A stretch of DNA of 64,000 nt from Betaproteobacteria bacterium. GTDB lineage: Bacteria > Pseudomonadota > Gammaproteobacteria > Burkholderiales > SG8-39. The notes beneath the pieces are model-generated. The model was not told where the DNA came from. It saw only the letters and a list, made by a program, of their open reading frames with translations, and ran no database searches. The position numbers were made by a program, and so were the translations under genes. Where the stretch lies: positions 11,543 to 75,542 of the forward strand of contig VBCM01000097.1 in NCBI GenBank assembly GCA_005883675.1, in the 5' to 3' direction. Shown here piece after piece: positions 1 to 64,000 of the stretch (the first letter of the stretch is position 1; each line of letters starts with the position of its first letter).

Positions 1-705
1 GTGCGCGAACGCGAGCGGCAGTTCTCCTTCGTCTCGCAGAAGCGCATCGCCGTGGGCATGCTGCTCGGCAGCCGCGGCCGCCTCCTGGAAGTGGGCTGCG
101 GGCCGGGAATCATGCTGCCGGATCTGCTTGCCATGGGGTGCGAGGTGCACGCCATCGACATTTCGGCGGAGATGATCCGCCGTGCCGAGCAGCGCATGAG
201 CGGCCATCCGCTCGCCAGGCGCTGCCACCTCGGCGTGGGCGACGTCGAGCGACTGGAATTCGGCGAGGGCTCGTTCGACGCCGTTCTCGCCATGGGCGTG
301 CTCGAATACCTGCCGGCGCGCGAGGGCGCGCTACGCGAGATGTTGCGCGTGCTCAAGCCGGGCGGCCACCTCGTGCTGACGGTTCCCAACCGCGCCGCGG
401 CTTATCATCTCGCCGCCTCGGCCTATCTGGCCGTCCGCCGGCTCGTCGGGCGGCCGCGACGCACCGCGTATCCGGCAATGCCATGCCTGCCCTGGACGCT
501 CGACCGCGAGCTCGCGGAGCTCGGCATGCGCAAGATCGAAAGCCAGGCGTGTAACTTCATTTTCTTTCCGCTGAAGGAAATGCACGAGCGGGCTTCCGAC
601 GCGCTCAACCGGGCGCTCGCGCCGATCTCGCGGCTGCCGATCGCGCCACTCCTTGGCGCGCAATACATCGTCAAGGCGCAAAAGACGGCTTGGCGATACG
701 CGTAG
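1..705 (+). CDS. class I SAM-dependent methyltransferase (may continue upstream of the window)
   Basis: ORF 1..705 begins at the window edge. SAM-binding motif LEVGCGPG, then HAIDIS and LKPGGHLVL. Confidence 0.8.
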   Translation: MRERERQFSFVSQKRIAVGMLLGSRGRLLEVGCGPGIMLPDLLAMGCEVHAIDISAEMIRRAEQRMSGHPLARRCHLGVGDVERLEFGEGSFDAVLAMGVLEYLPAREGALREMLRVLKPGGHLVLTVPNRAAAYHLAASAYLAVRRLVGRPRRTAYPAMPCLPWTLDRELAELGMRKIESQACNFIFFPLKEMHERASDALNRALAPISRLPIAPLLGAQYIVKAQKTAWRYA

Positions 706-1079
706 TACGCCTGGGAACTGCACGGCGCCCCGGGGAAGGTTTGCGCATCGGCGTGGTGCGCCGTGCGCCGCGCGGCGTGCGCAAGTCAGACTACGCGCGC
801 CGCGGCTACTACGACGTGTGGCTGCCGGAGCTCGCGCCGAGCGAGAAATGGGTGAGCTGGGCGCTCTCCCAGCCGTGGACCGATGCGCGCTGGCGAAAAT
901 ACGCGCGCAACTATCACCGCGAGATGCGCGAGCCGCGCGCACAGCGGCTAATCGACCTGCTCGCCGCGTTGTCAAGGCACAGCAACGTTTCGATCGGCTG
1001 CTACTGCGAGCGCGCGGAGCGCTGTCATCGCTCGCTGCTCGCGGAACTTCTGGCACGCCGCGGTGCCAAGCTTGCATGA
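690..1079 (+). CDS. DUF488 family protein
   Basis: ORF 690..1079 with TTG start. Family-typical WLPELAPS and a C-terminal CYCE..RCHR block, recognised from memory. Confidence 0.7.
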   Translation: MAIRVVRLGTARRPGEGLRIGVVRRAPRGVRKSDYARRGYYDVWLPELAPSEKWVSWALSQPWTDARWRKYARNYHREMREPRAQRLIDLLAALSRHSNVSIGCYCERAERCHRSLLAELLARRGAKLA

Positions 1080-1234
1080 GCACCACCAGACAGCGGCGCG
1101 CCGCGCGCCGCAACATCGGCAAGGCCGCGACGGCCGCCCGGCGCAAGCGCACCATCTCGCACCTGCCGAAGAAGACGCGGCGTGCGCTCGGAAGACAGGC
1201 TTCTAAGGTGGCGAAGCGCCGCCGTAAGCGCTAG
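1076..1234 (+). CDS. hypothetical small Arg/Lys-rich protein (52 aa)
   Basis: ATG 1076 overlaps the DUF488 stop (ATGA), in frame with ORF 653..1234. Third codon positions are mostly G/C. No family recognised. Confidence 0.4.
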   Translation: MSTTRQRRAARRNIGKAATAARRKRTISHLPKKTRRALGRQASKVAKRRRKR

Positions 1235-1237
1235 GCG

Positions 1238-2512
1238 CTAGGCGCCTTCCCTGCCCGCCGAGCCGATCGAGAGATCGGCGAGCCCCGAGCGCATCATGTA
1301 CCAGAAGAGCGCCACGCCCGGGAGCGCGATGATCGTGGTGAGCAGGTAGAAGTTGACGTAGCCGATCGCCTCGATCAGCGCGCCAACCGTCGTGCCGGTA
1401 ATGAAGCGCCCGGCGATGCTCGCGAGCGCGGAGAGCAGCGCGTACTGGGTCGCGGTGAAGCGCAGATTGCAAAGCGCTGAGAGATACGCGACCACCGTGA
1501 CGCCGCCCATGCCGCTCGCGAAGTTCTCGAAGCCGATCGCCGCTGCCATGCCGAGGTTCGTATGGCCGGCGGCGGCAAGCGCGGCAAAGCTGAAATTCGA
1601 CACCGCCATCAGCACCAGGCTGATCAGCACCGAGCGCTTCATCCCCAGGCGGGCATAGGCGATGCCGCCGATGAAGATGCCCACCAGCAGCGCCACGAAG
1701 CCGACGCCGACGTCGTAGAACGCGATCTCGTCATTCGTGAAGCCAAGGTCCGCGAAGAGCAGGCGCAACGTCAGGTTCGCGAGCGTGTCGCCGATCTTGA
1801 GGAATTCGACAAGCGGGCTGAAGTAGGCCACGATCGCCGCGAGCGCGCCATGCGACCTGGCCGGTTCCCGGTGCCGCGCGGGCTCGCCCATGACGAGCGC
1901 AACGAGCATCGCCGGCAGGGCGAACGCGGCGCAGGCGACATAGGCCACGGTCCAGCCCGCGCGCTGCGCCAGCACGAGCGCGAGCGCGCCCGCCGCAGCG
2001 GCGCCGATGCGCCAGCCATACTGCGACATGCCCGAGCCGACGCCGAGCTGGCGCGGCGCGAGGAGCTCGATGCGATACGCATCGATGATGATGTCGAAGG
2101 TCGCCCCGGCCACGCCGAGCGCGATCGCAGCGAGCGCCACGACGGAGAGCGCCGAGCCCGGATCGGCGAAGCCGAGAAACGCCACCGCCGCCATGACGAG
2201 CGCGCCAAGCGCCCACAGCCAGCTGCGGCGCTGGCCGAAGCGGCCGATAAATGGCAGCCGCAGGTTGTCGACGATCGGCGCCCAGAGGAACTTGAAGTTG
2301 TAGGCGAGGAAGGTGAGCGCAAAAGCGGTCACCGCGCTCTTGGTGATGCCGTGCTGCGCGAGGCGCGTGGTAAGCGTGGCGCCGATCATGGAGAAGGCGA
2401 AGCCGGAGGAGATGCCGAGAAAGAGCGCCGCGAGCGGCGCCGCCTCGAAGTAGGGCCGCACGCCTGGCGGCAGGCTCAAGCGCCAGTCGCCGCGCTCAGA
2501 GCGCGTGGTCAT
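1238..2512 (-). CDS. ampG: AmpG-family muropeptide MFS permease (possible in-frame loss of one TM helix near 1798)
   Basis: ORF 1238..2629. Internal ATG 2512 gives [10 protein letters not shown]. Family blocks [12 protein letters not shown] and [14 protein letters not shown]. Confidence 0.85.
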
Positions 2513-3269
2513 AGTCGATCGTGAGCGGCGCGTGATCGGAGAAGCGCCGGCGCTTGTAGATCGACTCTCGGACCGCTCTTCCGGCGATGCCCGGCGTGGC
2601 GATCTGGTAATCAAGGCGCCAGCCGACATTCTTGGCCCAGGCCCGGCCGCGGTTGGACCACCAGGTGTACTGGTCGGGCTTGTCGTTCAAACGCCGGAAG
2701 ACGTCGACGAAGCCGATCTCATCGAAGACGCGCGTGAGCCAGGCGCGCTCCTCGGGCAGGAAGCCCGAGTTCTTCTGGTTCGAGCGCCAGTTGCGCAGAT
2801 CGATCTCCTTGTGCGCGATGTTCCAGTCGCCGCACAGGATGATTTCGGAGTTGCGCTCGCGCAGCCGCTTGAGATGCAGAAGGAACTGCTTGAGGAAGCG
2901 GAACTTCGATGCTTGCCGATGGGGCCCGGCCGACCCCGAGGGCAGATAAACGGACACCACCCAGAGTCTGCCGAAGCGCGCCTCGACGTAGCGCCCTTCG
3001 GTGTCGAACTCGCGGCTGGCGAAGCCGCGCCGCACCTCGTCGGGTGTCTTCCGGCTGTAGAGCGCCACGCCGCTGTAGCCCTTCTTCTCGGCGAAGGCGT
3101 GGCAGCTTTCGTAGAGCTTGAGCCCGTGCAGCTTCGCATCGAGGTCGGTCTCGTGGCATTTCAGCTCCTGGAGGCAGACGACGTCCGGCTGCTGCGCGGC
3201 GAGCCAGCGGAACAGTCCCTTCTTTGCCGCCGAGCGTACGCCGTTGACGTTGAGCGTTATTACTCTCAA
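2496..3269 (-). CDS. xth: exodeoxyribonuclease III
   Basis: C-terminal 257 aa of ORF 2496..3914 ([10 protein letters not shown]...[11 protein letters not shown]). TTG 3269 overlaps the out-of-frame pyrE stop (TTGA). Confidence 0.9.
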
Positions 3270-3914
3270 CCGCTGGGAAAAGCCGCCACGCCGCCATGCG
3301 CCGCGGACCATTTCGCCGGCTCGTGCAGGAAGCGCTCGACCTCGGCGATCTGTGCCGCAGCCAGGTAGCGGTCCTTGCAGCCGCACGTTCAGATCGGCAA
3401 GCGTCTGCCTGGCCTCGGGGAAGATGTCGTAGTAGAAGTTGACGAACACGTGCTCGACGACGGCGCCCGCTTCGCGCAGCGCCTGGCAGAAATTGATCTT
3501 CGAGCGCCCGTCGGTAGTGAGGTCCTCCACCAGCAGCGTGCGCGCGCCGGCGCGAATGTCGCCCTCGATCTGGGCGTTGCGGCCAAAGCCCTTGGGCTTT
3601 TTTCTCACATACTGCATCGGCAGGCCGAGGCGATCGGCGAGCCAGGCGGCGTAGGGAATGCCGGCCGTCTCGCCGCCGGCGACCACGTCAAATTGCTCGA
3701 ATCCGGCGTCGCGTGCCAGCGTGACCGCGGCGAAGTCCACGAGCTGCCCGCGGATCCGCGGATAAAAGATGAGCTTGCGGCAGTCGATGTACACCGGGCT
3801 CGCCCAGCCCGAGGTGAAGACGAAGGGCTTCGCCTCGTAGAACAGCACCGCCTTCACTTCCAGCAGCATCCGCGCGGTGATTTCGGCGATGACCGCCTTG
3901 TCGGCAAAGTGCAT
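3266..3914 (-). pseudogene. pyrE: orotate phosphoribosyltransferase, internal loss plus frame change near 3377
   Basis: The N-terminal 179 aa are PyrE (PRPP motif [10 protein letters not shown]). The true C-terminus [29 protein letters not shown] lies in another frame, with TGA at 3266-3268. The 649-nt span is not a multiple of 3. Confidence 0.8.
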
Positions 3915-3969
3915 GTGCGGCGCGGATTTTAGCAGCTACAATCGGCGCATTCGTCTCGGGAGGGACGCG

Positions 3970-4587
3970 ATGCTAAAAACGACAATGCTCGCGGCGCTCA
4001 TGATCGCGCCGCTCGGCGCGCTGGCGCAGGCCACCTACCGCTGCACCACCGCGGACGGCAAGAAATACTACGGCTCCACCATTCCGATGCAGTGCATGGG
4101 GCACCGCGTGGAGCAGCTCAACTCGCAGGGTCTCGTCGTACGGCGCATCGATCCGGAGGGCGAGCAAAAAGAGCGCGAAGAAAAGGCCGCGGCCGCCGCC
4201 AAGGCGAAGGAGGAAGAAGCTGCCACGCGCGAGGAGTCGCGCCGCAATCGCGCGCTGCTTGCCACCTACACGAGCGAGCGCGACATCGACGATTCCCGCG
4301 CCCGCGCGCTGGCCGACCACCGTAGCGCCGTACAGGACGTCGAAACCAAGATCGATGCGCTGAAGAACCGTCGCGCCGGCTACGACAAGGAGCGCGAGTT
4401 CTACAAAGACAAGAAGGGCAACAGCCAACCGCCGGCCAAGCTTGTCGAAGACATCAACAGCCTCGAGGTCGACCTGAAAGTGCAGGAAGAGCTGCTCGCG
4501 ACGAAGAAGAAGGAAGTCGACCTCATCAACGCAAGATACGATCAGGACAAGAAGCGCTACATCCAGCTCACCCGGCGGCCCAAGTAA
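3970..4587 (+). CDS. DUF4124 domain-containing secreted protein
   Basis: ATG 3970 in ORF 3877..4587. Signal peptide MLKTTMLAALMIAPLGALAQA, then YRCTTADGKKYYGS and a charged coiled-coil-like tail. Confidence 0.75.
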   Translation: MLKTTMLAALMIAPLGALAQATYRCTTADGKKYYGSTIPMQCMGHRVEQLNSQGLVVRRIDPEGEQKEREEKAAAAAKAKEEEAATREESRRNRALLATYTSERDIDDSRARALADHRSAVQDVETKIDALKNRRAGYDKEREFYKDKKGNSQPPAKLVEDINSLEVDLKVQEELLATKKKEVDLINARYDQDKKRYIQLTRRPK

Positions 4588-6620
<2,033 letters not shown>

Positions 6621-6624
<4 letters not shown>

Positions 6625-8081
6625 AGCGGCGTCTCGCGCGGTACGCGCAGATGCCAGTCGGTCGCCTGCTGGTAGCGGTGGGCGATGCCGAGGAGCCGCG
6701 CTTCGGAAAAATAATTGCCGGTGAGCTGCAGCCCGACCGGCAGGCCGGCGGCATCGAAGCCGCAAGGGATCGAGAGCGCGGGAAGCCCCGCGAGCGGCGC
6801 GGAGACGGTAAAGATGTCGTCCAAGTACATCTGCACCGGGTCGTCGACTTTGGCGCCGATCGGGAAAGCCGTCGTGGGCGACGTCGGCCCCATGATGACA
6901 TCGCAGCGCTCGAAGGCCTGGGCGAAATCGCCCGCGATCAGCCGCCGCACTTTCTGCGCCTGGACGTAATAGGCATCGTAGTAGCCGTGCGAGAGCACGT
7001 AGGTGCCCACCAGGATGCGGCGCTTGACCTCGGCGCCGAAGCCTTCGGCGCGCGTGCGGCAATACATGTCGATGAGATCGCGGTACCGGGCGGCGCGGTG
7101 GCCGTAGCGCACGCCGTCGAAGCGCGCGAGATTGGACGATGCCTCCGCCGGCGCGATCACGTAGTACACCGGCACGCCGAGACGGGCATTCGGCAGCTCG
7201 AGCTCGACCCGGCGCGCGCCGCGCGATTCGTACCAGCGCACCGCCTCCTCCACCGCCGCGCGTACGCCGGCATAGATGCCCTCGCCGAAGTACTCGCGCG
7301 GGAGCCCCAAGCGCAGGCCGCGCAGATCGATGTCCAGGGAGCGCGCGTAGTCCTCTTTGGGCCGGTCGAGGCTGGTCGAGTCGCGCGCATCGAACCCGGC
7401 CATCGCGCTCATGAGAAGCGCGAGATCGGCAGCGCTCTTCGCGAGCGGGCCGGCCTGGTCGAGCGAGGAGGCGAACGCGACGATGCCGTAGCGCGACACC
7501 ACGCCGTAGGTGGGCTTCAGGCCCGAGACGCCGCACATGGCAGCGGGCTGGCGCACCGAGCCGCCGGTGTCGGTGCCGGTCGCCGCGGGCACGAGCCGCG
7601 CTGCGACCGCGGCAGCCGAGCCGCCGGAGGAGCCGCCCGGCACGAGGCGCTTGTCCCACGGGTTGCGCACTGCGCCGAAGTGCGACGCTTCGCTTGAGGA
7701 ACCCATGGCGAACTCGTCCATGTTGCATTTGCCGAGGAGCGCCATGCCCGCCCGGGCGAGCTGCTCCACGACATGGGCGTCGTAGGGGCTGACGTAGTCC
7801 GCAAGCATGCGCGAGCCGCAGGTCGTGCGCAGGCTGCGGGTGCAGAAGATGTCCTTGTGGGCGAGCGGAATGCCGGTGAGCGGGCCGGCATCGCCGCGCG
7901 CACGCCGCTCGTCCGCCTGTCGCGCGGCCGCGAGCGCCACCTCCTCGCCGACGCTGATGAAGCTGTTCAGCTCGCGGTCGAGGCGTGCGATACGCTCGAG
8001 GCACAGGCGCGTCAGCTCGACCGAGGAAACCTGCTTGGCCGCGAGCGCGCGCGAGAGCTCGCCGAGCGTGGCGTTGAGCAC
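6621..8081 (-). CDS. gatA: Asp/Glu-tRNA amidotransferase subunit A
   Basis: 486-aa ORF with amidase signature [12 protein letters not shown] and full-length family match. Confidence 0.95.
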
Positions 8082-8082
8082 G

Positions 8083-8370
8083 CTACTCGATCACTTTCGG
8101 CACGAGGTAGAGGCCCTCTTCGACCGCCGGGGCGACCGATTGATAAAGCGCGCGCTGATCGATCTCGCGCGCCTCGTCGGGCCGCAGCCGCTGTGCCGTA
8201 TCGACGGCGTGCGCCATCGGCTCGATGCCGCGCGTGTCGACCGCGCGCATCTCTTCGATCAAGCCGAGCACGCGATTCAGCCGCTCGAGCACCGCCGCCT
8301 CATCGGCAGGCTCGATGGCGATGCGAGCGAGACGCGCAAGGCGTCGCACGTCGTCGGGGGTAAGCGACAT
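8083..8370 (-). CDS. gatC: Asp/Glu-tRNA amidotransferase subunit C
   Basis: Internal ATG 8370 of ORF 8083..8400 ([17 protein letters not shown]...), directly upstream of gatA. Confidence 0.9.
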
Positions 8371-8508
8371 TTCCTTCGGACCAGGGAAGCTCGGGGACAA
8401 TTGCCTTATCGCCCGTAGCGTCGTTAGCGTATCATAGCGGCCATTTCCCGGGACCTTGGCGCGGAGGCTAAGGCCCGATTTAGTAAACGAAAAAGCGGAA
8501 ACTCATAA

Positions 8509-9516
<1,008 letters not shown>

Positions 9517-9526
9517 AGTGTAGGGG

Positions 9527-10462
9527 GTGGACCATACCCCCCCGCCATTCTTCAAGCGCGGACCGGCGCCTCTCGTCCGCTTTTTCTTTTTTGCCTCGCT
9601 CTCGCTCGCCCTGCTGGTCATCGACGCCCGTTTTCGCTACGTGGAAGGTCTGCGTAGCTGGCTCGCGCTGGCGGCATACCCGCTGCAGCGCGCCGCCACT
9701 GCGCCGATCGATGTCGCCATGCGCGTCGGCGAATACTTCTCGACGCAGGCGAGCCTGATGGGGGAGAACGAGCGCCTGCGCGAGCGCGCGGCGGCGAACG
9801 CGCAGGACGCGCAACGCTACCGCGCCGCCGAGGCCGAGGCGGCGGAGCTGCGCCGGCAGATCGGCGCGGCGGAAAGGCTGCCGGTGCAGGCGACGCCGGC
9901 GGAAGTGCTCTACCTCAGCCGCGATCCGTACGCGCACAAGCTCTTCATCGATCGCGGCTCGGTGCAAGGCATCCGGCCCGGGAGCCCGGTCACCGATGAG
10001 ACGGGCGTGGTGGGCCAGGTGACGCGCGTGCACCCGCTCGTCTCCGAGGTGACGCTGCTCACCAATCCCGACCAGGCGATTCCGGTGCAAGTGATGCGCA
10101 ATGGCCTGCGCGCCGTCGCCTTCGGCGGCGGCAATGCCGGCACGCTCGAGCTGCGCTACATGCCGGCGAACGCCGAAGTGCGCACCGGCGATCAGCTCGT
10201 CACCTCGGGTATCGACGGCGTCTACCCGGCCGGCCTCGCCGTGGCGACGGTGACGAGCGTGGAGCGCGATATCGAGCACAGCTTCGCGCGTGTCGTGTGC
10301 AAGCCGGCCGCGGGCATCGATCGCGGGCGCTACGTGCTCGTGCTGACGAGCGACGTGCTGCGGCCGCCGCGCCCCGACGAGGTGCAGGCAGGCAAGGAGC
10401 GGCGCAGCGACAAGTCGCGCCGTGCCAGAGTCAAGGAAAGGCAGGCGGATGATTCCCAGTAG
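9527..10462 (+). CDS. mreC: rod-shape protein MreC
   Basis: GTG start. N-terminal TM segment plus typical MreC beta-domain blocks. Positioned after mreB. Confidence 0.9.
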   Translation: MDHTPPPFFKRGPAPLVRFFFFASLSLALLVIDARFRYVEGLRSWLALAAYPLQRAATAPIDVAMRVGEYFSTQASLMGENERLRERAAANAQDAQRYRAAEAEAAELRRQIGAAERLPVQATPAEVLYLSRDPYAHKLFIDRGSVQGIRPGSPVTDETGVVGQVTRVHPLVSEVTLLTNPDQAIPVQVMRNGLRAVAFGGGNAGTLELRYMPANAEVRTGDQLVTSGIDGVYPAGLAVATVTSVERDIEHSFARVVCKPAAGIDRGRYVLVLTSDVLRPPRPDEVQAGKERRSDKSRRARVKERQADDSQ

Positions 10463-10955
10463 CTCCCAGATCCTGCTGCCGGCGCGCATGAGCACCATCA
10501 TCGGCTCGTTCGCAGCGGCGCTGTTCCTGAATTTCCTGCCCTGGCGCGACCTGCGGCTCGTGCCCGACTTCGTGGCGCTGGTGCTCGCCTTCTGGTGCGT
10601 GCGTCAGCCGCGCCTCGTCGGCCTCGGCGTGGCCTGGACGCTCGGACTGCTCGCCGATGCCGGCAACGGCGTGCTCCTCGGCCAGCACGCGCTCGCCTAT
10701 TCGCTGCTCGCGTTTCTCGCCGTATGGCTTTCGCGCCGTATCCTGTGGTTTGGTCCGATGCTGCAGTCACTGCACGTGGCGCTCATCCTGCTCGTCGCGC
10801 AGACGGCGGTGCTGTTCGTGCGCCTCGCCGCCGGCGATCCCTTCCCCGGCTGGCCGATGTTCGTCAGCCCGCTGCTCGGCGCGGCGCTCTGGCCGGTGGT
10901 GACGTGGCTGCTGCTCCTCCCGCAGCGGAGGCGGCCGAGCGAGCAGGCGATCTAG
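10449..10955 (+). CDS. mreD: rod-shape protein MreD
   Basis: ATG 10449 in ORF 10422..10955. Polytopic membrane protein (QILLPARMSTIIGSFAAALFLNFLPW). Start overlaps the mreC end. Confidence 0.8.
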   Translation: MIPSSSQILLPARMSTIIGSFAAALFLNFLPWRDLRLVPDFVALVLAFWCVRQPRLVGLGVAWTLGLLADAGNGVLLGQHALAYSLLAFLAVWLSRRILWFGPMLQSLHVALILLVAQTAVLFVRLAAGDPFPGWPMFVSPLLGAALWPVVTWLLLLPQRRRPSEQAI

Positions 10956-12875
10956 ATGCGCGGCAGCGAGATCCGCAATTCCGAGCAGGAGCTGCAGCAG
11001 TTCCAGCTGCGCGTGGGCATCGCGGGGGTGGTGGTGATCGCCGCGTTCGCGCTGCTCGGGGCGCGCTTCCTCTGGCTGCAGGTGCTGCAGCACGATGTCT
11101 ACCAGGCAAAGGCGGAAGACAACCGCATCTCGATCGTGCCGGTCACGCCGAACCGCGGCCTGATCGTCGATCGCAACGGCGTGGTGATCGCGCGCAACTA
11201 TTCGGGCTACACGCTCGAGATCTACCCCGCCCGGGTGAAGAACATCGAGCGCACGATCGACGAGCTCACCGAATACGTCGACATCACCGCGCGCGACCGC
11301 GCGCGCTTCAGGAAGCTGCTCGCCGAGACGCGCAACGCCGAGAGCCTGCCGGTCAAGAACCGCCTGTCGGACGAGGAAGCCGCGAAGTTCGCGGCCAACC
11401 GCTACCGCTTCGAGGGCGTGGAGATCAAGGCGCGGCTCTTCCGCCAGTATCCTTTTGGCGACGTCGCCTCGCACGTCACCGGCTACATGGGACGCATCAA
11501 CCAGCAGGACCAGCAGAAGCTCGAGGACGAGGGCGTCGCCGCGAACTACCGCGGCACGGACTACATCGGCAAGGGCGGCGTCGAGGCAACGTATGAGGCG
11601 GAGCTGCACGGCAACACCGGCTTCGAGCAGGTCGAGATCGACGCCGCCGGGCGCGGCATCCGCACGCTCTCCCGCACGCCCTCGCAAGCCGGCAATAACC
11701 TGACCCTGGAACTGGACATGCGGCTGCAGCAGGTCGCCGAGATCGCCTTCGGCGAGCGGCGCGGCGCGCTCGTCGCCATCGATCCCGCGAGCGGCGGCGT
11801 GCTCGCGCTCGTCTCCAAGCCCGGTTTCGATCCGAATCTCTTCGTCGACGGCATCGACCCGCAGTACTGGGCGGAGCTCAACGGCTCGCCGGACAAGCCG
11901 CTCAACAACCGCGCTATTTCCGGCCTCTACCCGCCTGGCTCGACCATCAAGCCCTATCTCGCGCTCGCTGCTCTCGAGACCGGCAAGCGCAGGCCCTCGA
12001 GCAGCATCTTCGATCCCGGATTCTTCGATTTCGGCGGCCGGCGCTTCCGCGACGACAAGAAGGGCGGCCATGGCGTGGTCGACTTGTACAAGTCGATCGT
12101 CGAGTCCTGCGACACGTACTACTACCACCTGGCGAACGACATGGGCATCGACGCGATCGCACGCTTCCTCGGGCCGTTCGGCTTCGGCTCGAAGAGCGGC
12201 ATCGACCTCGCCGGGGAATTCGCCGGCGTGCTGCCTTCGCCTGAGTGGAAGATAAAGCGCTTCAAGCAGCCCGCGCAGCAGAAGTGGTTTCCCGGCGAGA
12301 CGATCTCGATCGGCATCGGCCAGGGCTATCACTCGTACACGCCGCTGCAGCTCGCGCAGGCGATGGCGATGCTCGCCACCGGCGGCACCATGTACAAGCC
12401 GCGCCTCATCGCGCACATCGACAATCCGCGCACGCTCGAGCGCCGCGACGTGCCATCCGAGGTCCTGCACAGCATCGCGCTGCGGCGCGACAACGTCGAG
12501 TTCATCAAGCGCTCCATGGCCGGCGTGAACAAGGAAGGCACGGCGCAGCGCGCCTTCGCCGGCGCCACCTACAGCGCCGGCGGCAAGACCGGCACCGCGC
12601 AGGTCATCGCCATCAAGCAGAACGAGAAGTATGAGGAAGCCAAGGTCGCCGAGCGCCACCGCGACCATTCGCTTTTCATCGCCTTCGCGCCGCTCGAAAA
12701 CCCACGCATCGCGCTCGCCATCGTGGTGGAGAACGGCGGCTTCGGTGCTCGCGCCGCGGCGCCGCTCGCGCGCACGGTGCTCGACTACTTCATGCTGGGC
12801 AAGGTCCCGGCGGGCATGGATCAGCCCACGCCGGAAGACGAAGCCGCCAGCGGCGAGGAGGACGAGAGCGACTGA
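10956..12875 (+). CDS. mrdA: penicillin-binding protein 2 (elongasome transpeptidase)
   Basis: 639 aa with STIKP (SxxK) and KTGTAQ motifs. Collinear with E. coli PBP2 as I recall it. Confidence 0.95.
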   Translation: MRGSEIRNSEQELQQFQLRVGIAGVVVIAAFALLGARFLWLQVLQHDVYQAKAEDNRISIVPVTPNRGLIVDRNGVVIARNYSGYTLEIYPARVKNIERTIDELTEYVDITARDRARFRKLLAETRNAESLPVKNRLSDEEAAKFAANRYRFEGVEIKARLFRQYPFGDVASHVTGYMGRINQQDQQKLEDEGVAANYRGTDYIGKGGVEATYEAELHGNTGFEQVEIDAAGRGIRTLSRTPSQAGNNLTLELDMRLQQVAEIAFGERRGALVAIDPASGGVLALVSKPGFDPNLFVDGIDPQYWAELNGSPDKPLNNRAISGLYPPGSTIKPYLALAALETGKRRPSSSIFDPGFFDFGGRRFRDDKKGGHGVVDLYKSIVESCDTYYYHLANDMGIDAIARFLGPFGFGSKSGIDLAGEFAGVLPSPEWKIKRFKQPAQQKWFPGETISIGIGQGYHSYTPLQLAQAMAMLATGGTMYKPRLIAHIDNPRTLERRDVPSEVLHSIALRRDNVEFIKRSMAGVNKEGTAQRAFAGATYSAGGKTGTAQVIAIKQNEKYEEAKVAERHRDHSLFIAFAPLENPRIALAIVVENGGFGARAAAPLARTVLDYFMLGKVPAGMDQPTPEDEAASGEEDESD

Positions 12876-13987
12876 TGGAACTCGCGCGCCTGCCGCTACG
12901 CCGCATCGGCCTGCGTCTTGCCGAAGGCATCGACAGCACGCTGCTCGTGCTGATGCTCGCGCTCTCGATGCTCGGGCTGCTCGCCCTTTTCTCGGCAAGC
13001 TACGAGCAACCGGCGCGCGTCGTGAGCCAGGTCATGAACCTCGCCGTCGCGATCGGCGCCATGTGGCTCGTCGCCCAGGTGGCGCCGCAGACCATGATGC
13101 GCTTCGCGGTGCCGGCGTACGTCATCGGCCTCGCCTTCCTCATTGGGGTGGCGCTCTTTGGCGACGTGGTGAACGGCGCCCGGCGCTGGCTGCACGTCGG
13201 CGTCACGCGCTTTCAGCCCTCCGAGATGATGAAGCTCGCGCTGCCGCTGATGCTCGCCTGGTACTTCCACAAGCACGAGACGGCGTTGAAGCTGCGCAAC
13301 TTCGCAGTGGGCGCGCTGCTTCTCATCGTGCCGCTTGCCCTCATTGCGCGGCAGCCCGATCTCGGCACGGCCGCGCTCGTCGGCGCCGCCGGCTTCTACG
13401 TCATCTTCTTCGCGGGCTTGAGCTGGCGCGTGCTCGGAACCCTCACCGGCATCGGCCTCGCCGCGCTGCCGATCGTCTGGGGCTTTCTGCACGACTACCA
13501 GCGTAAGCGCGTGCTGACGCTTCTCGATCCGACAACCGACCCGCTCGGCGCTGGCTACCACATCATCCAGTCCACCATCGCCGTGGGCTCGGGCGGGCTT
13601 TGGGGCAAGGGCTGGCTCAACGGCACCCAGGCGCACCTCGAATTCATTCCCGAGCGGCACACCGACTTCATCTTCGCCGTGTTCTCGGAAGAGTTCGGGC
13701 TGATTGGCAACGTGGTGCTGCTCGTGCTCTACGCGCTGCTGGTTGGTCGGGGGCTCGTGATCGCCGCCAACGCCGCGACGGTGTTCGCGCGGCTTCTCGC
13801 CGGCACCATCTCGCTCATGTTCTTCACCTATGCGTTCGTCAACATGGGCATGGTGTCCGGCATCCTCCCGGTGGTGGGTGTGCCGCTGCCTTTCCTCTCC
13901 TATGGCGGCACGGCGCTGCTCACGCTCTTCATCGGCGCGGGCATCCTCATGAGCATCCACCACTACCGCAAGCTCGTTCAGACCTAG
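12875..13987 (+). CDS. rodA: SEDS peptidoglycan polymerase RodA
   Basis: 370 aa. TGATG overlap with mrdA. Motifs QPSEMMK and ERHTDFIFA. Confidence 0.95.
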   Translation: MELARLPLRRIGLRLAEGIDSTLLVLMLALSMLGLLALFSASYEQPARVVSQVMNLAVAIGAMWLVAQVAPQTMMRFAVPAYVIGLAFLIGVALFGDVVNGARRWLHVGVTRFQPSEMMKLALPLMLAWYFHKHETALKLRNFAVGALLLIVPLALIARQPDLGTAALVGAAGFYVIFFAGLSWRVLGTLTGIGLAALPIVWGFLHDYQRKRVLTLLDPTTDPLGAGYHIIQSTIAVGSGGLWGKGWLNGTQAHLEFIPERHTDFIFAVFSEEFGLIGNVVLLVLYALLVGRGLVIAANAATVFARLLAGTISLMFFTYAFVNMGMVSGILPVVGVPLPFLSYGGTALLTLFIGAGILMSIHHYRKLVQT

Positions 13988-14159
13988 CGTTTCCGCTACG
14001 CAGCAAATTTTGAAAGCGGCTCCCGCATCATGAAACGGGGGTCAGCTAAGCCCATGTAACGCCTTGTTTTTGTAACGGAGAAATAGGCCACATGGCGTGT
14101 TGCTGCGCGCCATGGGCGCCGCGCACACTTCTCGTACCGACACCTTCCTTGGAGCTCAC

Positions 14160-15469
<1,310 letters not shown>

Positions 15470-15473
<4 letters not shown>

Positions 15474-17215
15474 CGAGCGCGGCGCAAGTCGTCCCGCTGC
15501 ACGAGCGACGCTCGAGCCTGCCGCAGGACGTCGCGCGCTGCATTCTCGCGGGCTTCGACAAGCACTATCGCCTGTTCCGCGCGGCGGCGATCAAGGCGAA
15601 GGAGCTCTACGAGCTCGCCGACTGGGCCGAGATGCGCCGCCTCGCGCGCGGGCGCATCCAGATGTACGACCTGCGCGTCGAGGAAGCGGTGCGCGCCCTG
15701 CTCGACCGTTTCCCCGAAGCCGAGGTCGACGAGGCGCTGTGGCCGGCGATCAAGCTGGCGTACATCGGCCTGCTGCACGAGCACCGACAGCCCGAGTGTG
15801 CCGAGACCTTCTACAACTCGGTGGCGTGCGCGGTGTTGCACCGCCGCCACTATCACAATGAGTTCATCTTCTGGCGGCCGGCGGTAGCGACCGAACACCT
15901 CGAGGGCGACACGCCTTCTTACGCCTGCTGCTACCCGCTGGTCGGCGGCCTGCGCCAGACGCTGCTCGACATCGCTAACAGCTTCGCCCTGAAGAACCCG
16001 TGGGAGAACCCGCGGCGCGACCTGCGCAACGTCGTGCACGCGCTGCGCCAGCACTTTCCGCGGCCGGCGCGCGCGCACCCCGACCTGCAGGTACAGGTGC
16101 TGCGCTCGCTGTTTTTCCGCAACAAGGGCGCCTACGTCGTCGGGCGCATCATCAACGGCCACCACGAGGTGCCCTTCGCGGTGCCGATCCTGCAGAACGG
16201 GCGCGGCGAGCTCTACGCCGATACGCTGCTCATGGGCGAGGACCAGCTGCTCGTCCTTTTCTCGTTCGCGCGCGCCTATTTCTTCGTCGACATGGAAGCG
16301 CCCGCGGCGTTCATCTCATTCCTGCGCTGGCTGATGCCCAAGAAGCCGCGCGCCGAGTTGTACATGGCGGTGGGACTGGCGAAGCAGGGCAAGACGCTCT
16401 TCTACCGCGACCTGCACTACCATCTCAAGCATTCCACCGATCGCTTCGCCGCCGCGCCGGGCATCAAGGGCATGGTGATGCTGGTCTTCACGCTGCCCTC
16501 CTTCCCGTACGTCTTCAAGTTGATCCGCGACCGCTTCGCGCCGCCGAAGGAGATCGACCGCGAAACAGTGATGGAGAAGTACCTGATGGTGAAGCTGCAC
16601 GACCGCGTCGGGCGCATGGCCGACACGCTTGAGTATTCGCGCGTGGCGCTGCCGCTCTCCCGTTTCGAACCCGAGCTGCTCGAGGAGCTGAAGGCCGAGT
16701 GCGCCTCGCTCATCGAGTTCGACGGCGAGGAGATCGTGATCGGGCACGTCTATATCGAGCGGCGCATGGAGCCGCTCAACCTGTACGTCGATGACTGCAA
16801 GCGCGCCGGGGATGAGGAGTCGCTGCGTAGCGCGCTGCGCGAGTATGGCCAGGCGATCAAGGAGCTCGCCGGCGCCGGCATCTTCCCCGGCGACATGCTG
16901 CTCAAGAACTTCGGCGTCACGCGGCACGACCGGGTGGTGTTCTACGACTACGACGAGATCCAGCCGATCACGGACGTGCACTTCCTGCGCATCCCAGCGG
17001 CGCGCAGCTACGAGGAGGAGCTCTCAGCCGAGCCCTACTGGCGCGTGGGCGAGCACGACGTCTTCCCGGAGCAATTCGACCACTTCCTCGTCTCGGAGCC
17101 GCGCGCCCGGGAGCTCTTCTACGAGTACCACCGCGATCTCCTCGACCCCGCGTTCTGGCGCGCCAAGCAGGACATCGTGCGCTCGGGCGAGCAGGAAGGA
17201 CGATGCGGTAGATGA
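15470..17215 (+). CDS. aceK: isocitrate dehydrogenase kinase/phosphatase, 3' end aberrant (last ~20 conserved residues replaced by GRCGR)
   Basis: GTG 15470 overlaps the aceA stop (GTGA). Collinear with AceK up to ...[15 protein letters not shown] at about 17197. Confidence 0.9.
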
Positions 17216-17480
17216 TCCACGCCGCGTTCGCCACGAGCACGAGATAGCCCACCAGCACGAGGAGCAGCACCCCGCCGATCACGCCCCAGAGCAGTCCCCA
17301 CCAGAAGGTGCGGATCTGCCAGCTGAAGTGCGATTCGAGCCATGAGCCGCGAGCGTCGTCGCGTTTCACGTAATCGACGATCACGGCGACGAGCCAAGTG
17401 ATGCCGAACAGGAATCCCGCCGCCTGCAAGGCATAGACCGCCGTCGCGATGTTCCTCAGGCTGCGTTCTTGGTCTTCCAT
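17199..17480 (-). pseudogene. DUF4870-like small membrane protein, 3'-truncated (ORF then reads antisense through aceK to 16968)
   Basis: MEDQ...LESHFSWQIRTFWWGLLWGV...AAWIIYRIV. Family similarity stops at 17199. Confidence 0.6.
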
Positions 17481-17704
17481 TGCGCACCTTCGATGACGAC
17501 GCGCTTGCGGCGAGATTTGTGGCCGGCGGCGATGCGCACGTTGCGCTTCGGGACGTTGAAATAGCCGGCGAGGAACTCGACCAGCGCCGCATTCGCCTTG
17601 CCCTCCACCGGCGGCGCAGCGAGTCGCAGCTTCAAGCGCCCGCCGTGCTCGCCCGCGAACTCCGAGCGCTCCGCCCCGGGCTGCACATGCAGCTCGAGAA
17701 TCAC
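17456..17704 (-). CDS. yggU: DUF167 (YggU) family protein
   Basis: 82 aa with VQPGA...APPVEGKAN...FLA pattern. Confidence 0.8.
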   Translation of the reverse strand: MILELHVQPGAERSEFAGEHGGRLKLRLAAPPVEGKANAALVEFLAGYFNVPKRNVRIAAGHKSRRKRVVIEGAQWKTKNAA

Positions 17705-18252
17705 AGGCCGGCCGCCGCGATGCGCAGGTGCGCGATCGGGATGAGCAGTATGTAGAGCACGAGGAGCAGCACGAGCGGCGACAGATCCACCCGGCCCACC
17801 GGCGGCACGTAGCGCCTAAACGGCCGCAGGAACGGGCGCGTCACCATGTCGAAAAGCGGCCCGAGCGGCGCATCGGGGTTGATCCACGAGATGGCGACCT
17901 GCACGAACACCGCGAACACCAGGATGTACAGGCTGTAGCGCAGGAGGTCCACGGCAGCGACTGCCGCAACCGCCAGCGCGCCCGGCTCGGCGCCGACGAT
18001 CGCCGCCTGCGCCCAGAGGCCGAGCGCCTGGAACGCCCACGCGAGGATGAGCGTCGCCAGGTCGAGGCCGGCTAGGCCCGGTATCACCCGCCTCGCCGGC
18101 ATCACGACCCAGTTGGTCACGGCGAGCAAGAACTCGCCCATCGGATTGCGAAATGGCACGCGCAGCCACTGGAAGTGAAAGCGTGCGAGCAGCAGGAAGA
18201 CGAGGAACGCGACCACCGTGTCGATGAGCAGCGTGGCGATTTGCACGAACAT
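17701..18252 (-). CDS. yggT: YggT family membrane protein
   Basis: 183-aa polytopic protein. Sits in the conserved yggS-proC-yggT-yggU order. Confidence 0.85.
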   Translation of the reverse strand: MFVQIATLLIDTVVAFLVFLLLARFHFQWLRVPFRNPMGEFLLAVTNWVVMPARRVIPGLAGLDLATLILAWAFQALGLWAQAAIVGAEPGALAVAAVAAVDLLRYSLYILVFAVFVQVAISWINPDAPLGPLFDMVTRPFLRPFRRYVPPVGRVDLSPLVLLLVLYILLIPIAHLRIAAAGL

Positions 18253-18253
18253 C

Positions 18254-18981
18254 TCAGTCCCTCGCCAGCTCGTCGCCGAGCTCGCCGCCGCGTTTGGTGG
18301 CTGCCGCCAGCGCGCGGGCGAAGCGTTCGGCGAGCTTCTCCTCGCCGAAGACGCGCAGCGCCGCCTCGGTAGTTCCGCCCTTCGACGTCACACGCGCGCG
18401 GAGCTCCGCCGGCGGCTCGCCGCTTTGGGCGGCGAGCTTCGCGGAGCCGAGCACGGTGTGCGTCGCGAGCCTGAGCGCCTCGGCTTTGCCGATGCCCGCG
18501 CGCTCGGCAAAACCCGCGAGCTGCTCGATGAGCCAGAACACGTAGGCGGGCCCGCTGCCCGAGACCGCAGTGACGGTGTCGAGCAGGCGCTCGTCGGAGA
18601 GCCACACTACCTCCCGACGAGCGCGGGCGTATTGGGCATGCAGCGCACGAGGCTCCGATGACCGCCCAGCCAGCGCGAGAGCGCGGCAAGGGGCAAGCCG
18701 GCGGCGATGCTGATCACCAGCTTGCCGTGTACCGACGCGGCGAGCGAAGCGAGCGCTGCGCGCGCATCCTGCGGCTTGACCGCGAGCACGAACGTATCGG
18801 CCTTGCCGCTGGCAGCGTCCGGCGCCGTGCTGACGCGCACGCCGTGCGCAGCAGCGATGCGGCTGCGCGCTGCCGGGCTGATCTCGATCACCGCGATATC
18901 GCCGGGCGGAAAACCGCGCGCAATGAGGCCGCCGATCAGCGCGTTCGCCATGTTGCCGCCGCCGAGGAAGGCGATGCTCAC
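18254..18981 (-). pseudogene. proC: pyrroline-5-carboxylate reductase, internal loss plus frame change near 18612
   Basis: N-terminal half is in ORF 18607..18981 (IAFLGGGNMA...CMPNTPALVG). C-terminal half is in ORF 18254..19012 (EVVWLSDE...AVSGSGPAYVF...KGGTTE). The 728-nt span is not a multiple of 3. Confidence 0.85.
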
Positions 18982-19658
18982 GCCGCGCGCTCTTCCCGGC
19001 GGCGCGCACCAAAGATGGCCGTGCCTATGCGCACCATCGTGGCGCCTTCGGCAATCGCCAGCTCGAGATCGTCGGACATGCCTATCGACAGCGTATCGAC
19101 GTCGAACTCGCGGGCGAGCTCCTGGAACACCGCGCGCACTTCGCCATAGCGGCTGCGCTGCGCGCCAGGCTCAGGGATCGCCATCAGGCCGCGCAGGCGC
19201 AGCCGCGGCAGCGGCGCAATCGTGCGCGCCAGCGTTTTGACTTCGGCGGCTGCGACGCCGCTTTTGGTGCGCTCGCCGGAAACATTCACTTGGATCAGCA
19301 CGTTCAACGCCGGCAGCTCGCTCGGGCGCTGCTCGGAGAGGCGGCGTGCAATTTTTTCGCGGTCGATGGTCTGGATCCACTGGAAGCGCTCGGCCGCAAG
19401 GCGCGTCTTGTTGCTCTGGAGCGGACCGATCAGGTGCCACTCGAGCGCGGGAAGCGCATGCATCTTTTCCAGCGCTTCCTGGACGTAGTTCTCGCCGAAC
19501 GCATGCTGCCCTGCGGCGTGCGCCTCCATGATGCGCGATGCCGGATGCGTCTTGGAAACCGCCAACAAAGTCACTGCGCGCGCATCGCGACCGGCGGCCT
19601 GCGCCGCCCGACCGATGCGCGCTCTCACAACTTGCAGGTTCTCCGCAATTGTTGCCAT
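18978..19658 (-). CDS. yggS: YggS-family PLP homeostasis protein
   Basis: ATG 19658 inside ORF 18978..20789. AVSKT (PLP lysine) and SIGMSDDLELAIAEGATMVRIGTAIFG. Confidence 0.9.
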   Translation of the reverse strand: MATIAENLQVVRARIGRAAQAAGRDARAVTLLAVSKTHPASRIMEAHAAGQHAFGENYVQEALEKMHALPALEWHLIGPLQSNKTRLAAERFQWIQTIDREKIARRLSEQRPSELPALNVLIQVNVSGERTKSGVAAAEVKTLARTIAPLPRLRLRGLMAIPEPGAQRSRYGEVRAVFQELAREFDVDTLSIGMSDDLELAIAEGATMVRIGTAIFGARRREERAA

Positions 19659-19712
19659 AATGGCTTGAACCAGCGAAGAAAAAAACTTCGCACCGCGTCC
19701 GGGAGGATTGTA

Positions 19713-20756
19713 ATGGATCTCACTGAGCTGCTCGCCTTCGTGGTGAAGAACAAGGCCTCCGACCTCCATCTGTCCTCGGGGCTCCCGCCGATGATCCGCG
19801 TGCATGGCGACGTGCGCAGGATCAACGTGCCGCCGATGGAGCACAAGGACGTGCACGCGATGATCTACGACATCATGAACGACGGGCAGCGCAAGTTCTA
19901 CGAGGAAAACCTGGAGTGCGACTTCTCGTTCGCGGTGCCGAACCTGGCGCGCTTCCGGGTCAACGCCTTCGTGCAGCAGCGCGGCGCCGCCGCGGTGATG
20001 CGCACCATCCCCTCCAAGATCATGTCGCTCGAAGAGCTGAAGTGCCCGAAGATCTTCGCCGACATCTCCGACCAGCCGCGCGGCATCGTGCTGGTCACCG
20101 GGCCGACCGGCTCGGGCAAGAGCACCACGCTCGCGGCGATGGTCAACCACATCAACGAGAACGAGCACGGCCACATCCTCACCATCGAGGACCCGATCGA
20201 GTTCGTGCACGAGTCGAAGAAATGCCTGATCAACCAGCGCGAGGTGGGACCGCATACGCTGTCCTTCGCCAACGCGCTGAGGAGCGCGCTGCGTGAAGAC
20301 CCGGACGTGATCCTGGTGGGCGAGATGCGCGACCTGGAGACCATCCGCCTCGCGCTCTCCGGCGCGGAGACTGGGCACCTGGTGTTCGGCACGCTGCACA
20401 CCTCGTCGGCGGCCAAGACCATCGACCGCATCGTCGACGTGTTCCCGGCGGCCGAGAAGGAGATGGTTCGCGCGATGCTTTCGGAGTCGATTCGTGCGGT
20501 GATCTCGCAGACCCTGCTGAAAACCAAGGACGGCTCCGGACGGGTCGCGGCGCACGAGATCATGATCGGCACCCCCGCCATCCGAAATCTCATCCGCGAG
20601 AACAAGATCGCGCAGATGTACTCGGCGATCCAGACCGGGCGCCAGATCGGCATGCAGACCCTCGACCAGAACCTGCAGGAGCTCGTGCAGCGCAACGTCA
20701 TCGCCATGGCCGAGGCCCGCAGCAAGGCCGCCAACAAGGACAATTTCGCGGGGTAA
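19713..20756 (+). CDS. pilT: type IV pilus twitching-motility ATPase PilT
   Basis: ATG 19713 with GGAGG upstream. 347 aa. Walker A GPTGSGKST and family-typical C-terminal blocks. Confidence 0.95.
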   Translation: MDLTELLAFVVKNKASDLHLSSGLPPMIRVHGDVRRINVPPMEHKDVHAMIYDIMNDGQRKFYEENLECDFSFAVPNLARFRVNAFVQQRGAAAVMRTIPSKIMSLEELKCPKIFADISDQPRGIVLVTGPTGSGKSTTLAAMVNHINENEHGHILTIEDPIEFVHESKKCLINQREVGPHTLSFANALRSALREDPDVILVGEMRDLETIRLALSGAETGHLVFGTLHTSSAAKTIDRIVDVFPAAEKEMVRAMLSESIRAVISQTLLKTKDGSGRVAAHEIMIGTPAIRNLIRENKIAQMYSAIQTGRQIGMQTLDQNLQELVQRNVIAMAEARSKAANKDNFAG

Positions 20757-20760
20757 ACAC

Positions 20761-21897
20761 ATGGAACGCGAACAAGCCACCAAGTTCATCTACGACCTGC
20801 TGCGCGCGCTGATCGCCAAGCGGGGCTCGGACCTCTTCCTCACCGTGGGTTTCCCGCCGGCGATGAAGATTGACAGCAAGATGACGCCCGTGTCGCAGAC
20901 CGCGCTGACCGGCCAGCACACGGCGCTGCTCGTGCGCGCGATCATGAACGACAAGCAGGCGGCCGAATTCGAGGCGAGCAAGGAGTGCAACTTCGCCATC
21001 GCGCCGCAGGGCATCGGCCGGTTCCGCGTGAACTGCTTCGTGCAGCAGGGCCAGGTCGGCGCCGTGCTGCGCGTGATCACGACGACGATTCCCAACTTCG
21101 AGGACCTGCGGCTGCCGCCGGTGCTGAAAGACGTGGCGATGACCAAGCGCGGAATGGTGCTGTTCGTCGGCGGCACCGGCTCCGGCAAGTCGACCTCGCT
21201 CGCCGCGATGATCGGCTATCGCAACGAGAATTCGCACGGCCACATCGTCACGATCGAGGACCCGGTCGAGTACGTGCATCCGCACAGGAAGTGCATCATC
21301 ACGCAGCGCGAGGTCGGCGTCGACACCGAGTCCTGGCACGCGGCGCTCAAGAACACGCTGCGCCAGGCGCCCGACGTGATCCTGATCGGCGAGATCCGCG
21401 ACATGGAGGTGATGGAGCACGCCATCGCGTTCGCCGAGACCGGCCACCTGTGCCTCGGCACGCTGCACGCCAACAACTCCAACCAGGCGATGGACCGCAT
21501 CATCAACTTCTTTCCCGAGGCGCGACGCCAGCAGCTGCTCATGGACCTGTCGCTCAACCTCAAGGGTGTGATCTCACAGCGCCTGATCCCCAACCGCGAA
21601 GGCAAAGGCCGCGTGGCCGCGGTCGAGGTGATGCTCAACTCGCCGCTGATCTCGGACCTCATCTTCAAGGGCGAGATCCACGAGATCAAGGAGATCATGA
21701 AGAAGTCGCGCGAACTGGGCATGCAGACCTTCGACCAGGCGCTGTTCGACCTCTTCGAGGCCGGGCGCATCAGCTACGAAGACGCGCTGCGCTTCGCCGA
21801 CTCCACCAACGAGGTGCGCCTCAACATCAAGCTCAACAGCAAGATGGCGAAGGACAAGGACCTGAGCAAAGGCATCGAGCACCTCAACATCGTCTAG
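20761..21897 (+). CDS. pilU: PilT-family ATPase PilU
   Basis: 378 aa with Walker A GGTGSGKST, directly after pilT. Confidence 0.9.
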   Translation: MEREQATKFIYDLLRALIAKRGSDLFLTVGFPPAMKIDSKMTPVSQTALTGQHTALLVRAIMNDKQAAEFEASKECNFAIAPQGIGRFRVNCFVQQGQVGAVLRVITTTIPNFEDLRLPPVLKDVAMTKRGMVLFVGGTGSGKSTSLAAMIGYRNENSHGHIVTIEDPVEYVHPHRKCIITQREVGVDTESWHAALKNTLRQAPDVILIGEIRDMEVMEHAIAFAETGHLCLGTLHANNSNQAMDRIINFFPEARRQQLLMDLSLNLKGVISQRLIPNREGKGRVAAVEVMLNSPLISDLIFKGEIHEIKEIMKKSRELGMQTFDQALFDLFEAGRISYEDALRFADSTNEVRLNIKLNSKMAKDKDLSKGIEHLNIV

Positions 21898-21914
21898 AGC
21901 CGAGGCACTCCAGG

Positions 21915-21940
21915 AAGGCCGCGCGAGCGGCCTTTTTTGT
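21915..21940 (+). terminator. rho-independent terminator after pilU
   Basis: Stem AAGGCCGC / GCGGCCTT with loop GCGA, followed by TTTTTTGT. Confidence 0.6.
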
Positions 21941-21942
21941 TT

Positions 21943-22842
21943 CTATGCCGGCACCAGGAACTCGACCCCCGCGTCGCCGATGCGCGCCTCGACCAGGCCG
22001 GCCATCTTCTCGGGCTTCAGCTTGGCCTTCGGCCGCAGCTTGTCGTCGATGTGCAGCGCGAAGCCCGTCCACTCGATCTCTAGGCGCTTGCCGCGCCGCG
22101 TCGGCAGCAGCGCGAGGCGCTCGCGGTTCTCCTGCCATTCGTCCAGATAGCGAACCAGCCGCTCCCTTTCCTCTTCGCTGACCATCACGACGTCGAACTG
22201 GCCGTCCCCGGGCTCGCTGTCTGGAGCGAGGTGCAAATTCGGCCCGACGTAGCGCAGGTTGACCGCTTCGATGAGCACGTAGCGCCCCGAGACGTCCTTG
22301 CCATCGAGCGTGGCCGCCACCTCTACCGGCTCGCAGCGCGCTGCCTGGTCGCGCAGCCGGCGTAACCCGCTCTCGACCGCTGCCGCGCGCCCCTTCATCT
22401 TCTCGCTCTCGGGCTGGGCGAGCAGCATGGCGAAAAGGCCCGCGCCGACGCCTTCGACGAAATAGCGCTCGCCCCAGGGCCCGGCGGCGACGCCGACGTC
22501 GAGCCGCACGCGCCGCGGGTTCTCCCAGCTACGCACCAACTCCTCGAATGGCCGCTCGACCAGGCCGAGCGTGCGCGCGATGTTGTTTGCCGTACCGGTC
22601 GGCAGCACCGTCAGCGGGACGCCCCGTCCCACCATGCGCCGGGTGATGCGCGCCACGGTGCCATCGCCGCCGGCCACCACCACCAGGTCGGCCGGCTTCT
22701 TGAGCGCGCGCTTCCAATGACTGTCCTTCGCCGAACGGTAGCGTACCTTGTGGCCGCGCTCGGCGAGCAAGCCGCAAAGCCGCGCTGCTTCCCCGGCGCT
22801 CTGGCGGCCGGCCGTTGGATTGTGGATGAGCGTGATGCGCAC
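21943..22842 (-). CDS. diacylglycerol/lipid kinase family protein (YegS/BmrU-like)
   Basis: ORF 21943..22884. GTG 22842 (VRITLIHNPTAGR) is preferred because ATG 22884 would overlap the surE start. GGDGT motif present. Confidence 0.75.
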   Translation of the reverse strand: MRITLIHNPTAGRQSAGEAARLCGLLAERGHKVRYRSAKDSHWKRALKKPADLVVVAGGDGTVARITRRMVGRGVPLTVLPTGTANNIARTLGLVERPFEELVRSWENPRRVRLDVGVAAGPWGERYFVEGVGAGLFAMLLAQPESEKMKGRAAAVESGLRRLRDQAARCEPVEVAATLDGKDVSGRYVLIEAVNLRYVGPNLHLAPDSEPGDGQFDVVMVSEEERERLVRYLDEWQENRERLALLPTRRGKRLEIEWTGFALHIDDKLRPKAKLKPEKMAGLVEARIGDAGVEFLVPA

Positions 22843-22864
22843 GGTAATTGCTGCGTCAGGGCAA

Positions 22865-23617
22865 ATGCGCATCCTCATCACCAACGACGACGGCGTCTAT
22901 AGCCCGGGCATAGCCGCCTTGGCGCAGGTCGCCTCCGCCTTCGGCGAAGTGCGCGTCGTCGCCCCTGACGTGGAGATGTCATCCGCCAGCCATTCGATCA
23001 CCGCTTCGCGGCCGGTGAGCTACAAGCGCACGCCGCTTCTCGGCCTCGACGCCTATCGCGTGAACGGCACGCCGGGCGACTGCGTGATGCTTGGCACGAC
23101 GCTGTGGGAGAAGGTCGACGTGGTGCTTTCCGGCATCAACATCGGCACGAATCTCGGCAACGCGGTGTGGCACTCGGGCACCCTCGCGGGCGCGAAGCAG
23201 GCGGCGCTCCTCGGGCTGCGCGGCATCGCGCTCAGCGCACCGGCGACCGAAAAGGAGCAGCCCGCTTTCGAGCTCCTCAAGCCCTGGGTCGGCTCGGTGC
23301 TCGAGATGCTGCTCGCGATCCCCGACCTTTGCCTCGTGAACGTCAACTTCCCGGCCCGCGCGCCGCGCGGCACGCGCTGGACGCGGCAGTCGCTGCGCCA
23401 CTACGACGGCCGCATCGTGCCGGTGAAGGACCCCATGGGCCGCACCTATTACTGGTTCACCGTGGTGCCCGTGGAGGCGACCGAGGAAGGCACCGACCGC
23501 TGGGCGATCGAGCAGGGCTATGTCTCGATGATGCCGCTGTCACTCGATCTCACCGATCACCCGGCGCTCGCGCGCGTGCAGCAGCTCGACGCCTGGAAAC
23601 GGCTCAAGTTCGCCTAG
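22865..23617 (+). CDS. surE: 5'/3'-nucleotidase SurE
   Basis: ATG 22865 in ORF 22748..23617. MRILITNDDG and SGINIG motifs. Confidence 0.9.
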   Translation: MRILITNDDGVYSPGIAALAQVASAFGEVRVVAPDVEMSSASHSITASRPVSYKRTPLLGLDAYRVNGTPGDCVMLGTTLWEKVDVVLSGINIGTNLGNAVWHSGTLAGAKQAALLGLRGIALSAPATEKEQPAFELLKPWVGSVLEMLLAIPDLCLVNVNFPARAPRGTRWTRQSLRHYDGRIVPVKDPMGRTYYWFTVVPVEATEEGTDRWAIEQGYVSMMPLSLDLTDHPALARVQQLDAWKRLKFA

Positions 23618-23635
23618 CTCGCTGACTTATTTTCC

Positions 23636-24583
23636 ATGGTGCGGATCGGCATTTCCGGGTGGCGCTACGGCCCATGGCGCGAGGTGTTCTACCCCGAGGG
23701 CCTGCCGCAGCGCCGTGAGCTCGAGTTCTGCGGCCGGCACTTCCCCACGGTCGAGATCAACGGCTCGTTCTACTCGCTGCAGCGCCCGGAATACTACGAG
23801 CAGTGGTACGACGAGACGCCGCAGGGCTTCCTCTTCGCGGTGAAGGGCTCGCGCTACATCACGCACATGCTTCGCCTTTCCAAGATCGAGAAGCCGCTCG
23901 CCAATTTCTTCGCCTCCGGCATCCTCAACCTGCGCGAGAAGCTCGGCCCCTTCCTCTGGCAGTTTCCGCCGATGTTCCGCTTCAAGCCCGAGCGCCTCGA
24001 CGCCTTCTTCCGGCTGCTGCCGCGCAGCACCGAGCAGGCGCTCGCGCTTGCCCGGCGCCGCGATGCGCGCATGATCGGGCGCTCGCGCCTGGCGATCGAT
24101 GCGAACCGCAGGCTCCGCCATGCCGTCGAGATCCGGCACCCGAGCTTCATGACCGCCGAGTTCGTGCGCCTGCTGCGCAAGCACGGCATCGGACTGGTGG
24201 TCGCCGATACCGCGGGCAAGTGGCCGAAGATGTTCCACGTCACCGCCGACTTCGTATACGTGCGCCTGCATGGCGACATCAAGATCTACACGAGCGGCTA
24301 CTCCGAGCGGGCTCTCGCCAGCTGGGCGCGGCGCATCCGCAACTGGGACCGCGGCGGCCGCGACGTTTACCTCTATTTCGACAACGACGTGAAAGTGAAG
24401 GCGCCCTTCGATGCGCTCAACCTGATGGCCAAGTTGGGCCTGCATTGGAACCCGGCGGACGCGACCTGCGAAGAACCGCTCGCGCTGCATAAGGCGGGCA
24501 CGCGCGTGCCGCGCCTCAGATACGCCTACGGGCCTCGCGTTACCGGCGGCAACCCGGCGTGGGATTACCTCGGCCGGCGCTAG
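23636..24583 (+). CDS. DUF72 domain-containing protein
   Basis: 315 aa. TVEINGSFYSL and VYVRLHG blocks typical of DUF72. Confidence 0.85.
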   Translation: MVRIGISGWRYGPWREVFYPEGLPQRRELEFCGRHFPTVEINGSFYSLQRPEYYEQWYDETPQGFLFAVKGSRYITHMLRLSKIEKPLANFFASGILNLREKLGPFLWQFPPMFRFKPERLDAFFRLLPRSTEQALALARRRDARMIGRSRLAIDANRRLRHAVEIRHPSFMTAEFVRLLRKHGIGLVVADTAGKWPKMFHVTADFVYVRLHGDIKIYTSGYSERALASWARRIRNWDRGGRDVYLYFDNDVKVKAPFDALNLMAKLGLHWNPADATCEEPLALHKAGTRVPRLRYAYGPRVTGGNPAWDYLGRR

Positions 24584-24591
24584 ACTGCGGT

Positions 24592-25782
24592 GTGCAGAAG
24601 CGGGTGCTGATCGCCGGCGGCGGGCCGGCCGGGATGATGCTGGGTCTGCTGCTCGCGCGTGCCGGCCTGCGCGTCACGGTGCTCGAGAAGCACGCGGATT
24701 TCCTGCGTGACTTCCGCGGCGACACCATCCATCCCTCGACGCTGCAGGTGCTGCACGAGCTGGGACTCGCCGAGGCGTTCCTGCGGCTGCCGCATACCAA
24801 GGTGCCCAATCTCGCCGCGCGCTACGGCGACCGGGAGTTTCCCATCGTCGATTTGCACGGCCTCGGTACGCGCTATCCGTTCATCGCGATGATCCCGCAA
24901 TGGGATTTCCTCGACTTCCTCGCGCAGCACGCGCGCGCCTATCGTGGCTTCGAGCTTCGCCTGCAGACCGAGGCGACCGGGCTCGTGCTGGAGGGCGGCC
25001 GCGTCACCGGGGTGAACACGCACAGCGGCCCGCTCGCGGCGGATCTCGTGGTCGCGGCAGACGGGCGCCATTCCACGCTGCGCGCCGCCGCCGGCCTGGA
25101 AGTGCTCGACCTCGGCGCGCCGATCGACGTCCTATGGTTTCGCCTGTCGCGCCGGGCCGGCGACGAGGCGCAGACCATGGTGCGCTTCGGCCGCGGCAGC
25201 ATCGTGGTGATGCTCGACCGCGGCGAGTACTGGCAATGCGCTTTCGTGATCGGCAAAGGCGCGCTCGACGAAGTGAAGTTGCGCGGCCTGGACGCATTCC
25301 GGGCCGCGGTTGCGCGAGCCATGCCCTTTGCCGCCGAGCGCATGCGCGAGATCGCAAGCTGGGACCAGGTGAAGCTTCTGACCGTGCAGGTGAACCGGCT
25401 GCGCAGGTGGTACCGCGAAGGTCTGCTTTGCATCGGCGACGCCGCGCATGCCATGTCGCCGGTCGGCGGCGTGGGCATCAATCTCGCCGTCCAGGACGCG
25501 GTGGCCGCCGCGAACGTGCTATGGCGCGGCGACTTCTCCACGGCGAGGTTGAAAGCGGTCCAGGAGCGCCGCAATTTCCCGACGCGCGTGACGCAGCGAT
25601 TTCAGGTACTCGTGCAGGACCGGATCCTGAGCCGCGTGCTCGCCGCGAAAGCCGATAGCGAACGGCCGCCGCTGGTGCTGAACCTGCTCGCGCGCTTTTC
25701 GTTCCTGCGTCGGATTCCGGCGCGAATCGTCGGCATCGGCGTGCGGCCCGAGCACGTGCACTCACCGGCGGTGGCTGCCTGA
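24592..25782 (+). CDS. FAD-dependent monooxygenase/oxidoreductase
   Basis: GTG 24592. GxGxxG (IAGGGPAGMMLG), DGRHS, and GDAAHAMSPVGGVGINLAVQDA. Confidence 0.8.
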   Translation: MQKRVLIAGGGPAGMMLGLLLARAGLRVTVLEKHADFLRDFRGDTIHPSTLQVLHELGLAEAFLRLPHTKVPNLAARYGDREFPIVDLHGLGTRYPFIAMIPQWDFLDFLAQHARAYRGFELRLQTEATGLVLEGGRVTGVNTHSGPLAADLVVAADGRHSTLRAAAGLEVLDLGAPIDVLWFRLSRRAGDEAQTMVRFGRGSIVVMLDRGEYWQCAFVIGKGALDEVKLRGLDAFRAAVARAMPFAAERMREIASWDQVKLLTVQVNRLRRWYREGLLCIGDAAHAMSPVGGVGINLAVQDAVAAANVLWRGDFSTARLKAVQERRNFPTRVTQRFQVLVQDRILSRVLAAKADSERPPLVLNLLARFSFLRRIPARIVGIGVRPEHVHSPAVAA

Positions 25783-26904
25783 GACGATGTTGAACTCGTA
25801 GAGCCGGCACTCGAGCGCGCCATTCCAAAGCGGCGTGCGCCGCGAGGGCTCGAGGCGGATGAGCTTCGGCAGCCGCAGATCTGCGGTGAAAATGTAGCAG
25901 CGCCAACCCGCGAAGCGCTGCTTCAGCGCATCGCCCAGCCGCGGATAGAAGCGCGCGAGCTCTTCGGGGCTTCCCATGCGCTCACCGTACGGCGGATTCA
26001 TGACCATGACCCCCGCCGCCGCCGGCGCACCGCGCTCCAGCACATCGGCCTGCTCGACCTTTACCCAGCGCTCCACCCCCGCCTCGGCAAGGTTGCGCCG
26101 CGCCGCCGCGAGCGCTCTTGCGTCGTTATCGCTGCCATAGAGTTGCGGCACGCGCTCCTCGCCCAGGGGCTCGCGCTTGATGCGCTCCCATAGCGCAGTG
26201 TCGAAAGGCGCCAGCCGCTCGAAGCCGAAGCTGCGCTTCGCGCCGGGCGGGCGGCTCCGCGCCAGGGCCGCGGCCTCGATAAGCAGCGTGCCCGCGCCGC
26301 ACATCGGATCCATGAGCGGCTCCTCCGGCGTCCAGCCGCTCAGCGCGACGATGCCGGCGGAGAGGTTCTCGCGTAGCGGCGCTTCGGCGGCGCCGGTCCT
26401 CCAGCCGCGCTTGAAGAGTGGCTCGCCCGATGTGTCGAGATACAGCGTAGCCCGCTCGGCCTCCAGGAATGCGTGCACGCGCACATCGGGGTTTGCGCGC
26501 TCGACGCTCGGGCGCTTGCCCAGCACCTCGCGGAAACGGTCGCATACCGCATCCTTGATGCGCAGCGTGGCGAACTCCAGGCTCTTCAGCGGGCTGCGCT
26601 GCGCCGTGACATTGACGCGCAGCGTGCGCTCGACGCGGAAGTAGCGCGGCCAGTCGATGGCGCGCACGGCCGCATAGAGGTCGTGCTCGTTGCGGTAGCC
26701 GAACTCCGTGATGCGCCACAGGACGCGCGACGCGATGCGCGACCAGAGGTTGGCGCGATAGCAGGCGTCCCAGCCGCCCGAGAAGGCGACGCCGCCCGGC
26801 ACAGCGCTAGCGCTGATCTGCAGTTCGGCCAGCTCGCGCACGAGCAACGCCTCGAGCCCGCGCGGACAGCTCGCAAAGAACTGCTCAGTCGGGCTTGAAG
26901 ACAA
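25762..26904 (-). CDS. THUMP-domain class I SAM-dependent RNA methyltransferase (RlmL/RlmK N-terminal type)
   Basis: FFASCPRGLEALL start region and NPPYGERM motif. TTG 26904 is the nearest in-frame start (uncertain). Confidence 0.8.
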   Translation of the reverse strand: MSSSPTEQFFASCPRGLEALLVRELAELQISASAVPGGVAFSGGWDACYRANLWSRIASRVLWRITEFGYRNEHDLYAAVRAIDWPRYFRVERTLRVNVTAQRSPLKSLEFATLRIKDAVCDRFREVLGKRPSVERANPDVRVHAFLEAERATLYLDTSGEPLFKRGWRTGAAEAPLRENLSAGIVALSGWTPEEPLMDPMCGAGTLLIEAAALARSRPPGAKRSFGFERLAPFDTALWERIKREPLGEERVPQLYGSDNDARALAAARRNLAEAGVERWVKVEQADVLERGAPAAAGVMVMNPPYGERMGSPEELARFYPRLGDALKQRFAGWRCYIFTADLRLPKLIRLEPSRRTPLWNGALECRLYEFNIVSGSHRR

Positions 26905-27301
26905 CGACCAGCACCGCGGCGACGAGAACGAGCACCGGGAACTCGTTGAACCAGCGCAGCCACAGGTGGCTCCGGGTGTTGCGATCGGCGGCAAAGTCGC
27001 GCAGCAGCCGGCCGCACCACAGGTGGTACCCGATGAGCAGCGCGCCGAGCGCGAGCTTCGCGTGCAGCCAGCCGCCCGCGCCGCGGAACCACCCGAGCCA
27101 CAGCCAGGCGCCGAAGACGAGCGTGAGCACCCCGCCCGGCGTCATGATTCCCCAGTAGAGCTTGCGCTCCATCACCTTGAAGCGCTCGCGGGAGGCGAAG
27201 TCGTTCGTCATCGCGTGATAGACATAGAGCCGCGGCAGATAGAACAGCCCGGCGAACCACGTCACCATGAAGATGATGTGCAGCGACTTGACCCAGAGCA
27301 T
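26885..27301 (-). CDS. hemJ: protoporphyrinogen oxidase HemJ
   Basis: 138 aa. MLWVKSLHIIFMVTWFAGLFYLPRLYVYH and C-terminal NEFP...VVVFKP. Confidence 0.85.
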   Translation of the reverse strand: MLWVKSLHIIFMVTWFAGLFYLPRLYVYHAMTNDFASRERFKVMERKLYWGIMTPGGVLTLVFGAWLWLGWFRGAGGWLHAKLALGALLIGYHLWCGRLLRDFAADRNTRSHLWLRWFNEFPVLVLVAAVLVVVFKPD

Positions 27302-27980
27302 CAGGCAGTGAAGCGACGGCGCGCAAACATGATGGCGATGGCGTAGCCGGCGGCAGCATACGCCAGCAGCACGGCGACGTGCAGCGCGGCCTGCGAAGGC
27401 CAGCGCCCGGCGACCAGCGGGCGCACGAGCTCGAAACGCCGGAGACCATCGTCATCGGCGTCATGATGAGGGTCATGTAGAAGCTGAAGAAGTCCCAGTT
27501 CTTCGCGAGCACCGTCATGATGAGCCCGCATGCGGCGAAGGCGAGGCCGACCAGGAACGCGACGGGCAGCGTAAGCACCACGATCGGCGATGCCGCGAGG
27601 CCAAACACCGCTGCCACGGCGAGGATGGTCGCGCCCGAGAGCCACGCCTTGCTCGCCGCCCACACGATCTCGCCGGCGACGATGTCGTCGATGGTGAGCG
27701 GCGCGTACAGGATCGCGTCCCAAGTCTTCTGCCCATGCATGCGCGAGAACCCCGAAAACATGGACTCGAAGGAGGCCGTGAACATCGTTGCGGAGCAGAG
27801 CGTCCCCGCGGCGAAGAAGGCGATGTAGGACATGCCTTCGACCGAGGGCAGCAGCGCGCCGAGGCCGTAGCCGAGGCCGAAGAGCAGGATGAGGGGGTCG
27901 GCGAGGTTCGACAGCACCGAGGCGATGACGAGCTTGCGCCAGACGAGGAAATTGCGCCGCCAGACCGCGATCCAGCGCAT
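27301..27980 (-). pseudogene. ABC-2 type (NodJ/YadH-like) permease, internal loss plus frame change near 27436
   Basis: The N-terminal 182 aa are in ORF 26586..27980 (ending ...TLIMTPMTMVSGV). The C-terminus FELVRPLVAGRWP...ARRRFTA is in ORF 27301..27723. The 680-nt span is not a multiple of 3. Confidence 0.8.
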
Positions 27981-28888
27981 CAGTCTCTCAGGTCGCGGCC
28001 GGTGAGCTTGAGGAACACATCTTCGAGGCTTGCCGGGCGATGGAGGTAGCTAAGCTCCGGCCGCGCGTGCAGGTCGGCGAGCACCGGCGCCGCGTCCGCG
28101 GCGTAGACGAACACCGTGTCGCCGGCGCGCTCGACGCGCGGGGCGAGCCGGCGCGCGCGCTCGAGCCAGGCGTCGAAGCCGTTGCCGTGCACTTCGACCA
28201 CGTGCGGCTCGATGTGCTGGGCAATGAGCGCGCGCGGCGAGCCGCTCGCGATGAGGCGCCCGCGATCCATGATCGCGAGGCGATGGCAAAGGCGCTCTGC
28301 CTCCTCCATGAAGTGCGTGGTGAGGATGAGCGTCTTGCCTTCCTGCGTGAGCCGGCGCAGCCGCTCCCAGATGAGATGGCGCGCCTGCGGATCGAGGCCG
28401 GTGGTGGGCTCGTCCATGATGAGGAGCTGGGGGTCGTTGATGAGCGCGCGCGCTAGCGTGAGGCGCCGCTTCATGCCGCCCGAGAGCGTGTTGATGCGCG
28501 CCGCTTCGCGCCCCGTGAGCCCGGCGAAATCAAGGAGCGCCGGTACTTTTGCGGCGACCGCGGGACGCGCCATGCCGAAATAGCGCCCATAGACCCGCAG
28601 GTTCTCCGCAACGGTGAAATCAGGATCGAGGTTGTCGAACTGCGGCACCACGCCTACGCGCTGCCGCGCTTCGCGCGCATGGGCAGGCACGGGCTCGCCG
28701 AGGAGCTCGATGTCGCCGGCATCCGGATAGGTGAGGCCGAGGCAGAGGCGCAGCGTCGTGGTCTTGCCGGCGCCGTTCGGACCGAGGAGCCCGAAGCACT
28801 CGCCCGGCGCGACGTCGAGATCGACGCCGCTCACGACTTCCAGCGTGCCGTAGCGCTTGCGCAGCCCAACGGCGCGCAAGACGCTCAT
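27980..28888 (-). CDS. ABC transporter ATP-binding protein (NodI/YadG-like)
   Basis: Walker [10 protein letters not shown], signature LSGGMKRR, Walker B LLIMDEPT. Confidence 0.9.
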
Positions 28889-29478
28889 GCGCAGTGGGCG
28901 CGGACGAGCCCCCGCAGGATATGCAGCTTGCGATGAAAGAAGTGGTCCGCCCCGGGCACCAGCACGACCGGCAGATCCTGCGGCCGCGCCCAGTCGAGCA
29001 CCGCGGCAAGCGGCACGGTCTCGTCGTGCTCGCCATGGATCACGAGCGTCCCCGGCGCGACTGGCGGCAGCTCGAAGCGCGTGACGGCGACGCCGATGAG
29101 CACCAGCTTTTCCGCCTTCACGCGCTGTGCGAGCAGCACTTGCACGCCCGCGCCGAATGAAAAGCCGGCGAGCGCAAGGTGTTCAGGCTTGAGATGGGCG
29201 ACGATCGCCGCCAGGTCTTCTAGCTCGCCGCGGCCTTCGTCGTGCGTGCCCTCGGTCGCGCCGACACCGCGAAAATTCGCTCGCCAGGCCTCGTAGCCGA
29301 GCTCGACGAAGGCGCGCGCGAGCGTCTGCACGACCTTGTTGTCGAGCGTGCCGCCGTAGAGCGGGTGTGGATGGGCGATGAGGGCGACGCCCTTGGCCGG
29401 CCCCTCAGGGTCGTCGACAGCGCACTCGATGCGGCCGACCGGGCCGGCGATGAATTCCCGGCGGGTGCTGGCCCTCAC
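28885..29478 (-). CDS. alpha/beta hydrolase
   Basis: 197 aa. HPHPLYGG, nucleophile-elbow-like GFSFG, and C-terminal GADHFF. Confidence 0.75.
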
Positions 29479-29783
29479 ATGCGCAGGCGCTCGACGATGC
29501 GGCCGTGTTGCAGGTGCTCCTCGATGATCTCGTCGACATCAGCACGGTCGACGTACGTATACCAGACCGCCTCCGGATAAACGACGACGCACGGGCCTTC
29601 CTCGCAGCGATCGAGGCAACCGGCCTGGTTGATGCGGATCTTGCCCGGCCCGGCGAGGCCCAGCTCTTTCACGCGGCGCTTGGCGTAGTCGCGCAGTTCG
29701 CTTGCGCCCTTGTCGTTGCAGCACACGCGCCCGCCGTCGCGCTGGTTGCAGCAGAAAAAGACGTGTCTTGCGTAATGGGACAT
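29475..29783 (-). CDS. thioredoxin-like [2Fe-2S] ferredoxin
   Basis: ATG 29783 inside ORF 29475..30371. 102 aa. Cys clusters FFCCNQR...CC and AGCLDRCEEGP. Confidence 0.8.
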   Translation of the reverse strand: MSHYARHVFFCCNQRDGGRVCCNDKGASELRDYAKRRVKELGLAGPGKIRINQAGCLDRCEEGPCVVVYPEAVWYTYVDRADVDEIIEEHLQHGRIVERLRM

Positions 29784-29791
29784 ACGCGATT

Positions 29792-30844
29792 TTAGCCGAG
29801 CGGCTCGCGCCGCCGCGCGGCGAGCAGCATCAGATAGCCAAGCGCGACATAGGCCCAGAGCGCGCTCACGAGGCGCGTGACGCCGTTGAAGTTGAGGAAA
29901 TGCCCCTGTTGCCAGAGCTTGAGCGACGCGGCGAGATAGGGGTTGGGAGGCGCCAGGTTCACGAGCACCGTGGCCGCCATGAGCAGCACGGCGGCAGCCG
30001 CGAGGCGCGCGACGCGCGGCAGGGCGAGCGCCGCGAGCGCGACCAGGATGCCGGTCGCGAGGCCGAACTGGGCGCCGGGAGTCAGCCACACGAGCACGTT
30101 TTCCGCGTGCATCAGGATGGCGACGGCGGCTGTCTTCACGCCGACGGCGGCGAGCACCAAGGCAAGGAACATCGTGCGCACCGGCTGCCCGGGCCGGGCG
30201 AGCGCCGAGAGGAGCAGCGACACGCTCACCACGTTGGCCGCCGCGATGAACGCCTCGATGCCGACGAAGAACTGCGGCGCCCGCGCGCGTCCGATGCCGG
30301 GCGTGAGCCAGTCGCGAAGGTCGCCGGCCGCGAAGAGCAGCGTCGCCGGGTTTAACTGCGTGAAGAGCCACAGCGCAAGCAGCGCCAGCCCGAAGTCGAT
30401 GTCGGCACCGTCAAGGAAGGCGGCGCTGCGCAGCCGCTCGAGCGGACCTCCAAGGACCGCGGGCGCCGCCAGCACGGCGAGCGCGGCGCCGCAAGCCGCG
30501 CCGGCGACGTTGCAAAGGACGTCGACGTTCGCCGCCACGCGAGTGGGCAGATAGCTCTGCGCCGCCTCGAGCGAGAGCGAGAGCACCGCGGCGCCCGCCA
30601 GCGCGACGGTGAAGGCCCCGAGCGCTCGCATGCGCGGATGAAGCGCAGCCACGCACAGGAAGCCGAAGGGCATGTAGCCCAGGATGTTGAGCGCGACGTC
30701 GAGGCCCATGACGTTGCGCGGCCAGGGCGAGCTCAAATAGGCGAACGGCGATAAGCCGTGGTCGTGCCAGCCTTCGAGCGGATAGAGCGAAGCGTAGACG
30801 ACGAGCAGCACGTAGAGGGCAAAGGCGATGCGCGCGAGCGGCAG
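29792..30844 (-). CDS. VanZ-like family membrane protein (start codon unresolved)
   Basis: LYVLLVVYASLYPLEGW plus multiple TM segments. The only in-frame ATG (31087) lies 218 nt inside the upstream gene. CTG 30844 is used provisionally. Confidence 0.6.
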   Translation of the reverse strand: MPLARIAFALYVLLVVYASLYPLEGWHDHGLSPFAYLSSPWPRNVMGLDVALNILGYMPFGFLCVAALHPRMRALGAFTVALAGAAVLSLSLEAAQSYLPTRVAANVDVLCNVAGAACGAALAVLAAPAVLGGPLERLRSAAFLDGADIDFGLALLALWLFTQLNPATLLFAAGDLRDWLTPGIGRARAPQFFVGIEAFIAAANVVSVSLLLSALARPGQPVRTMFLALVLAAVGVKTAAVAILMHAENVLVWLTPGAQFGLATGILVALAALALPRVARLAAAAVLLMAATVLVNLAPPNPYLAASLKLWQQGHFLNFNGVTRLVSALWAYVALGYLMLLAARRREPLG

Positions 30845-30869
30845 GGCGCTCGCGCCCTCGGCGGCGTGG

Positions 30870-32255
30870 TCAGCGTCGCGCGCCGTGGTGATGAGCCTGC
30901 GCGAGCGGCCGCGGCACGAGCGAGCCCGCCACCATGCCCGCAGCCGAGCAGCCGAGCCCGATGAGCGGCGGCGGCACGGTCGCGTCCGGAGCGGCCAACG
31001 CCGCGATGAGCCAGCCGGCGAGCCCGGCGAGCGAGGAAACGATGGCGCCGGCGTTGTTCGCGCGCTTCCAGAAGATGCCTGCCGCAAGCGGCACGAGCGC
31101 GGCGACCAGCGTCACGGTGTAGGCGTTTTGCACCATGTCGTACATGGTCTGCTTGGAGTTGAGCGCGAAGATGAGCGCCGCAGCCGTAAAGCACACCAGC
31201 ACCAGGCGCAGCGTGAGCAGGAATTGCCGATCACCCATCCGCGGATAAAGCGGGCGGATGATGTTTTCGGTGCAGAGCGAGGTCGGCGCGATGATCGCGC
31301 CGCTCGCGGTGGAGAGGATGGCCGAAAGGAGCGCGCCGAAGAAGAGCACCTTGATCCACATCGGCGTGTGCTCGAGGATGAAGTTGGGCAGGATACGCTG
31401 CATGTCGCGGGCATCCTGCGCCGAAAGCAGCGTGCCGAGGCCCGGATCGACCAGCAGCCCGGCCACCACGATGTAGATCGGCACGAAGACGAAGCAGAAA
31501 TACACCAGGCCGCCGAGCAGGCTGCCGGCGATGGCGACGCGCTCGTTGCGCGCCGAGGTGACGCGCTGGAAGATGTCCTGCTGCGGAATCGAGCCGATCG
31601 CGAGCGTTAAAAAGGCGGTGGTGAACGCGAACCATTCCTTCGTTCCGCCGGTCGGCCAGAACTGGAACTTGCCGCTGTCGGCGGCAGCAGCGACCACCCT
31701 TCCCACGCCGCCCGCCATGTCGCACACTACCATCGCCACGGACCACATGCCGCCCCAGATCGTATAGGCGAGCACCACGACGGCGCTGATGACGATGCCG
31801 GTGGAAAGCGAGATGGCGCCGCCGGTGAGGGTCGAGAACACGAGCCCGAGCGCGGTGAGCTGCGCCGCGGTCCAGCCCAGGTACGAGATGGCGATGATCA
31901 CGCTCGTGCCGAGCTCCATCGTCTTGCCATAGCGCTTTCGATAGAAGTCGCCGATGGTGAGGAGATCCATGCGGTAGAACGCGCGGGCGAAGAGCAGCGC
32001 CACGATCACCAGGCACATCGACGAGCCGAACGGATCGGCGATGATGCCGCCGAGCCCGCTCTTGGAAAATTCCACCGAGACGGAGAGCACGCTCTCGGCG
32101 CCGAACCAGGTGGCGAACACGGTGGCCGTGTTCATATAGAGGGGCAGGCTGCGGCCGGCGACGACGTAGTCCTTCGAGTTATGCACGCGTCGTGCAGCCC
32201 ACAGACCGATCGCGATGGTGACCAGCAGGTAAAGAACCACCGAGGCGATCAGCAT
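30870..32255 (-). CDS. sodium:solute symporter (SSS) family transporter with a probable in-frame internal loss near 31730
   Basis: ATG 32255 inside ORF 30870..32657 (MLIASVVLYLLV...). GGMWSVAM is joined directly to VVCDMAGG. Confidence 0.85.
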   Translation of the reverse strand: MLIASVVLYLLVTIAIGLWAARRVHNSKDYVVAGRSLPLYMNTATVFATWFGAESVLSVSVEFSKSGLGGIIADPFGSSMCLVIVALLFARAFYRMDLLTIGDFYRKRYGKTMELGTSVIIAISYLGWTAAQLTALGLVFSTLTGGAISLSTGIVISAVVVLAYTIWGGMWSVAMVVCDMAGGVGRVVAAAADSGKFQFWPTGGTKEWFAFTTAFLTLAIGSIPQQDIFQRVTSARNERVAIAGSLLGGLVYFCFVFVPIYIVVAGLLVDPGLGTLLSAQDARDMQRILPNFILEHTPMWIKVLFFGALLSAILSTASGAIIAPTSLCTENIIRPLYPRMGDRQFLLTLRLVLVCFTAAALIFALNSKQTMYDMVQNAYTVTLVAALVPLAAGIFWKRANNAGAIVSSLAGLAGWLIAALAAPDATVPPPLIGLGCSAAGMVAGSLVPRPLAQAHHHGARR

Positions 32256-32265
32256 GCGCGCGCCA

Positions 32266-32814
32266 TCATAGCCGCCGCTTCCACACCTGCCAACGCTCCT
32301 TGCCCTGGAACACTTGGAGCGATTGCGCCGCGGGCCGGTCCTCGACGCGCTCAAAGCGGTCGAGCAATAGCGCCAGGAACTCCGGCGCGATGCCGAACGG
32401 CGGGCCGCGCCGGTTATCGTCGAAGTAGAAGAACCCGGCGAGGACAGCGCCGCCGCGCACGAGCTCGGCGATGCGCCGCGCCCAGCGCGAGCGCTCGCAG
32501 ACCAGATCGAAAGGCGGAGCATCCAGGGTAAAGAAGTCCGCCTTGCTGACGCGCCCTGCAAGCTCACCGAGCGTACGCCGCGCCATTTGGATGGCGGCGT
32601 CGAAGAAATCGATGCCAAGCACATCGTCGCCTTGTTCGGCGAAGGCGCGCACTTCATAGCCGGAGCCGCAACCAGGCACCAGCACGCGCCGTCCGGGCGT
32701 TTCTCCCTGGAGCCAGCGCGCGAGCTTCGGCGGCACGCGGCCCGCGTCCCACGGCGTCACGCCGTCGCGGTACCGCGTATGCCAGAACTCAGGCTTGGAG
32801 GAGTCCGATGCCAA
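32266..32814 (-). CDS. TPMT-like SAM-dependent methyltransferase
   Basis: TTG start. [25 protein letters not shown], and GPPFG. Confidence 0.75.
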
Positions 32815-34312
32815 GCAGGATCAGTGCGGCCAGGGCGACGACGAGCAGCGCGGCGAGCAGCCGATTGCGCCGCCTCTGCTCGGCCGTGAGGCGCTCTACC
32901 GCGGAACGAAGAGCACCGAGGCGGTCTTCGGCAAGCGCCCGATGCATAAGGCGCGGCAGTTGCGGCAGCGTGCTCGCCCAGTACGGCGCCTCGCGCCGCA
33001 GCGTGCGCACGAAGCCGCGCCAGCCGACCTGCTCGCTCATCCAGCGCTCGAGGAAGGGCTTTGCCGTGGTCCACAGGTCGAGATCCGGATCGAGCTGGCG
33101 CCCGAGCCCCTCGATATTGAGCAGCGTCTTTTGCAGCATGACGAGCTGCGGCTGGATCTCGACGTTGAAACGGCGCGAAGTCTGGAAGAGCCGCAGCAGC
33201 AGCCGGCCGAAATAGATTTCCTTCAGCGGCCGCGCGAACACCGGCTCGCACACCGCGCGGATTGCCGCCTCGAACTGGTCGATACGCGTGCCGCCCGGCA
33301 CCCAGCCCGCGTCAAGGTGCGCCTGCGCCACGCGCCGGTAATCGCGGTTGAAGAAGGCGAGGAAGTTCTGCGCGAGGTAATTCTTGTCCACGTCGGTAAG
33401 CGTGCCCATGATGCCGAAGTCGAGCGCGACATAGCGGCCGCGGTGCTCGCCTTCCACGGCCACCAGGATGTTGCCGGGGTGCATATCGGCGTGGAAAAAG
33501 CCGTCGCGGAAGACCTGGGTGAAGCAGATCTCCACGCCGGCGCGGGCGAGCGCCTTGAGGTCGATGCCGCGCTCCTTCAGCACCGCGACGTGCGAGACCG
33601 GCACGCCGTGCATGCGCTCCATGGTCATGACGCGCTCGGAGCAAAGGTCCCAGTGCACTTCGGGCACGGCAAGGAGCGGCGAGAATTCGAAATTGCGCCG
33701 CAGCTGGCTCGCGTTGGCCGCCTCGCGCATCAGGTCGAGCTCCTCGTCGAGGTGATGCGCGAATTCGGCTACCACCTGGCGCGGCTTCAAGCGGCGGCCC
33801 TCCGGCGAGAGGCGCTCGACGAGCGCCGCGGCCGTCTCGAGCAGCGCGAGATCCTTTGCCACCTCGCGCTCGACGGCGGGCCGCAGGACCTTGACCGCGA
33901 CTTCGCGCCCGTCCTTCAACACGCCAAGATGCACCTGCGCGATCGAAGCGCTCGCCACGGGCGTGCGCTCGAGCGTGGCGAAAAGCTCGCCGAGCGGCCT
34001 GCCGAGGCTGCGCTGGATCTCGGCAAAGGCGAGCTCCGGATCGAATGGCGGCACGCGATCCTGGAGCTTCGCGAGCTCATCGGCGATGTCGGGCGGCAGC
34101 AGGTCGCGGCGCGTGGAGAGCACCTGGCCGAACTTGACGAAGATCGGCCCGAGGCGCTCGAACGCCTCGCGCAGCCGCTGGCCGCGTGGCTCGGGCCGGC
34201 GCCCGGCGATGAGGCGCAGCACGAAGTCGCCGGGCACGCGCGGCATGAACTCGTGCAGGCCATAGCTCACCGCGATGGCGAAGATGCGCACGAGCCGCGC
34301 GAGCCTAATCAA
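32789..34312 (-). CDS. ubiB: ubiquinone biosynthesis regulatory kinase-like protein UbiB
   Basis: TTG 34312 ([17 protein letters not shown]). [20 protein letters not shown] and HADMHPGN. Confidence 0.9.
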
Positions 34313-34844
34313 GGCGCGCGATCCGCTGTTCGAGAGCCGCGAGCGCGCTGCCCAGCCGCCCGATGTCCGTCGCAAGCTGCGCTAGCTCGGCACGGCGCAC
34401 GAGCATGCGGCGCTCGTCGACGACGTAGTCGGCGAGCGCCTCGCCGGCGCGCACGGCGGCATCGCGCGGCCAGCGCGCGATGGCGCGCATGCCGTCGCCG
34501 ATGCGCTGCGCGGCCACATCGCCGAGGAAGCGCGAGAGTTCTTCTTCCACATCCGGGCGCAGGTGGCGCGCGAGATAACGCAGTTCGTCGGCGAACGGTC
34601 CCGAGCCGATGATGCCCGAGAGCGTGATCAGCGCGCCCGGCTGCGGCCCGCCGGGCTCGATGCGACCCTCGGCGCCGACCTGAACGCGCAGCGGCGGCAG
34701 AAACGCAAGGCGCAGCTCCAGCGCTTCTCCGGCGAAGGACGCAAGCCGCGCGCGCGCCCAGCGCTCGCGATCGAGAAGCTGGTTGAGCAGAAAGCAAAAG
34801 GCCACCGCGGGGGTGGCCTTTGCCGGGGAAGTGGCGTCGCTCAA
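34305..34844 (-). CDS. ubiJ: SCP2-domain ubiquinone biosynthesis accessory factor UbiJ
   Basis: TTG 34844 overlaps the upstream stop (TTGA). LNQLL..E.WA, and [14 protein letters not shown] resembles the UbiJ RWD.EE.LSR..GD block. Position ubiE-Tim44-ubiJ-ubiB. Confidence 0.7.
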
Positions 34845-35653
34845 TGCATCTGCTGGATGCCGGCGAGGAGCCAGCCGCTCGAGCCGTCGGCGGGCTTCAC
34901 GAGGTTCCATACTTCTTCGAAGCCCACCGCCTCCGTATCCGGCGTCTCGCGCACCATGCCGGAAAAGCGCACGCTCGCCCAATGCTCGCCCTTCTCGCTC
35001 GCGACCTCGAGGAGATCGGCATTCAGCGCAAGGACGTCGGTCTGCTGCGCGCCGCCTGGAAGGTCGCGGCGCAGCTCCTCGAACATCTCGCGGGTGGTGA
35101 ATTCGCGGATTTCGTCGAGGCGGGCGGCGTCATTGGCCAACTGCAGCTTGATGAAGTTCATCTTCGCCGTGCGCAGGAAACCGGCGGTATCGAAGCCCGC
35201 GGGCGCGCGCGACGCGGAAGTCGCAGCAACGCTTGCCGGCTGCGGGGGCGGCGGCGCCGCCATCGTCTCGTTGCCGGTATCGGCGAACTGCACCGGACGC
35301 GGCCGTTCCGCGCGCCGCGCGGCAAGAGCGCGAACGCCGAGCACGATCGCCACGGCGAGCGCCGCGAGCAGCAGGAAACCAAGCAGGCCGCTGCCGCCGA
35401 AGAGATAGCCGAGCAGGCCGCCCAAGGCGAGGCCGCCGAGGATGCCGCCAAGGGCGCCCCAGCGGCTCGGCTGCTGTTGCGGCGCCGCCTGCTGTTGCTG
35501 CGCCGGCTTTGCCGGCGTCGAAGCGGGTGGTGCCGTCACGCTGCGCTGCGCGCCCATCGAGCGACCGCCACCGAGGCGCCGCGCATCAGCATCGGTCGCA
35601 ACGAGCACTGCGCCGAAAGATATGAGGCAAAGGCCAAGTAACCACTTACGCAT
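34841..35653 (-). CDS. Tim44-like domain-containing protein
   Basis: ATG 35653 with GGAGG 7 nt upstream. Signal/TM segment, Gly-rich TM, and a C-terminal Tim44-like domain. Confidence 0.8.
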   Translation of the reverse strand: MRKWLLGLCLISFGAVLVATDADARRLGGGRSMGAQRSVTAPPASTPAKPAQQQQAAPQQQPSRWGALGGILGGLALGGLLGYLFGGSGLLGFLLLAALAVAIVLGVRALAARRAERPRPVQFADTGNETMAAPPPPQPASVAATSASRAPAGFDTAGFLRTAKMNFIKLQLANDAARLDEIREFTTREMFEELRRDLPGGAQQTDVLALNADLLEVASEKGEHWASVRFSGMVRETPDTEAVGFEEVWNLVKPADGSSGWLLAGIQQMH

Positions 35654-35679
35654 AATCGGTCCTCCGATCATCCATGCTA

Positions 35680-36414
35680 TCAAAATCGCACGGCACGATG
35701 CACGGCCACGACACCGGCCGCCAAGTTGTAGACCTCCACCGCGCCGAAGCCGCTCGCCTCGAGCATGCTCTTCAGGGCGTCCTGGTCCGGGTGCATGCGG
35801 ATCGATTCGGCGAGATAGCGATAAGGCTCGCCCGTGCCGACCACACGCTCGCCGAGCCACGGCAGCACTCTGAAGGAGTACAGATCGTAGAGCGGTTTGA
35901 GCGGCGCCCAGACGTGCGAGAACTCGAGCACGACAAGGCGCCCGCCGGGCTTGAGCACGCGCGCCATCTCGGCCAGCGCCTGCTCTTTGTGAGTCATGTT
36001 GCGCAGGCCGAAGCCCACCGTCACGCAGTCGAAGTAGCCGGCCGGGAACGGCAAGTGCTCGGCATCGCATTGCACCGCCGGCGTGAGGGTCCCGCTGTTT
36101 AGCAGGCGGTCGCGACCGCGCTCGAGCATCTTGCGGTTGACATCGGTCGCCCACACCTCGCCCTCCGGCGCGACGCGAGCGGCGAGCGCCGCGGCGAGAT
36201 CACCGCTGCCGGCCGCGACATCGAGCAGCCGCTCGCCGCGGCGCGGCCGCGCGCAGGCGATGGCGAACGCTTTCCAGTAGCGGTGCAGGCCGAGCGACAT
36301 GAGGTCGTTCATCAGGTCGTAGCGCTCAGCCACGCGATCGAACACCTCGGCGACGCGGCCTGCCTTCTCCGCCTCACCTACCTTGCGAAAGCCGAAATCG
36401 ACGTCCTTTGCCAT
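35680..36414 (-). CDS. ubiE: demethylmenaquinone/ubiquinone C-methyltransferase UbiE
   Basis: 244 aa. [24 protein letters not shown], and FGLRNMT. Confidence 0.95.
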
Positions 36415-36418
36415 GGCC

Positions 36419-36775
36419 CTAGTCGCGCGAGGCGCCCGCCTCAGCCAGTTTGGCGAGATATTGCGCCCAGAGTTTCTCCTGGTTCTCGCCGAGCTCGTAG
36501 AGATAGTCCCAGGAATAGATCCCCGTGCTGTGGCCGTCGGAGAAGACCGGCTGCACGGCGTACGAACCGACGGGCTCGAGCGAGCGGATCTCCACGTTGC
36601 GCTTGCCAGTTTGCAGTACTTCCTGCCCGGGGCCGTGGCCCTTCACCTCCGCCGAGGGCGAGTACACGCGCAAATACTCATAGGGCAGCCGGAAGCTCCT
36701 GCCCTCGGCAAAGGCGATTTCCAGCACGCGTGACTTCTGGTGCAGCGTGATCAAGGTCGGGAGGCGCTCGCTCAC
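36419..36775 (-). CDS. DUF971 family protein
   Basis: 118 aa. [10 protein letters not shown] and [12 protein letters not shown]. Confidence 0.8.
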
Positions 36776-38376
36776 GGCACCGGCTCATATGCCACGCGCT
36801 CGAAGTCGGCGCCGCGCTCAAGCACCTCGGTGAGCCGCACCCGTGACGCTTTTTCGGCGTGGAGCTCGATCACCCGCTTCGGCTTGTACAAGCCGGACGC
36901 CAGCACCAGCGAAGCGGGCGAGTTCAGCGCCGGCACAGCGCCCAGTGCGAGCGCCGGGGCCCAGCTTTCCTGCTGCACGTTGAGCCCCGTTGGACGCACG
37001 GCGAGCGCGCTCGGCAGCCCGGGGATCAGCTTCACGCCCGCATGCAGATCGCCGTTGTCCGCCGCCATCAGCCAGCGCACCTGCGCGAGCATAAACTGCG
37101 TGCCGTCGGCAGGACGCATGCCAACGAGCTGCCCGTGCGCGAGGCGCTTGCCGCCCTGCACTGCGGGCCGCACCAGGCGCAGCCCCTGCGCGCTCTGGTC
37201 TTCGATCTGCCACTGCTCGATGACGAAGCCGTGCTGGCCGCTGTAGTCATCCTGCGCGCGCGTGCTGACGCGACCGAAGGTGGCGATCTCCTCGCGCTGC
37301 TTCTGGGTGAGCTCGCCCTCGCCCGGCGTCTCGAACGCGCCGCCCGAGATGTAGTGATGGATCGCGGGCAGCTCGCTACACAGTTGGGCGGCCGCGCTGC
37401 CCGCGTGCCGCTCCGGCGCGCGCGGCGGCTTCGCCGCGCACCAGTGGCGGTAAAGATGCACCAGCAGCTGCTCGCATGACGGCTGCACGCAGTCCTCGCC
37501 AAGCGCGAGCTTGGCCGGGGACTCGCCCTTGCGCAGCAGCGCCACGCGATTGCGCAAGCTCTTGGCGAGCTTGCGCGCGTCGAGGTACCGGGGCTCGCGC
37601 GCACCCTCGGGCGCCCCGCGCTCGGGGCAGGCGTCACTTTCGAGGTCGGCGACGAGCGCTGGCACGCCCTCGCCCTCGTCGACCGGCTTCGCCAGCACCT
37701 CGAGCTTCGATGCCCAGCGCTCGAGTAGATAGGCGACGAAAGTGAGCTGGCGCTGGGCGAGCTCGTTCGGCGAGCACATGCCGGTCAGCACGGCGCGTAC
37801 ATACGCTACGCGGGGCGAGGTGTCCTGGATGTCGCGATTCAGGAAATCCTTGATCGTGTCCTCGGCGACATCGAGCTTCTCGGCGGCGGCATAGGCGGCG
37901 TGCAGCGCATGCCAGTCGCCCGGCGAAACCTGCCGGTACGCGCGGTAGTGATGGAACATGCGCATGCCGATGTAGGAGAGCAGGCGCTGGCAGATCAGCG
38001 CCGACTGCGCTCGCATGCCGGCATCGCGATTGAGCGCGGCGTCCAGGCAGCGCTCGTAGCCCGCGCGCATCTCGTCCCACAGCCCGATCGTCGCAGTGAA
38101 CGCCCCGCTCTCGGCCTCGCTCATCGGCAGCGCGCGGTTCGAGAAGCGCCGTGCCTGCTCGATCTGCACGAAGCTCACCGCCTCGCGCAAGGCTTCCATC
38201 ACGGCGAGGCGCTGCGCCGCGGCGGCGGGAAAGCGGTTGAATTCCGCGAGCTGCGTCGCGAGCTCGCGCTGCGCGGCGCCGACGTTGGCGAGCGGCACGT
38301 GCTCGAGCCAGCGCTTGCAGCTTTCGGCGTCGGTGAATTCCGGCGAGGCGCTTTCCGAGAGCTCGGCAAGCTTCAT
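36772..38376 (-). CDS. conserved hypothetical protein with a C-terminal PilZ-like motif pair
   Basis: 534 aa. RVSTR (aa 369-373) then DQSAQG (aa 393-398), matching RxxxR...D/NxSxxG. ATGA overlaps at both ends. Confidence 0.7.
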   Translation of the reverse strand: MKLAELSESASPEFTDAESCKRWLEHVPLANVGAAQRELATQLAEFNRFPAAAAQRLAVMEALREAVSFVQIEQARRFSNRALPMSEAESGAFTATIGLWDEMRAGYERCLDAALNRDAGMRAQSALICQRLLSYIGMRMFHHYRAYRQVSPGDWHALHAAYAAAEKLDVAEDTIKDFLNRDIQDTSPRVAYVRAVLTGMCSPNELAQRQLTFVAYLLERWASKLEVLAKPVDEGEGVPALVADLESDACPERGAPEGAREPRYLDARKLAKSLRNRVALLRKGESPAKLALGEDCVQPSCEQLLVHLYRHWCAAKPPRAPERHAGSAAAQLCSELPAIHHYISGGAFETPGEGELTQKQREEIATFGRVSTRAQDDYSGQHGFVIEQWQIEDQSAQGLRLVRPAVQGGKRLAHGQLVGMRPADGTQFMLAQVRWLMAADNGDLHAGVKLIPGLPSALAVRPTGLNVQQESWAPALALGAVPALNSPASLVLASGLYKPKRVIELHAEKASRVRLTEVLERGADFERVAYEPVP

Positions 38377-39140
38377 GGCGCGGCATCATACCCAAACACG
38401 TCGCGATAGCTCGCGTAGAAGCTCGCGAAAAGCGTGGGCAGCATGACGATGGCGAGCGGGAAGATGAGCGCGGCGGCGGGCGGCGCAGCCGCGCCGGCGA
38501 GCGCGAACGCCGAGACGATGAGGAAAGGCACGAGCACTGTCACCACCGCCATCACCGCGCCATAGGCGAGGAACGCGCGCCAGTTCATCATCGAAGCGGC
38601 AAAGCTGAAGAACAGCGCCTTCGTCGCCCCGGTCGCGTGCCAGGAGGCGAGCGGCGGCGCGAACCAGAACCCGAGCATCACCGGCAGGTAGAGCGCGCCG
38701 GCCGCGGCGAGCGCGGTCATGAACTCCTCGGACTCCAGCACCTCGTCGGCGGGGCGCTGCCCGGACAGCATCCAGCGCGCGAGCGCGCCATTGTCGGCGA
38801 GCGTGCTCGCGGCGAGCAGCAAGCCGAGGCACGCGAGGTAAATCGCGCCGAGCGCGAATTGCGCGCGCGGCTCGTGCCGGAAGCCGTCGAAGAGCAGCGC
38901 CATGTCGAGCGGCGCCCTGTGTCCCGCGGCGCGCGCGAGCGCCATGAAGCCGACGGAGAACGCCGGCACCAGCAGCGCCGCGGCGGCCACCCCGACGAAC
39001 GGCACGAGCGAGACGAGCGTCATCAGCAGCCAGTAGCCGAACACCGCCGCGAGCCAGCCGAGCGGCGCGGCGCGAAACAGGCGCCAGCCCTCGGCGAGCC
39101 AGCGCGCGCCGCGCGCCGTCTCTACGATGCGCGCCTGCAT
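38373..39140 (-). CDS. polytopic inner-membrane protein (BPSS1780/DUF2189-like, from memory)
   Basis: ATG 39140 inside ORF 38373..39266. Several hydrophobic helices. Confidence 0.6.
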   Translation of the reverse strand: MQARIVETARGARWLAEGWRLFRAAPLGWLAAVFGYWLLMTLVSLVPFVGVAAAALLVPAFSVGFMALARAAGHRAPLDMALLFDGFRHEPRAQFALGAIYLACLGLLLAASTLADNGALARWMLSGQRPADEVLESEEFMTALAAAGALYLPVMLGFWFAPPLASWHATGATKALFFSFAASMMNWRAFLAYGAVMAVVTVLVPFLIVSAFALAGAAAPPAAALIFPLAIVMLPTLFASFYASYRDVFGYDAAP

Positions 39141-40057
39141 TCGAGGATGCGACGAAAGTGCTTCGGATCGTGCGCGTGCACCAGCATGCCGGGGCGTGGC
39201 AGATGAAAATCGTGCAATCGCGAGAGCCAGAAGCGCAGCGCGGCCGCGCGCAGCATCACCGGCCACGCCGCGCGCTCAAGCGGCGTCCAGGGCCGCGCCG
39301 CCTGGTACGCGCCAAGCAACGCCGCCATGCGCTCGGGCTCGAGCGACGGGTCGTCAGCGACATCGGCGAGGCACCAATCGTTCGCGCAGACGGCGACGTC
39401 GTAGAGCAGGCAATCGACGCCGGCGAAGTAGAAATCGATCACGCCGGAGATGCGGCCCGCCTCGTCGAAGAGCGCGTTGTCGCGAAAGAGGTCGCCATGC
39501 ACCGGTCCGCGCGGCAGGTCGGGAAAGCGCTGCGTCGCGTGGAATGCCAGTTCCGCGTCGAGGAGCGCGCGCTGCTCGGCATCGAGGAACTCACGCACCT
39601 CGCTCGCGGCGAGGCGCCACCATTTCGGCCCACGCGGATTTTCGAGATACGCGGAATAAGAGCGCCCGGCGAGATGCATGCGCGCGAGCAGCGCGCCGAG
39701 CTCGGCGCATTCCGCCGCGCCGGGACGCTCGTGCGAGCGGCCGGGGAGCCGCGTAACGAGCGCCGCCGGCTTGCCGTTCAGCCGCCCGAGGTATTGGTCG
39801 GCGAGGTCGGCGATCGGCGCCGGCGCCGGGATGCCATGGCGCGCGAGGTGCGCCATCAGCCCGAGATAGAAGGGCAGCTCCTGCGCGGGCAGGCGCTCGA
39901 ACAGCGTGAGCACATAGCGGCCCTGCGCCGTGGTGACGAAGTAGTTGGTGTTCTCGATGCCCGCCTCGATCGGCTCGCAGTCTTCCAGCCGGCCCACCGA
40001 GTAGTTGGCGAGCCACGCCGCGAGCTCGGCTTGCGAAACGGGCGTGTAGACCGACAA
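39122..40057 (-). CDS. thrB: homoserine kinase (Pseudomonas/ThrB type II)
   Basis: TTG 40057 (MSVYTPVSQAEL). GIENTNYFV and HGDLFRDN. Confidence 0.85.
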   Translation of the reverse strand: MSVYTPVSQAELAAWLANYSVGRLEDCEPIEAGIENTNYFVTTAQGRYVLTLFERLPAQELPFYLGLMAHLARHGIPAPAPIADLADQYLGRLNGKPAALVTRLPGRSHERPGAAECAELGALLARMHLAGRSYSAYLENPRGPKWWRLAASEVREFLDAEQRALLDAELAFHATQRFPDLPRGPVHGDLFRDNALFDEAGRISGVIDFYFAGVDCLLYDVAVCANDWCLADVADDPSLEPERMAALLGAYQAARPWTPLERAAWPVMLRAAALRFWLSRLHDFHLPRPGMLVHAHDPKHFRRILECRRAS

Positions 40058-40058
40058 A

Positions 40059-40379
40059 CTATTCGAAGGTGTAGATCGGCCACATCGGCACGCGCACGCC
40101 GTCGTCGAGTGCATCGCGGCGCATCCAGTTGCCGTTGCCGGTAGTGTCGATGAGGTAGTACGGCTGCCCGCCCGGCGGCGTCACCTTGAGCATCACCACG
40201 CGCCCGCCATCGCGGACTTCCTCCACCTTGGCCTGCTCGGGCACCGGGATGCGCACGGCCGGCTCATCCGCCTCGGGCATCGGCGGCGGCGGTGGGGGCT
40301 CGGGAAAATCCTGGAGCTTGTCCTGCGCAAGCGCCGCGCCGGCGGCGCACATGAAGATGAACACCGCCATTCGGCGCAT
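40059..40379 (-). CDS. DUF2782 domain-containing secreted protein
   Basis: Signal peptide MRRMAVFIFMCAAGAALA, a Pro-rich segment, and YYLIDT. Conserved position between polA and thrB. Confidence 0.75.
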   Translation of the reverse strand: MRRMAVFIFMCAAGAALAQDKLQDFPEPPPPPPMPEADEPAVRIPVPEQAKVEEVRDGGRVVMLKVTPPGGQPYYLIDTTGNGNWMRRDALDDGVRVPMWPIYTFE

Positions 40380-40471
40380 CGGCGCATTTTATAATGCCGA
40401 ACGGCTTCCACGCTTGCGCGCGGCAATCTCGCCTCGTGCGCCGCGCCTTCAGCAGTCTCGCCCTCGTCATC

Positions 40472-43180
40472 GTGCCAGAAGAGAGTCCGCAAAATACGCT
40501 GTTGCTGGTCGACGGCTCGTCGTACCTGTATCGCGCCTATCACGCGCTGCCCGAGCTGCGCAGCCCGAAAACCGGCGAGCCCACCGGCGCGATCTACGGC
40601 GTGCTCAACATGCTGCGCAAGCTCGCCGCCGACTACAAGGCGCAGGCGCGCGCCTGCGTCTTCGATGCGAAGGGCAGGACCTTCCGCGACGATCTCTATG
40701 CCGAGTACAAGGCGACACGCACGGCGATGCCGGACGATCTCTCGCGCCAGGTCGAGCCGCTGCATGACGCGATCAAGGCGCTCGGCTGGCCGCTGCTTTC
40801 GATCGACGGCGTCGAAGCCGACGACGTCATCGCCACGCTGGTCGAGCAGGCGAGAGCACGCGGCTGGCGCACCGTCATCTCCACCGGCGACAAGGATCTT
40901 ACGCAGCTCGTCGACGAGCGCACGCTCTGGATCAACACGATGTCCAACGAGAAGCTCGACGTCGCCGGCGTGCAGGCCAAGTTCGGCGTGCCGCCGGAGA
41001 GAATCGTCGATTACCTCGCGCTGATCGGCGATCAGATCGATAACATCCCCGGCGTCGACAAGGTCGGGCCGAAGACCGCCTGCAAATGGATCGTGCAGTA
41101 CGGCTCGCTCGAGGGGGTCATCGCGCACGCCGACGAGATCAGCGGGCTCGCCGGCGAGAACCTGCGCAAGGTGAAGGACTGGCTGCCGAAGGCGCGCGAG
41201 CTCCTCACGGTGAAGCGCGATGTGCCGTTGCCTATAAGCCTGGAGCAGCTCACCGACGGCAAGCGCGACCCCGCGCGCCAGCGCGCGCAGTACGAGCGCT
41301 TCGGCTTCAAGACGTGGCTGAAAGAAGTCGAGGACGCCCCGCTCGCTCCGGCGTCGGCGCCCGCGGAGGCGGTAAAGAAACGCCGCTATCGCACAATTCT
41401 TACCGAGGATGAGCTGCGCGAGGTCGTGCTCAAGATCGAAGCGGTGCCGCTCGTCGGTCTCGCCTGCCTCGGCTCGGCGGAGGATCCGCTGCGCGCACGG
41501 CTCGTCGGCATGGCGCTCGCGTTCGGCGACGAAGCGGTGTACTTGCCGCTCGCGCACCAATATGCCGCGGCGCCAGCGCAGGTGCCGATGGACACAGCGC
41601 TCGCGCTGCTGAAGCCCTGGCTCGAGCGCGCAGACTGCCGCAAGGTCGCCGAGGACGCGAAGCTCGACTCGCACCTGCTCGCCAACCACGGCGTCCAGCT
41701 CGCCGGTTGCGTGCACGACACCATCATCGAGTCCTACGTGCTAGAAGTGCACGAGCGCCATGAACTCGCTGCGCTCGCGCAGCGCCATTGCGGCTGGACG
41801 ACGCTAACGTGGGACGAGGTGACGGGCAAGGGCGTCTCGCGTATCGCCTTTTCGGCCGTCGACGTCTCGAGGGCTACCGACTACGCCGGGCAGCAGGCCG
41901 ACTGCATCCTGGCGCTGCACGACATCCTGCAACCGCGCATTGCGGCGGACGAGAAGCTTGCGTTCGTCTACGAGCGCATCGAGCTGCCGCTCGTGCCGGT
42001 CCTGCTGGCGATGGAGCGCCACGGCGTGCTGATCGACCGGCAAAAGCTCGAGGCGCAGAGCCAGGAGCTCGGCAAGGAAATCCTGGCGTTCGAGCAGAAA
42101 GCCTACGATGCCGCCGGGCAGCCGTTCAATCTCGGGTCGCCGAAGCAGATTCAGGAGATTCTGTTCGAGCGCCAGAAACTCCCGGTGAAGAAGAAGACGC
42201 CCTCGGGACAGCCCTCGACCGATGAGGATTCACTGGCGGAGCTCGCGCTCGACCATCCGCTGCCGCGGCTCATCCTCGAGCATCGCGCGCTCTCCAAGCT
42301 GAAATCCACGTATACCGACAAGCTGCCGAAGAGCATCAACCCGGCCACCGGGCGCGTGCACACCACCTATTCGCAGACCACCGCCGTGACCGGGCGCCTC
42401 GCGTCCAACGAGCCCAACCTGCAGAACATCCCGATCCGCACGCCGGCCGGGAGGCGCATCCGCGCCTGCTTCATCGCGCCGCCCGGTGCAAAGCTCATGT
42501 CGGCGGATTACTCGCAGATCGAGCTGCGCATCATGGCGCACCTCTCCGGCGACGAGAACCTGCGCCGCGCCTTCCGCGACGGCGAGGACGTGCATCGCGC
42601 GACCGCCGGCGAGGTATTCGGCGTGCCGCTTACCGACGTCGATTCCGATCAGCGCCGCATCGCCAAGGTGATCAACTTCGGGCTGATCTACGGCATGTCG
42701 TCGTTCGGCGTGGCGCAGAATCTCGGCATCGACCGCGGCACCGCCCAGACCTATATCGAGCGCTACTTCGCGCGCTATCCGGGCGCCAAGCGCTACATGG
42801 ACGAGACGCGGCGCCGCGCGCGAGAACTGGGCTACGTGGAGACGGTGTTCGGACGGCGCCTGTGGCTGCCGGAGCTACGGAGCGGTGCGCCGGTGCGACG
42901 CCAGGCGGCGGAGCGCGCGGCCATCAATGCGCCGATGCAGGGCACGGCGGCCGATCTCATCAAGCTGGCGATGATCGCCGTGCACGGCTGGCTGGAGGAA
43001 TCCGGCTCGCGCGCGAAGCTCATCATGCAGGTACACGACGAGCTGGTGCTCGAGGTCCCGGACGCCGAAGTGGACACAGTCAGGGAGCGCGTGCGCGAGC
43101 TCATGCAGGCCGTGCACGAGTTGGATGTACCGCTCGTCGTCGATGTCGGCGTCGCCGACAATTGGGACCAGGCGCACTAG
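40472..43180 (+). CDS. polA: DNA polymerase I (3'-5' exonuclease motifs degenerate)
   Basis: GTG 40472 in ORF 40394..43180 (VPEESPQNTLLLVDGSSYLYRAYHA). Polymerase motifs DYSQIELR, RRIAKVINFGLIYG and QVHDELV. Confidence 0.95.
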   Translation: MPEESPQNTLLLVDGSSYLYRAYHALPELRSPKTGEPTGAIYGVLNMLRKLAADYKAQARACVFDAKGRTFRDDLYAEYKATRTAMPDDLSRQVEPLHDAIKALGWPLLSIDGVEADDVIATLVEQARARGWRTVISTGDKDLTQLVDERTLWINTMSNEKLDVAGVQAKFGVPPERIVDYLALIGDQIDNIPGVDKVGPKTACKWIVQYGSLEGVIAHADEISGLAGENLRKVKDWLPKARELLTVKRDVPLPISLEQLTDGKRDPARQRAQYERFGFKTWLKEVEDAPLAPASAPAEAVKKRRYRTILTEDELREVVLKIEAVPLVGLACLGSAEDPLRARLVGMALAFGDEAVYLPLAHQYAAAPAQVPMDTALALLKPWLERADCRKVAEDAKLDSHLLANHGVQLAGCVHDTIIESYVLEVHERHELAALAQRHCGWTTLTWDEVTGKGVSRIAFSAVDVSRATDYAGQQADCILALHDILQPRIAADEKLAFVYERIELPLVPVLLAMERHGVLIDRQKLEAQSQELGKEILAFEQKAYDAAGQPFNLGSPKQIQEILFERQKLPVKKKTPSGQPSTDEDSLAELALDHPLPRLILEHRALSKLKSTYTDKLPKSINPATGRVHTTYSQTTAVTGRLASNEPNLQNIPIRTPAGRRIRACFIAPPGAKLMSADYSQIELRIMAHLSGDENLRRAFRDGEDVHRATAGEVFGVPLTDVDSDQRRIAKVINFGLIYGMSSFGVAQNLGIDRGTAQTYIERYFARYPGAKRYMDETRRRARELGYVETVFGRRLWLPELRSGAPVRRQAAERAAINAPMQGTAADLIKLAMIAVHGWLEESGSRAKLIMQVHDELVLEVPDAEVDTVRERVRELMQAVHELDVPLVVDVGVADNWDQAH

Positions 43181-43854
43181 AGCATCGCGCCGAAAACCTT
43201 GCGGATGATGCTGGAGCCGGTGCCGATCGGGTCCTTGCGGATTTTCTTTTCCTCCTCCGCGACCATGAAGTACAGCCCCTCGAGCGCCTTCTGCGTTACG
43301 TATTCGTCGAGGTCGGCGTCTTCTTTCTTCAGCATGCCGACCGCTACGGCCTTGTCGGCGAATAGCTCGTATCTCTGCGCAAGCTGTAGCCGCGCGGTGG
43401 CTTTCTCGACGATCGGCAGGAAACGCTTATGCAACTGATCGCGCGTCGTGCGACGGAAGTAATCGGTGCCGGCCGTATCGCCCCCGGTGATGATGCGCTT
43501 CGCGTCCTGTACGGTCATGTTTTTCACCGATTGGACGAAGAGTACCTTCGCCTCCGGCACCGCCGACTCGGCTGCGCGGTTCATGGTCACGATGAGCTCG
43601 TCGGCGTACTTGCCCATGCCGAGGCGGCGCATGGTGCGCTCGGCCCGCTGCGTCGATTCGGGCAGCGGGATCTTGACCTGCGGATTGCCGAGGAAACCGT
43701 CGACGCGGCCCAGGTTCGCCACGGCGGCGAGGCTACCCTTCTCCAGCGCGGCCTTCAGCGCGGCGGCGGCGTCCTGCCGGGAGATCGCTTCAAGCTGGGC
43801 AGCAGATCCGACGGACCAGCTTATGAGGCATGCCGCGAGAAGCGCGCGCGTCAG
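43177..43854 (-). CDS. DUF4197 domain-containing secreted protein (apparent CTG start)
   Basis: The reading frame stays open upstream of the listed GTG 43722 and encodes a signal peptide, [19 protein letters not shown]. The only start-like codon is CTG 43854, overlapping the lipA stop (CTGA). Confidence 0.7.
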
Positions 43855-44783
43855 GCGACGCCCGCCTCGTGCGCCTGCTGATCGGCGTGGTAGGAGGAGC
43901 GCACCAGCGGGCCGATCGCCGCATGCCGGAAGCCGAGCTCGGCGGCCTGCGCCTCGAATAGCTGAAACACCGCGGGCTCGACATAGCGCTCCACCGGCAG
44001 GTGGTGCGGCGACGGCTGCAGGTATTGACCGATGGTGAGCATGTCGACGTCGTGCGCGCGCAGGTCGCGCATCACGGCGATGATTTCCTCGTCCGTCTCG
44101 CCGAGCCCGACCATCAGCCCCGACTTGGTCGGCACCGCCGGATGCGCCTGCTTGAAGCGCTGGAGCAGCGCGAGAGAGTGCCGGTAATCGCCGCCCGGGC
44201 GGGCCTGCCTATATAGGCGAGGCACGGTTTCCAGGTTGTGGTTCATGACGTCGGGCGGCGCGGCGGTGAGGATTTCCAGCGCGCGCTCCAGCCGCCCGCG
44301 GAAATCGGGCACCAGTACTTCGATCGTGGTGCGCGGGCTCGCCGCGCGCACGGCGTGGATGCAGTCGACAAAGTGCTGCGCGCCGCCGTCGCGCAGGTCG
44401 TCGCGATCGACGCTCGTGATCACCACATAGTTGAGGCGCAAGGCAGCAATCGTCTCGGCGAGGTGGCGCGGCTCATCCGCGTCGGGCGCGAGCGGCCGGC
44501 CGTGCGCCACGTCGCAGAACGGGCAGCGCCGCGTGCAGATGTCGCCCAGGATCATGAAGGTCGCGGTGCCTTTGCCGAAGCACTCGCCGATGTTCGGACA
44601 GGAGGCTTCCTCGCACACGGTGTGCAACCGCTGGCGCCGCAGGATGTCCTTGATCTCATAGAAGCGCGAATTCGGGCTCGGCGCGCGCACGCGAATCCAC
44701 GCCGGCTTCGCAAGCGGCGCGCCGCGCGGCACGATGCGAATGGTCTTCGCCTGGCCCTTTTCCTTTACGCCGGCTTCACGCAT
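43851..44783 (-). CDS. lipA: lipoyl synthase
   Basis: CEEASCPN and radical-SAM CTRRCPFC. Collinear with LipA. Confidence 0.95.
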
Positions 44784-45326
44784 GCTCGAGAGCGTCGATC
44801 AGGAGGCCTGCGAGCCGCTCGCCGACTTCGGCGGGCGTTCCGGGCATGCCGAGGTCGCGGGTTTGCGTGACGGCGAGGCCGGGATAGCCGCAGGGGTCGT
44901 GCCCCGCATTACCCGTATGCCGAGCGCCGCCACCTTGGCCCCCTCCACATAGACTCCCGGCGCGCCGGGCCGGCGCGCGGCACGGCCGCCGATGAGGTCG
45001 ATCACCACCTGCTCGAGCAGGCGCACGAACTCGCGCACCTTGATGCCGCGGCGGCCGAGATCGACGAGCGTGTAGAGCACCACCTGGCCCGGACCGTGGT
45101 AGGTGATTTCGCCGCCGCGGTCGGCCGCGATCACCGGGATGCGATTCGCGACGCGCACCGGCGCGGCGCCTTGGCCCAGCGTGTAGACCGGTGGATGCTC
45201 GAGCAGCCACAGCTCATCGGCCGTCGCCTCATCGCGGCTGCGAGTGAAACCGCGCATCGCTTCGAGCGTCCGCAGATAGTCGACGCGCCCCAGGCGCCGC
45301 ACGACGATGTCGTCGACGACGGTCAC
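44776..45326 (-). pseudogene. lipB: octanoyltransferase LipB, internal loss plus frame change near 44901
   Basis: N-terminal part is in ORF 44799..45326 (DRGGEITYHGPGQ...AALGIRVMRG). C-terminus PCGYPGLAVTQTRDLG... is in ORF 44776..45210. The 551-nt span is not a multiple of 3. Confidence 0.85.
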
Positions 45327-45595
45327 AGGACCATCACCACGGCGGGGTGGTCGCAGAGCTCCTGGTAGAGCGCGTCGAGCTGCTCCCGCGAAGTCGCGCG
45401 CACCACGCAGGTCACGCTGAGATAGCGGCCCTGCCGGCTCGGCCGCATGCCAACGGAGGCAACATCGAAGTCAGGGGCGTGCTTGAGCACGATGTCGGTG
45501 ACTGCCTGCGCGAAGCCGGGCTGCTTGCGTCCCATCACCTTGATCGGAAAGTCGCAGGGAAATGCCAGCGGCGAAGGATCGGGAACCACGGGCAT
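45323..45595 (-). CDS. ybeD: YbeD/DUF493 family protein
   Basis: 90 aa with FPCDFPIKVMG. Conserved position upstream of lipB. Confidence 0.85.
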   Translation of the reverse strand: MPVVPDPSPLAFPCDFPIKVMGRKQPGFAQAVTDIVLKHAPDFDVASVGMRPSRQGRYLSVTCVVRATSREQLDALYQELCDHPAVVMVL

Positions 45596-45607
45596 CGGCG
45601 GAACACC

Positions 45608-46442
45608 CTATGCGGAAACGCGCTCCCGGCGCCCGGCGCGCATCACCTGCTGCTTGAAATCCTGATACAGGCGGTACATGCGCCGGAAGACGGGCCCGGG
45701 CCGGGCGTCGCCGACCGGCCGGCCGTCGAGCTGCACGATGGCGAGCACCTCTTTCGACGAGGAGCTGACCCAGAGCTCATCGGCGCCGCGCACCTCGGCT
45801 TGCGTGATTTCGCGAAACTCGAGCGGCAGGGCATGGGCGCGCGCCAGCTCGACGATCACATCGTAGGTAATGCCCGGCAGGATGAGCTCGTTTTTCGGCG
45901 GTGACTGGATCACGCCGCCCTTGACGATGAACACATTGGAGGCCGAGGCCTCGGTGAGCTTGCCATCGCGAAAGAGGATCGTTTCCACTGCGTCCGCTTC
46001 AGCCGAGAGCTGCCGCAAGAGCACGTTGCCGATAAGCGAGATGGATTTGATGTCGCAACGCAGCCAGCGGTTGTCGTGCGCCGTAATAGCCGCGGCGCCG
46101 CTCTCCACCTGCGCGCTTGGCGGCGGCACGAGCGGATTGGACATTATGAACACCGTGGGCTCGGCGTGCTTCGGGAAGGCGTGGTCGCGCTTCGCTACGC
46201 CGCGCGTCACCTGGAAGTACACCGCCTGGTCCTCGGGTGTATGGATTGCGGATGCCGACGGCGGCGAGGCTGCGCTCGAGGCGTGCGAGGTGCTCCTCCA
46301 GCCGGAAGGGCACCTTCGAATACACTGGCACGACCTCGTAGACACCGTCGCCGAAAATGAAGCCGCGGTCGAGGACCGGGACCTTTGCCTCCGAGAGGGG
46401 CAGGAATGCCCCGTTCAGAAAAACGGTTGCTACTTGATCCAC
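45608..46442 (-). pseudogene. dat: D-amino-acid (class IV) aminotransferase, internal loss plus frame change near 46235
   Basis: N-terminal part is in ORF 45999..46442 (DRGFIFGDGVYEV...GIRNPYT). The rest is in ORF 45608..46345 (EDQAVYFQVTRGVAKRDHAFP...). The 835-nt span is not a multiple of 3. Confidence 0.8.
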
Positions 46443-47566
46443 AACCTGAGTGTATCCCAGGCACGGCCGATGAGGCCCGCGGGACCGACGGCCTCGAGCG
46501 CCACGAGCGGATACTCGGCAACGGGCTTTCCCTCGAGCGACACACGTAGCGTCCCGACCCGCTCGCCCTGCGCCACCGGCGCGAGCAGCGGCTGCTGCGA
46601 GACCGTGTCGGCCTTCAGCTTGCCCGCCTCACCCTTGGGCACGGTAACGTAAACGTCAGCCGTCGCGCCCGCCTTGAGCGTACGCGATGCCCCCTTCCAC
46701 ACGTCCAGCGTGCGCACGACCTCGCCTTTGCCGAAGAGCTTCACCGCGTCGTAGAACTGGTAGCCCCAGTTAAGGAGCTTCAGCGACTCCTGCGCCCGCG
46801 TCGCCTCCGAGGTCGAGCCGAGCAGCACGGAAAGCAGGCGCCGCGGCCCGCGCTTTGCCGAGGCGATCAGACAGAAGCCTGCCGCTTCGGTATGGCCGGT
46901 CTTCACGCCGTCGGCCGTCGGGTCGAGCCACAGCAGACGATTGCGGTTGGGCTGCGTGATGTTGTTGTACCGGTATTCCTTGATCGCGTAGTAGCGCGCA
47001 TAGTCGTCCGGAAAATCCCGGATCAGCGCTGCGGCGAGCGTATAGAGATCGCGCGCCGTGCTGTAGTGCTGGGCGTCGGGCAATCCGGTGGCGTTGACGA
47101 AACGCGTGTTCTTCATCCCGAGACGCTGCGCCTCACGGTTCATCAGCTGCACGAACACGTCCTCCGAGCCGGCGACCGCCTCGGCGAGCGCAATGCAGGC
47201 ATCGTTGCCCGACTGTATTTCCATGCCCTTGATGAGCTCCTCCACCGTGACCGGGCGGCGCGGCTCGATGAACATGCGCGAGCCCGGCGCGCGCCAGGCG
47301 CGCACCGACACCGGCACCTGCTGCTCGAGCGTGAGCTTCTTGTCGCGCAGCGCCGCGAACACGAGATAGGCCGTCATCAGCTTGGTGAGCGAGGCCGGCT
47401 CGAAGCGCTCATCCGCGCCCTGCGCGACGAGCACCTGGCCGCTCGTCAGGTCGCCGACGATCCACGCCTTGCCCATGACGCTCGGCGTCGGCGGCGCCGC
47501 GGCATGGGCTTGAGCGCTGATGAAGAGAGCAAGCAAGAAAATGAAGCGGACCATCAGCATCGTCAA
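46430..47566 (-). CDS. D-alanyl-D-alanine carboxypeptidase (PBP5/6 class)
   Basis: Signal peptide. SLTK (SxxK), SGND (SxN) and KTGHT. The start could instead be ATG 47560. Confidence 0.9.
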   Translation of the reverse strand: MTMLMVRFIFLLALFISAQAHAAAPPTPSVMGKAWIVGDLTSGQVLVAQGADERFEPASLTKLMTAYLVFAALRDKKLTLEQQVPVSVRAWRAPGSRMFIEPRRPVTVEELIKGMEIQSGNDACIALAEAVAGSEDVFVQLMNREAQRLGMKNTRFVNATGLPDAQHYSTARDLYTLAAALIRDFPDDYARYYAIKEYRYNNITQPNRNRLLWLDPTADGVKTGHTEAAGFCLIASAKRGPRRLLSVLLGSTSEATRAQESLKLLNWGYQFYDAVKLFGKGEVVRTLDVWKGASRTLKAGATADVYVTVPKGEAGKLKADTVSQQPLLAPVAQGERVGTLRVSLEGKPVAEYPLVALEAVGPAGLIGRAWDTLRLWIK

Positions 47567-47582
47567 TCCGAAAAGGCGCGGA

Positions 47583-48113
47583 TTATAAGCGCTCGCGCGC
47601 GCCCGGCACGATCGCCTCGATCTCGACTTCGCCGCTGCCCGTGCCGATGAGCCCGAGCCGATAAGCGGCGGCGTACGAAAGATCGATCACGCGATTGGCG
47701 TGGAACGGCCCGCGATCGTTGATGCGTACGACCACCTGCTGGCCGGTGCGCAAGCTCGTGATGCGCGCATAGCTCGGGATCGGCAGCGTCGGATGCGCGG
47801 CGCTCATGGCGTACATGTCGTAGCTCTCGCCGCTCGCCGTCTTCTGCCCGTGGAAGCGCTTGCCGTACCAGCTCGCCATGCCGCGCTGGTGAAACGGCTG
47901 CACCGATGCGAGCGGCACGTACTTCTTGCCGAACACCTCGTAGGGCCGGTTGGCAAAGCGGTGCAGCGGTTCCGTGCGTGGCCTGGCGTCGGGAACGGAG
48001 GCGAGGTTCGACGGCGCATTGGCCCCGGGGCCGTCGTCCTTGTAGTAGCCGCCCTTCTTCGACGAGCTGCAGGCGGCGAGTGCGATCGCCAGGGCGGCGG
48101 CGAGCCGCCTCAT
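47583..48113 (-). CDS. rlpA: septal ring lytic transglycosylase RlpA (lipoprotein, no SPOR domain)
   Basis: ATG 48113 inside ORF 47583..48854. Lipobox LAAC. GMASWYG...HPTLP...V.V.NDRGPF (DPBB fold). Confidence 0.85.
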   Translation of the reverse strand: MRRLAAALAIALAACSSSKKGGYYKDDGPGANAPSNLASVPDARPRTEPLHRFANRPYEVFGKKYVPLASVQPFHQRGMASWYGKRFHGQKTASGESYDMYAMSAAHPTLPIPSYARITSLRTGQQVVVRINDRGPFHANRVIDLSYAAAYRLGLIGTGSGEVEIEAIVPGARERL

Positions 48114-49369
48114 GCCTCGTACACGACGTTGCCGGCGACCAGCGTGTAGCGCACGCGCCCGGCGAGCTCGTGGCCGGCAAAGGGCGTGTGCTTGCCCTGG
48201 CTCTTCAGCATTTCGGGCACGACGCGCAGCGGCGCCTTGGGATCGAAGATCGCCACGTCGGCGGGCGCGCCCGCCGCAAGGCGCCCCGAGCTGACGCCGA
48301 GCACCTGCGCCGCATTGCAGGTGATGCGCGCGAGCGTCTTGGCGAGCGGCAGCTTGCGCGCTTCGCCCCATTTGAGCGTGAGCGGCAGGAGCAACTCGAG
48401 CCCTGTCGCCCCCGGCTCGGCTTCGGCGAACGGCAGATGCTTGCCGTCGTCGTCGATCGGCGTGTGGTCCGAGCACGCACAGTCGATGATCTGCTCTTCC
48501 AGTCCGCGGGCGAGCGCGTCGCGGTCGCGCGCGCTGCGCAGCGGCGGCTCGAGGCGGCAGTTCGAGTCGAAGTAGCCGAGATCCATGTCGCAGAGATGCA
48601 GGTGATGAATCGCCACGTCGCAGCTCACGGGCAGGCCCTCGCGCCTGGCGGCGCGCATCAGCTCTACTGCGCCCGCCGTGGAGAGCCGGCAAAAGTGCAC
48701 GCGCGCACCGGTGGCGCGCACGAGCTCGAGCATTGTCGCGAGCGCGATGGTCTCGGCGAAGGGCGGGATGCCGGGAAGGCCGAGCCGCGTGGCGAGCTCG
48801 CCCTCGTGCGCGACGCCGTCCTTCGCGAGCCACGCGTCCTGCGGCCGCAGCCACACGGGGAAGCCGAAAGTGGCGGCGTACTGCAGCGCGCGCCAGAGGA
48901 CCTGCGTATTGGCAAGCGGCGCGTTCGCCTGCGAGAACGCGACGCAGCCCGCCTCGGCGAGCTGCGCCATCTCGGTGAGCCGCTCGCCTTCGAGCTTCAC
49001 GGTGAGCGCGCCGAGCGGGTAGACACGTGCGCGCGAGAGGGCCTTGGCGCGCCGGCGCAGCATGTCGACGAGTCCCGGCTCATCGAGCGGCGGGTCGGTG
49101 TCGGGCGGACAGGCGAGGCTCGTCACGCCGCCCGCAAGCGCCGCTTCCAGCTCCGATTCGAGCGTCGCCTTGTATTCGAATCCCGGCTCGCGCAGCCGCG
49201 CCGAGAGGTCGATGAAGCCGGGTGCGGCGACGAGCCCCTTGGCGTCGATCACCCGATCGGGCCGCGCATGCTCTTCGCTGATCTTGCCGTCGGCGACATG
49301 AAGATCGCCCACGCCGTCGCGGCCGCTCGCCGGATCGATGATGCGCGCATTCTTGATCGCGAGCCGCAT
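48110..49369 (-). CDS. dihydroorotase-like protein, probably the non-catalytic PyrC-prime partner of ATCase
   Basis: 419 aa. The usual D.H.H zinc motif reads DLSAR (49196..49210). Directly downstream of pyrB. Confidence 0.85.
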   Translation of the reverse strand: MRLAIKNARIIDPASGRDGVGDLHVADGKISEEHARPDRVIDAKGLVAAPGFIDLSARLREPGFEYKATLESELEAALAGGVTSLACPPDTDPPLDEPGLVDMLRRRAKALSRARVYPLGALTVKLEGERLTEMAQLAEAGCVAFSQANAPLANTQVLWRALQYAATFGFPVWLRPQDAWLAKDGVAHEGELATRLGLPGIPPFAETIALATMLELVRATGARVHFCRLSTAGAVELMRAARREGLPVSCDVAIHHLHLCDMDLGYFDSNCRLEPPLRSARDRDALARGLEEQIIDCACSDHTPIDDDGKHLPFAEAEPGATGLELLLPLTLKWGEARKLPLAKTLARITCNAAQVLGVSSGRLAAGAPADVAIFDPKAPLRVVPEMLKSQGKHTPFAGHELAGRVRYTLVAGNVVYEA

Positions 49370-49371
49370 GC

Positions 49372-50319
49372 CTAGCCCGCCACGATGCTCATGACGGCCA
49401 TGCGCACCGCGATGCCGAAGGTCACCTGCGGCAGGATCACCGAGTGGGGGCCGTCGGCGACCGAGGAGTCGATCTCGACGCCGCGGTTCATCGGCCCCGG
49501 GTGCATGACGATGGCATCCTCGCGCGCGAGAGCGAGCTTTTCGGCCGTGAGGCCGTAGTTCTTGAAGTATTCCTGCGCGGAGGGCAGCATGGCGCCTTTC
49601 ATGCGCTCGTTCTGCAGCCGCAGCATCACCACCACGTCGCAGTCGCGCAGCCCGGCGCGCATGTCGTGGAACACCTTGACGCCGAGCGCTTCGACTCCGC
49701 TCGGCAGCAGCGTCTGCGGGGCGATCACCCTCACTTGCGGCGCACCCAGGGTGGTGAGCCCTTGGATCAGCGAGCGCGCGACGCGCGAATGCAGCACGTC
49801 GCCGATGATCGCCACCGTGAGGCGCGAAAAATCCTTCTTGTAGTGGCGGATGGTGTAGAGGTCGAGCAGGCCCTGGGTGGGATGTGCATGCCGCCCGTCG
49901 CCGGCGTTCACCACGTGCTCGTGCGGCTTCACGTGCCGCGCGATGAGGAACGGTGCACCGGAGGACGCATGGCGCACGACAAAGATGTCGGCCTGCATGG
50001 CCGAGAGATTCGCCACCGTGTCTAGGAGCGACTCGCCTTTGGTCTGGGACGAGAGCGCGATATTGAGATTGATGACATCGGCCGAGAGCCGCTTCGCCGC
50101 GATCTCGAAGGTGGTGCGCGTGCGGGTGGAAGGTTCGAAAAACAGGTTGAAGACGCTCTTGCCGCGCAGCAGCGGCACTTTCTTCACTTCCCGCTCGGTG
50201 ACGCCGACGAACGATTCGGCGGTATCGAGGATCTGGCCCAGGATTTCGCGCGGCAGGCCCTCGATGGAGAGCAGATGCTGCAGCTCGCCCTGGGCGTTGA
50301 GCTGCGGGTTACGCTGCAC
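49372..50319 (-). CDS. pyrB: aspartate carbamoyltransferase catalytic subunit
   Basis: STRTR, HPTQ and HPGP motifs. 315 aa. Confidence 0.95.
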
Positions 50320-50812
50320 GGCTTGGCTCCAGCGCGAGCGCGAGCTTGCCGTTCGCTTCGCGCTTGAGGCGAAGGCGCATGCCCGAGGGCACGTCGAGGC
50401 GCGCGCCGCAGTACTGGGCGCAGATCGGCAGCTCGCGGCCGCCGCGATCGGCGAGCACCACGAGCGCGATGCTCGCCGGCCGCCCGTAATCGAAGAGCTC
50501 GTTCATGGCGGCGCGCACCGTGCGGCCGGTGTAGAGCACATCGTCGACGAGCAGCAGCTCGCGCCCGTTGACGTCGAACGCAATCTTGGTGCGCTTCGGA
50601 TCGTGGTGCAGCCCCTGGGCGTGATAGTCGTCGCGGTAGAAGGCGATGTCCATCAGGCCGAGCGGCGTCGCAAGGCCAAGGAGCGCGTGCAGCCGCTCGG
50701 CGAGCCAGGCCCCGCCGGTATAGAGGCCGATCATCGCCGAGCTCGGCGTAAGACGCGGGCGCAGCTCAGCGGCGAGCTGCTCGCAGAGCTGCTCGGCGTC
50801 AGGCAGCTTCAT
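50309..50812 (-). CDS. pyrR: bifunctional pyr operon regulator / uracil phosphoribosyltransferase PyrR
   Basis: 167 aa with PRPP motif [13 protein letters not shown]. Confidence 0.9.
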
Positions 50813-51194
50813 GGAAGTATTGCTCGAGCAGAAGCTGTGCGGCGACGGCGTCGACGCGCTTTCGCTTCACGCCGCGCAGCCGGCTCTGCGCCTCCACCGA
50901 GCTGAAGCGCTCGTCGACCCGGGCCACGGGCAGGTGAAAGCGGCCTTCGAGCTGCCGCGCGAAGCGCTCGACGCGCTTTGCCAGCGGATGCTCGCCATTG
51001 GCGGCGAGCGGCAGGCCGACGACAAGCTGCGACGGTCGCCACTCGGTGATCAGCTTGGAAATGGCGTCGAAGCCCGGAGCGCTGATCGTGGCGAGCGGAT
51101 GCGCTGTGCCGAGCTCGGGCTCGCCGACCGCTACCCCAATGCGCTTTAAACCGAAATCGAAGGCGAGGACGGTGGCGCCGCGGTCCTCAGGCAT
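50799..51194 (-). CDS. ruvX: Holliday junction resolvase-like protein RuvX/YqgF
   Basis: ATG 51194 inside ORF 50799..51698 ([15 protein letters not shown]...VDERFSS). Confidence 0.85.
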
Positions 51195-51698
51195 GTCCCG
51201 CTTCGTCCTGCAGCCTCGCGTAGTCGAGACCGAGAAGCTCCATCGCCTTGGACAGGCGCTCCTCTGCCGGGACGAGAGCTCCTGCTCGAGTTGCCCGGGC
51301 GACCAGCCGGCGTAGCCGAGCGTGACGAGCATGCGCTTGGGGCCTTGCCCGCGCCCGACGGCTTCCAGGATGTCTTTCGACGTGGTGAGGCCGATCACTT
51401 GGCGTACCGGCAGCGTCGACTGCCAGTTGCCCACCGGCGCGTGCAGCACGAAGCCGCGATCGGTCTGCACCGGGCCGCCGTAGTAGATCGGCGCATCGGA
51501 AAACGCGCTGTCGGAGAGCTGCAGCGAGAGCCGCTCGAAAAGCGACGAGAGCGTCAGGTCGATCGGCCGATTCACCACCAGGCCGAGCGCGCCCTGGTCG
51601 TTGTGCTCGCAGATGTAAGTGAGCGTCCTCGCGAAGTGCGGATCGGCCATGTTCGGCATGGCGATCAGGAAGTGATGCGTCAGGTTGATCGAGGACAT
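51187..51698 (-). pseudogene. yqgE: YqgE/AlgH family protein, internal loss plus frame change near 51273
   Basis: [15 protein letters not shown]...[15 protein letters not shown], then the true C-terminus [27 protein letters not shown] in another frame (TGA 51187). The 512-nt span is not a multiple of 3. Confidence 0.8.
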
Positions 51699-51724
51699 GC
51701 GCCCGTGCGGCGCATTTTACCGCA

Positions 51725-51910
51725 TCAGATCTCCACCATTTCGAAGTCTTCCTTGCGCGCGCCGCATTCCGGGCAGGTCCAGTTCATCGGCACGTCTTCC
51801 CAGCGCGTGCCCGGCGCGAGGCCTTCGTCCGGCAGACCGGCAGCCTCATCGTAGACGAAGCCGCAGATGAGACACATCCACGTCTTGTATGCGACTTGAT
51901 TTTCGGTCAT
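51725..51910 (-). CDS. rubredoxin
   Basis: 61 aa with two CxxCG knuckles (CLICGFVYD and CPECGARK). Confidence 0.9.
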   Translation of the reverse strand: MTENQVAYKTWMCLICGFVYDEAAGLPDEGLAPGTRWEDVPMNWTCPECGARKEDFEMVEI

Positions 51911-51932
51911 AGAAGGGGTCGGATATTAACTC

Positions 51933-52724
51933 ATGTCGATGTCCGCGCCGCCGGCGCCGCCGATGGTCCTTACGTTCGCTGCATCCGATCCCACGGGTGG
52001 CGCGGGCCTGCAGGCGGATCTGCTCACGCTCGCGGCGCTCGGCTGCCATCCGCTCTCGGTCCTGACGGCGCTCACGGCGCAGGACACGAGTGGCATCGCG
52101 CGCATGCTGGCGCTAGAGCCGGCCTGGATCACGGAGCAGGCGCGCCGCGTGCTCGACGACATCGCGGTCGCCGCGTTCAAGGCGGGCGTGCTCGGCTCGG
52201 CGGCCAATGTGCGCGCCGCGAGCGAGATCGTCGCGGCGCATGCCGAGGCTGCATTCGTGGTCGATCCGGTGCTCGCGAGCGGACGCGGCGATCGCCTCGC
52301 CGATGAAGACACGATCGAAGCGCTGTGCGAATCGATTCTGCCGCGCACGACGGTGCTGACGCCAAACAGCATCGAGGCGCGGCGGCTTGCCGGCAAGCGC
52401 GATCTCGCCGCCTGCGGACGGGCGCTCGCCGATCACGGCTGCGAATACGTGCTCATCACCGGTACACACGAAGAGGGCGCCGAGGTAGTGAATACGCTCT
52501 ACGATGAAAGCGGCGTGGTGCGCGAGGACCGCTGGCCGCGACTGCCGCAGAACTACCACGGCTCGGGCTGCACGCTCGCCTCGGCGATTGCCGCGTATCT
52601 CGCGCACGGCCTCGAGCCGGCGCAGGCGGTAGGCGAGGCGCAGCGCTTCACATGGCAGGCGCTCGCGGCTGGTTTCGCCGCGGGCGGCGGGCAGTGGCTC
52701 CCCAATCGCTTCTACGGACGATGA
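51933..52724 (+). CDS. thiD: hydroxymethylpyrimidine/phosphomethylpyrimidine kinase
   Basis: SDPTGGAGLQAD and HGSGCTLASAIAA. Confidence 0.85.
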   Translation: MSMSAPPAPPMVLTFAASDPTGGAGLQADLLTLAALGCHPLSVLTALTAQDTSGIARMLALEPAWITEQARRVLDDIAVAAFKAGVLGSAANVRAASEIVAAHAEAAFVVDPVLASGRGDRLADEDTIEALCESILPRTTVLTPNSIEARRLAGKRDLAACGRALADHGCEYVLITGTHEEGAEVVNTLYDESGVVREDRWPRLPQNYHGSGCTLASAIAAYLAHGLEPAQAVGEAQRFTWQALAAGFAAGGGQWLPNRFYGR

Positions 52725-53308
52725 AGCTGCGCGGGCTCTACGCGATCACTCCGCAGGCGAGCGATCTCGAGCGCAAGGTGCGGCTTGCGCTCGAAGGCGG
52801 CATCGCGCTGCTCCAATACCGAAGTAAGAGCCGCGATCGCGCGCAAGCTGCTGCGGTCGTGCGCATGGCGCGCGACTATGGCGTACCGGTGATCGTCAAC
52901 GACGATGTGGAGCTTGCGCTCGAGCTCGACGCCGCGGGCGCGCACCTTGGGCGCGAGGACGGTGACCTGCGTAGCGCGCGCAGGCGTCTCGCTGGTCGCA
53001 TATTGGGCGCCTCCTGCTATAACCAGCTCGAGCGTGCGCGCGCCGCCGTGCGGGCAGGCGCCGATTACCTCGCTTTCGGCGCCGTATTCGCCTCGCCCAC
53101 CAAGCCCGCGGCGGTGCGCGCGCCGCTCGAGCTCTTTCGCGACGCAAGGCCGCTCGGCGTGCCGCTCGCCGCGATCGGCGGCATCACGCTGGAGAACGCG
53201 CCGCAGCTCATCGCCGCCGGCGCCGATCTCCTCGCCGTGATCTCGGATCTCTTCGACGCGCCAGACATCTGCGCGCGAGCGCGCGCCTATGGCAAGCTCT
53301 TCGCATGA
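52721..53308 (+). CDS. thiE: thiamine-phosphate synthase
   Basis: ATG 52721 overlaps the thiD stop (ATGA). [15 protein letters not shown] and AIGGI. Confidence 0.85.
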
Positions 53309-54582
53309 AGAATGAAACGCTGTATGAGCGCGCGCAGCGCGTCATCCCCGGCGGCGTGAATTCCCCGGTGCGTGCCTTTCGCGCCGTTGGCGGCACGCCG
53401 CGCTTCTTCCAACGCGCAGCCGGCGCGCATCTGTGGGATGCGGAAGGCCGCCGCTACATCGACTACGTCGGTTCATGGGGGCCGATGTTGCTCGGCCACA
53501 CGCACCCCGCGGTGGTGGCCGCGGTCGAGGCAGCCGCGGCGCGAGCGCTTTCCTACGGCGCACCCACCGCCGAGGAGACGCTCCTTGCGGAGCGACTCTG
53601 CGAGCTCGTGCCTTCGATCGAGCGCGTGCGCCTTGTCTCCTCGGGCACGGAGGCGACCATGACCGCGATTCGCCTCGCGCGCGGCTTCACCGGACGCAAT
53701 GTCATCGTCAAGTTCGAAGGCTGCTACCACGGGCATGCCGACGCGCTACTCGTCAAGGCGGGCTCCGGCGCGCTTACGTTCGGCCATCCGAGCTCGGCCG
53801 GCGTACCCGCGGAGACGGCGGCGCACACCCTGGTCCTCGCCTACAACGATGTCGACGCCGTGCGCGGCGCGTTCGAGCGTCAGGGGGCGCAAATCGCGGG
53901 CCTTATCGTCGAGCCGGTTGCCGGCAACATGAACCTGGTACTGCCCGCTGCGGGCTTCCTCGAAGCGCTGCGCGAGCAGTGCACTCGATGTGGCGCGGTG
54001 CTCATATTCGATGAGGTCATGACCGGTTTTCGCGTCGCGCTCGGCGGCGCGCAGGCGCGCTACGGCATACGACCGGATCTCACCACGCTCGGCAAGGTCA
54101 TCGGCGGCGGCCTGCCGCTCGCCGCCGTTGGCGGCCGGCGCGAGATCATGGAAAAGCTCGCGCCACTGGGGCCCGTTTACCAGGCGGGCACGCTTTCAGG
54201 AAATCCGCTCGCCGTAGCGGCGGGCCTCGCGACGCTGCAGCTTGTGGCGCAGCCGCGGCTCCTGGAGCGCATCGAGGCAACCACGCGCTCGCTCGCCGAG
54301 GGCCTGACGGTGGAGGCGCGCAAGGCGAGCGTAGCGTTTTGCGCGCAGTCGATCGGCAGCATGTTCGGCGTGTATTTCCGCGCCACACCGCCGCAAAGCT
54401 ACGCCGACGTGATGCAGTGCGACCGCGAGCGTTTCACTCGCTTCTTCCACGCGATGCTCGATGCAGGCATTTATCTCGCGCCGTCGGCGTATGAAACGGG
54501 TTTCGTATCTGCCGCGCACGGCGAGGCGGAAATCGAGGCGACGGTCGCGGCGGCAGGCGCCGCTTTCAGCCAGCTTCGCTGA
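53305..54582 (+). CDS. hemL: glutamate-1-semialdehyde 2,1-aminomutase
   Basis: 425 aa. [19 protein letters not shown], and TLGKVIGGG (PLP lysine). Confidence 0.95.
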
Positions 54583-54627
54583 GCGAAACAAACTTCGCCT
54601 GCCGTATCCGGTCCAACGGGTACGAAG

Positions 54628-55221
54628 ATGCACGTACCCATCGGGGAGCTTTCGCGCGCCGAGCGTTCGGCGCTCAAGCAACACTTTCGCGCGCTCGGAT
54701 CGCACGATCGCCGGCTGCGTTTCGGCGCGCCGCTCAGCGACCATGCGGTGCGCGCATACGTCGAGCGCATCGATTTCGAGCACCACGCGGTGTTTGGCGT
54801 GTTTGACGAAGGACTCGAGCTCCTCGGCGTGGCGCATGTAGCGCGCGGTGATGGCCATGCCGAGCTCGGCGTCTCCGTGCTCGAGGCCCATCGCGGGCGG
54901 GGCATCGGCGGCGCGCTGCTGGCACGTGCGCATATCCGCGCACGCAACTGGGGCGTGAAGGCGCTTTTCATGCATTGCCTCATCGAGAACGCGGCGATGA
55001 TGCGCCTCGCGCGGCGCCAGAACATGGAGCTCGTCGCGCAAGCGGGTGAGGCCGACGCCTGGCTCAGTCTGTCGCCGGCCGATGCGGCGAGCCATTTCGG
55101 CGAGGTGTTCGCGCAGCGCGTGGCGCTCTTCGATTACACGCTCAAGTCCCAGGTCGCGACCGCACGCCGCCTCGCCGCGGCGCTCACACCAGGAACAGCG
55201 TCGCCAGGCCCAGGAAAATGA
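54628..55221 (+). CDS. GNAT family N-acetyltransferase
   Basis: 197 aa with acetyl-CoA loop HRGRGIGGALL. Confidence 0.75.
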   Translation: MHVPIGELSRAERSALKQHFRALGSHDRRLRFGAPLSDHAVRAYVERIDFEHHAVFGVFDEGLELLGVAHVARGDGHAELGVSVLEAHRGRGIGGALLARAHIRARNWGVKALFMHCLIENAAMMRLARRQNMELVAQAGEADAWLSLSPADAASHFGEVFAQRVALFDYTLKSQVATARRLAAALTPGTASPGPGK

Positions 55222-56554
55222 AGAAGCCGCCGGAGTCGGTGCAGGCGGTGATGAGCACGGAGGAGCCGACGGCCGGGTCGCGACCGAAACGCGATCGCAA
55301 CCATGGGATGGCGACGCCCATGACGGCGGCGAGCACCAGCGTGAGCACCATGGCGAGCGCCATGACGCCGCCGAGCGCGACGTTGCCATAGAGGGTGTAG
55401 GCGACGGCGCCGAGCAGGCAACCCCAGATGACGCCGTTCAGCAGCGCCAGCCCGATCTCCTTCCTGAGGAGCGCCCTCCAGTAGCCGCCCTGAATCTGCC
55501 CGAGAGCGAGCGCCCGTACGATCATGGTGATTGTCTGGTTGCCGGAATTGCCGCCGACCCCGGCGACGATCGGCATCAGGGCGGCGAGCGCGACCAGTCG
55601 CTCGATCGAGCCCTCGAAGAGCCCGATCACGCGCGAGGCGATGAACGCGGTGACGAGGTTGATGGCGAGCCAGGCCCAGCGGTTCTTGAAGCTCTCGAGC
55701 ACCGGGGCGAAGACGTCCTCTTCCTCGCGCAGTCCCGCTTCGGCGAGACGCGATTCGGCGTTGCGCTGGCGAATGTAGTCGACGAGCGCGTTGACGGTCA
55801 GCCGGCCAATCAGCGTGTCGTTCGCATCGACCACGGGCGCGGAGACGAGGTCGTAGCGCTCGAAGGCGCTCGCCGCATCCTCAGCGGAGTCCTGCGCATA
55901 GAACTTCATGCTGTCGCGAACCATGACGCCTGCCACCCCGAGGTGCAGATCGGACACGATGAGGCGTGCGAGCGGCAGGCTGCCCTTCAGGCGCTGGACG
56001 CGGTCGACGACGAAGAGCTGGTCGGTGTGGTCGGGCAGCTCGTCGAGCCGCCGCAGGAAGCGCGTTGCCGCTTCCAGGGTCACATCCTCGCGCACCGCCA
56101 CGTGGTCGAAATCCATGAGCGAGCCGACCGAGCCCTCGGGGTAGGAGAGCGCCGCACGCAGCCGCTCGCGCTCTTGCGCCGGCAGCGACTGCACCACGTC
56201 CTCCATGACCGCCGGCGGCAGGTCGGCGGCGATATCGGCGAGCTCATCGGCCTGCAGCGTCTCGGCGGCAGCGACGAGCTCGGCGGAGTCCATGCTCGCG
56301 ATGAGCGACTCGCGCACCGCCTCGGACACCTCGAGCAGGATCTCGCCGTCGCGATCGGCCTTGACGAGGTTCCACACGGCGAGCCGCTCCTCGAGCGGCA
56401 GCGCCTCGAGGATGTAGGCGATGTCCGCCGCGTGCAGTGCATCGAGCCTAGCGCGGAGCGCGCTGCTGCGCTCCGGCTTTGCGAGCAGCACCTGGATTTC
56501 ACGCAGGCTTTGCTGCAGGTCGTCGACTTCGAGCCGCGCGAGCGCTTCGGCCAT
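55184..56554 (-). CDS. mgtE: magnesium transporter MgtE
   Basis: 456 aa. MgtE N-domain, CBS pair, and membrane domain (PIVAGVGGNSGNQ). Confidence 0.95.
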   Translation of the reverse strand: MAEALARLEVDDLQQSLREIQVLLAKPERSSALRARLDALHAADIAYILEALPLEERLAVWNLVKADRDGEILLEVSEAVRESLIASMDSAELVAAAETLQADELADIAADLPPAVMEDVVQSLPAQERERLRAALSYPEGSVGSLMDFDHVAVREDVTLEAATRFLRRLDELPDHTDQLFVVDRVQRLKGSLPLARLIVSDLHLGVAGVMVRDSMKFYAQDSAEDAASAFERYDLVSAPVVDANDTLIGRLTVNALVDYIRQRNAESRLAEAGLREEEDVFAPVLESFKNRWAWLAINLVTAFIASRVIGLFEGSIERLVALAALMPIVAGVGGNSGNQTITMIVRALALGQIQGGYWRALLRKEIGLALLNGVIWGCLLGAVAYTLYGNVALGGVMALAMVLTLVLAAVMGVAIPWLRSRFGRDPAVGSSVLITACTDSGGFFIFLGLATLFLV

Positions 56555-56566
56555 GCGCGAAGCGTA

Positions 56567-57295
56567 TCAGGGGATCTGCACCGCTCCCATGCGAGCAAGG
56601 ATGGTGGAGAGGCGCGCGGCAAGGTAAGGGGTCAGGCGGCCGCGCTCATAGCGGTGCGGCGTCGGCAGGATGACGGCGAGCCAGGCCGCCTGCTCCGCAG
56701 TAAGCGCAGCCGCCGGCACGCCGAAGTGATAGCGTGCCGCCGCCTCTGCACCGAACACGCCCTCGCCCCACTCCGCATAGTTGAGATAAAGCTCGAGGAT
56801 GCGGCGCTTCGACAGCGCGTCCTCCAGCATCCACGTGATGAGCGCCTCCTCGCCTTTGCGCAACCAGGAGCGCTCGGCCGAAAGGAACAGGTTCTTGGCG
56901 AGCTGCTGGCTGATGGTCGAAGCGCCGGCGACAATGCGGCCGCGCTCCTCGTTGCGCGCGATCGCCTTCTGGATCATCTCCCAGTCGAAACCTTCGTGGT
57001 CGAGAAAGCGCGCATCTTCGGCAGCGACCACGGCGCGCTTCAGGTTCGCCGAAATGCGCTCATACGGCACCCATTGGTGCCTGAGGCGCGCCTGCGGGTC
57101 CTTCGCCTGGAGCGCCTCGAGGCTGCGCTCCATGAACGCGGTGTTTGCCGGCGGGAAGCGCCTCCAGTAGACGATATGGCCGTAGAACCAGAGCTGCGAG
57201 ACGACGAAAGCGAGGACCAGAGCGCTCAGCGTGTAGCTGAAGGCCTTCCACGCGATGACGAGCGCGCGCAGCGCGCCCTGGCGCCTACCCCGCAC
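56567..57295 (-). CDS. mtgA: monofunctional peptidoglycan glycosyltransferase
   Basis: EDARFLDHEG and GASTISQQLAKN. Confidence 0.9.
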   Translation of the reverse strand: MRGRRQGALRALVIAWKAFSYTLSALVLAFVVSQLWFYGHIVYWRRFPPANTAFMERSLEALQAKDPQARLRHQWVPYERISANLKRAVVAAEDARFLDHEGFDWEMIQKAIARNEERGRIVAGASTISQQLAKNLFLSAERSWLRKGEEALITWMLEDALSKRRILELYLNYAEWGEGVFGAEAAARYHFGVPAAALTAEQAAWLAVILPTPHRYERGRLTPYLAARLSTILARMGAVQIP

Positions 57296-57315
57296 GCTTG
57301 GTCACGGCGCGCCAG

Positions 57316-58124
57316 TCACTCGGTCCAGAGCTTGTCGCCCTGGCCGAAGAACCAGGTGCGCGTGATGACGAGGAGATCCGTGTCTCGCCGGATGGCGGGC
57401 GGGAACACGGCGAAGGGCCCCGCCATGCGCACGATCTTGAAAGCGGCGGCGTCGAGCACCTTGAGCCCGGAGGAGCGGTCGAGCTCGACAGAATCGACGC
57501 TGCCGTCCGCCCGGATCGTGACCGTGAGCCGCAGGGTGCCATAGAGCTTGCCGCGCGCCTCCGCGGGATAGTTCAGCGTTCCGATGCGCTCGACTTTGGC
57601 GCGCCAGTCCTCCTCGTACTGCGCAAAGCGATATTCCGCGGCGTTGGCGCCGATGAATTTCTTGCGCGGGCGCTTCTGGTAGTCGTCGATCTGCCTGTCG
57701 ATCTGCGCCTGCAGGCGCATCGCGGCAAGCGCCAGATCGGCGAGATCCCGCCCGCTCGGCTGCGGCGCGATGTCTTCTGCCGGCGCAGCATGCGGCCGCG
57801 GCTGCGCCCGCCCGCTTTCGGCCGCCCGCGCGAGCGCGAGAAGCTCCTGCTGCCGCGCTTCCAGCTCGCGAACACGCCGCTCGGTCGCGGCCAGGTCGCG
57901 TCCGGGCTGCGGCGGATTGGTCACCGGCAGCGGCGAGCGCGCCCGGCGCTCCTCGTCCACCGTACCGCCGCGATCCAGATTCGCTTGCGCCAGCACCTCG
58001 GCGCGCGCCGGTCGCTCGTGGCTCTTGGCGTTGACCAGCACGACCTCGAGACGCTGATCGGCGAGGTGCCGAGCGCCATGGCGAGCACCCGATCGTTGCC
58101 GGCCGGGATCCACAACCAACTCAT
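57316..58124 (-). pseudogene. TonB C-terminal-domain protein, 5' region disrupted (frame change, N-terminal TM anchor missing)
   Basis: ATG 58124 with AAGAAGG upstream opens frame MSWLWIPAGNDRVLAMALG.... The conserved body (LEVVLVNAKS...TonB-C) is in ORF 57316..58119. The 809-nt span is not a multiple of 3. Confidence 0.7.
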
Positions 58125-58161
58125 GTGCCTTCTTATTTCAGTTGGACAAGCCCTTCATAGT

Positions 58162-60048
58162 TTAGGCTTTTTCGCCCGGATCCGCAGCCGCTTCGGCAAG
58201 CGCCGCGCCGCCCGGCAATGTTTGACGATAGACGCAATCGAGCGTGCGCTCGAGGAGATCCACCTCGCGCACCGCGAGGCGCACGCGCGCCGGCGGGACA
58301 ACGGTTTCCGGCAGCGAGGGCACGCGCAGGTAGAGCGGCAGGCCCTCAAGCCGGACCAGATTTTCGCGCAACACGACAGCGTCGATCTCATGCACCTTCT
58401 CCTGCAGCAACCAGCGCAGGCTCCAATACGTCTCCATCGCCCGCTGGTGCTCGTCGTAGCGCGCCGAGGTGAGCTCGAAGGAACGCATTGCCGAGAGCAG
58501 CGCTTCGGAGCTTCGCGTGTACGGCGGCCGGCGCCCCTGCAGCGCGGCCATCAGCTGCCACTGATTCACGAGATCGACATAACGACGCAGCGGCGAGCTC
58601 ATCCAGGCGTAGCAGCGCACGCCCAGGCCCTCGTGCGGCTCGGCGTGGACCGATAGTCGTACCTTGCCGGTCGACTGCACGCGGTAAATCGCCGCGATGT
58701 CGCGCTCGGCGAGGAGCTCGCCCCAGCTCGAGTTCACGAGGATCATGAGCTCGGAGACGAGCTTGTCGAGCGGTGCCCCGCGCTTGCGCTGGACGATACG
58801 CACACGCTCGCCGTCGATGAAGAAATTGAAGTCGAGCGGCGCGAGTCCCGCGCTCGGCCGGCCGCGCTGTTTCTCCAGTGCAGCCGCGACGCGCCAGAGT
58901 GTCCGCAGCTCCTCTTCGTACGCGAGCCCGCTGGTGTGCCGCTGGTCGAACGCGTCATTCAGGACGTCGTACTCGGCATGACGAAGATTCGCGCTTATGC
59001 GCACGCGCTCGAGGCGGCTGTGGAGGGCTTTCGGCAGGCCTTCAGCCGACACGTCGAAGTACAGCGATACGGCAGGCTGCGCGGCGCCGTGGTCGAGCGA
59101 AAAGCGCGCGACCACATCCTCCGGCAGCATGGTGTATTTGCGCCCCGGCATATACGCCGTCGACAGGCGTTCGCGCGCGAGGGCGTCGAGCGGCGAGCCG
59201 GGTGCGATGCCAAGGCCGGGCGCCGCGATGTGCACGCCGACGCGCAGTTCGCCCTCCGGCAAGCGGCTCACCGAGAAGGCATCGTCGATCTCCGTAGTAC
59301 CAAGCTCATCCAGGCTGAAAGCGACGCTCGGCGCGAGCGGCAGGTCCTCGGCTGCCAAGGGCAGCGGGTGCGGGGCGAAGGCGGCACCACGGGGAAAGAA
59401 TTCGTGCAGGAAGCGCTTCAGGTGATAGTCATGCGTGTCGCCAAGCAGGCCGCAGCGCTCAAAGAGCCGGGCGCCTGTCAAACCGGTCTCGCGGCAGGCG
59501 CGCTCAAGAGCGTGCGTCTCCGGCTTGTTGCGATCCGGGGCATATAGCAGCTCGTCCTTGAGCGCGGCGATCTCCGGCGGACATTTGAACCGCGCGAGCT
59601 CCTGCGCCCAAGCCGCGACTTGCGCCTGCAGGCGGCGCTTTTTCTCCAGGCCGGCAAGCGCGAGCTTGAGCGTCTCCTCCGGCGCGGCCTGGAAAGCGCC
59701 TTTTCCGCGCCGGTAGAAGTACATCGGTGCGCCGTACAGCTTGAGGAGGATGCCGGTAGCCTCGACGGCGTTGGGCTCGCGACCGACGTAATCGCGGGCG
59801 AGGCTGCGGAAGTCGAACTCGCGGCCGGCCGTGCATTCCCAGAGGAACTGTACGTCGAGCGTTTCCGCAAGGCGCTCGCCTTGCGCCAACAGCTCGCCGG
59901 CCGCGGGCTGCTCGAAGCTGAGCAGCACATTACCCACCTTCACCTTGCTGCGCCGGCCATGGGGGCTTTCGACCTGGAAAGACGCCGGCGCCTGGGCGAG
60001 CACGGTGCCGACCTTCAGTTCGCCTTCCTCCTCGTACAACAGGTGCAC
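58162..60048 (-). CDS. RNB-domain exoribonuclease (RNase II/R family)
   Basis: 628 aa with TTEIDDAFS, SSPLRRYVDL.NQ. Confidence 0.85.
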   Translation of the reverse strand: MHLLYEEEGELKVGTVLAQAPASFQVESPHGRRSKVKVGNVLLSFEQPAAGELLAQGERLAETLDVQFLWECTAGREFDFRSLARDYVGREPNAVEATGILLKLYGAPMYFYRRGKGAFQAAPEETLKLALAGLEKKRRLQAQVAAWAQELARFKCPPEIAALKDELLYAPDRNKPETHALERACRETGLTGARLFERCGLLGDTHDYHLKRFLHEFFPRGAAFAPHPLPLAAEDLPLAPSVAFSLDELGTTEIDDAFSVSRLPEGELRVGVHIAAPGLGIAPGSPLDALARERLSTAYMPGRKYTMLPEDVVARFSLDHGAAQPAVSLYFDVSAEGLPKALHSRLERVRISANLRHAEYDVLNDAFDQRHTSGLAYEEELRTLWRVAAALEKQRGRPSAGLAPLDFNFFIDGERVRIVQRKRGAPLDKLVSELMILVNSSWGELLAERDIAAIYRVQSTGKVRLSVHAEPHEGLGVRCYAWMSSPLRRYVDLVNQWQLMAALQGRRPPYTRSSEALLSAMRSFELTSARYDEHQRAMETYWSLRWLLQEKVHEIDAVVLRENLVRLEGLPLYLRVPSLPETVVPPARVRLAVREVDLLERTLDCVYRQTLPGGAALAEAAADPGEKA

Positions 60049-60049
60049 G

Positions 60050-60604
60050 TCAATAACCTGCGAAGCGCAGGATTTCCGCCAGGTGTTCAGGAAAGCTGCG
60101 CAGGCTGTGATCGCCGCCCGCGATCACACGCTGTGCAGCGCCGGCGTAGCGTTCTACGGCGCGGCGGTAATCCAGCACCTCGTCGCCCGTTTCTACGAGG
60201 AGCAGATAACGCTGCGGCGTAACCCGCGGCACGTAGAGCTCGCGCCATTGAGCGAGGTGGGAACTCGTGAGCACATAGGACTCGCCGGTATAGAGGTTCT
60301 TCTGCGGCCCGAGGTAAGCGCTTAGTCCGACATGCGGCTCGATCGCCGGATTGATCAGCACCGCCTTTCCGCCCTGCGTCTCTACCAGGTAAGTGGCGTA
60401 AAAGCCGCCCAATGACGACCCGACATAGCAAGCCGGTTCCTCGCCTATTGCGTTCCTTATCAGCCGCACGGCATCACGCGGCGAAGGCGGCAGCGCGGGG
60501 CAGATGAATTCCCGGTCGAGACCGCGCTCCGTCATATATTGCTCCAGCAGCTGCGCCTTGTGCGATTGCGGCGAGGAATTGAATCCGTGGAGGTAAACGA
60601 TCAA
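60050..60604 (-). CDS. yqiA: YqiA/YcfP-family esterase
   Basis: MIVYLHGFNSSPQS, GSSLGG and GGDH. Confidence 0.8.
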   Translation of the reverse strand: MIVYLHGFNSSPQSHKAQLLEQYMTERGLDREFICPALPPSPRDAVRLIRNAIGEEPACYVGSSLGGFYATYLVETQGGKAVLINPAIEPHVGLSAYLGPQKNLYTGESYVLTSSHLAQWRELYVPRVTPQRYLLLVETGDEVLDYRRAVERYAGAAQRVIAGGDHSLRSFPEHLAEILRFAGY

Positions 60605-61906
60605 GCCGCGGCGGCGCTTTGCAGGCGCTCGAGGAGCTTCGTCTGGATGCCGCCGAAGCCGCCATTGGACATGATGAGCACGCTGTCGCCCGGGCGCGCG
60701 TCTGCGGCGATCGCCCGTACCAACGTATCAAGGTCATCGAGGCATCGGGCCCGGCTGCCAAGCGGCGCGAACACGCTCGCCGCATCCCAGCCGAGCGCCG
60801 CGTTATAGACATAAACGCGGTCGGCAAGGGCGAGGCTGGCCACAAGCGCATCCTTCATGACACCGCGCTTCATGGTGTTGGACCGAGGTTCCAGCACGGC
60901 GAGGATGCGGCCCTGCCCTACCCGTTCGCGCAACCCTTGCAACGTCACCCGGATCGCGGTCGGGTGGTGAGCGAAATCGTCGTAGACGTTGACGCCACCG
61001 GACTGGCCGCGCAGTTGCAGCCGCCGCCGCACCCCCGAAAAGCGCCCTAGCGCCTCCATGGCCTGCGCTGGCGTGACCCCCACGTGCCTCGCCGCCGCCT
61101 TGTGCTTCACCGGACAGTCGCACTTCAAAGCTGCCGTCCGCTGCGGGTGCCGCCGCCTCCCAACCGTCTGCCGCGCCCAAGCGCTCGACCGGGGTCCAAG
61201 TCCCCTTAGCTAGCACTCGCTCCAAAGCTTCATCAGCATCATTTACGATGAGCAGACCGGTGCGCGGGACGGTGCGCACGAAGTGGTGAAATTGCCGCTC
61301 GATCGCGGCAAGATCGTCGAAGATGTCGGCATGATCGAACTCCAAGTTGTTCAGGATCGCTGTGCGAGCGCCGTAGTGAACGAACTTCGAGCGCTTGTCG
61401 AAGAATGCGGTGTCGTATTCGTCCGCTTCGATTACGAAGAGCGGGCCGCCGGTATGGCGAGCCGAGGCCGGAAAATCGAGCGGAACGCCGCCAATCAGAA
61501 ACCCGGGCGATCGCCCGGCGCACTCGAGGATCCAAGCCAGCATCGCCGAAACCGTGGTTTTGCCATGGGTGCCGGCCACGGCGAGTACGTGGCGCCCGGC
61601 GAGCACATGCTGTGCGAGCCACTGGGGCCCCGAGACATACTGCTCGCCCCGGTCGAGGATCGCCTCCATGAGCGGGTTACCCCGCGTGACCACATTGCCG
61701 ATCAGCCAAAGGTCAGGCCGCAGTGCGACCTGCTCCTCGCCGAAGCCCTCGATCAGCTTGATGCCGAGCCCGGCAAGCTGCTCGCTCATCGGCGGGTAGA
61801 CGTTAGCGTCGCAGCCGGTCACACGGTAGCCGGCGGCGCTCGCGATGGCGGCAATGCCGCCCATGAAAGTGCCGCAAATACCGAGGATGTGCAGGTGCTT
61901 GGCCAT
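60601..61906 (-). pseudogene. mpl: UDP-N-acetylmuramate:L-Ala-gamma-D-Glu-meso-DAP ligase (Mpl), internal loss plus frame change near 61102
   Basis: N-terminal part is in ORF 60803..61906 (HILGICGTFMGG...AGTHGKTT...FEVRLSGEA). C-terminal part is in ORF 60601..61128 (AAARHVGV...YDDFAHHPTAI). The 1306-nt span is not a multiple of 3. Confidence 0.85.
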
Positions 61907-61955
61907 GACGGGGAGCAGCCGATTCTAGTGGATGACCTATGATTGGACGGCAGCC

Positions 61956-62579
61956 ATGGCCCGCAAAAGCAATCGCCAGACGGCCATGCGAACGCGCATC
62001 GCCGCCGCCGCCGCGCGCATCATGGCGGAGGACGGCGTCGACGATTTCGCGCTCGCCAAGCGCAAGGCCGCGCGCCAGCTGGGCGCGCTCGAAACGCAAG
62101 CGCTTCCCCGCAACGACGAAATCGAAGCGGAGCTGCGCGCCTACCGCGCGCTTTACCATGCGGACGAACACGCTCGCCTGATCGAGCAGTTGCGACGTGT
62201 CGCGCTGGACGCGATGCGCGCGCTCGAGCGCTTTCATCCGTATCTGACCGGTCCGGTCCTCAAGGGCACCGCCGGCCCCTACGCGGAGATCGACCTACAG
62301 CTCTTCCCCGACAGCCCAAAGGACGTGGAAATCTTCCTGCTGGACCGCGGCGTTCCTTTCGCCACCCATGAGGCGCGCCGCTATTCAGGCGATAGGGCGC
62401 ATGCCGTCAGCGTGATCACGCTCTTATGGGATAGCGTGCCCTTGCGCCTGTCCGTGTTCGATCCGCGGGTCGAGCGCCTAGCCCTGAAGACCTCTATGGC
62501 CGGGCGAGTCCTGGAACGCGCTGGCGCCGCAGAAGTGAGCGCTCTCTTAAGAAGCGAACAGGCTAGCAAAGTACGGTAA
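61956..62579 (+). CDS. conserved hypothetical protein
   Basis: ORF 61932..62579. ATG 61956 (MARKSNRQ) is preferred. No family recognised. Confidence 0.55.
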   Translation: MARKSNRQTAMRTRIAAAAARIMAEDGVDDFALAKRKAARQLGALETQALPRNDEIEAELRAYRALYHADEHARLIEQLRRVALDAMRALERFHPYLTGPVLKGTAGPYAEIDLQLFPDSPKDVEIFLLDRGVPFATHEARRYSGDRAHAVSVITLLWDSVPLRLSVFDPRVERLALKTSMAGRVLERAGAAEVSALLRSEQASKVR

Positions 62580-62755
62580 AAAGCCGCCATCTTCGGCTAT
62601 CATCGCGCGGGCCCTGTGACGGCTGTTTTCGCGCCCTCGGCTGACGATGCATCTCGAACCCGCCGCCGGGCCTGCGTCGTTCGCTACGCTAGAATTCGCC
62701 GCTTCTGCCGCGAAATATCTATAAAACTCGCTAACTGCCGGCAAGTGCCCCGCTG

Positions 62756-63202
62756 ATGGATCTACGCAAGCTGAAGAAGCTGATCGACCTCGTGCAGGAG
62801 TCGGGCATCGCCGAGCTCGAGATCACTGAAGGCGAGGAGAAGGTGAAGATCGTAAAGGGCGGGGTCGTCATGGCGGCGCCGCCTGCCGCCCCGGCGCCCA
62901 CGGCCGAGGCTCGCCCGGCGGGAGGGGCCGCGCCCGCGCCCGCGAGCGAGGCGGAGCCGACGCAGGAAGGCCACGTCGTCAAAGCGCCGATGGTTGGAAC
63001 GTTCTACCGCTCGCCATCGCCGGACGCGAAGGTTTTCGTCGAGGTCGGCCAAGCGGTGAAGGAGGGGGACACGATCTGCATCATCGAGGCAATGAAGCTC
63101 ATGAACGAGATCGAGGCCGATGCCTCCGGCACCGTGAAGGCGATCCTCGTTGAGAACGGCCAGCCGGTCGAATACGGCCAGCCGCTTTTCATCCTCGCCT
63201 AG
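62756..63202 (+). CDS. accB: acetyl-CoA carboxylase biotin carboxyl carrier protein
   Basis: 148 aa with Ala/Pro linker and biotinylation motif EAMKLMN. Confidence 0.95.
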
Positions 63203-64000
63203 TGTTCGAAAAGATCTTGATCGCCAACCGGGGCGAGATCGCGCTTCGCATTCAGCGCGCCTGCCGCGAGATGGGGATCCGTACGGTGGTGGTGCACTCG
63301 GAAGCCGATACCGAGGCCAAGTATGTCAAGCTGGCCGACGAGTCGGTATGCATCGGACCGCCGCCGGCGGCATCGAGCTACCTGAACATCCCGGCCATCA
63401 TCAGTGCCGCCGAAGTCACGGACGCCGAGGCGATTCACCCCGGCTACGGCTTTCTCGCCGAGAACGCGGACTTTGCCGAGAAGGTGGAACGCTCGGGCTT
63501 CGTGTTCATTGGGCCGCGGCCGGAGAACATCCGCCTGATGGGTGACAAGGTGAGCGCCAAGCAGGCGATGGCGAAAGCCGGGGTGCCGACGGTGCCCGGA
63601 TCGGACGGCGCCTTGCCCGAGGACGGTAAGGAAGTCGTGCGCATCGCGCGCAAGGTCGGCTATCCGGTCATCATCAAGGCGGCGGGCGGTGGCGGCGGCC
63701 GCGGCATGCGGGTCGTGCACACCGAGGCGGCGCTCCTTAACGCCGTGAACATGACCCGAGCCGAAGCCCAAGCGGCTTTTGCCAATCCGGTCATCTACCT
63801 GGAGAAGTATCTCGAGCGCCCGCGGCACATCGAGATCCAGGTGCTCGCCGACGCGCACAAGAACGCGATTCACTTGGGCGAGCGTGACTGCTCATTGCAG
63901 CGCCGCCATCAAAAAGTGATGGAAGAGGCGCCGGCGCCAGAGCTGCCATCCAAGCTGCGTGATCGGGTCGGCGAGCGCTGCGTCGACGCCTGCCGCAAGA
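63202..64000 (+). CDS. accC: acetyl-CoA carboxylase biotin carboxylase (3' end beyond the window)
   Basis: GTG 63202 (TAGTG overlap with accB). My translation reads [26 protein letters not shown]...[10 protein letters not shown]...[13 protein letters not shown]. Not in the ORF track because no stop falls in the window. Confidence 0.95.

Follow-up and report, generated by a model that had tools for sequence, protein, structure and literature searches.

The stretch of DNA considered here, referred to as the window, comprises 64,000 nt, and from its letters it had been proposed that short conserved blocks are missing from at least a dozen housekeeping genes, several of which are normally essential. 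This raises the question whether these blocks were lost by the organism or by the assembly of its sequence. Judged from the comparison of the window with near-identical sequences, the missing pieces very probably mark joins between separately assembled contigs and not biological deletions.

For this comparison, N-free metagenome contigs that are 99–100% identical to the window were collected via exact-protein look-ups (contigs carry L numbers; Table 1). At each of the 13 primary sites named in the sequence-only reading, whose positions turned out to be correct within 1–3 nt, the window is devoid of 41–113 nt (817 nt in total) that are present in such contigs, and 15 genes are affected. The eight frame-changing gene spans noted before (649, 728, 680, 551, 835, 512, 809 and 1306 nt) are each obtained when the missing piece is subtracted from the length of the intact gene. 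The two weaker candidate sites at around 32490 and 34618 were not sustained, as an N-free contig of 99.1% identity (L097) shows no indel at either of them; the TPMT gene (32266–32814) is merely shorter than the Pfam model, and two close relatives encode products of 175 and 185 aa. The entire window is covered by relatives of at least 97% identity and contains no further junctions, which results in a density of 13 junctions in 64 kb or roughly one per 5 kb. The window contains not a single N across its whole length. Relatives with the same shortened genes, or alignments running through these positions without a gap, were not seen: 0 of the 13 losses occur in any of the 50+ related contigs, including those of a sister species of 88% identity.

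Table 1. The 13 junctions of the window, the sequence absent at each of them and the related contigs that carry it.
Junction	Position	Gene and strand	Absent	Effect on frame	Missing piece carried by
1	1798/1799	ampG, - strand, about 1238-2512	45 nt (15 codons)	in frame	L082
2	3375-3377	pyrE, - strand	41 nt	frameshift	L081, L082
3	5990/5991	3' end of 239-aa ORF and start of gatB (gatB - strand)	113 nt		L082, L083, L107, L108
4	8904/8905	mreB, + strand, 8524-9516	51 nt	in frame	L082, L083, L085, L107, L109
5	17198/17199	overlapping convergent 3' ends of aceK (+) and 107-aa ORF (-)	75 nt		L115, L127, L128, L130
6	18613/18614	proC, - strand	85 nt	frameshift	L127-L130, L135
7	27432-27434	ABC-2 permease, - strand	70 nt	frameshift	ten relatives (L097, L098, L100-L106 and others)
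8	31730/31731	SSS (sodium:solute) transporter, - strand, 30870-32255	54 nt (18 codons)	in frame	L097, L098, L100, L101, L104, L105
9	44899/44900	lipB, - strand	58 nt	frameshift	L088, L089, L091, L094-L096; 88%-identical species (L087, L093)
10	46233-46235	dat (class IV aminotransferase), - strand	50 nt	frameshift	nine relatives, including same-sample L119 and NCBI MAG contig L092
11	51272/51273	yqgE/DUF179, - strand	49 nt	frameshift	eight N-free relatives
12	58061-58063	TonB-like gene, - strand	67 nt	frameshift	L117, L118, L121, L122
13	61096-61098	mpl, - strand	59 nt	frameshift	L118

The consequences for the individual reading frames are diverse. In pyrE, the frameshift joins the gene remnant to the region upstream of xthA resulting in a pyrE-xthA fusion ORF, and tblastn recovers PyrE residues 1–179 and 194–229 in separate frames; the complete gene is found in L082 and in L081, which is 100% identical. 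The piece missing at junction 3 encompasses the final 22 codons of the 239-aa ORF and the initial 8 codons of gatB, and the window carries a fusion ORF of 1138 aa running into gatB. For mreB, the loss removes 17 conserved residues, RESAIGAGAGQVYLIEE, and the junction is written in the window as ...GCGCGATCC/CGATGGCC... (slash at the junction). The alignment to the MreB structure in the PDB is broken at query residue 128, the shortened MreB of 330 aa has no match on record, and the 40-mer spanning the mreB junction was not found in the JGI metagenome contigs. The contig carrying the ampG piece (L082) is N-free and 99.6% identical. The intact relatives encode an aceK product of 601 aa with a convergent neighbor of 107 aa, and the sole relative extending across the mpl junction (L118; 99.7% identical, no N) encodes an Mpl protein of 454 aa with all three Mur-ligase domains. 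Left of the ABC-2 permease junction about 40 nt (27378–27418) represent a divergent variant. Upon re-insertion of the missing pieces all 15 genes regain their full length and read in one frame, with 0 gaps and 97.6–100% protein identity to the relatives. The remnants in the window are 99–100% identical to the intact alleles and contain no extra stop codons or substitutions, and the sequences flanking the junctions are 99.6–100% identical to intact alleles, also in contigs that apparently originate from the same sample.

The positions of the junctions recur in independent assemblies. Seven of the 13 coincide with contig ends or the ends of N runs in other assemblies, apparently of the same sample, six of them within 1–2 bases; informative same-sample contigs cover the junctions other than those in proC, aceK, lipB and mpl. 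The matching features are N-run edges at 1798, 5990, 31730 and 51272, contig ends at 8905 and 58061–58063 and, as the seventh, a private mis-assembly in L099 at 27433. Four scaffolds, L081, L099, L110 and L119, belong to one ENA assembly of sample SAMN08902865 and contain five N runs, four of which end where a block of the window begins: the right edge of a 30-N run in L081 at the ampG junction, a 10-N run in L081 stopping exactly at 5990, the right edge of a 24-N run in L099 at 31730, and a run of 25 N in L119, which follows upon 48 of the 49 nt missing from yqgE and ends at 51272. At these four sites the window is devoid of the N run and also of 6–85 nt of adjoining real sequence. Moreover, L081 starts at 8905, the mreB junction, where L084 ends as well, and at the TonB-like gene L119 begins at 58061 and L123 at 58063. 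Two MEGAHIT k141 contigs (assembly ERZ28012436) correspond one-to-one to blocks of the window, i.e., L084 to 5991–8905, its other end lying 13 nt beyond the gatB junction, and L120 to 51273–58063, which overhangs by 48 nt into the missing yqgE piece and by 31 nt into that of the TonB-like gene. By a rough estimate, the chance of one such coincidence between an end and a junction is about 0.001 per feature. At the pyrE and dat sites the same-sample scaffolds L081 and L119 are continuous, and the breaks there therefore belong to the assembly of the window alone. The sizes of the gaps in the window cover a narrower range than those of the N-marked gaps in the sibling scaffolds, which extend from 6 to 302 nt.

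The sequences at the junctions were inspected for features that might explain why the breaks occurred where they did. For the pieces together with 40-nt flanks, GC content and folding energy correspond to the background, which speaks against coverage dropouts at GC-rich or hairpin-forming sequence. The pieces were also considered as repeats shared with co-occurring species at which the assembly graph would break. This was not supported: in the three testable pieces, the 99% strain and the 88% species agree to a degree that is at or only slightly above the regional mean, and exact-match runs of 23–44 nt are not extreme. Furthermore, the segment identities in BLAST had suggested that the contigs form a mosaic with the strain identity switching at the junctions. 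Compared to controls at 400 random positions no enrichment was found (2/62 at junctions versus 85/2338 at controls): a single divergent patch of 110 nt (45590–45698) accounts for the block of 98% identity between 44900 and 46235, and base-level alignment shows that the switches in L110 and L113 are separated from the mreB junction by at least about 100 nt.

Two of the possibilities raised beforehand differ from unmarked joins. The collapse of short direct repeats by the assembler, dropping the sequence between the copies, frequently causes small deletions in assemblies and had been listed as an option. It is, however, highly improbable here: the microhomology, i.e., the ambiguity of the junction position, ranges from 0 to 2 nt across the 13 sites, as chance alone would give, no direct repeats border the missing pieces, and the 13 junctions share no k-mers beyond the null expectation, in agreement with the previous observation that no common motif or repeat is visible. 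A decaying or deletion-prone lineage, which would have lost 41–113 nt from each site in 15 genes including mreB, gatB, proC, pyrE, lipB and mpl, has in its favor that the losses stand in the given sequence without any gap character. Furthermore, two independent assemblies have N-free losses of their own, different from those of the window, at two of its junctions (L086 in proC and L099 in the ABC-2 permease), which could hint at deletion-prone sites. Yet genuine deletions on this scale would come to several hundred per genome when extrapolated from 13 per 64 kb, normally essential genes included, and are contradicted by the near-identity of the flanks to intact alleles, by remnants that yield perfect ORFs, by the junctions matching to the base the contig ends and N runs of other assemblies, and by the absence of the losses from every relative. 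Moreover, four of the 13 lengths are multiples of three, as expected by chance, revealing no bias towards maintaining the frame. A decaying lineage is thus given very little credence, and the judgement that simultaneous inactivation of these genes is implausible gains support from the near-identical contigs of the soil population in which every gene is intact. A related reading, in which some sites are real deletion hot spots and the window caught minority deletion alleles coexisting with intact ones, draws on the same two spots, proC (window versus L086, for which, as L086/L131, 46 nt appear as extra sequence owing to its own loss of 39 nt) and the ABC-2 permease (window versus L099, whose 52-nt loss overlaps the junction). 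Such damaged or defective alleles might, for instance, belong to a defective part of the population or to relic DNA outside cells, but this scenario is hardly to be expected.

Editing after assembly, by which N runs were stripped together with some adjoining sequence or segments were deliberately removed, is a variant of the artefact explanation and not an alternative to it. As one route within this explanation it is conceivable but rather unlikely. It would account for the N-free state of the window in spite of the N runs in sibling scaffolds at four of the same junctions, and for the real sequence missing beside them. However, N-free losses of similar size are present in public records as deposited, namely 87 nt in L092 (NCBI GCA_005881875.1), 68 nt in L097, 31 nt in L114 and 88 nt in L119, all private losses elsewhere in the population, as well as the loss in L086 at a window junction itself, and there is therefore no need to assume later stripping. 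Edits made purely at random would, moreover, miss the contig ends of other assemblies.

The explanation by contig joins, formerly offered as unresolved scaffold gaps with the gap characters gone, is supported by the seven matches to contig ends or N runs and the repair of all 15 genes. According to this explanation the window would be a chain of 13–14 separately assembled contigs from one low-coverage soil betaproteobacterial population, the source being a Burkholderiales-like metagenome-assembled genome (for GatA, the best identity in a species-level genome collection is 79%). The contigs would have been placed in correct order and orientation, while the short unassembled stretches between them were left unmarked, so that each apparent internal loss corresponds to the 41–113 nt between two contig ends. 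The joins would fall inside genes because most of the genome is coding, and most affected genes would look frameshifted because a gap of random length shifts the frame in about two thirds of cases. The breaks themselves may arise from thin read coverage combined with strain micro-diversity. The missing N characters might be due to a scaffolder or gap closer that butt-joined contigs with an estimated gap of zero or less, or to N runs being stripped from the record or the window. The samples of the window probably form part of a grassland-meadow soil dataset, for which IDBA_UD assemblies, a coverage of about 10x per sample and high within-population diversity were described (Crits-Christoph et al., 2020, PMC7305173).

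Pseudogene-rich decaying genomes such as Mycobacterium leprae or those of recently host-restricted symbionts also contain many housekeeping genes with frameshifting deletions. These genomes additionally acquire point mutations, stop codons and IS elements, and their relatives have the same lesions. This is unlike the window, with its remnants 99.6–100% identical to intact alleles of the same population and its losses private throughout. Errors of long-read assemblies, typically indels of 1–2 nt at homopolymers, resemble the present case in being artefacts that produce false pseudogenes, but here blocks of 41–113 nt are concerned that lie at short-read contig boundaries. The closest resemblance is to scaffolding errors in metagenome-assembled genomes, in which the sequence at contig joins is missing or lacks support over short stretches and gene calls are truncated or frameshifted; as in the window, the cases described concern populations of low coverage and high strain diversity, and several assemblies have difficulties at the same sites (Chen et al., 2020, PMC7111523). 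That work covers gaps marked by N, consensus without support and N runs that were inserted in spite of an overlap, and not specifically zero-length joins across real gaps, whereas the joins in the window are N-free and not flagged by the sequence (Chen et al., 2020, PMC7111523).

As a summary, the organism itself almost certainly possesses intact mreB, gatB, proC, pyrE, lipB, mpl and the other affected genes, and the 13 losses have no biological significance. They represent an ordinary artefact that deserves attention for the risk of false pseudogenes. Joins without gap characters escape standard quality checks, and at about one join per 5 kb a whole genome would, by extrapolation, contain several hundred chimeric ORFs or false pseudogenes. 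For metagenome-assembled genomes, gaps from scaffolding and local errors of the assembly have been described as a source of protein-coding sequences that are incomplete or wrong in public databases (Chen et al., 2020, PMC7111523). Errors as found here can be passed on to protein databases, to counts of pseudogenes and estimates of completeness, and to metabolic reconstructions.

The window has a GC content of 67%, contains no N and shows a betaproteobacterial gene order (gatCAB, mreBCD-mrdA-rodA, aceA-aceK, pilT/pilU, ubiB, polA, lipA/lipB, pyrB/pyrC, mpl), and its GatA has its best match at 79% identity in Burkholderiales MAGs of a one-genome-per-species collection. By exact-sequence look-up of intact window proteins (GatA, YggT, DUF493, ABC ATPase, RodA, MgtE, PilT and a 215-aa ORF) more than 50 metagenome contigs were recovered from ENA, JGI, Logan and one NCBI MAG (GCA_005881875.1), most of them 99–100% identical to the window. 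These relatives tile every base of the window at an identity of at least 97% with a median depth of 7. Upon alignment of their contigs to the window by blastn, the alignments break at exactly 13 sites and nowhere else, and indels inside the aligned segments are either of 1 nt or private to a strain. The relatives contain additional sequence at all 13 breaks, 817 nt in total.

The 13 breaks lie within 1–3 nt of the 13 primary sites at which the sequence-only reading had placed internal losses in conserved genes, and all primary details of that observation hold. The eight gene spans it had listed as not being multiples of 3 each result when the missing piece is subtracted from the intact length. 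As an example at the protein level, the alignment between the window MreB and MreB proteins of solved structure is interrupted at residue 128, and the 17 residues RESAIGAGAGQVYLIEE, encoded by the relatives, are absent. The two weaker candidates, at ~32490 in the TPMT gene and at ~34618, contain no gap, as the related scaffold L097 aligns across both without an indel there. The TPMT homologue is shorter than the Pfam model (173 residues versus 215 profile positions), and its counterparts in two close relatives have 175 and 185 aa.

Junctions in the window and private N-free losses in other scaffolds of the same population
Site or record	Window position	Position in record	Missing (nt)	Gene span in window (nt)	Remark
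ampG	1798		45		
pyrE	3376		41	690 - 41 = 649	
239-aa ORF end / gatB start	5990/5991		113		
mreB	8904/8905		51		
aceK / 107-aa ORF 3' ends	17198		75		
proC	18613		85	813 - 85 = 728	
ABC-2 permease	27433		70	750 - 70 = 680	
SSS transporter	31730		54		
lipB	44899		58	609 - 58 = 551	
dat	46234		50	885 - 50 = 835	
yqgE	51272		49	561 - 49 = 512	
TonB-like	58062		67	876 - 67 = 809	
mpl	61097		59	1365 - 59 = 1306	single relative
L092 (NCBI MAG GCA_005881875.1)	42077-42165	13489/13490	87		
L097	~22106-22172	16786	68		
L114	11558-11590	3079/3080	31		
L119	54593-54682	3380/3381	88		
L086 (JGI contig)	inside proC	about 4924-4925	39		directly adjoins the window's junction

Real deletions were weighed against losses introduced during assembly. 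With the missing pieces re-inserted, 15 of 15 affected genes regain their full length and read in one frame, with products 97.6–100% identical to those of the relatives, and no secondary lesions were found in the gene remnants. Four of the 13 missing lengths are divisible by 3, as expected by chance. No relative showed any of the 13 losses, and this includes a sister species at 88% identity (L087, L093). Furthermore, the lack of a shared motif or repeat at the junctions, already remarked on from the sequence, was borne out by a junction microhomology of 0–2 nt and by the lack of common k-mers beyond the null.

Moreover, the junctions recur as ends and gaps in other assemblies. Four scaffolds of one ENA assembly (L081, L099, L110 and L119; BioSample SAMN08902865) are 99.6–100% identical to the window; four of their five N runs end exactly at the start of a window block (1798, 5990, 31730 and 51272), the first bases of L081 and L119 correspond to window positions 8905 and 58061, and L099 carries an N-free 52-nt loss of its own overlapping the ABC-2 junction. 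Two MEGAHIT contigs of ERZ28012436 match window blocks one-to-one, i.e., L084 covers 5991–8905 and L120 covers 51273–58063 with overhangs of 48 and 31 nt into missing pieces, and the JGI contig L123 starts at 58063. Altogether, 7 of the 13 junctions fall on contig ends or gaps of other assemblies, six of these to within 1–2 bases, with a roughly estimated chance coincidence of ~0.001 per feature. Sibling scaffolds run continuously across the pyrE and dat junctions, showing that the breaks there are private to the window's own assembly; informative same-sample contigs were lacking for the remaining four. Private N-free losses of 31–88 nt, at places where the window is intact, are also present in other public scaffolds of this population, so this class of artefact is widespread in the dataset.

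The window was shown to be a syntenic chain of contigs without the inter-contig sequence. Contigs may have broken at spots of thin read coverage or k-mer support and may then have been ordered by paired reads; N-free joins could have arisen if small gaps were estimated as zero or negative and butt-joined or wrongly closed, or if N runs were taken out afterwards. The samples appear to come from a grassland-meadow soil dataset for which Crits-Christoph et al. (2020, PMC7305173) report IDBA_UD assemblies, a per-sample coverage of ~10x and populations that are internally very diverse. According to Chen et al. (2020, PMC7111523), scaffolding gaps and local assembly errors are one origin of protein-coding sequences that are incomplete or wrong in public databases. 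As reasons for the breaks, GC content or hairpins were not supported (GC of the missing pieces 0.57–0.77; GC and folding energy at background), nor was the idea that the missing pieces are unusually conserved between co-occurring species, and switching of strain identity at the junctions did not pass a control. Unmarked assembly gaps, one cause proposed from the sequence, are supported by the intact near-identical relatives, the coincidences with contig ends and N runs and the repair of all genes; the losses are not a biological feature.

Several local observations were made besides. The ~40 nt left of the ABC-2 junction (27378–27418) form a divergent variant compared to nine relatives intact there, which resembles the end of a low-support or alternative-strain contig. 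Across a ~110-nt patch (45590–45698; dat 3' end, intergenic region and the beginning of DUF493), ~20 positions of the window deviate from every one of the nine close relatives covering it, the flanks being 99.6–100% identical; either recombination with another strain over a short tract or a locally chimeric stretch could account for it. Left of window ~8800, L110 (1–1134) and L113 (1–1369), two independent contigs from ENA and JGI, contain a gatC/mreB-upstream region that matches the window at 79–80% identity and is followed by downstream sequence at 99.85% identity; this reflects either a chimera with a co-occurring species that arises reproducibly during assembly, or a true recombinant strain. 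A GNAT acetyltransferase shows a 36-nt in-frame length polymorphism (window 54659–54684; 185 versus 197 aa), which is probably a real allele difference and not an assembly error since several independent contigs share it (L117, L121, L124).

Between gatA and gatB lies a conserved 239-aa ORF (window 5974–6624, minus strand; intact copy in the related contig L082, 2636–3355) that on visual inspection seems to have a signal peptide and for which Pfam gave no match. At its start it overlaps with the gatA stop codon, 2 nt separate its end from gatB, and it is found in near-identical contigs spanning the stretch intact. Finally, long artificial fusion ORFs arise from the joins on the minus strand (window 2496–3914 and 4588–8004), i.e., a pyrE remnant-xthA fusion of 472 aa and an open frame of 1138 aa into gatB, which a gene caller could report as novel fusion proteins.
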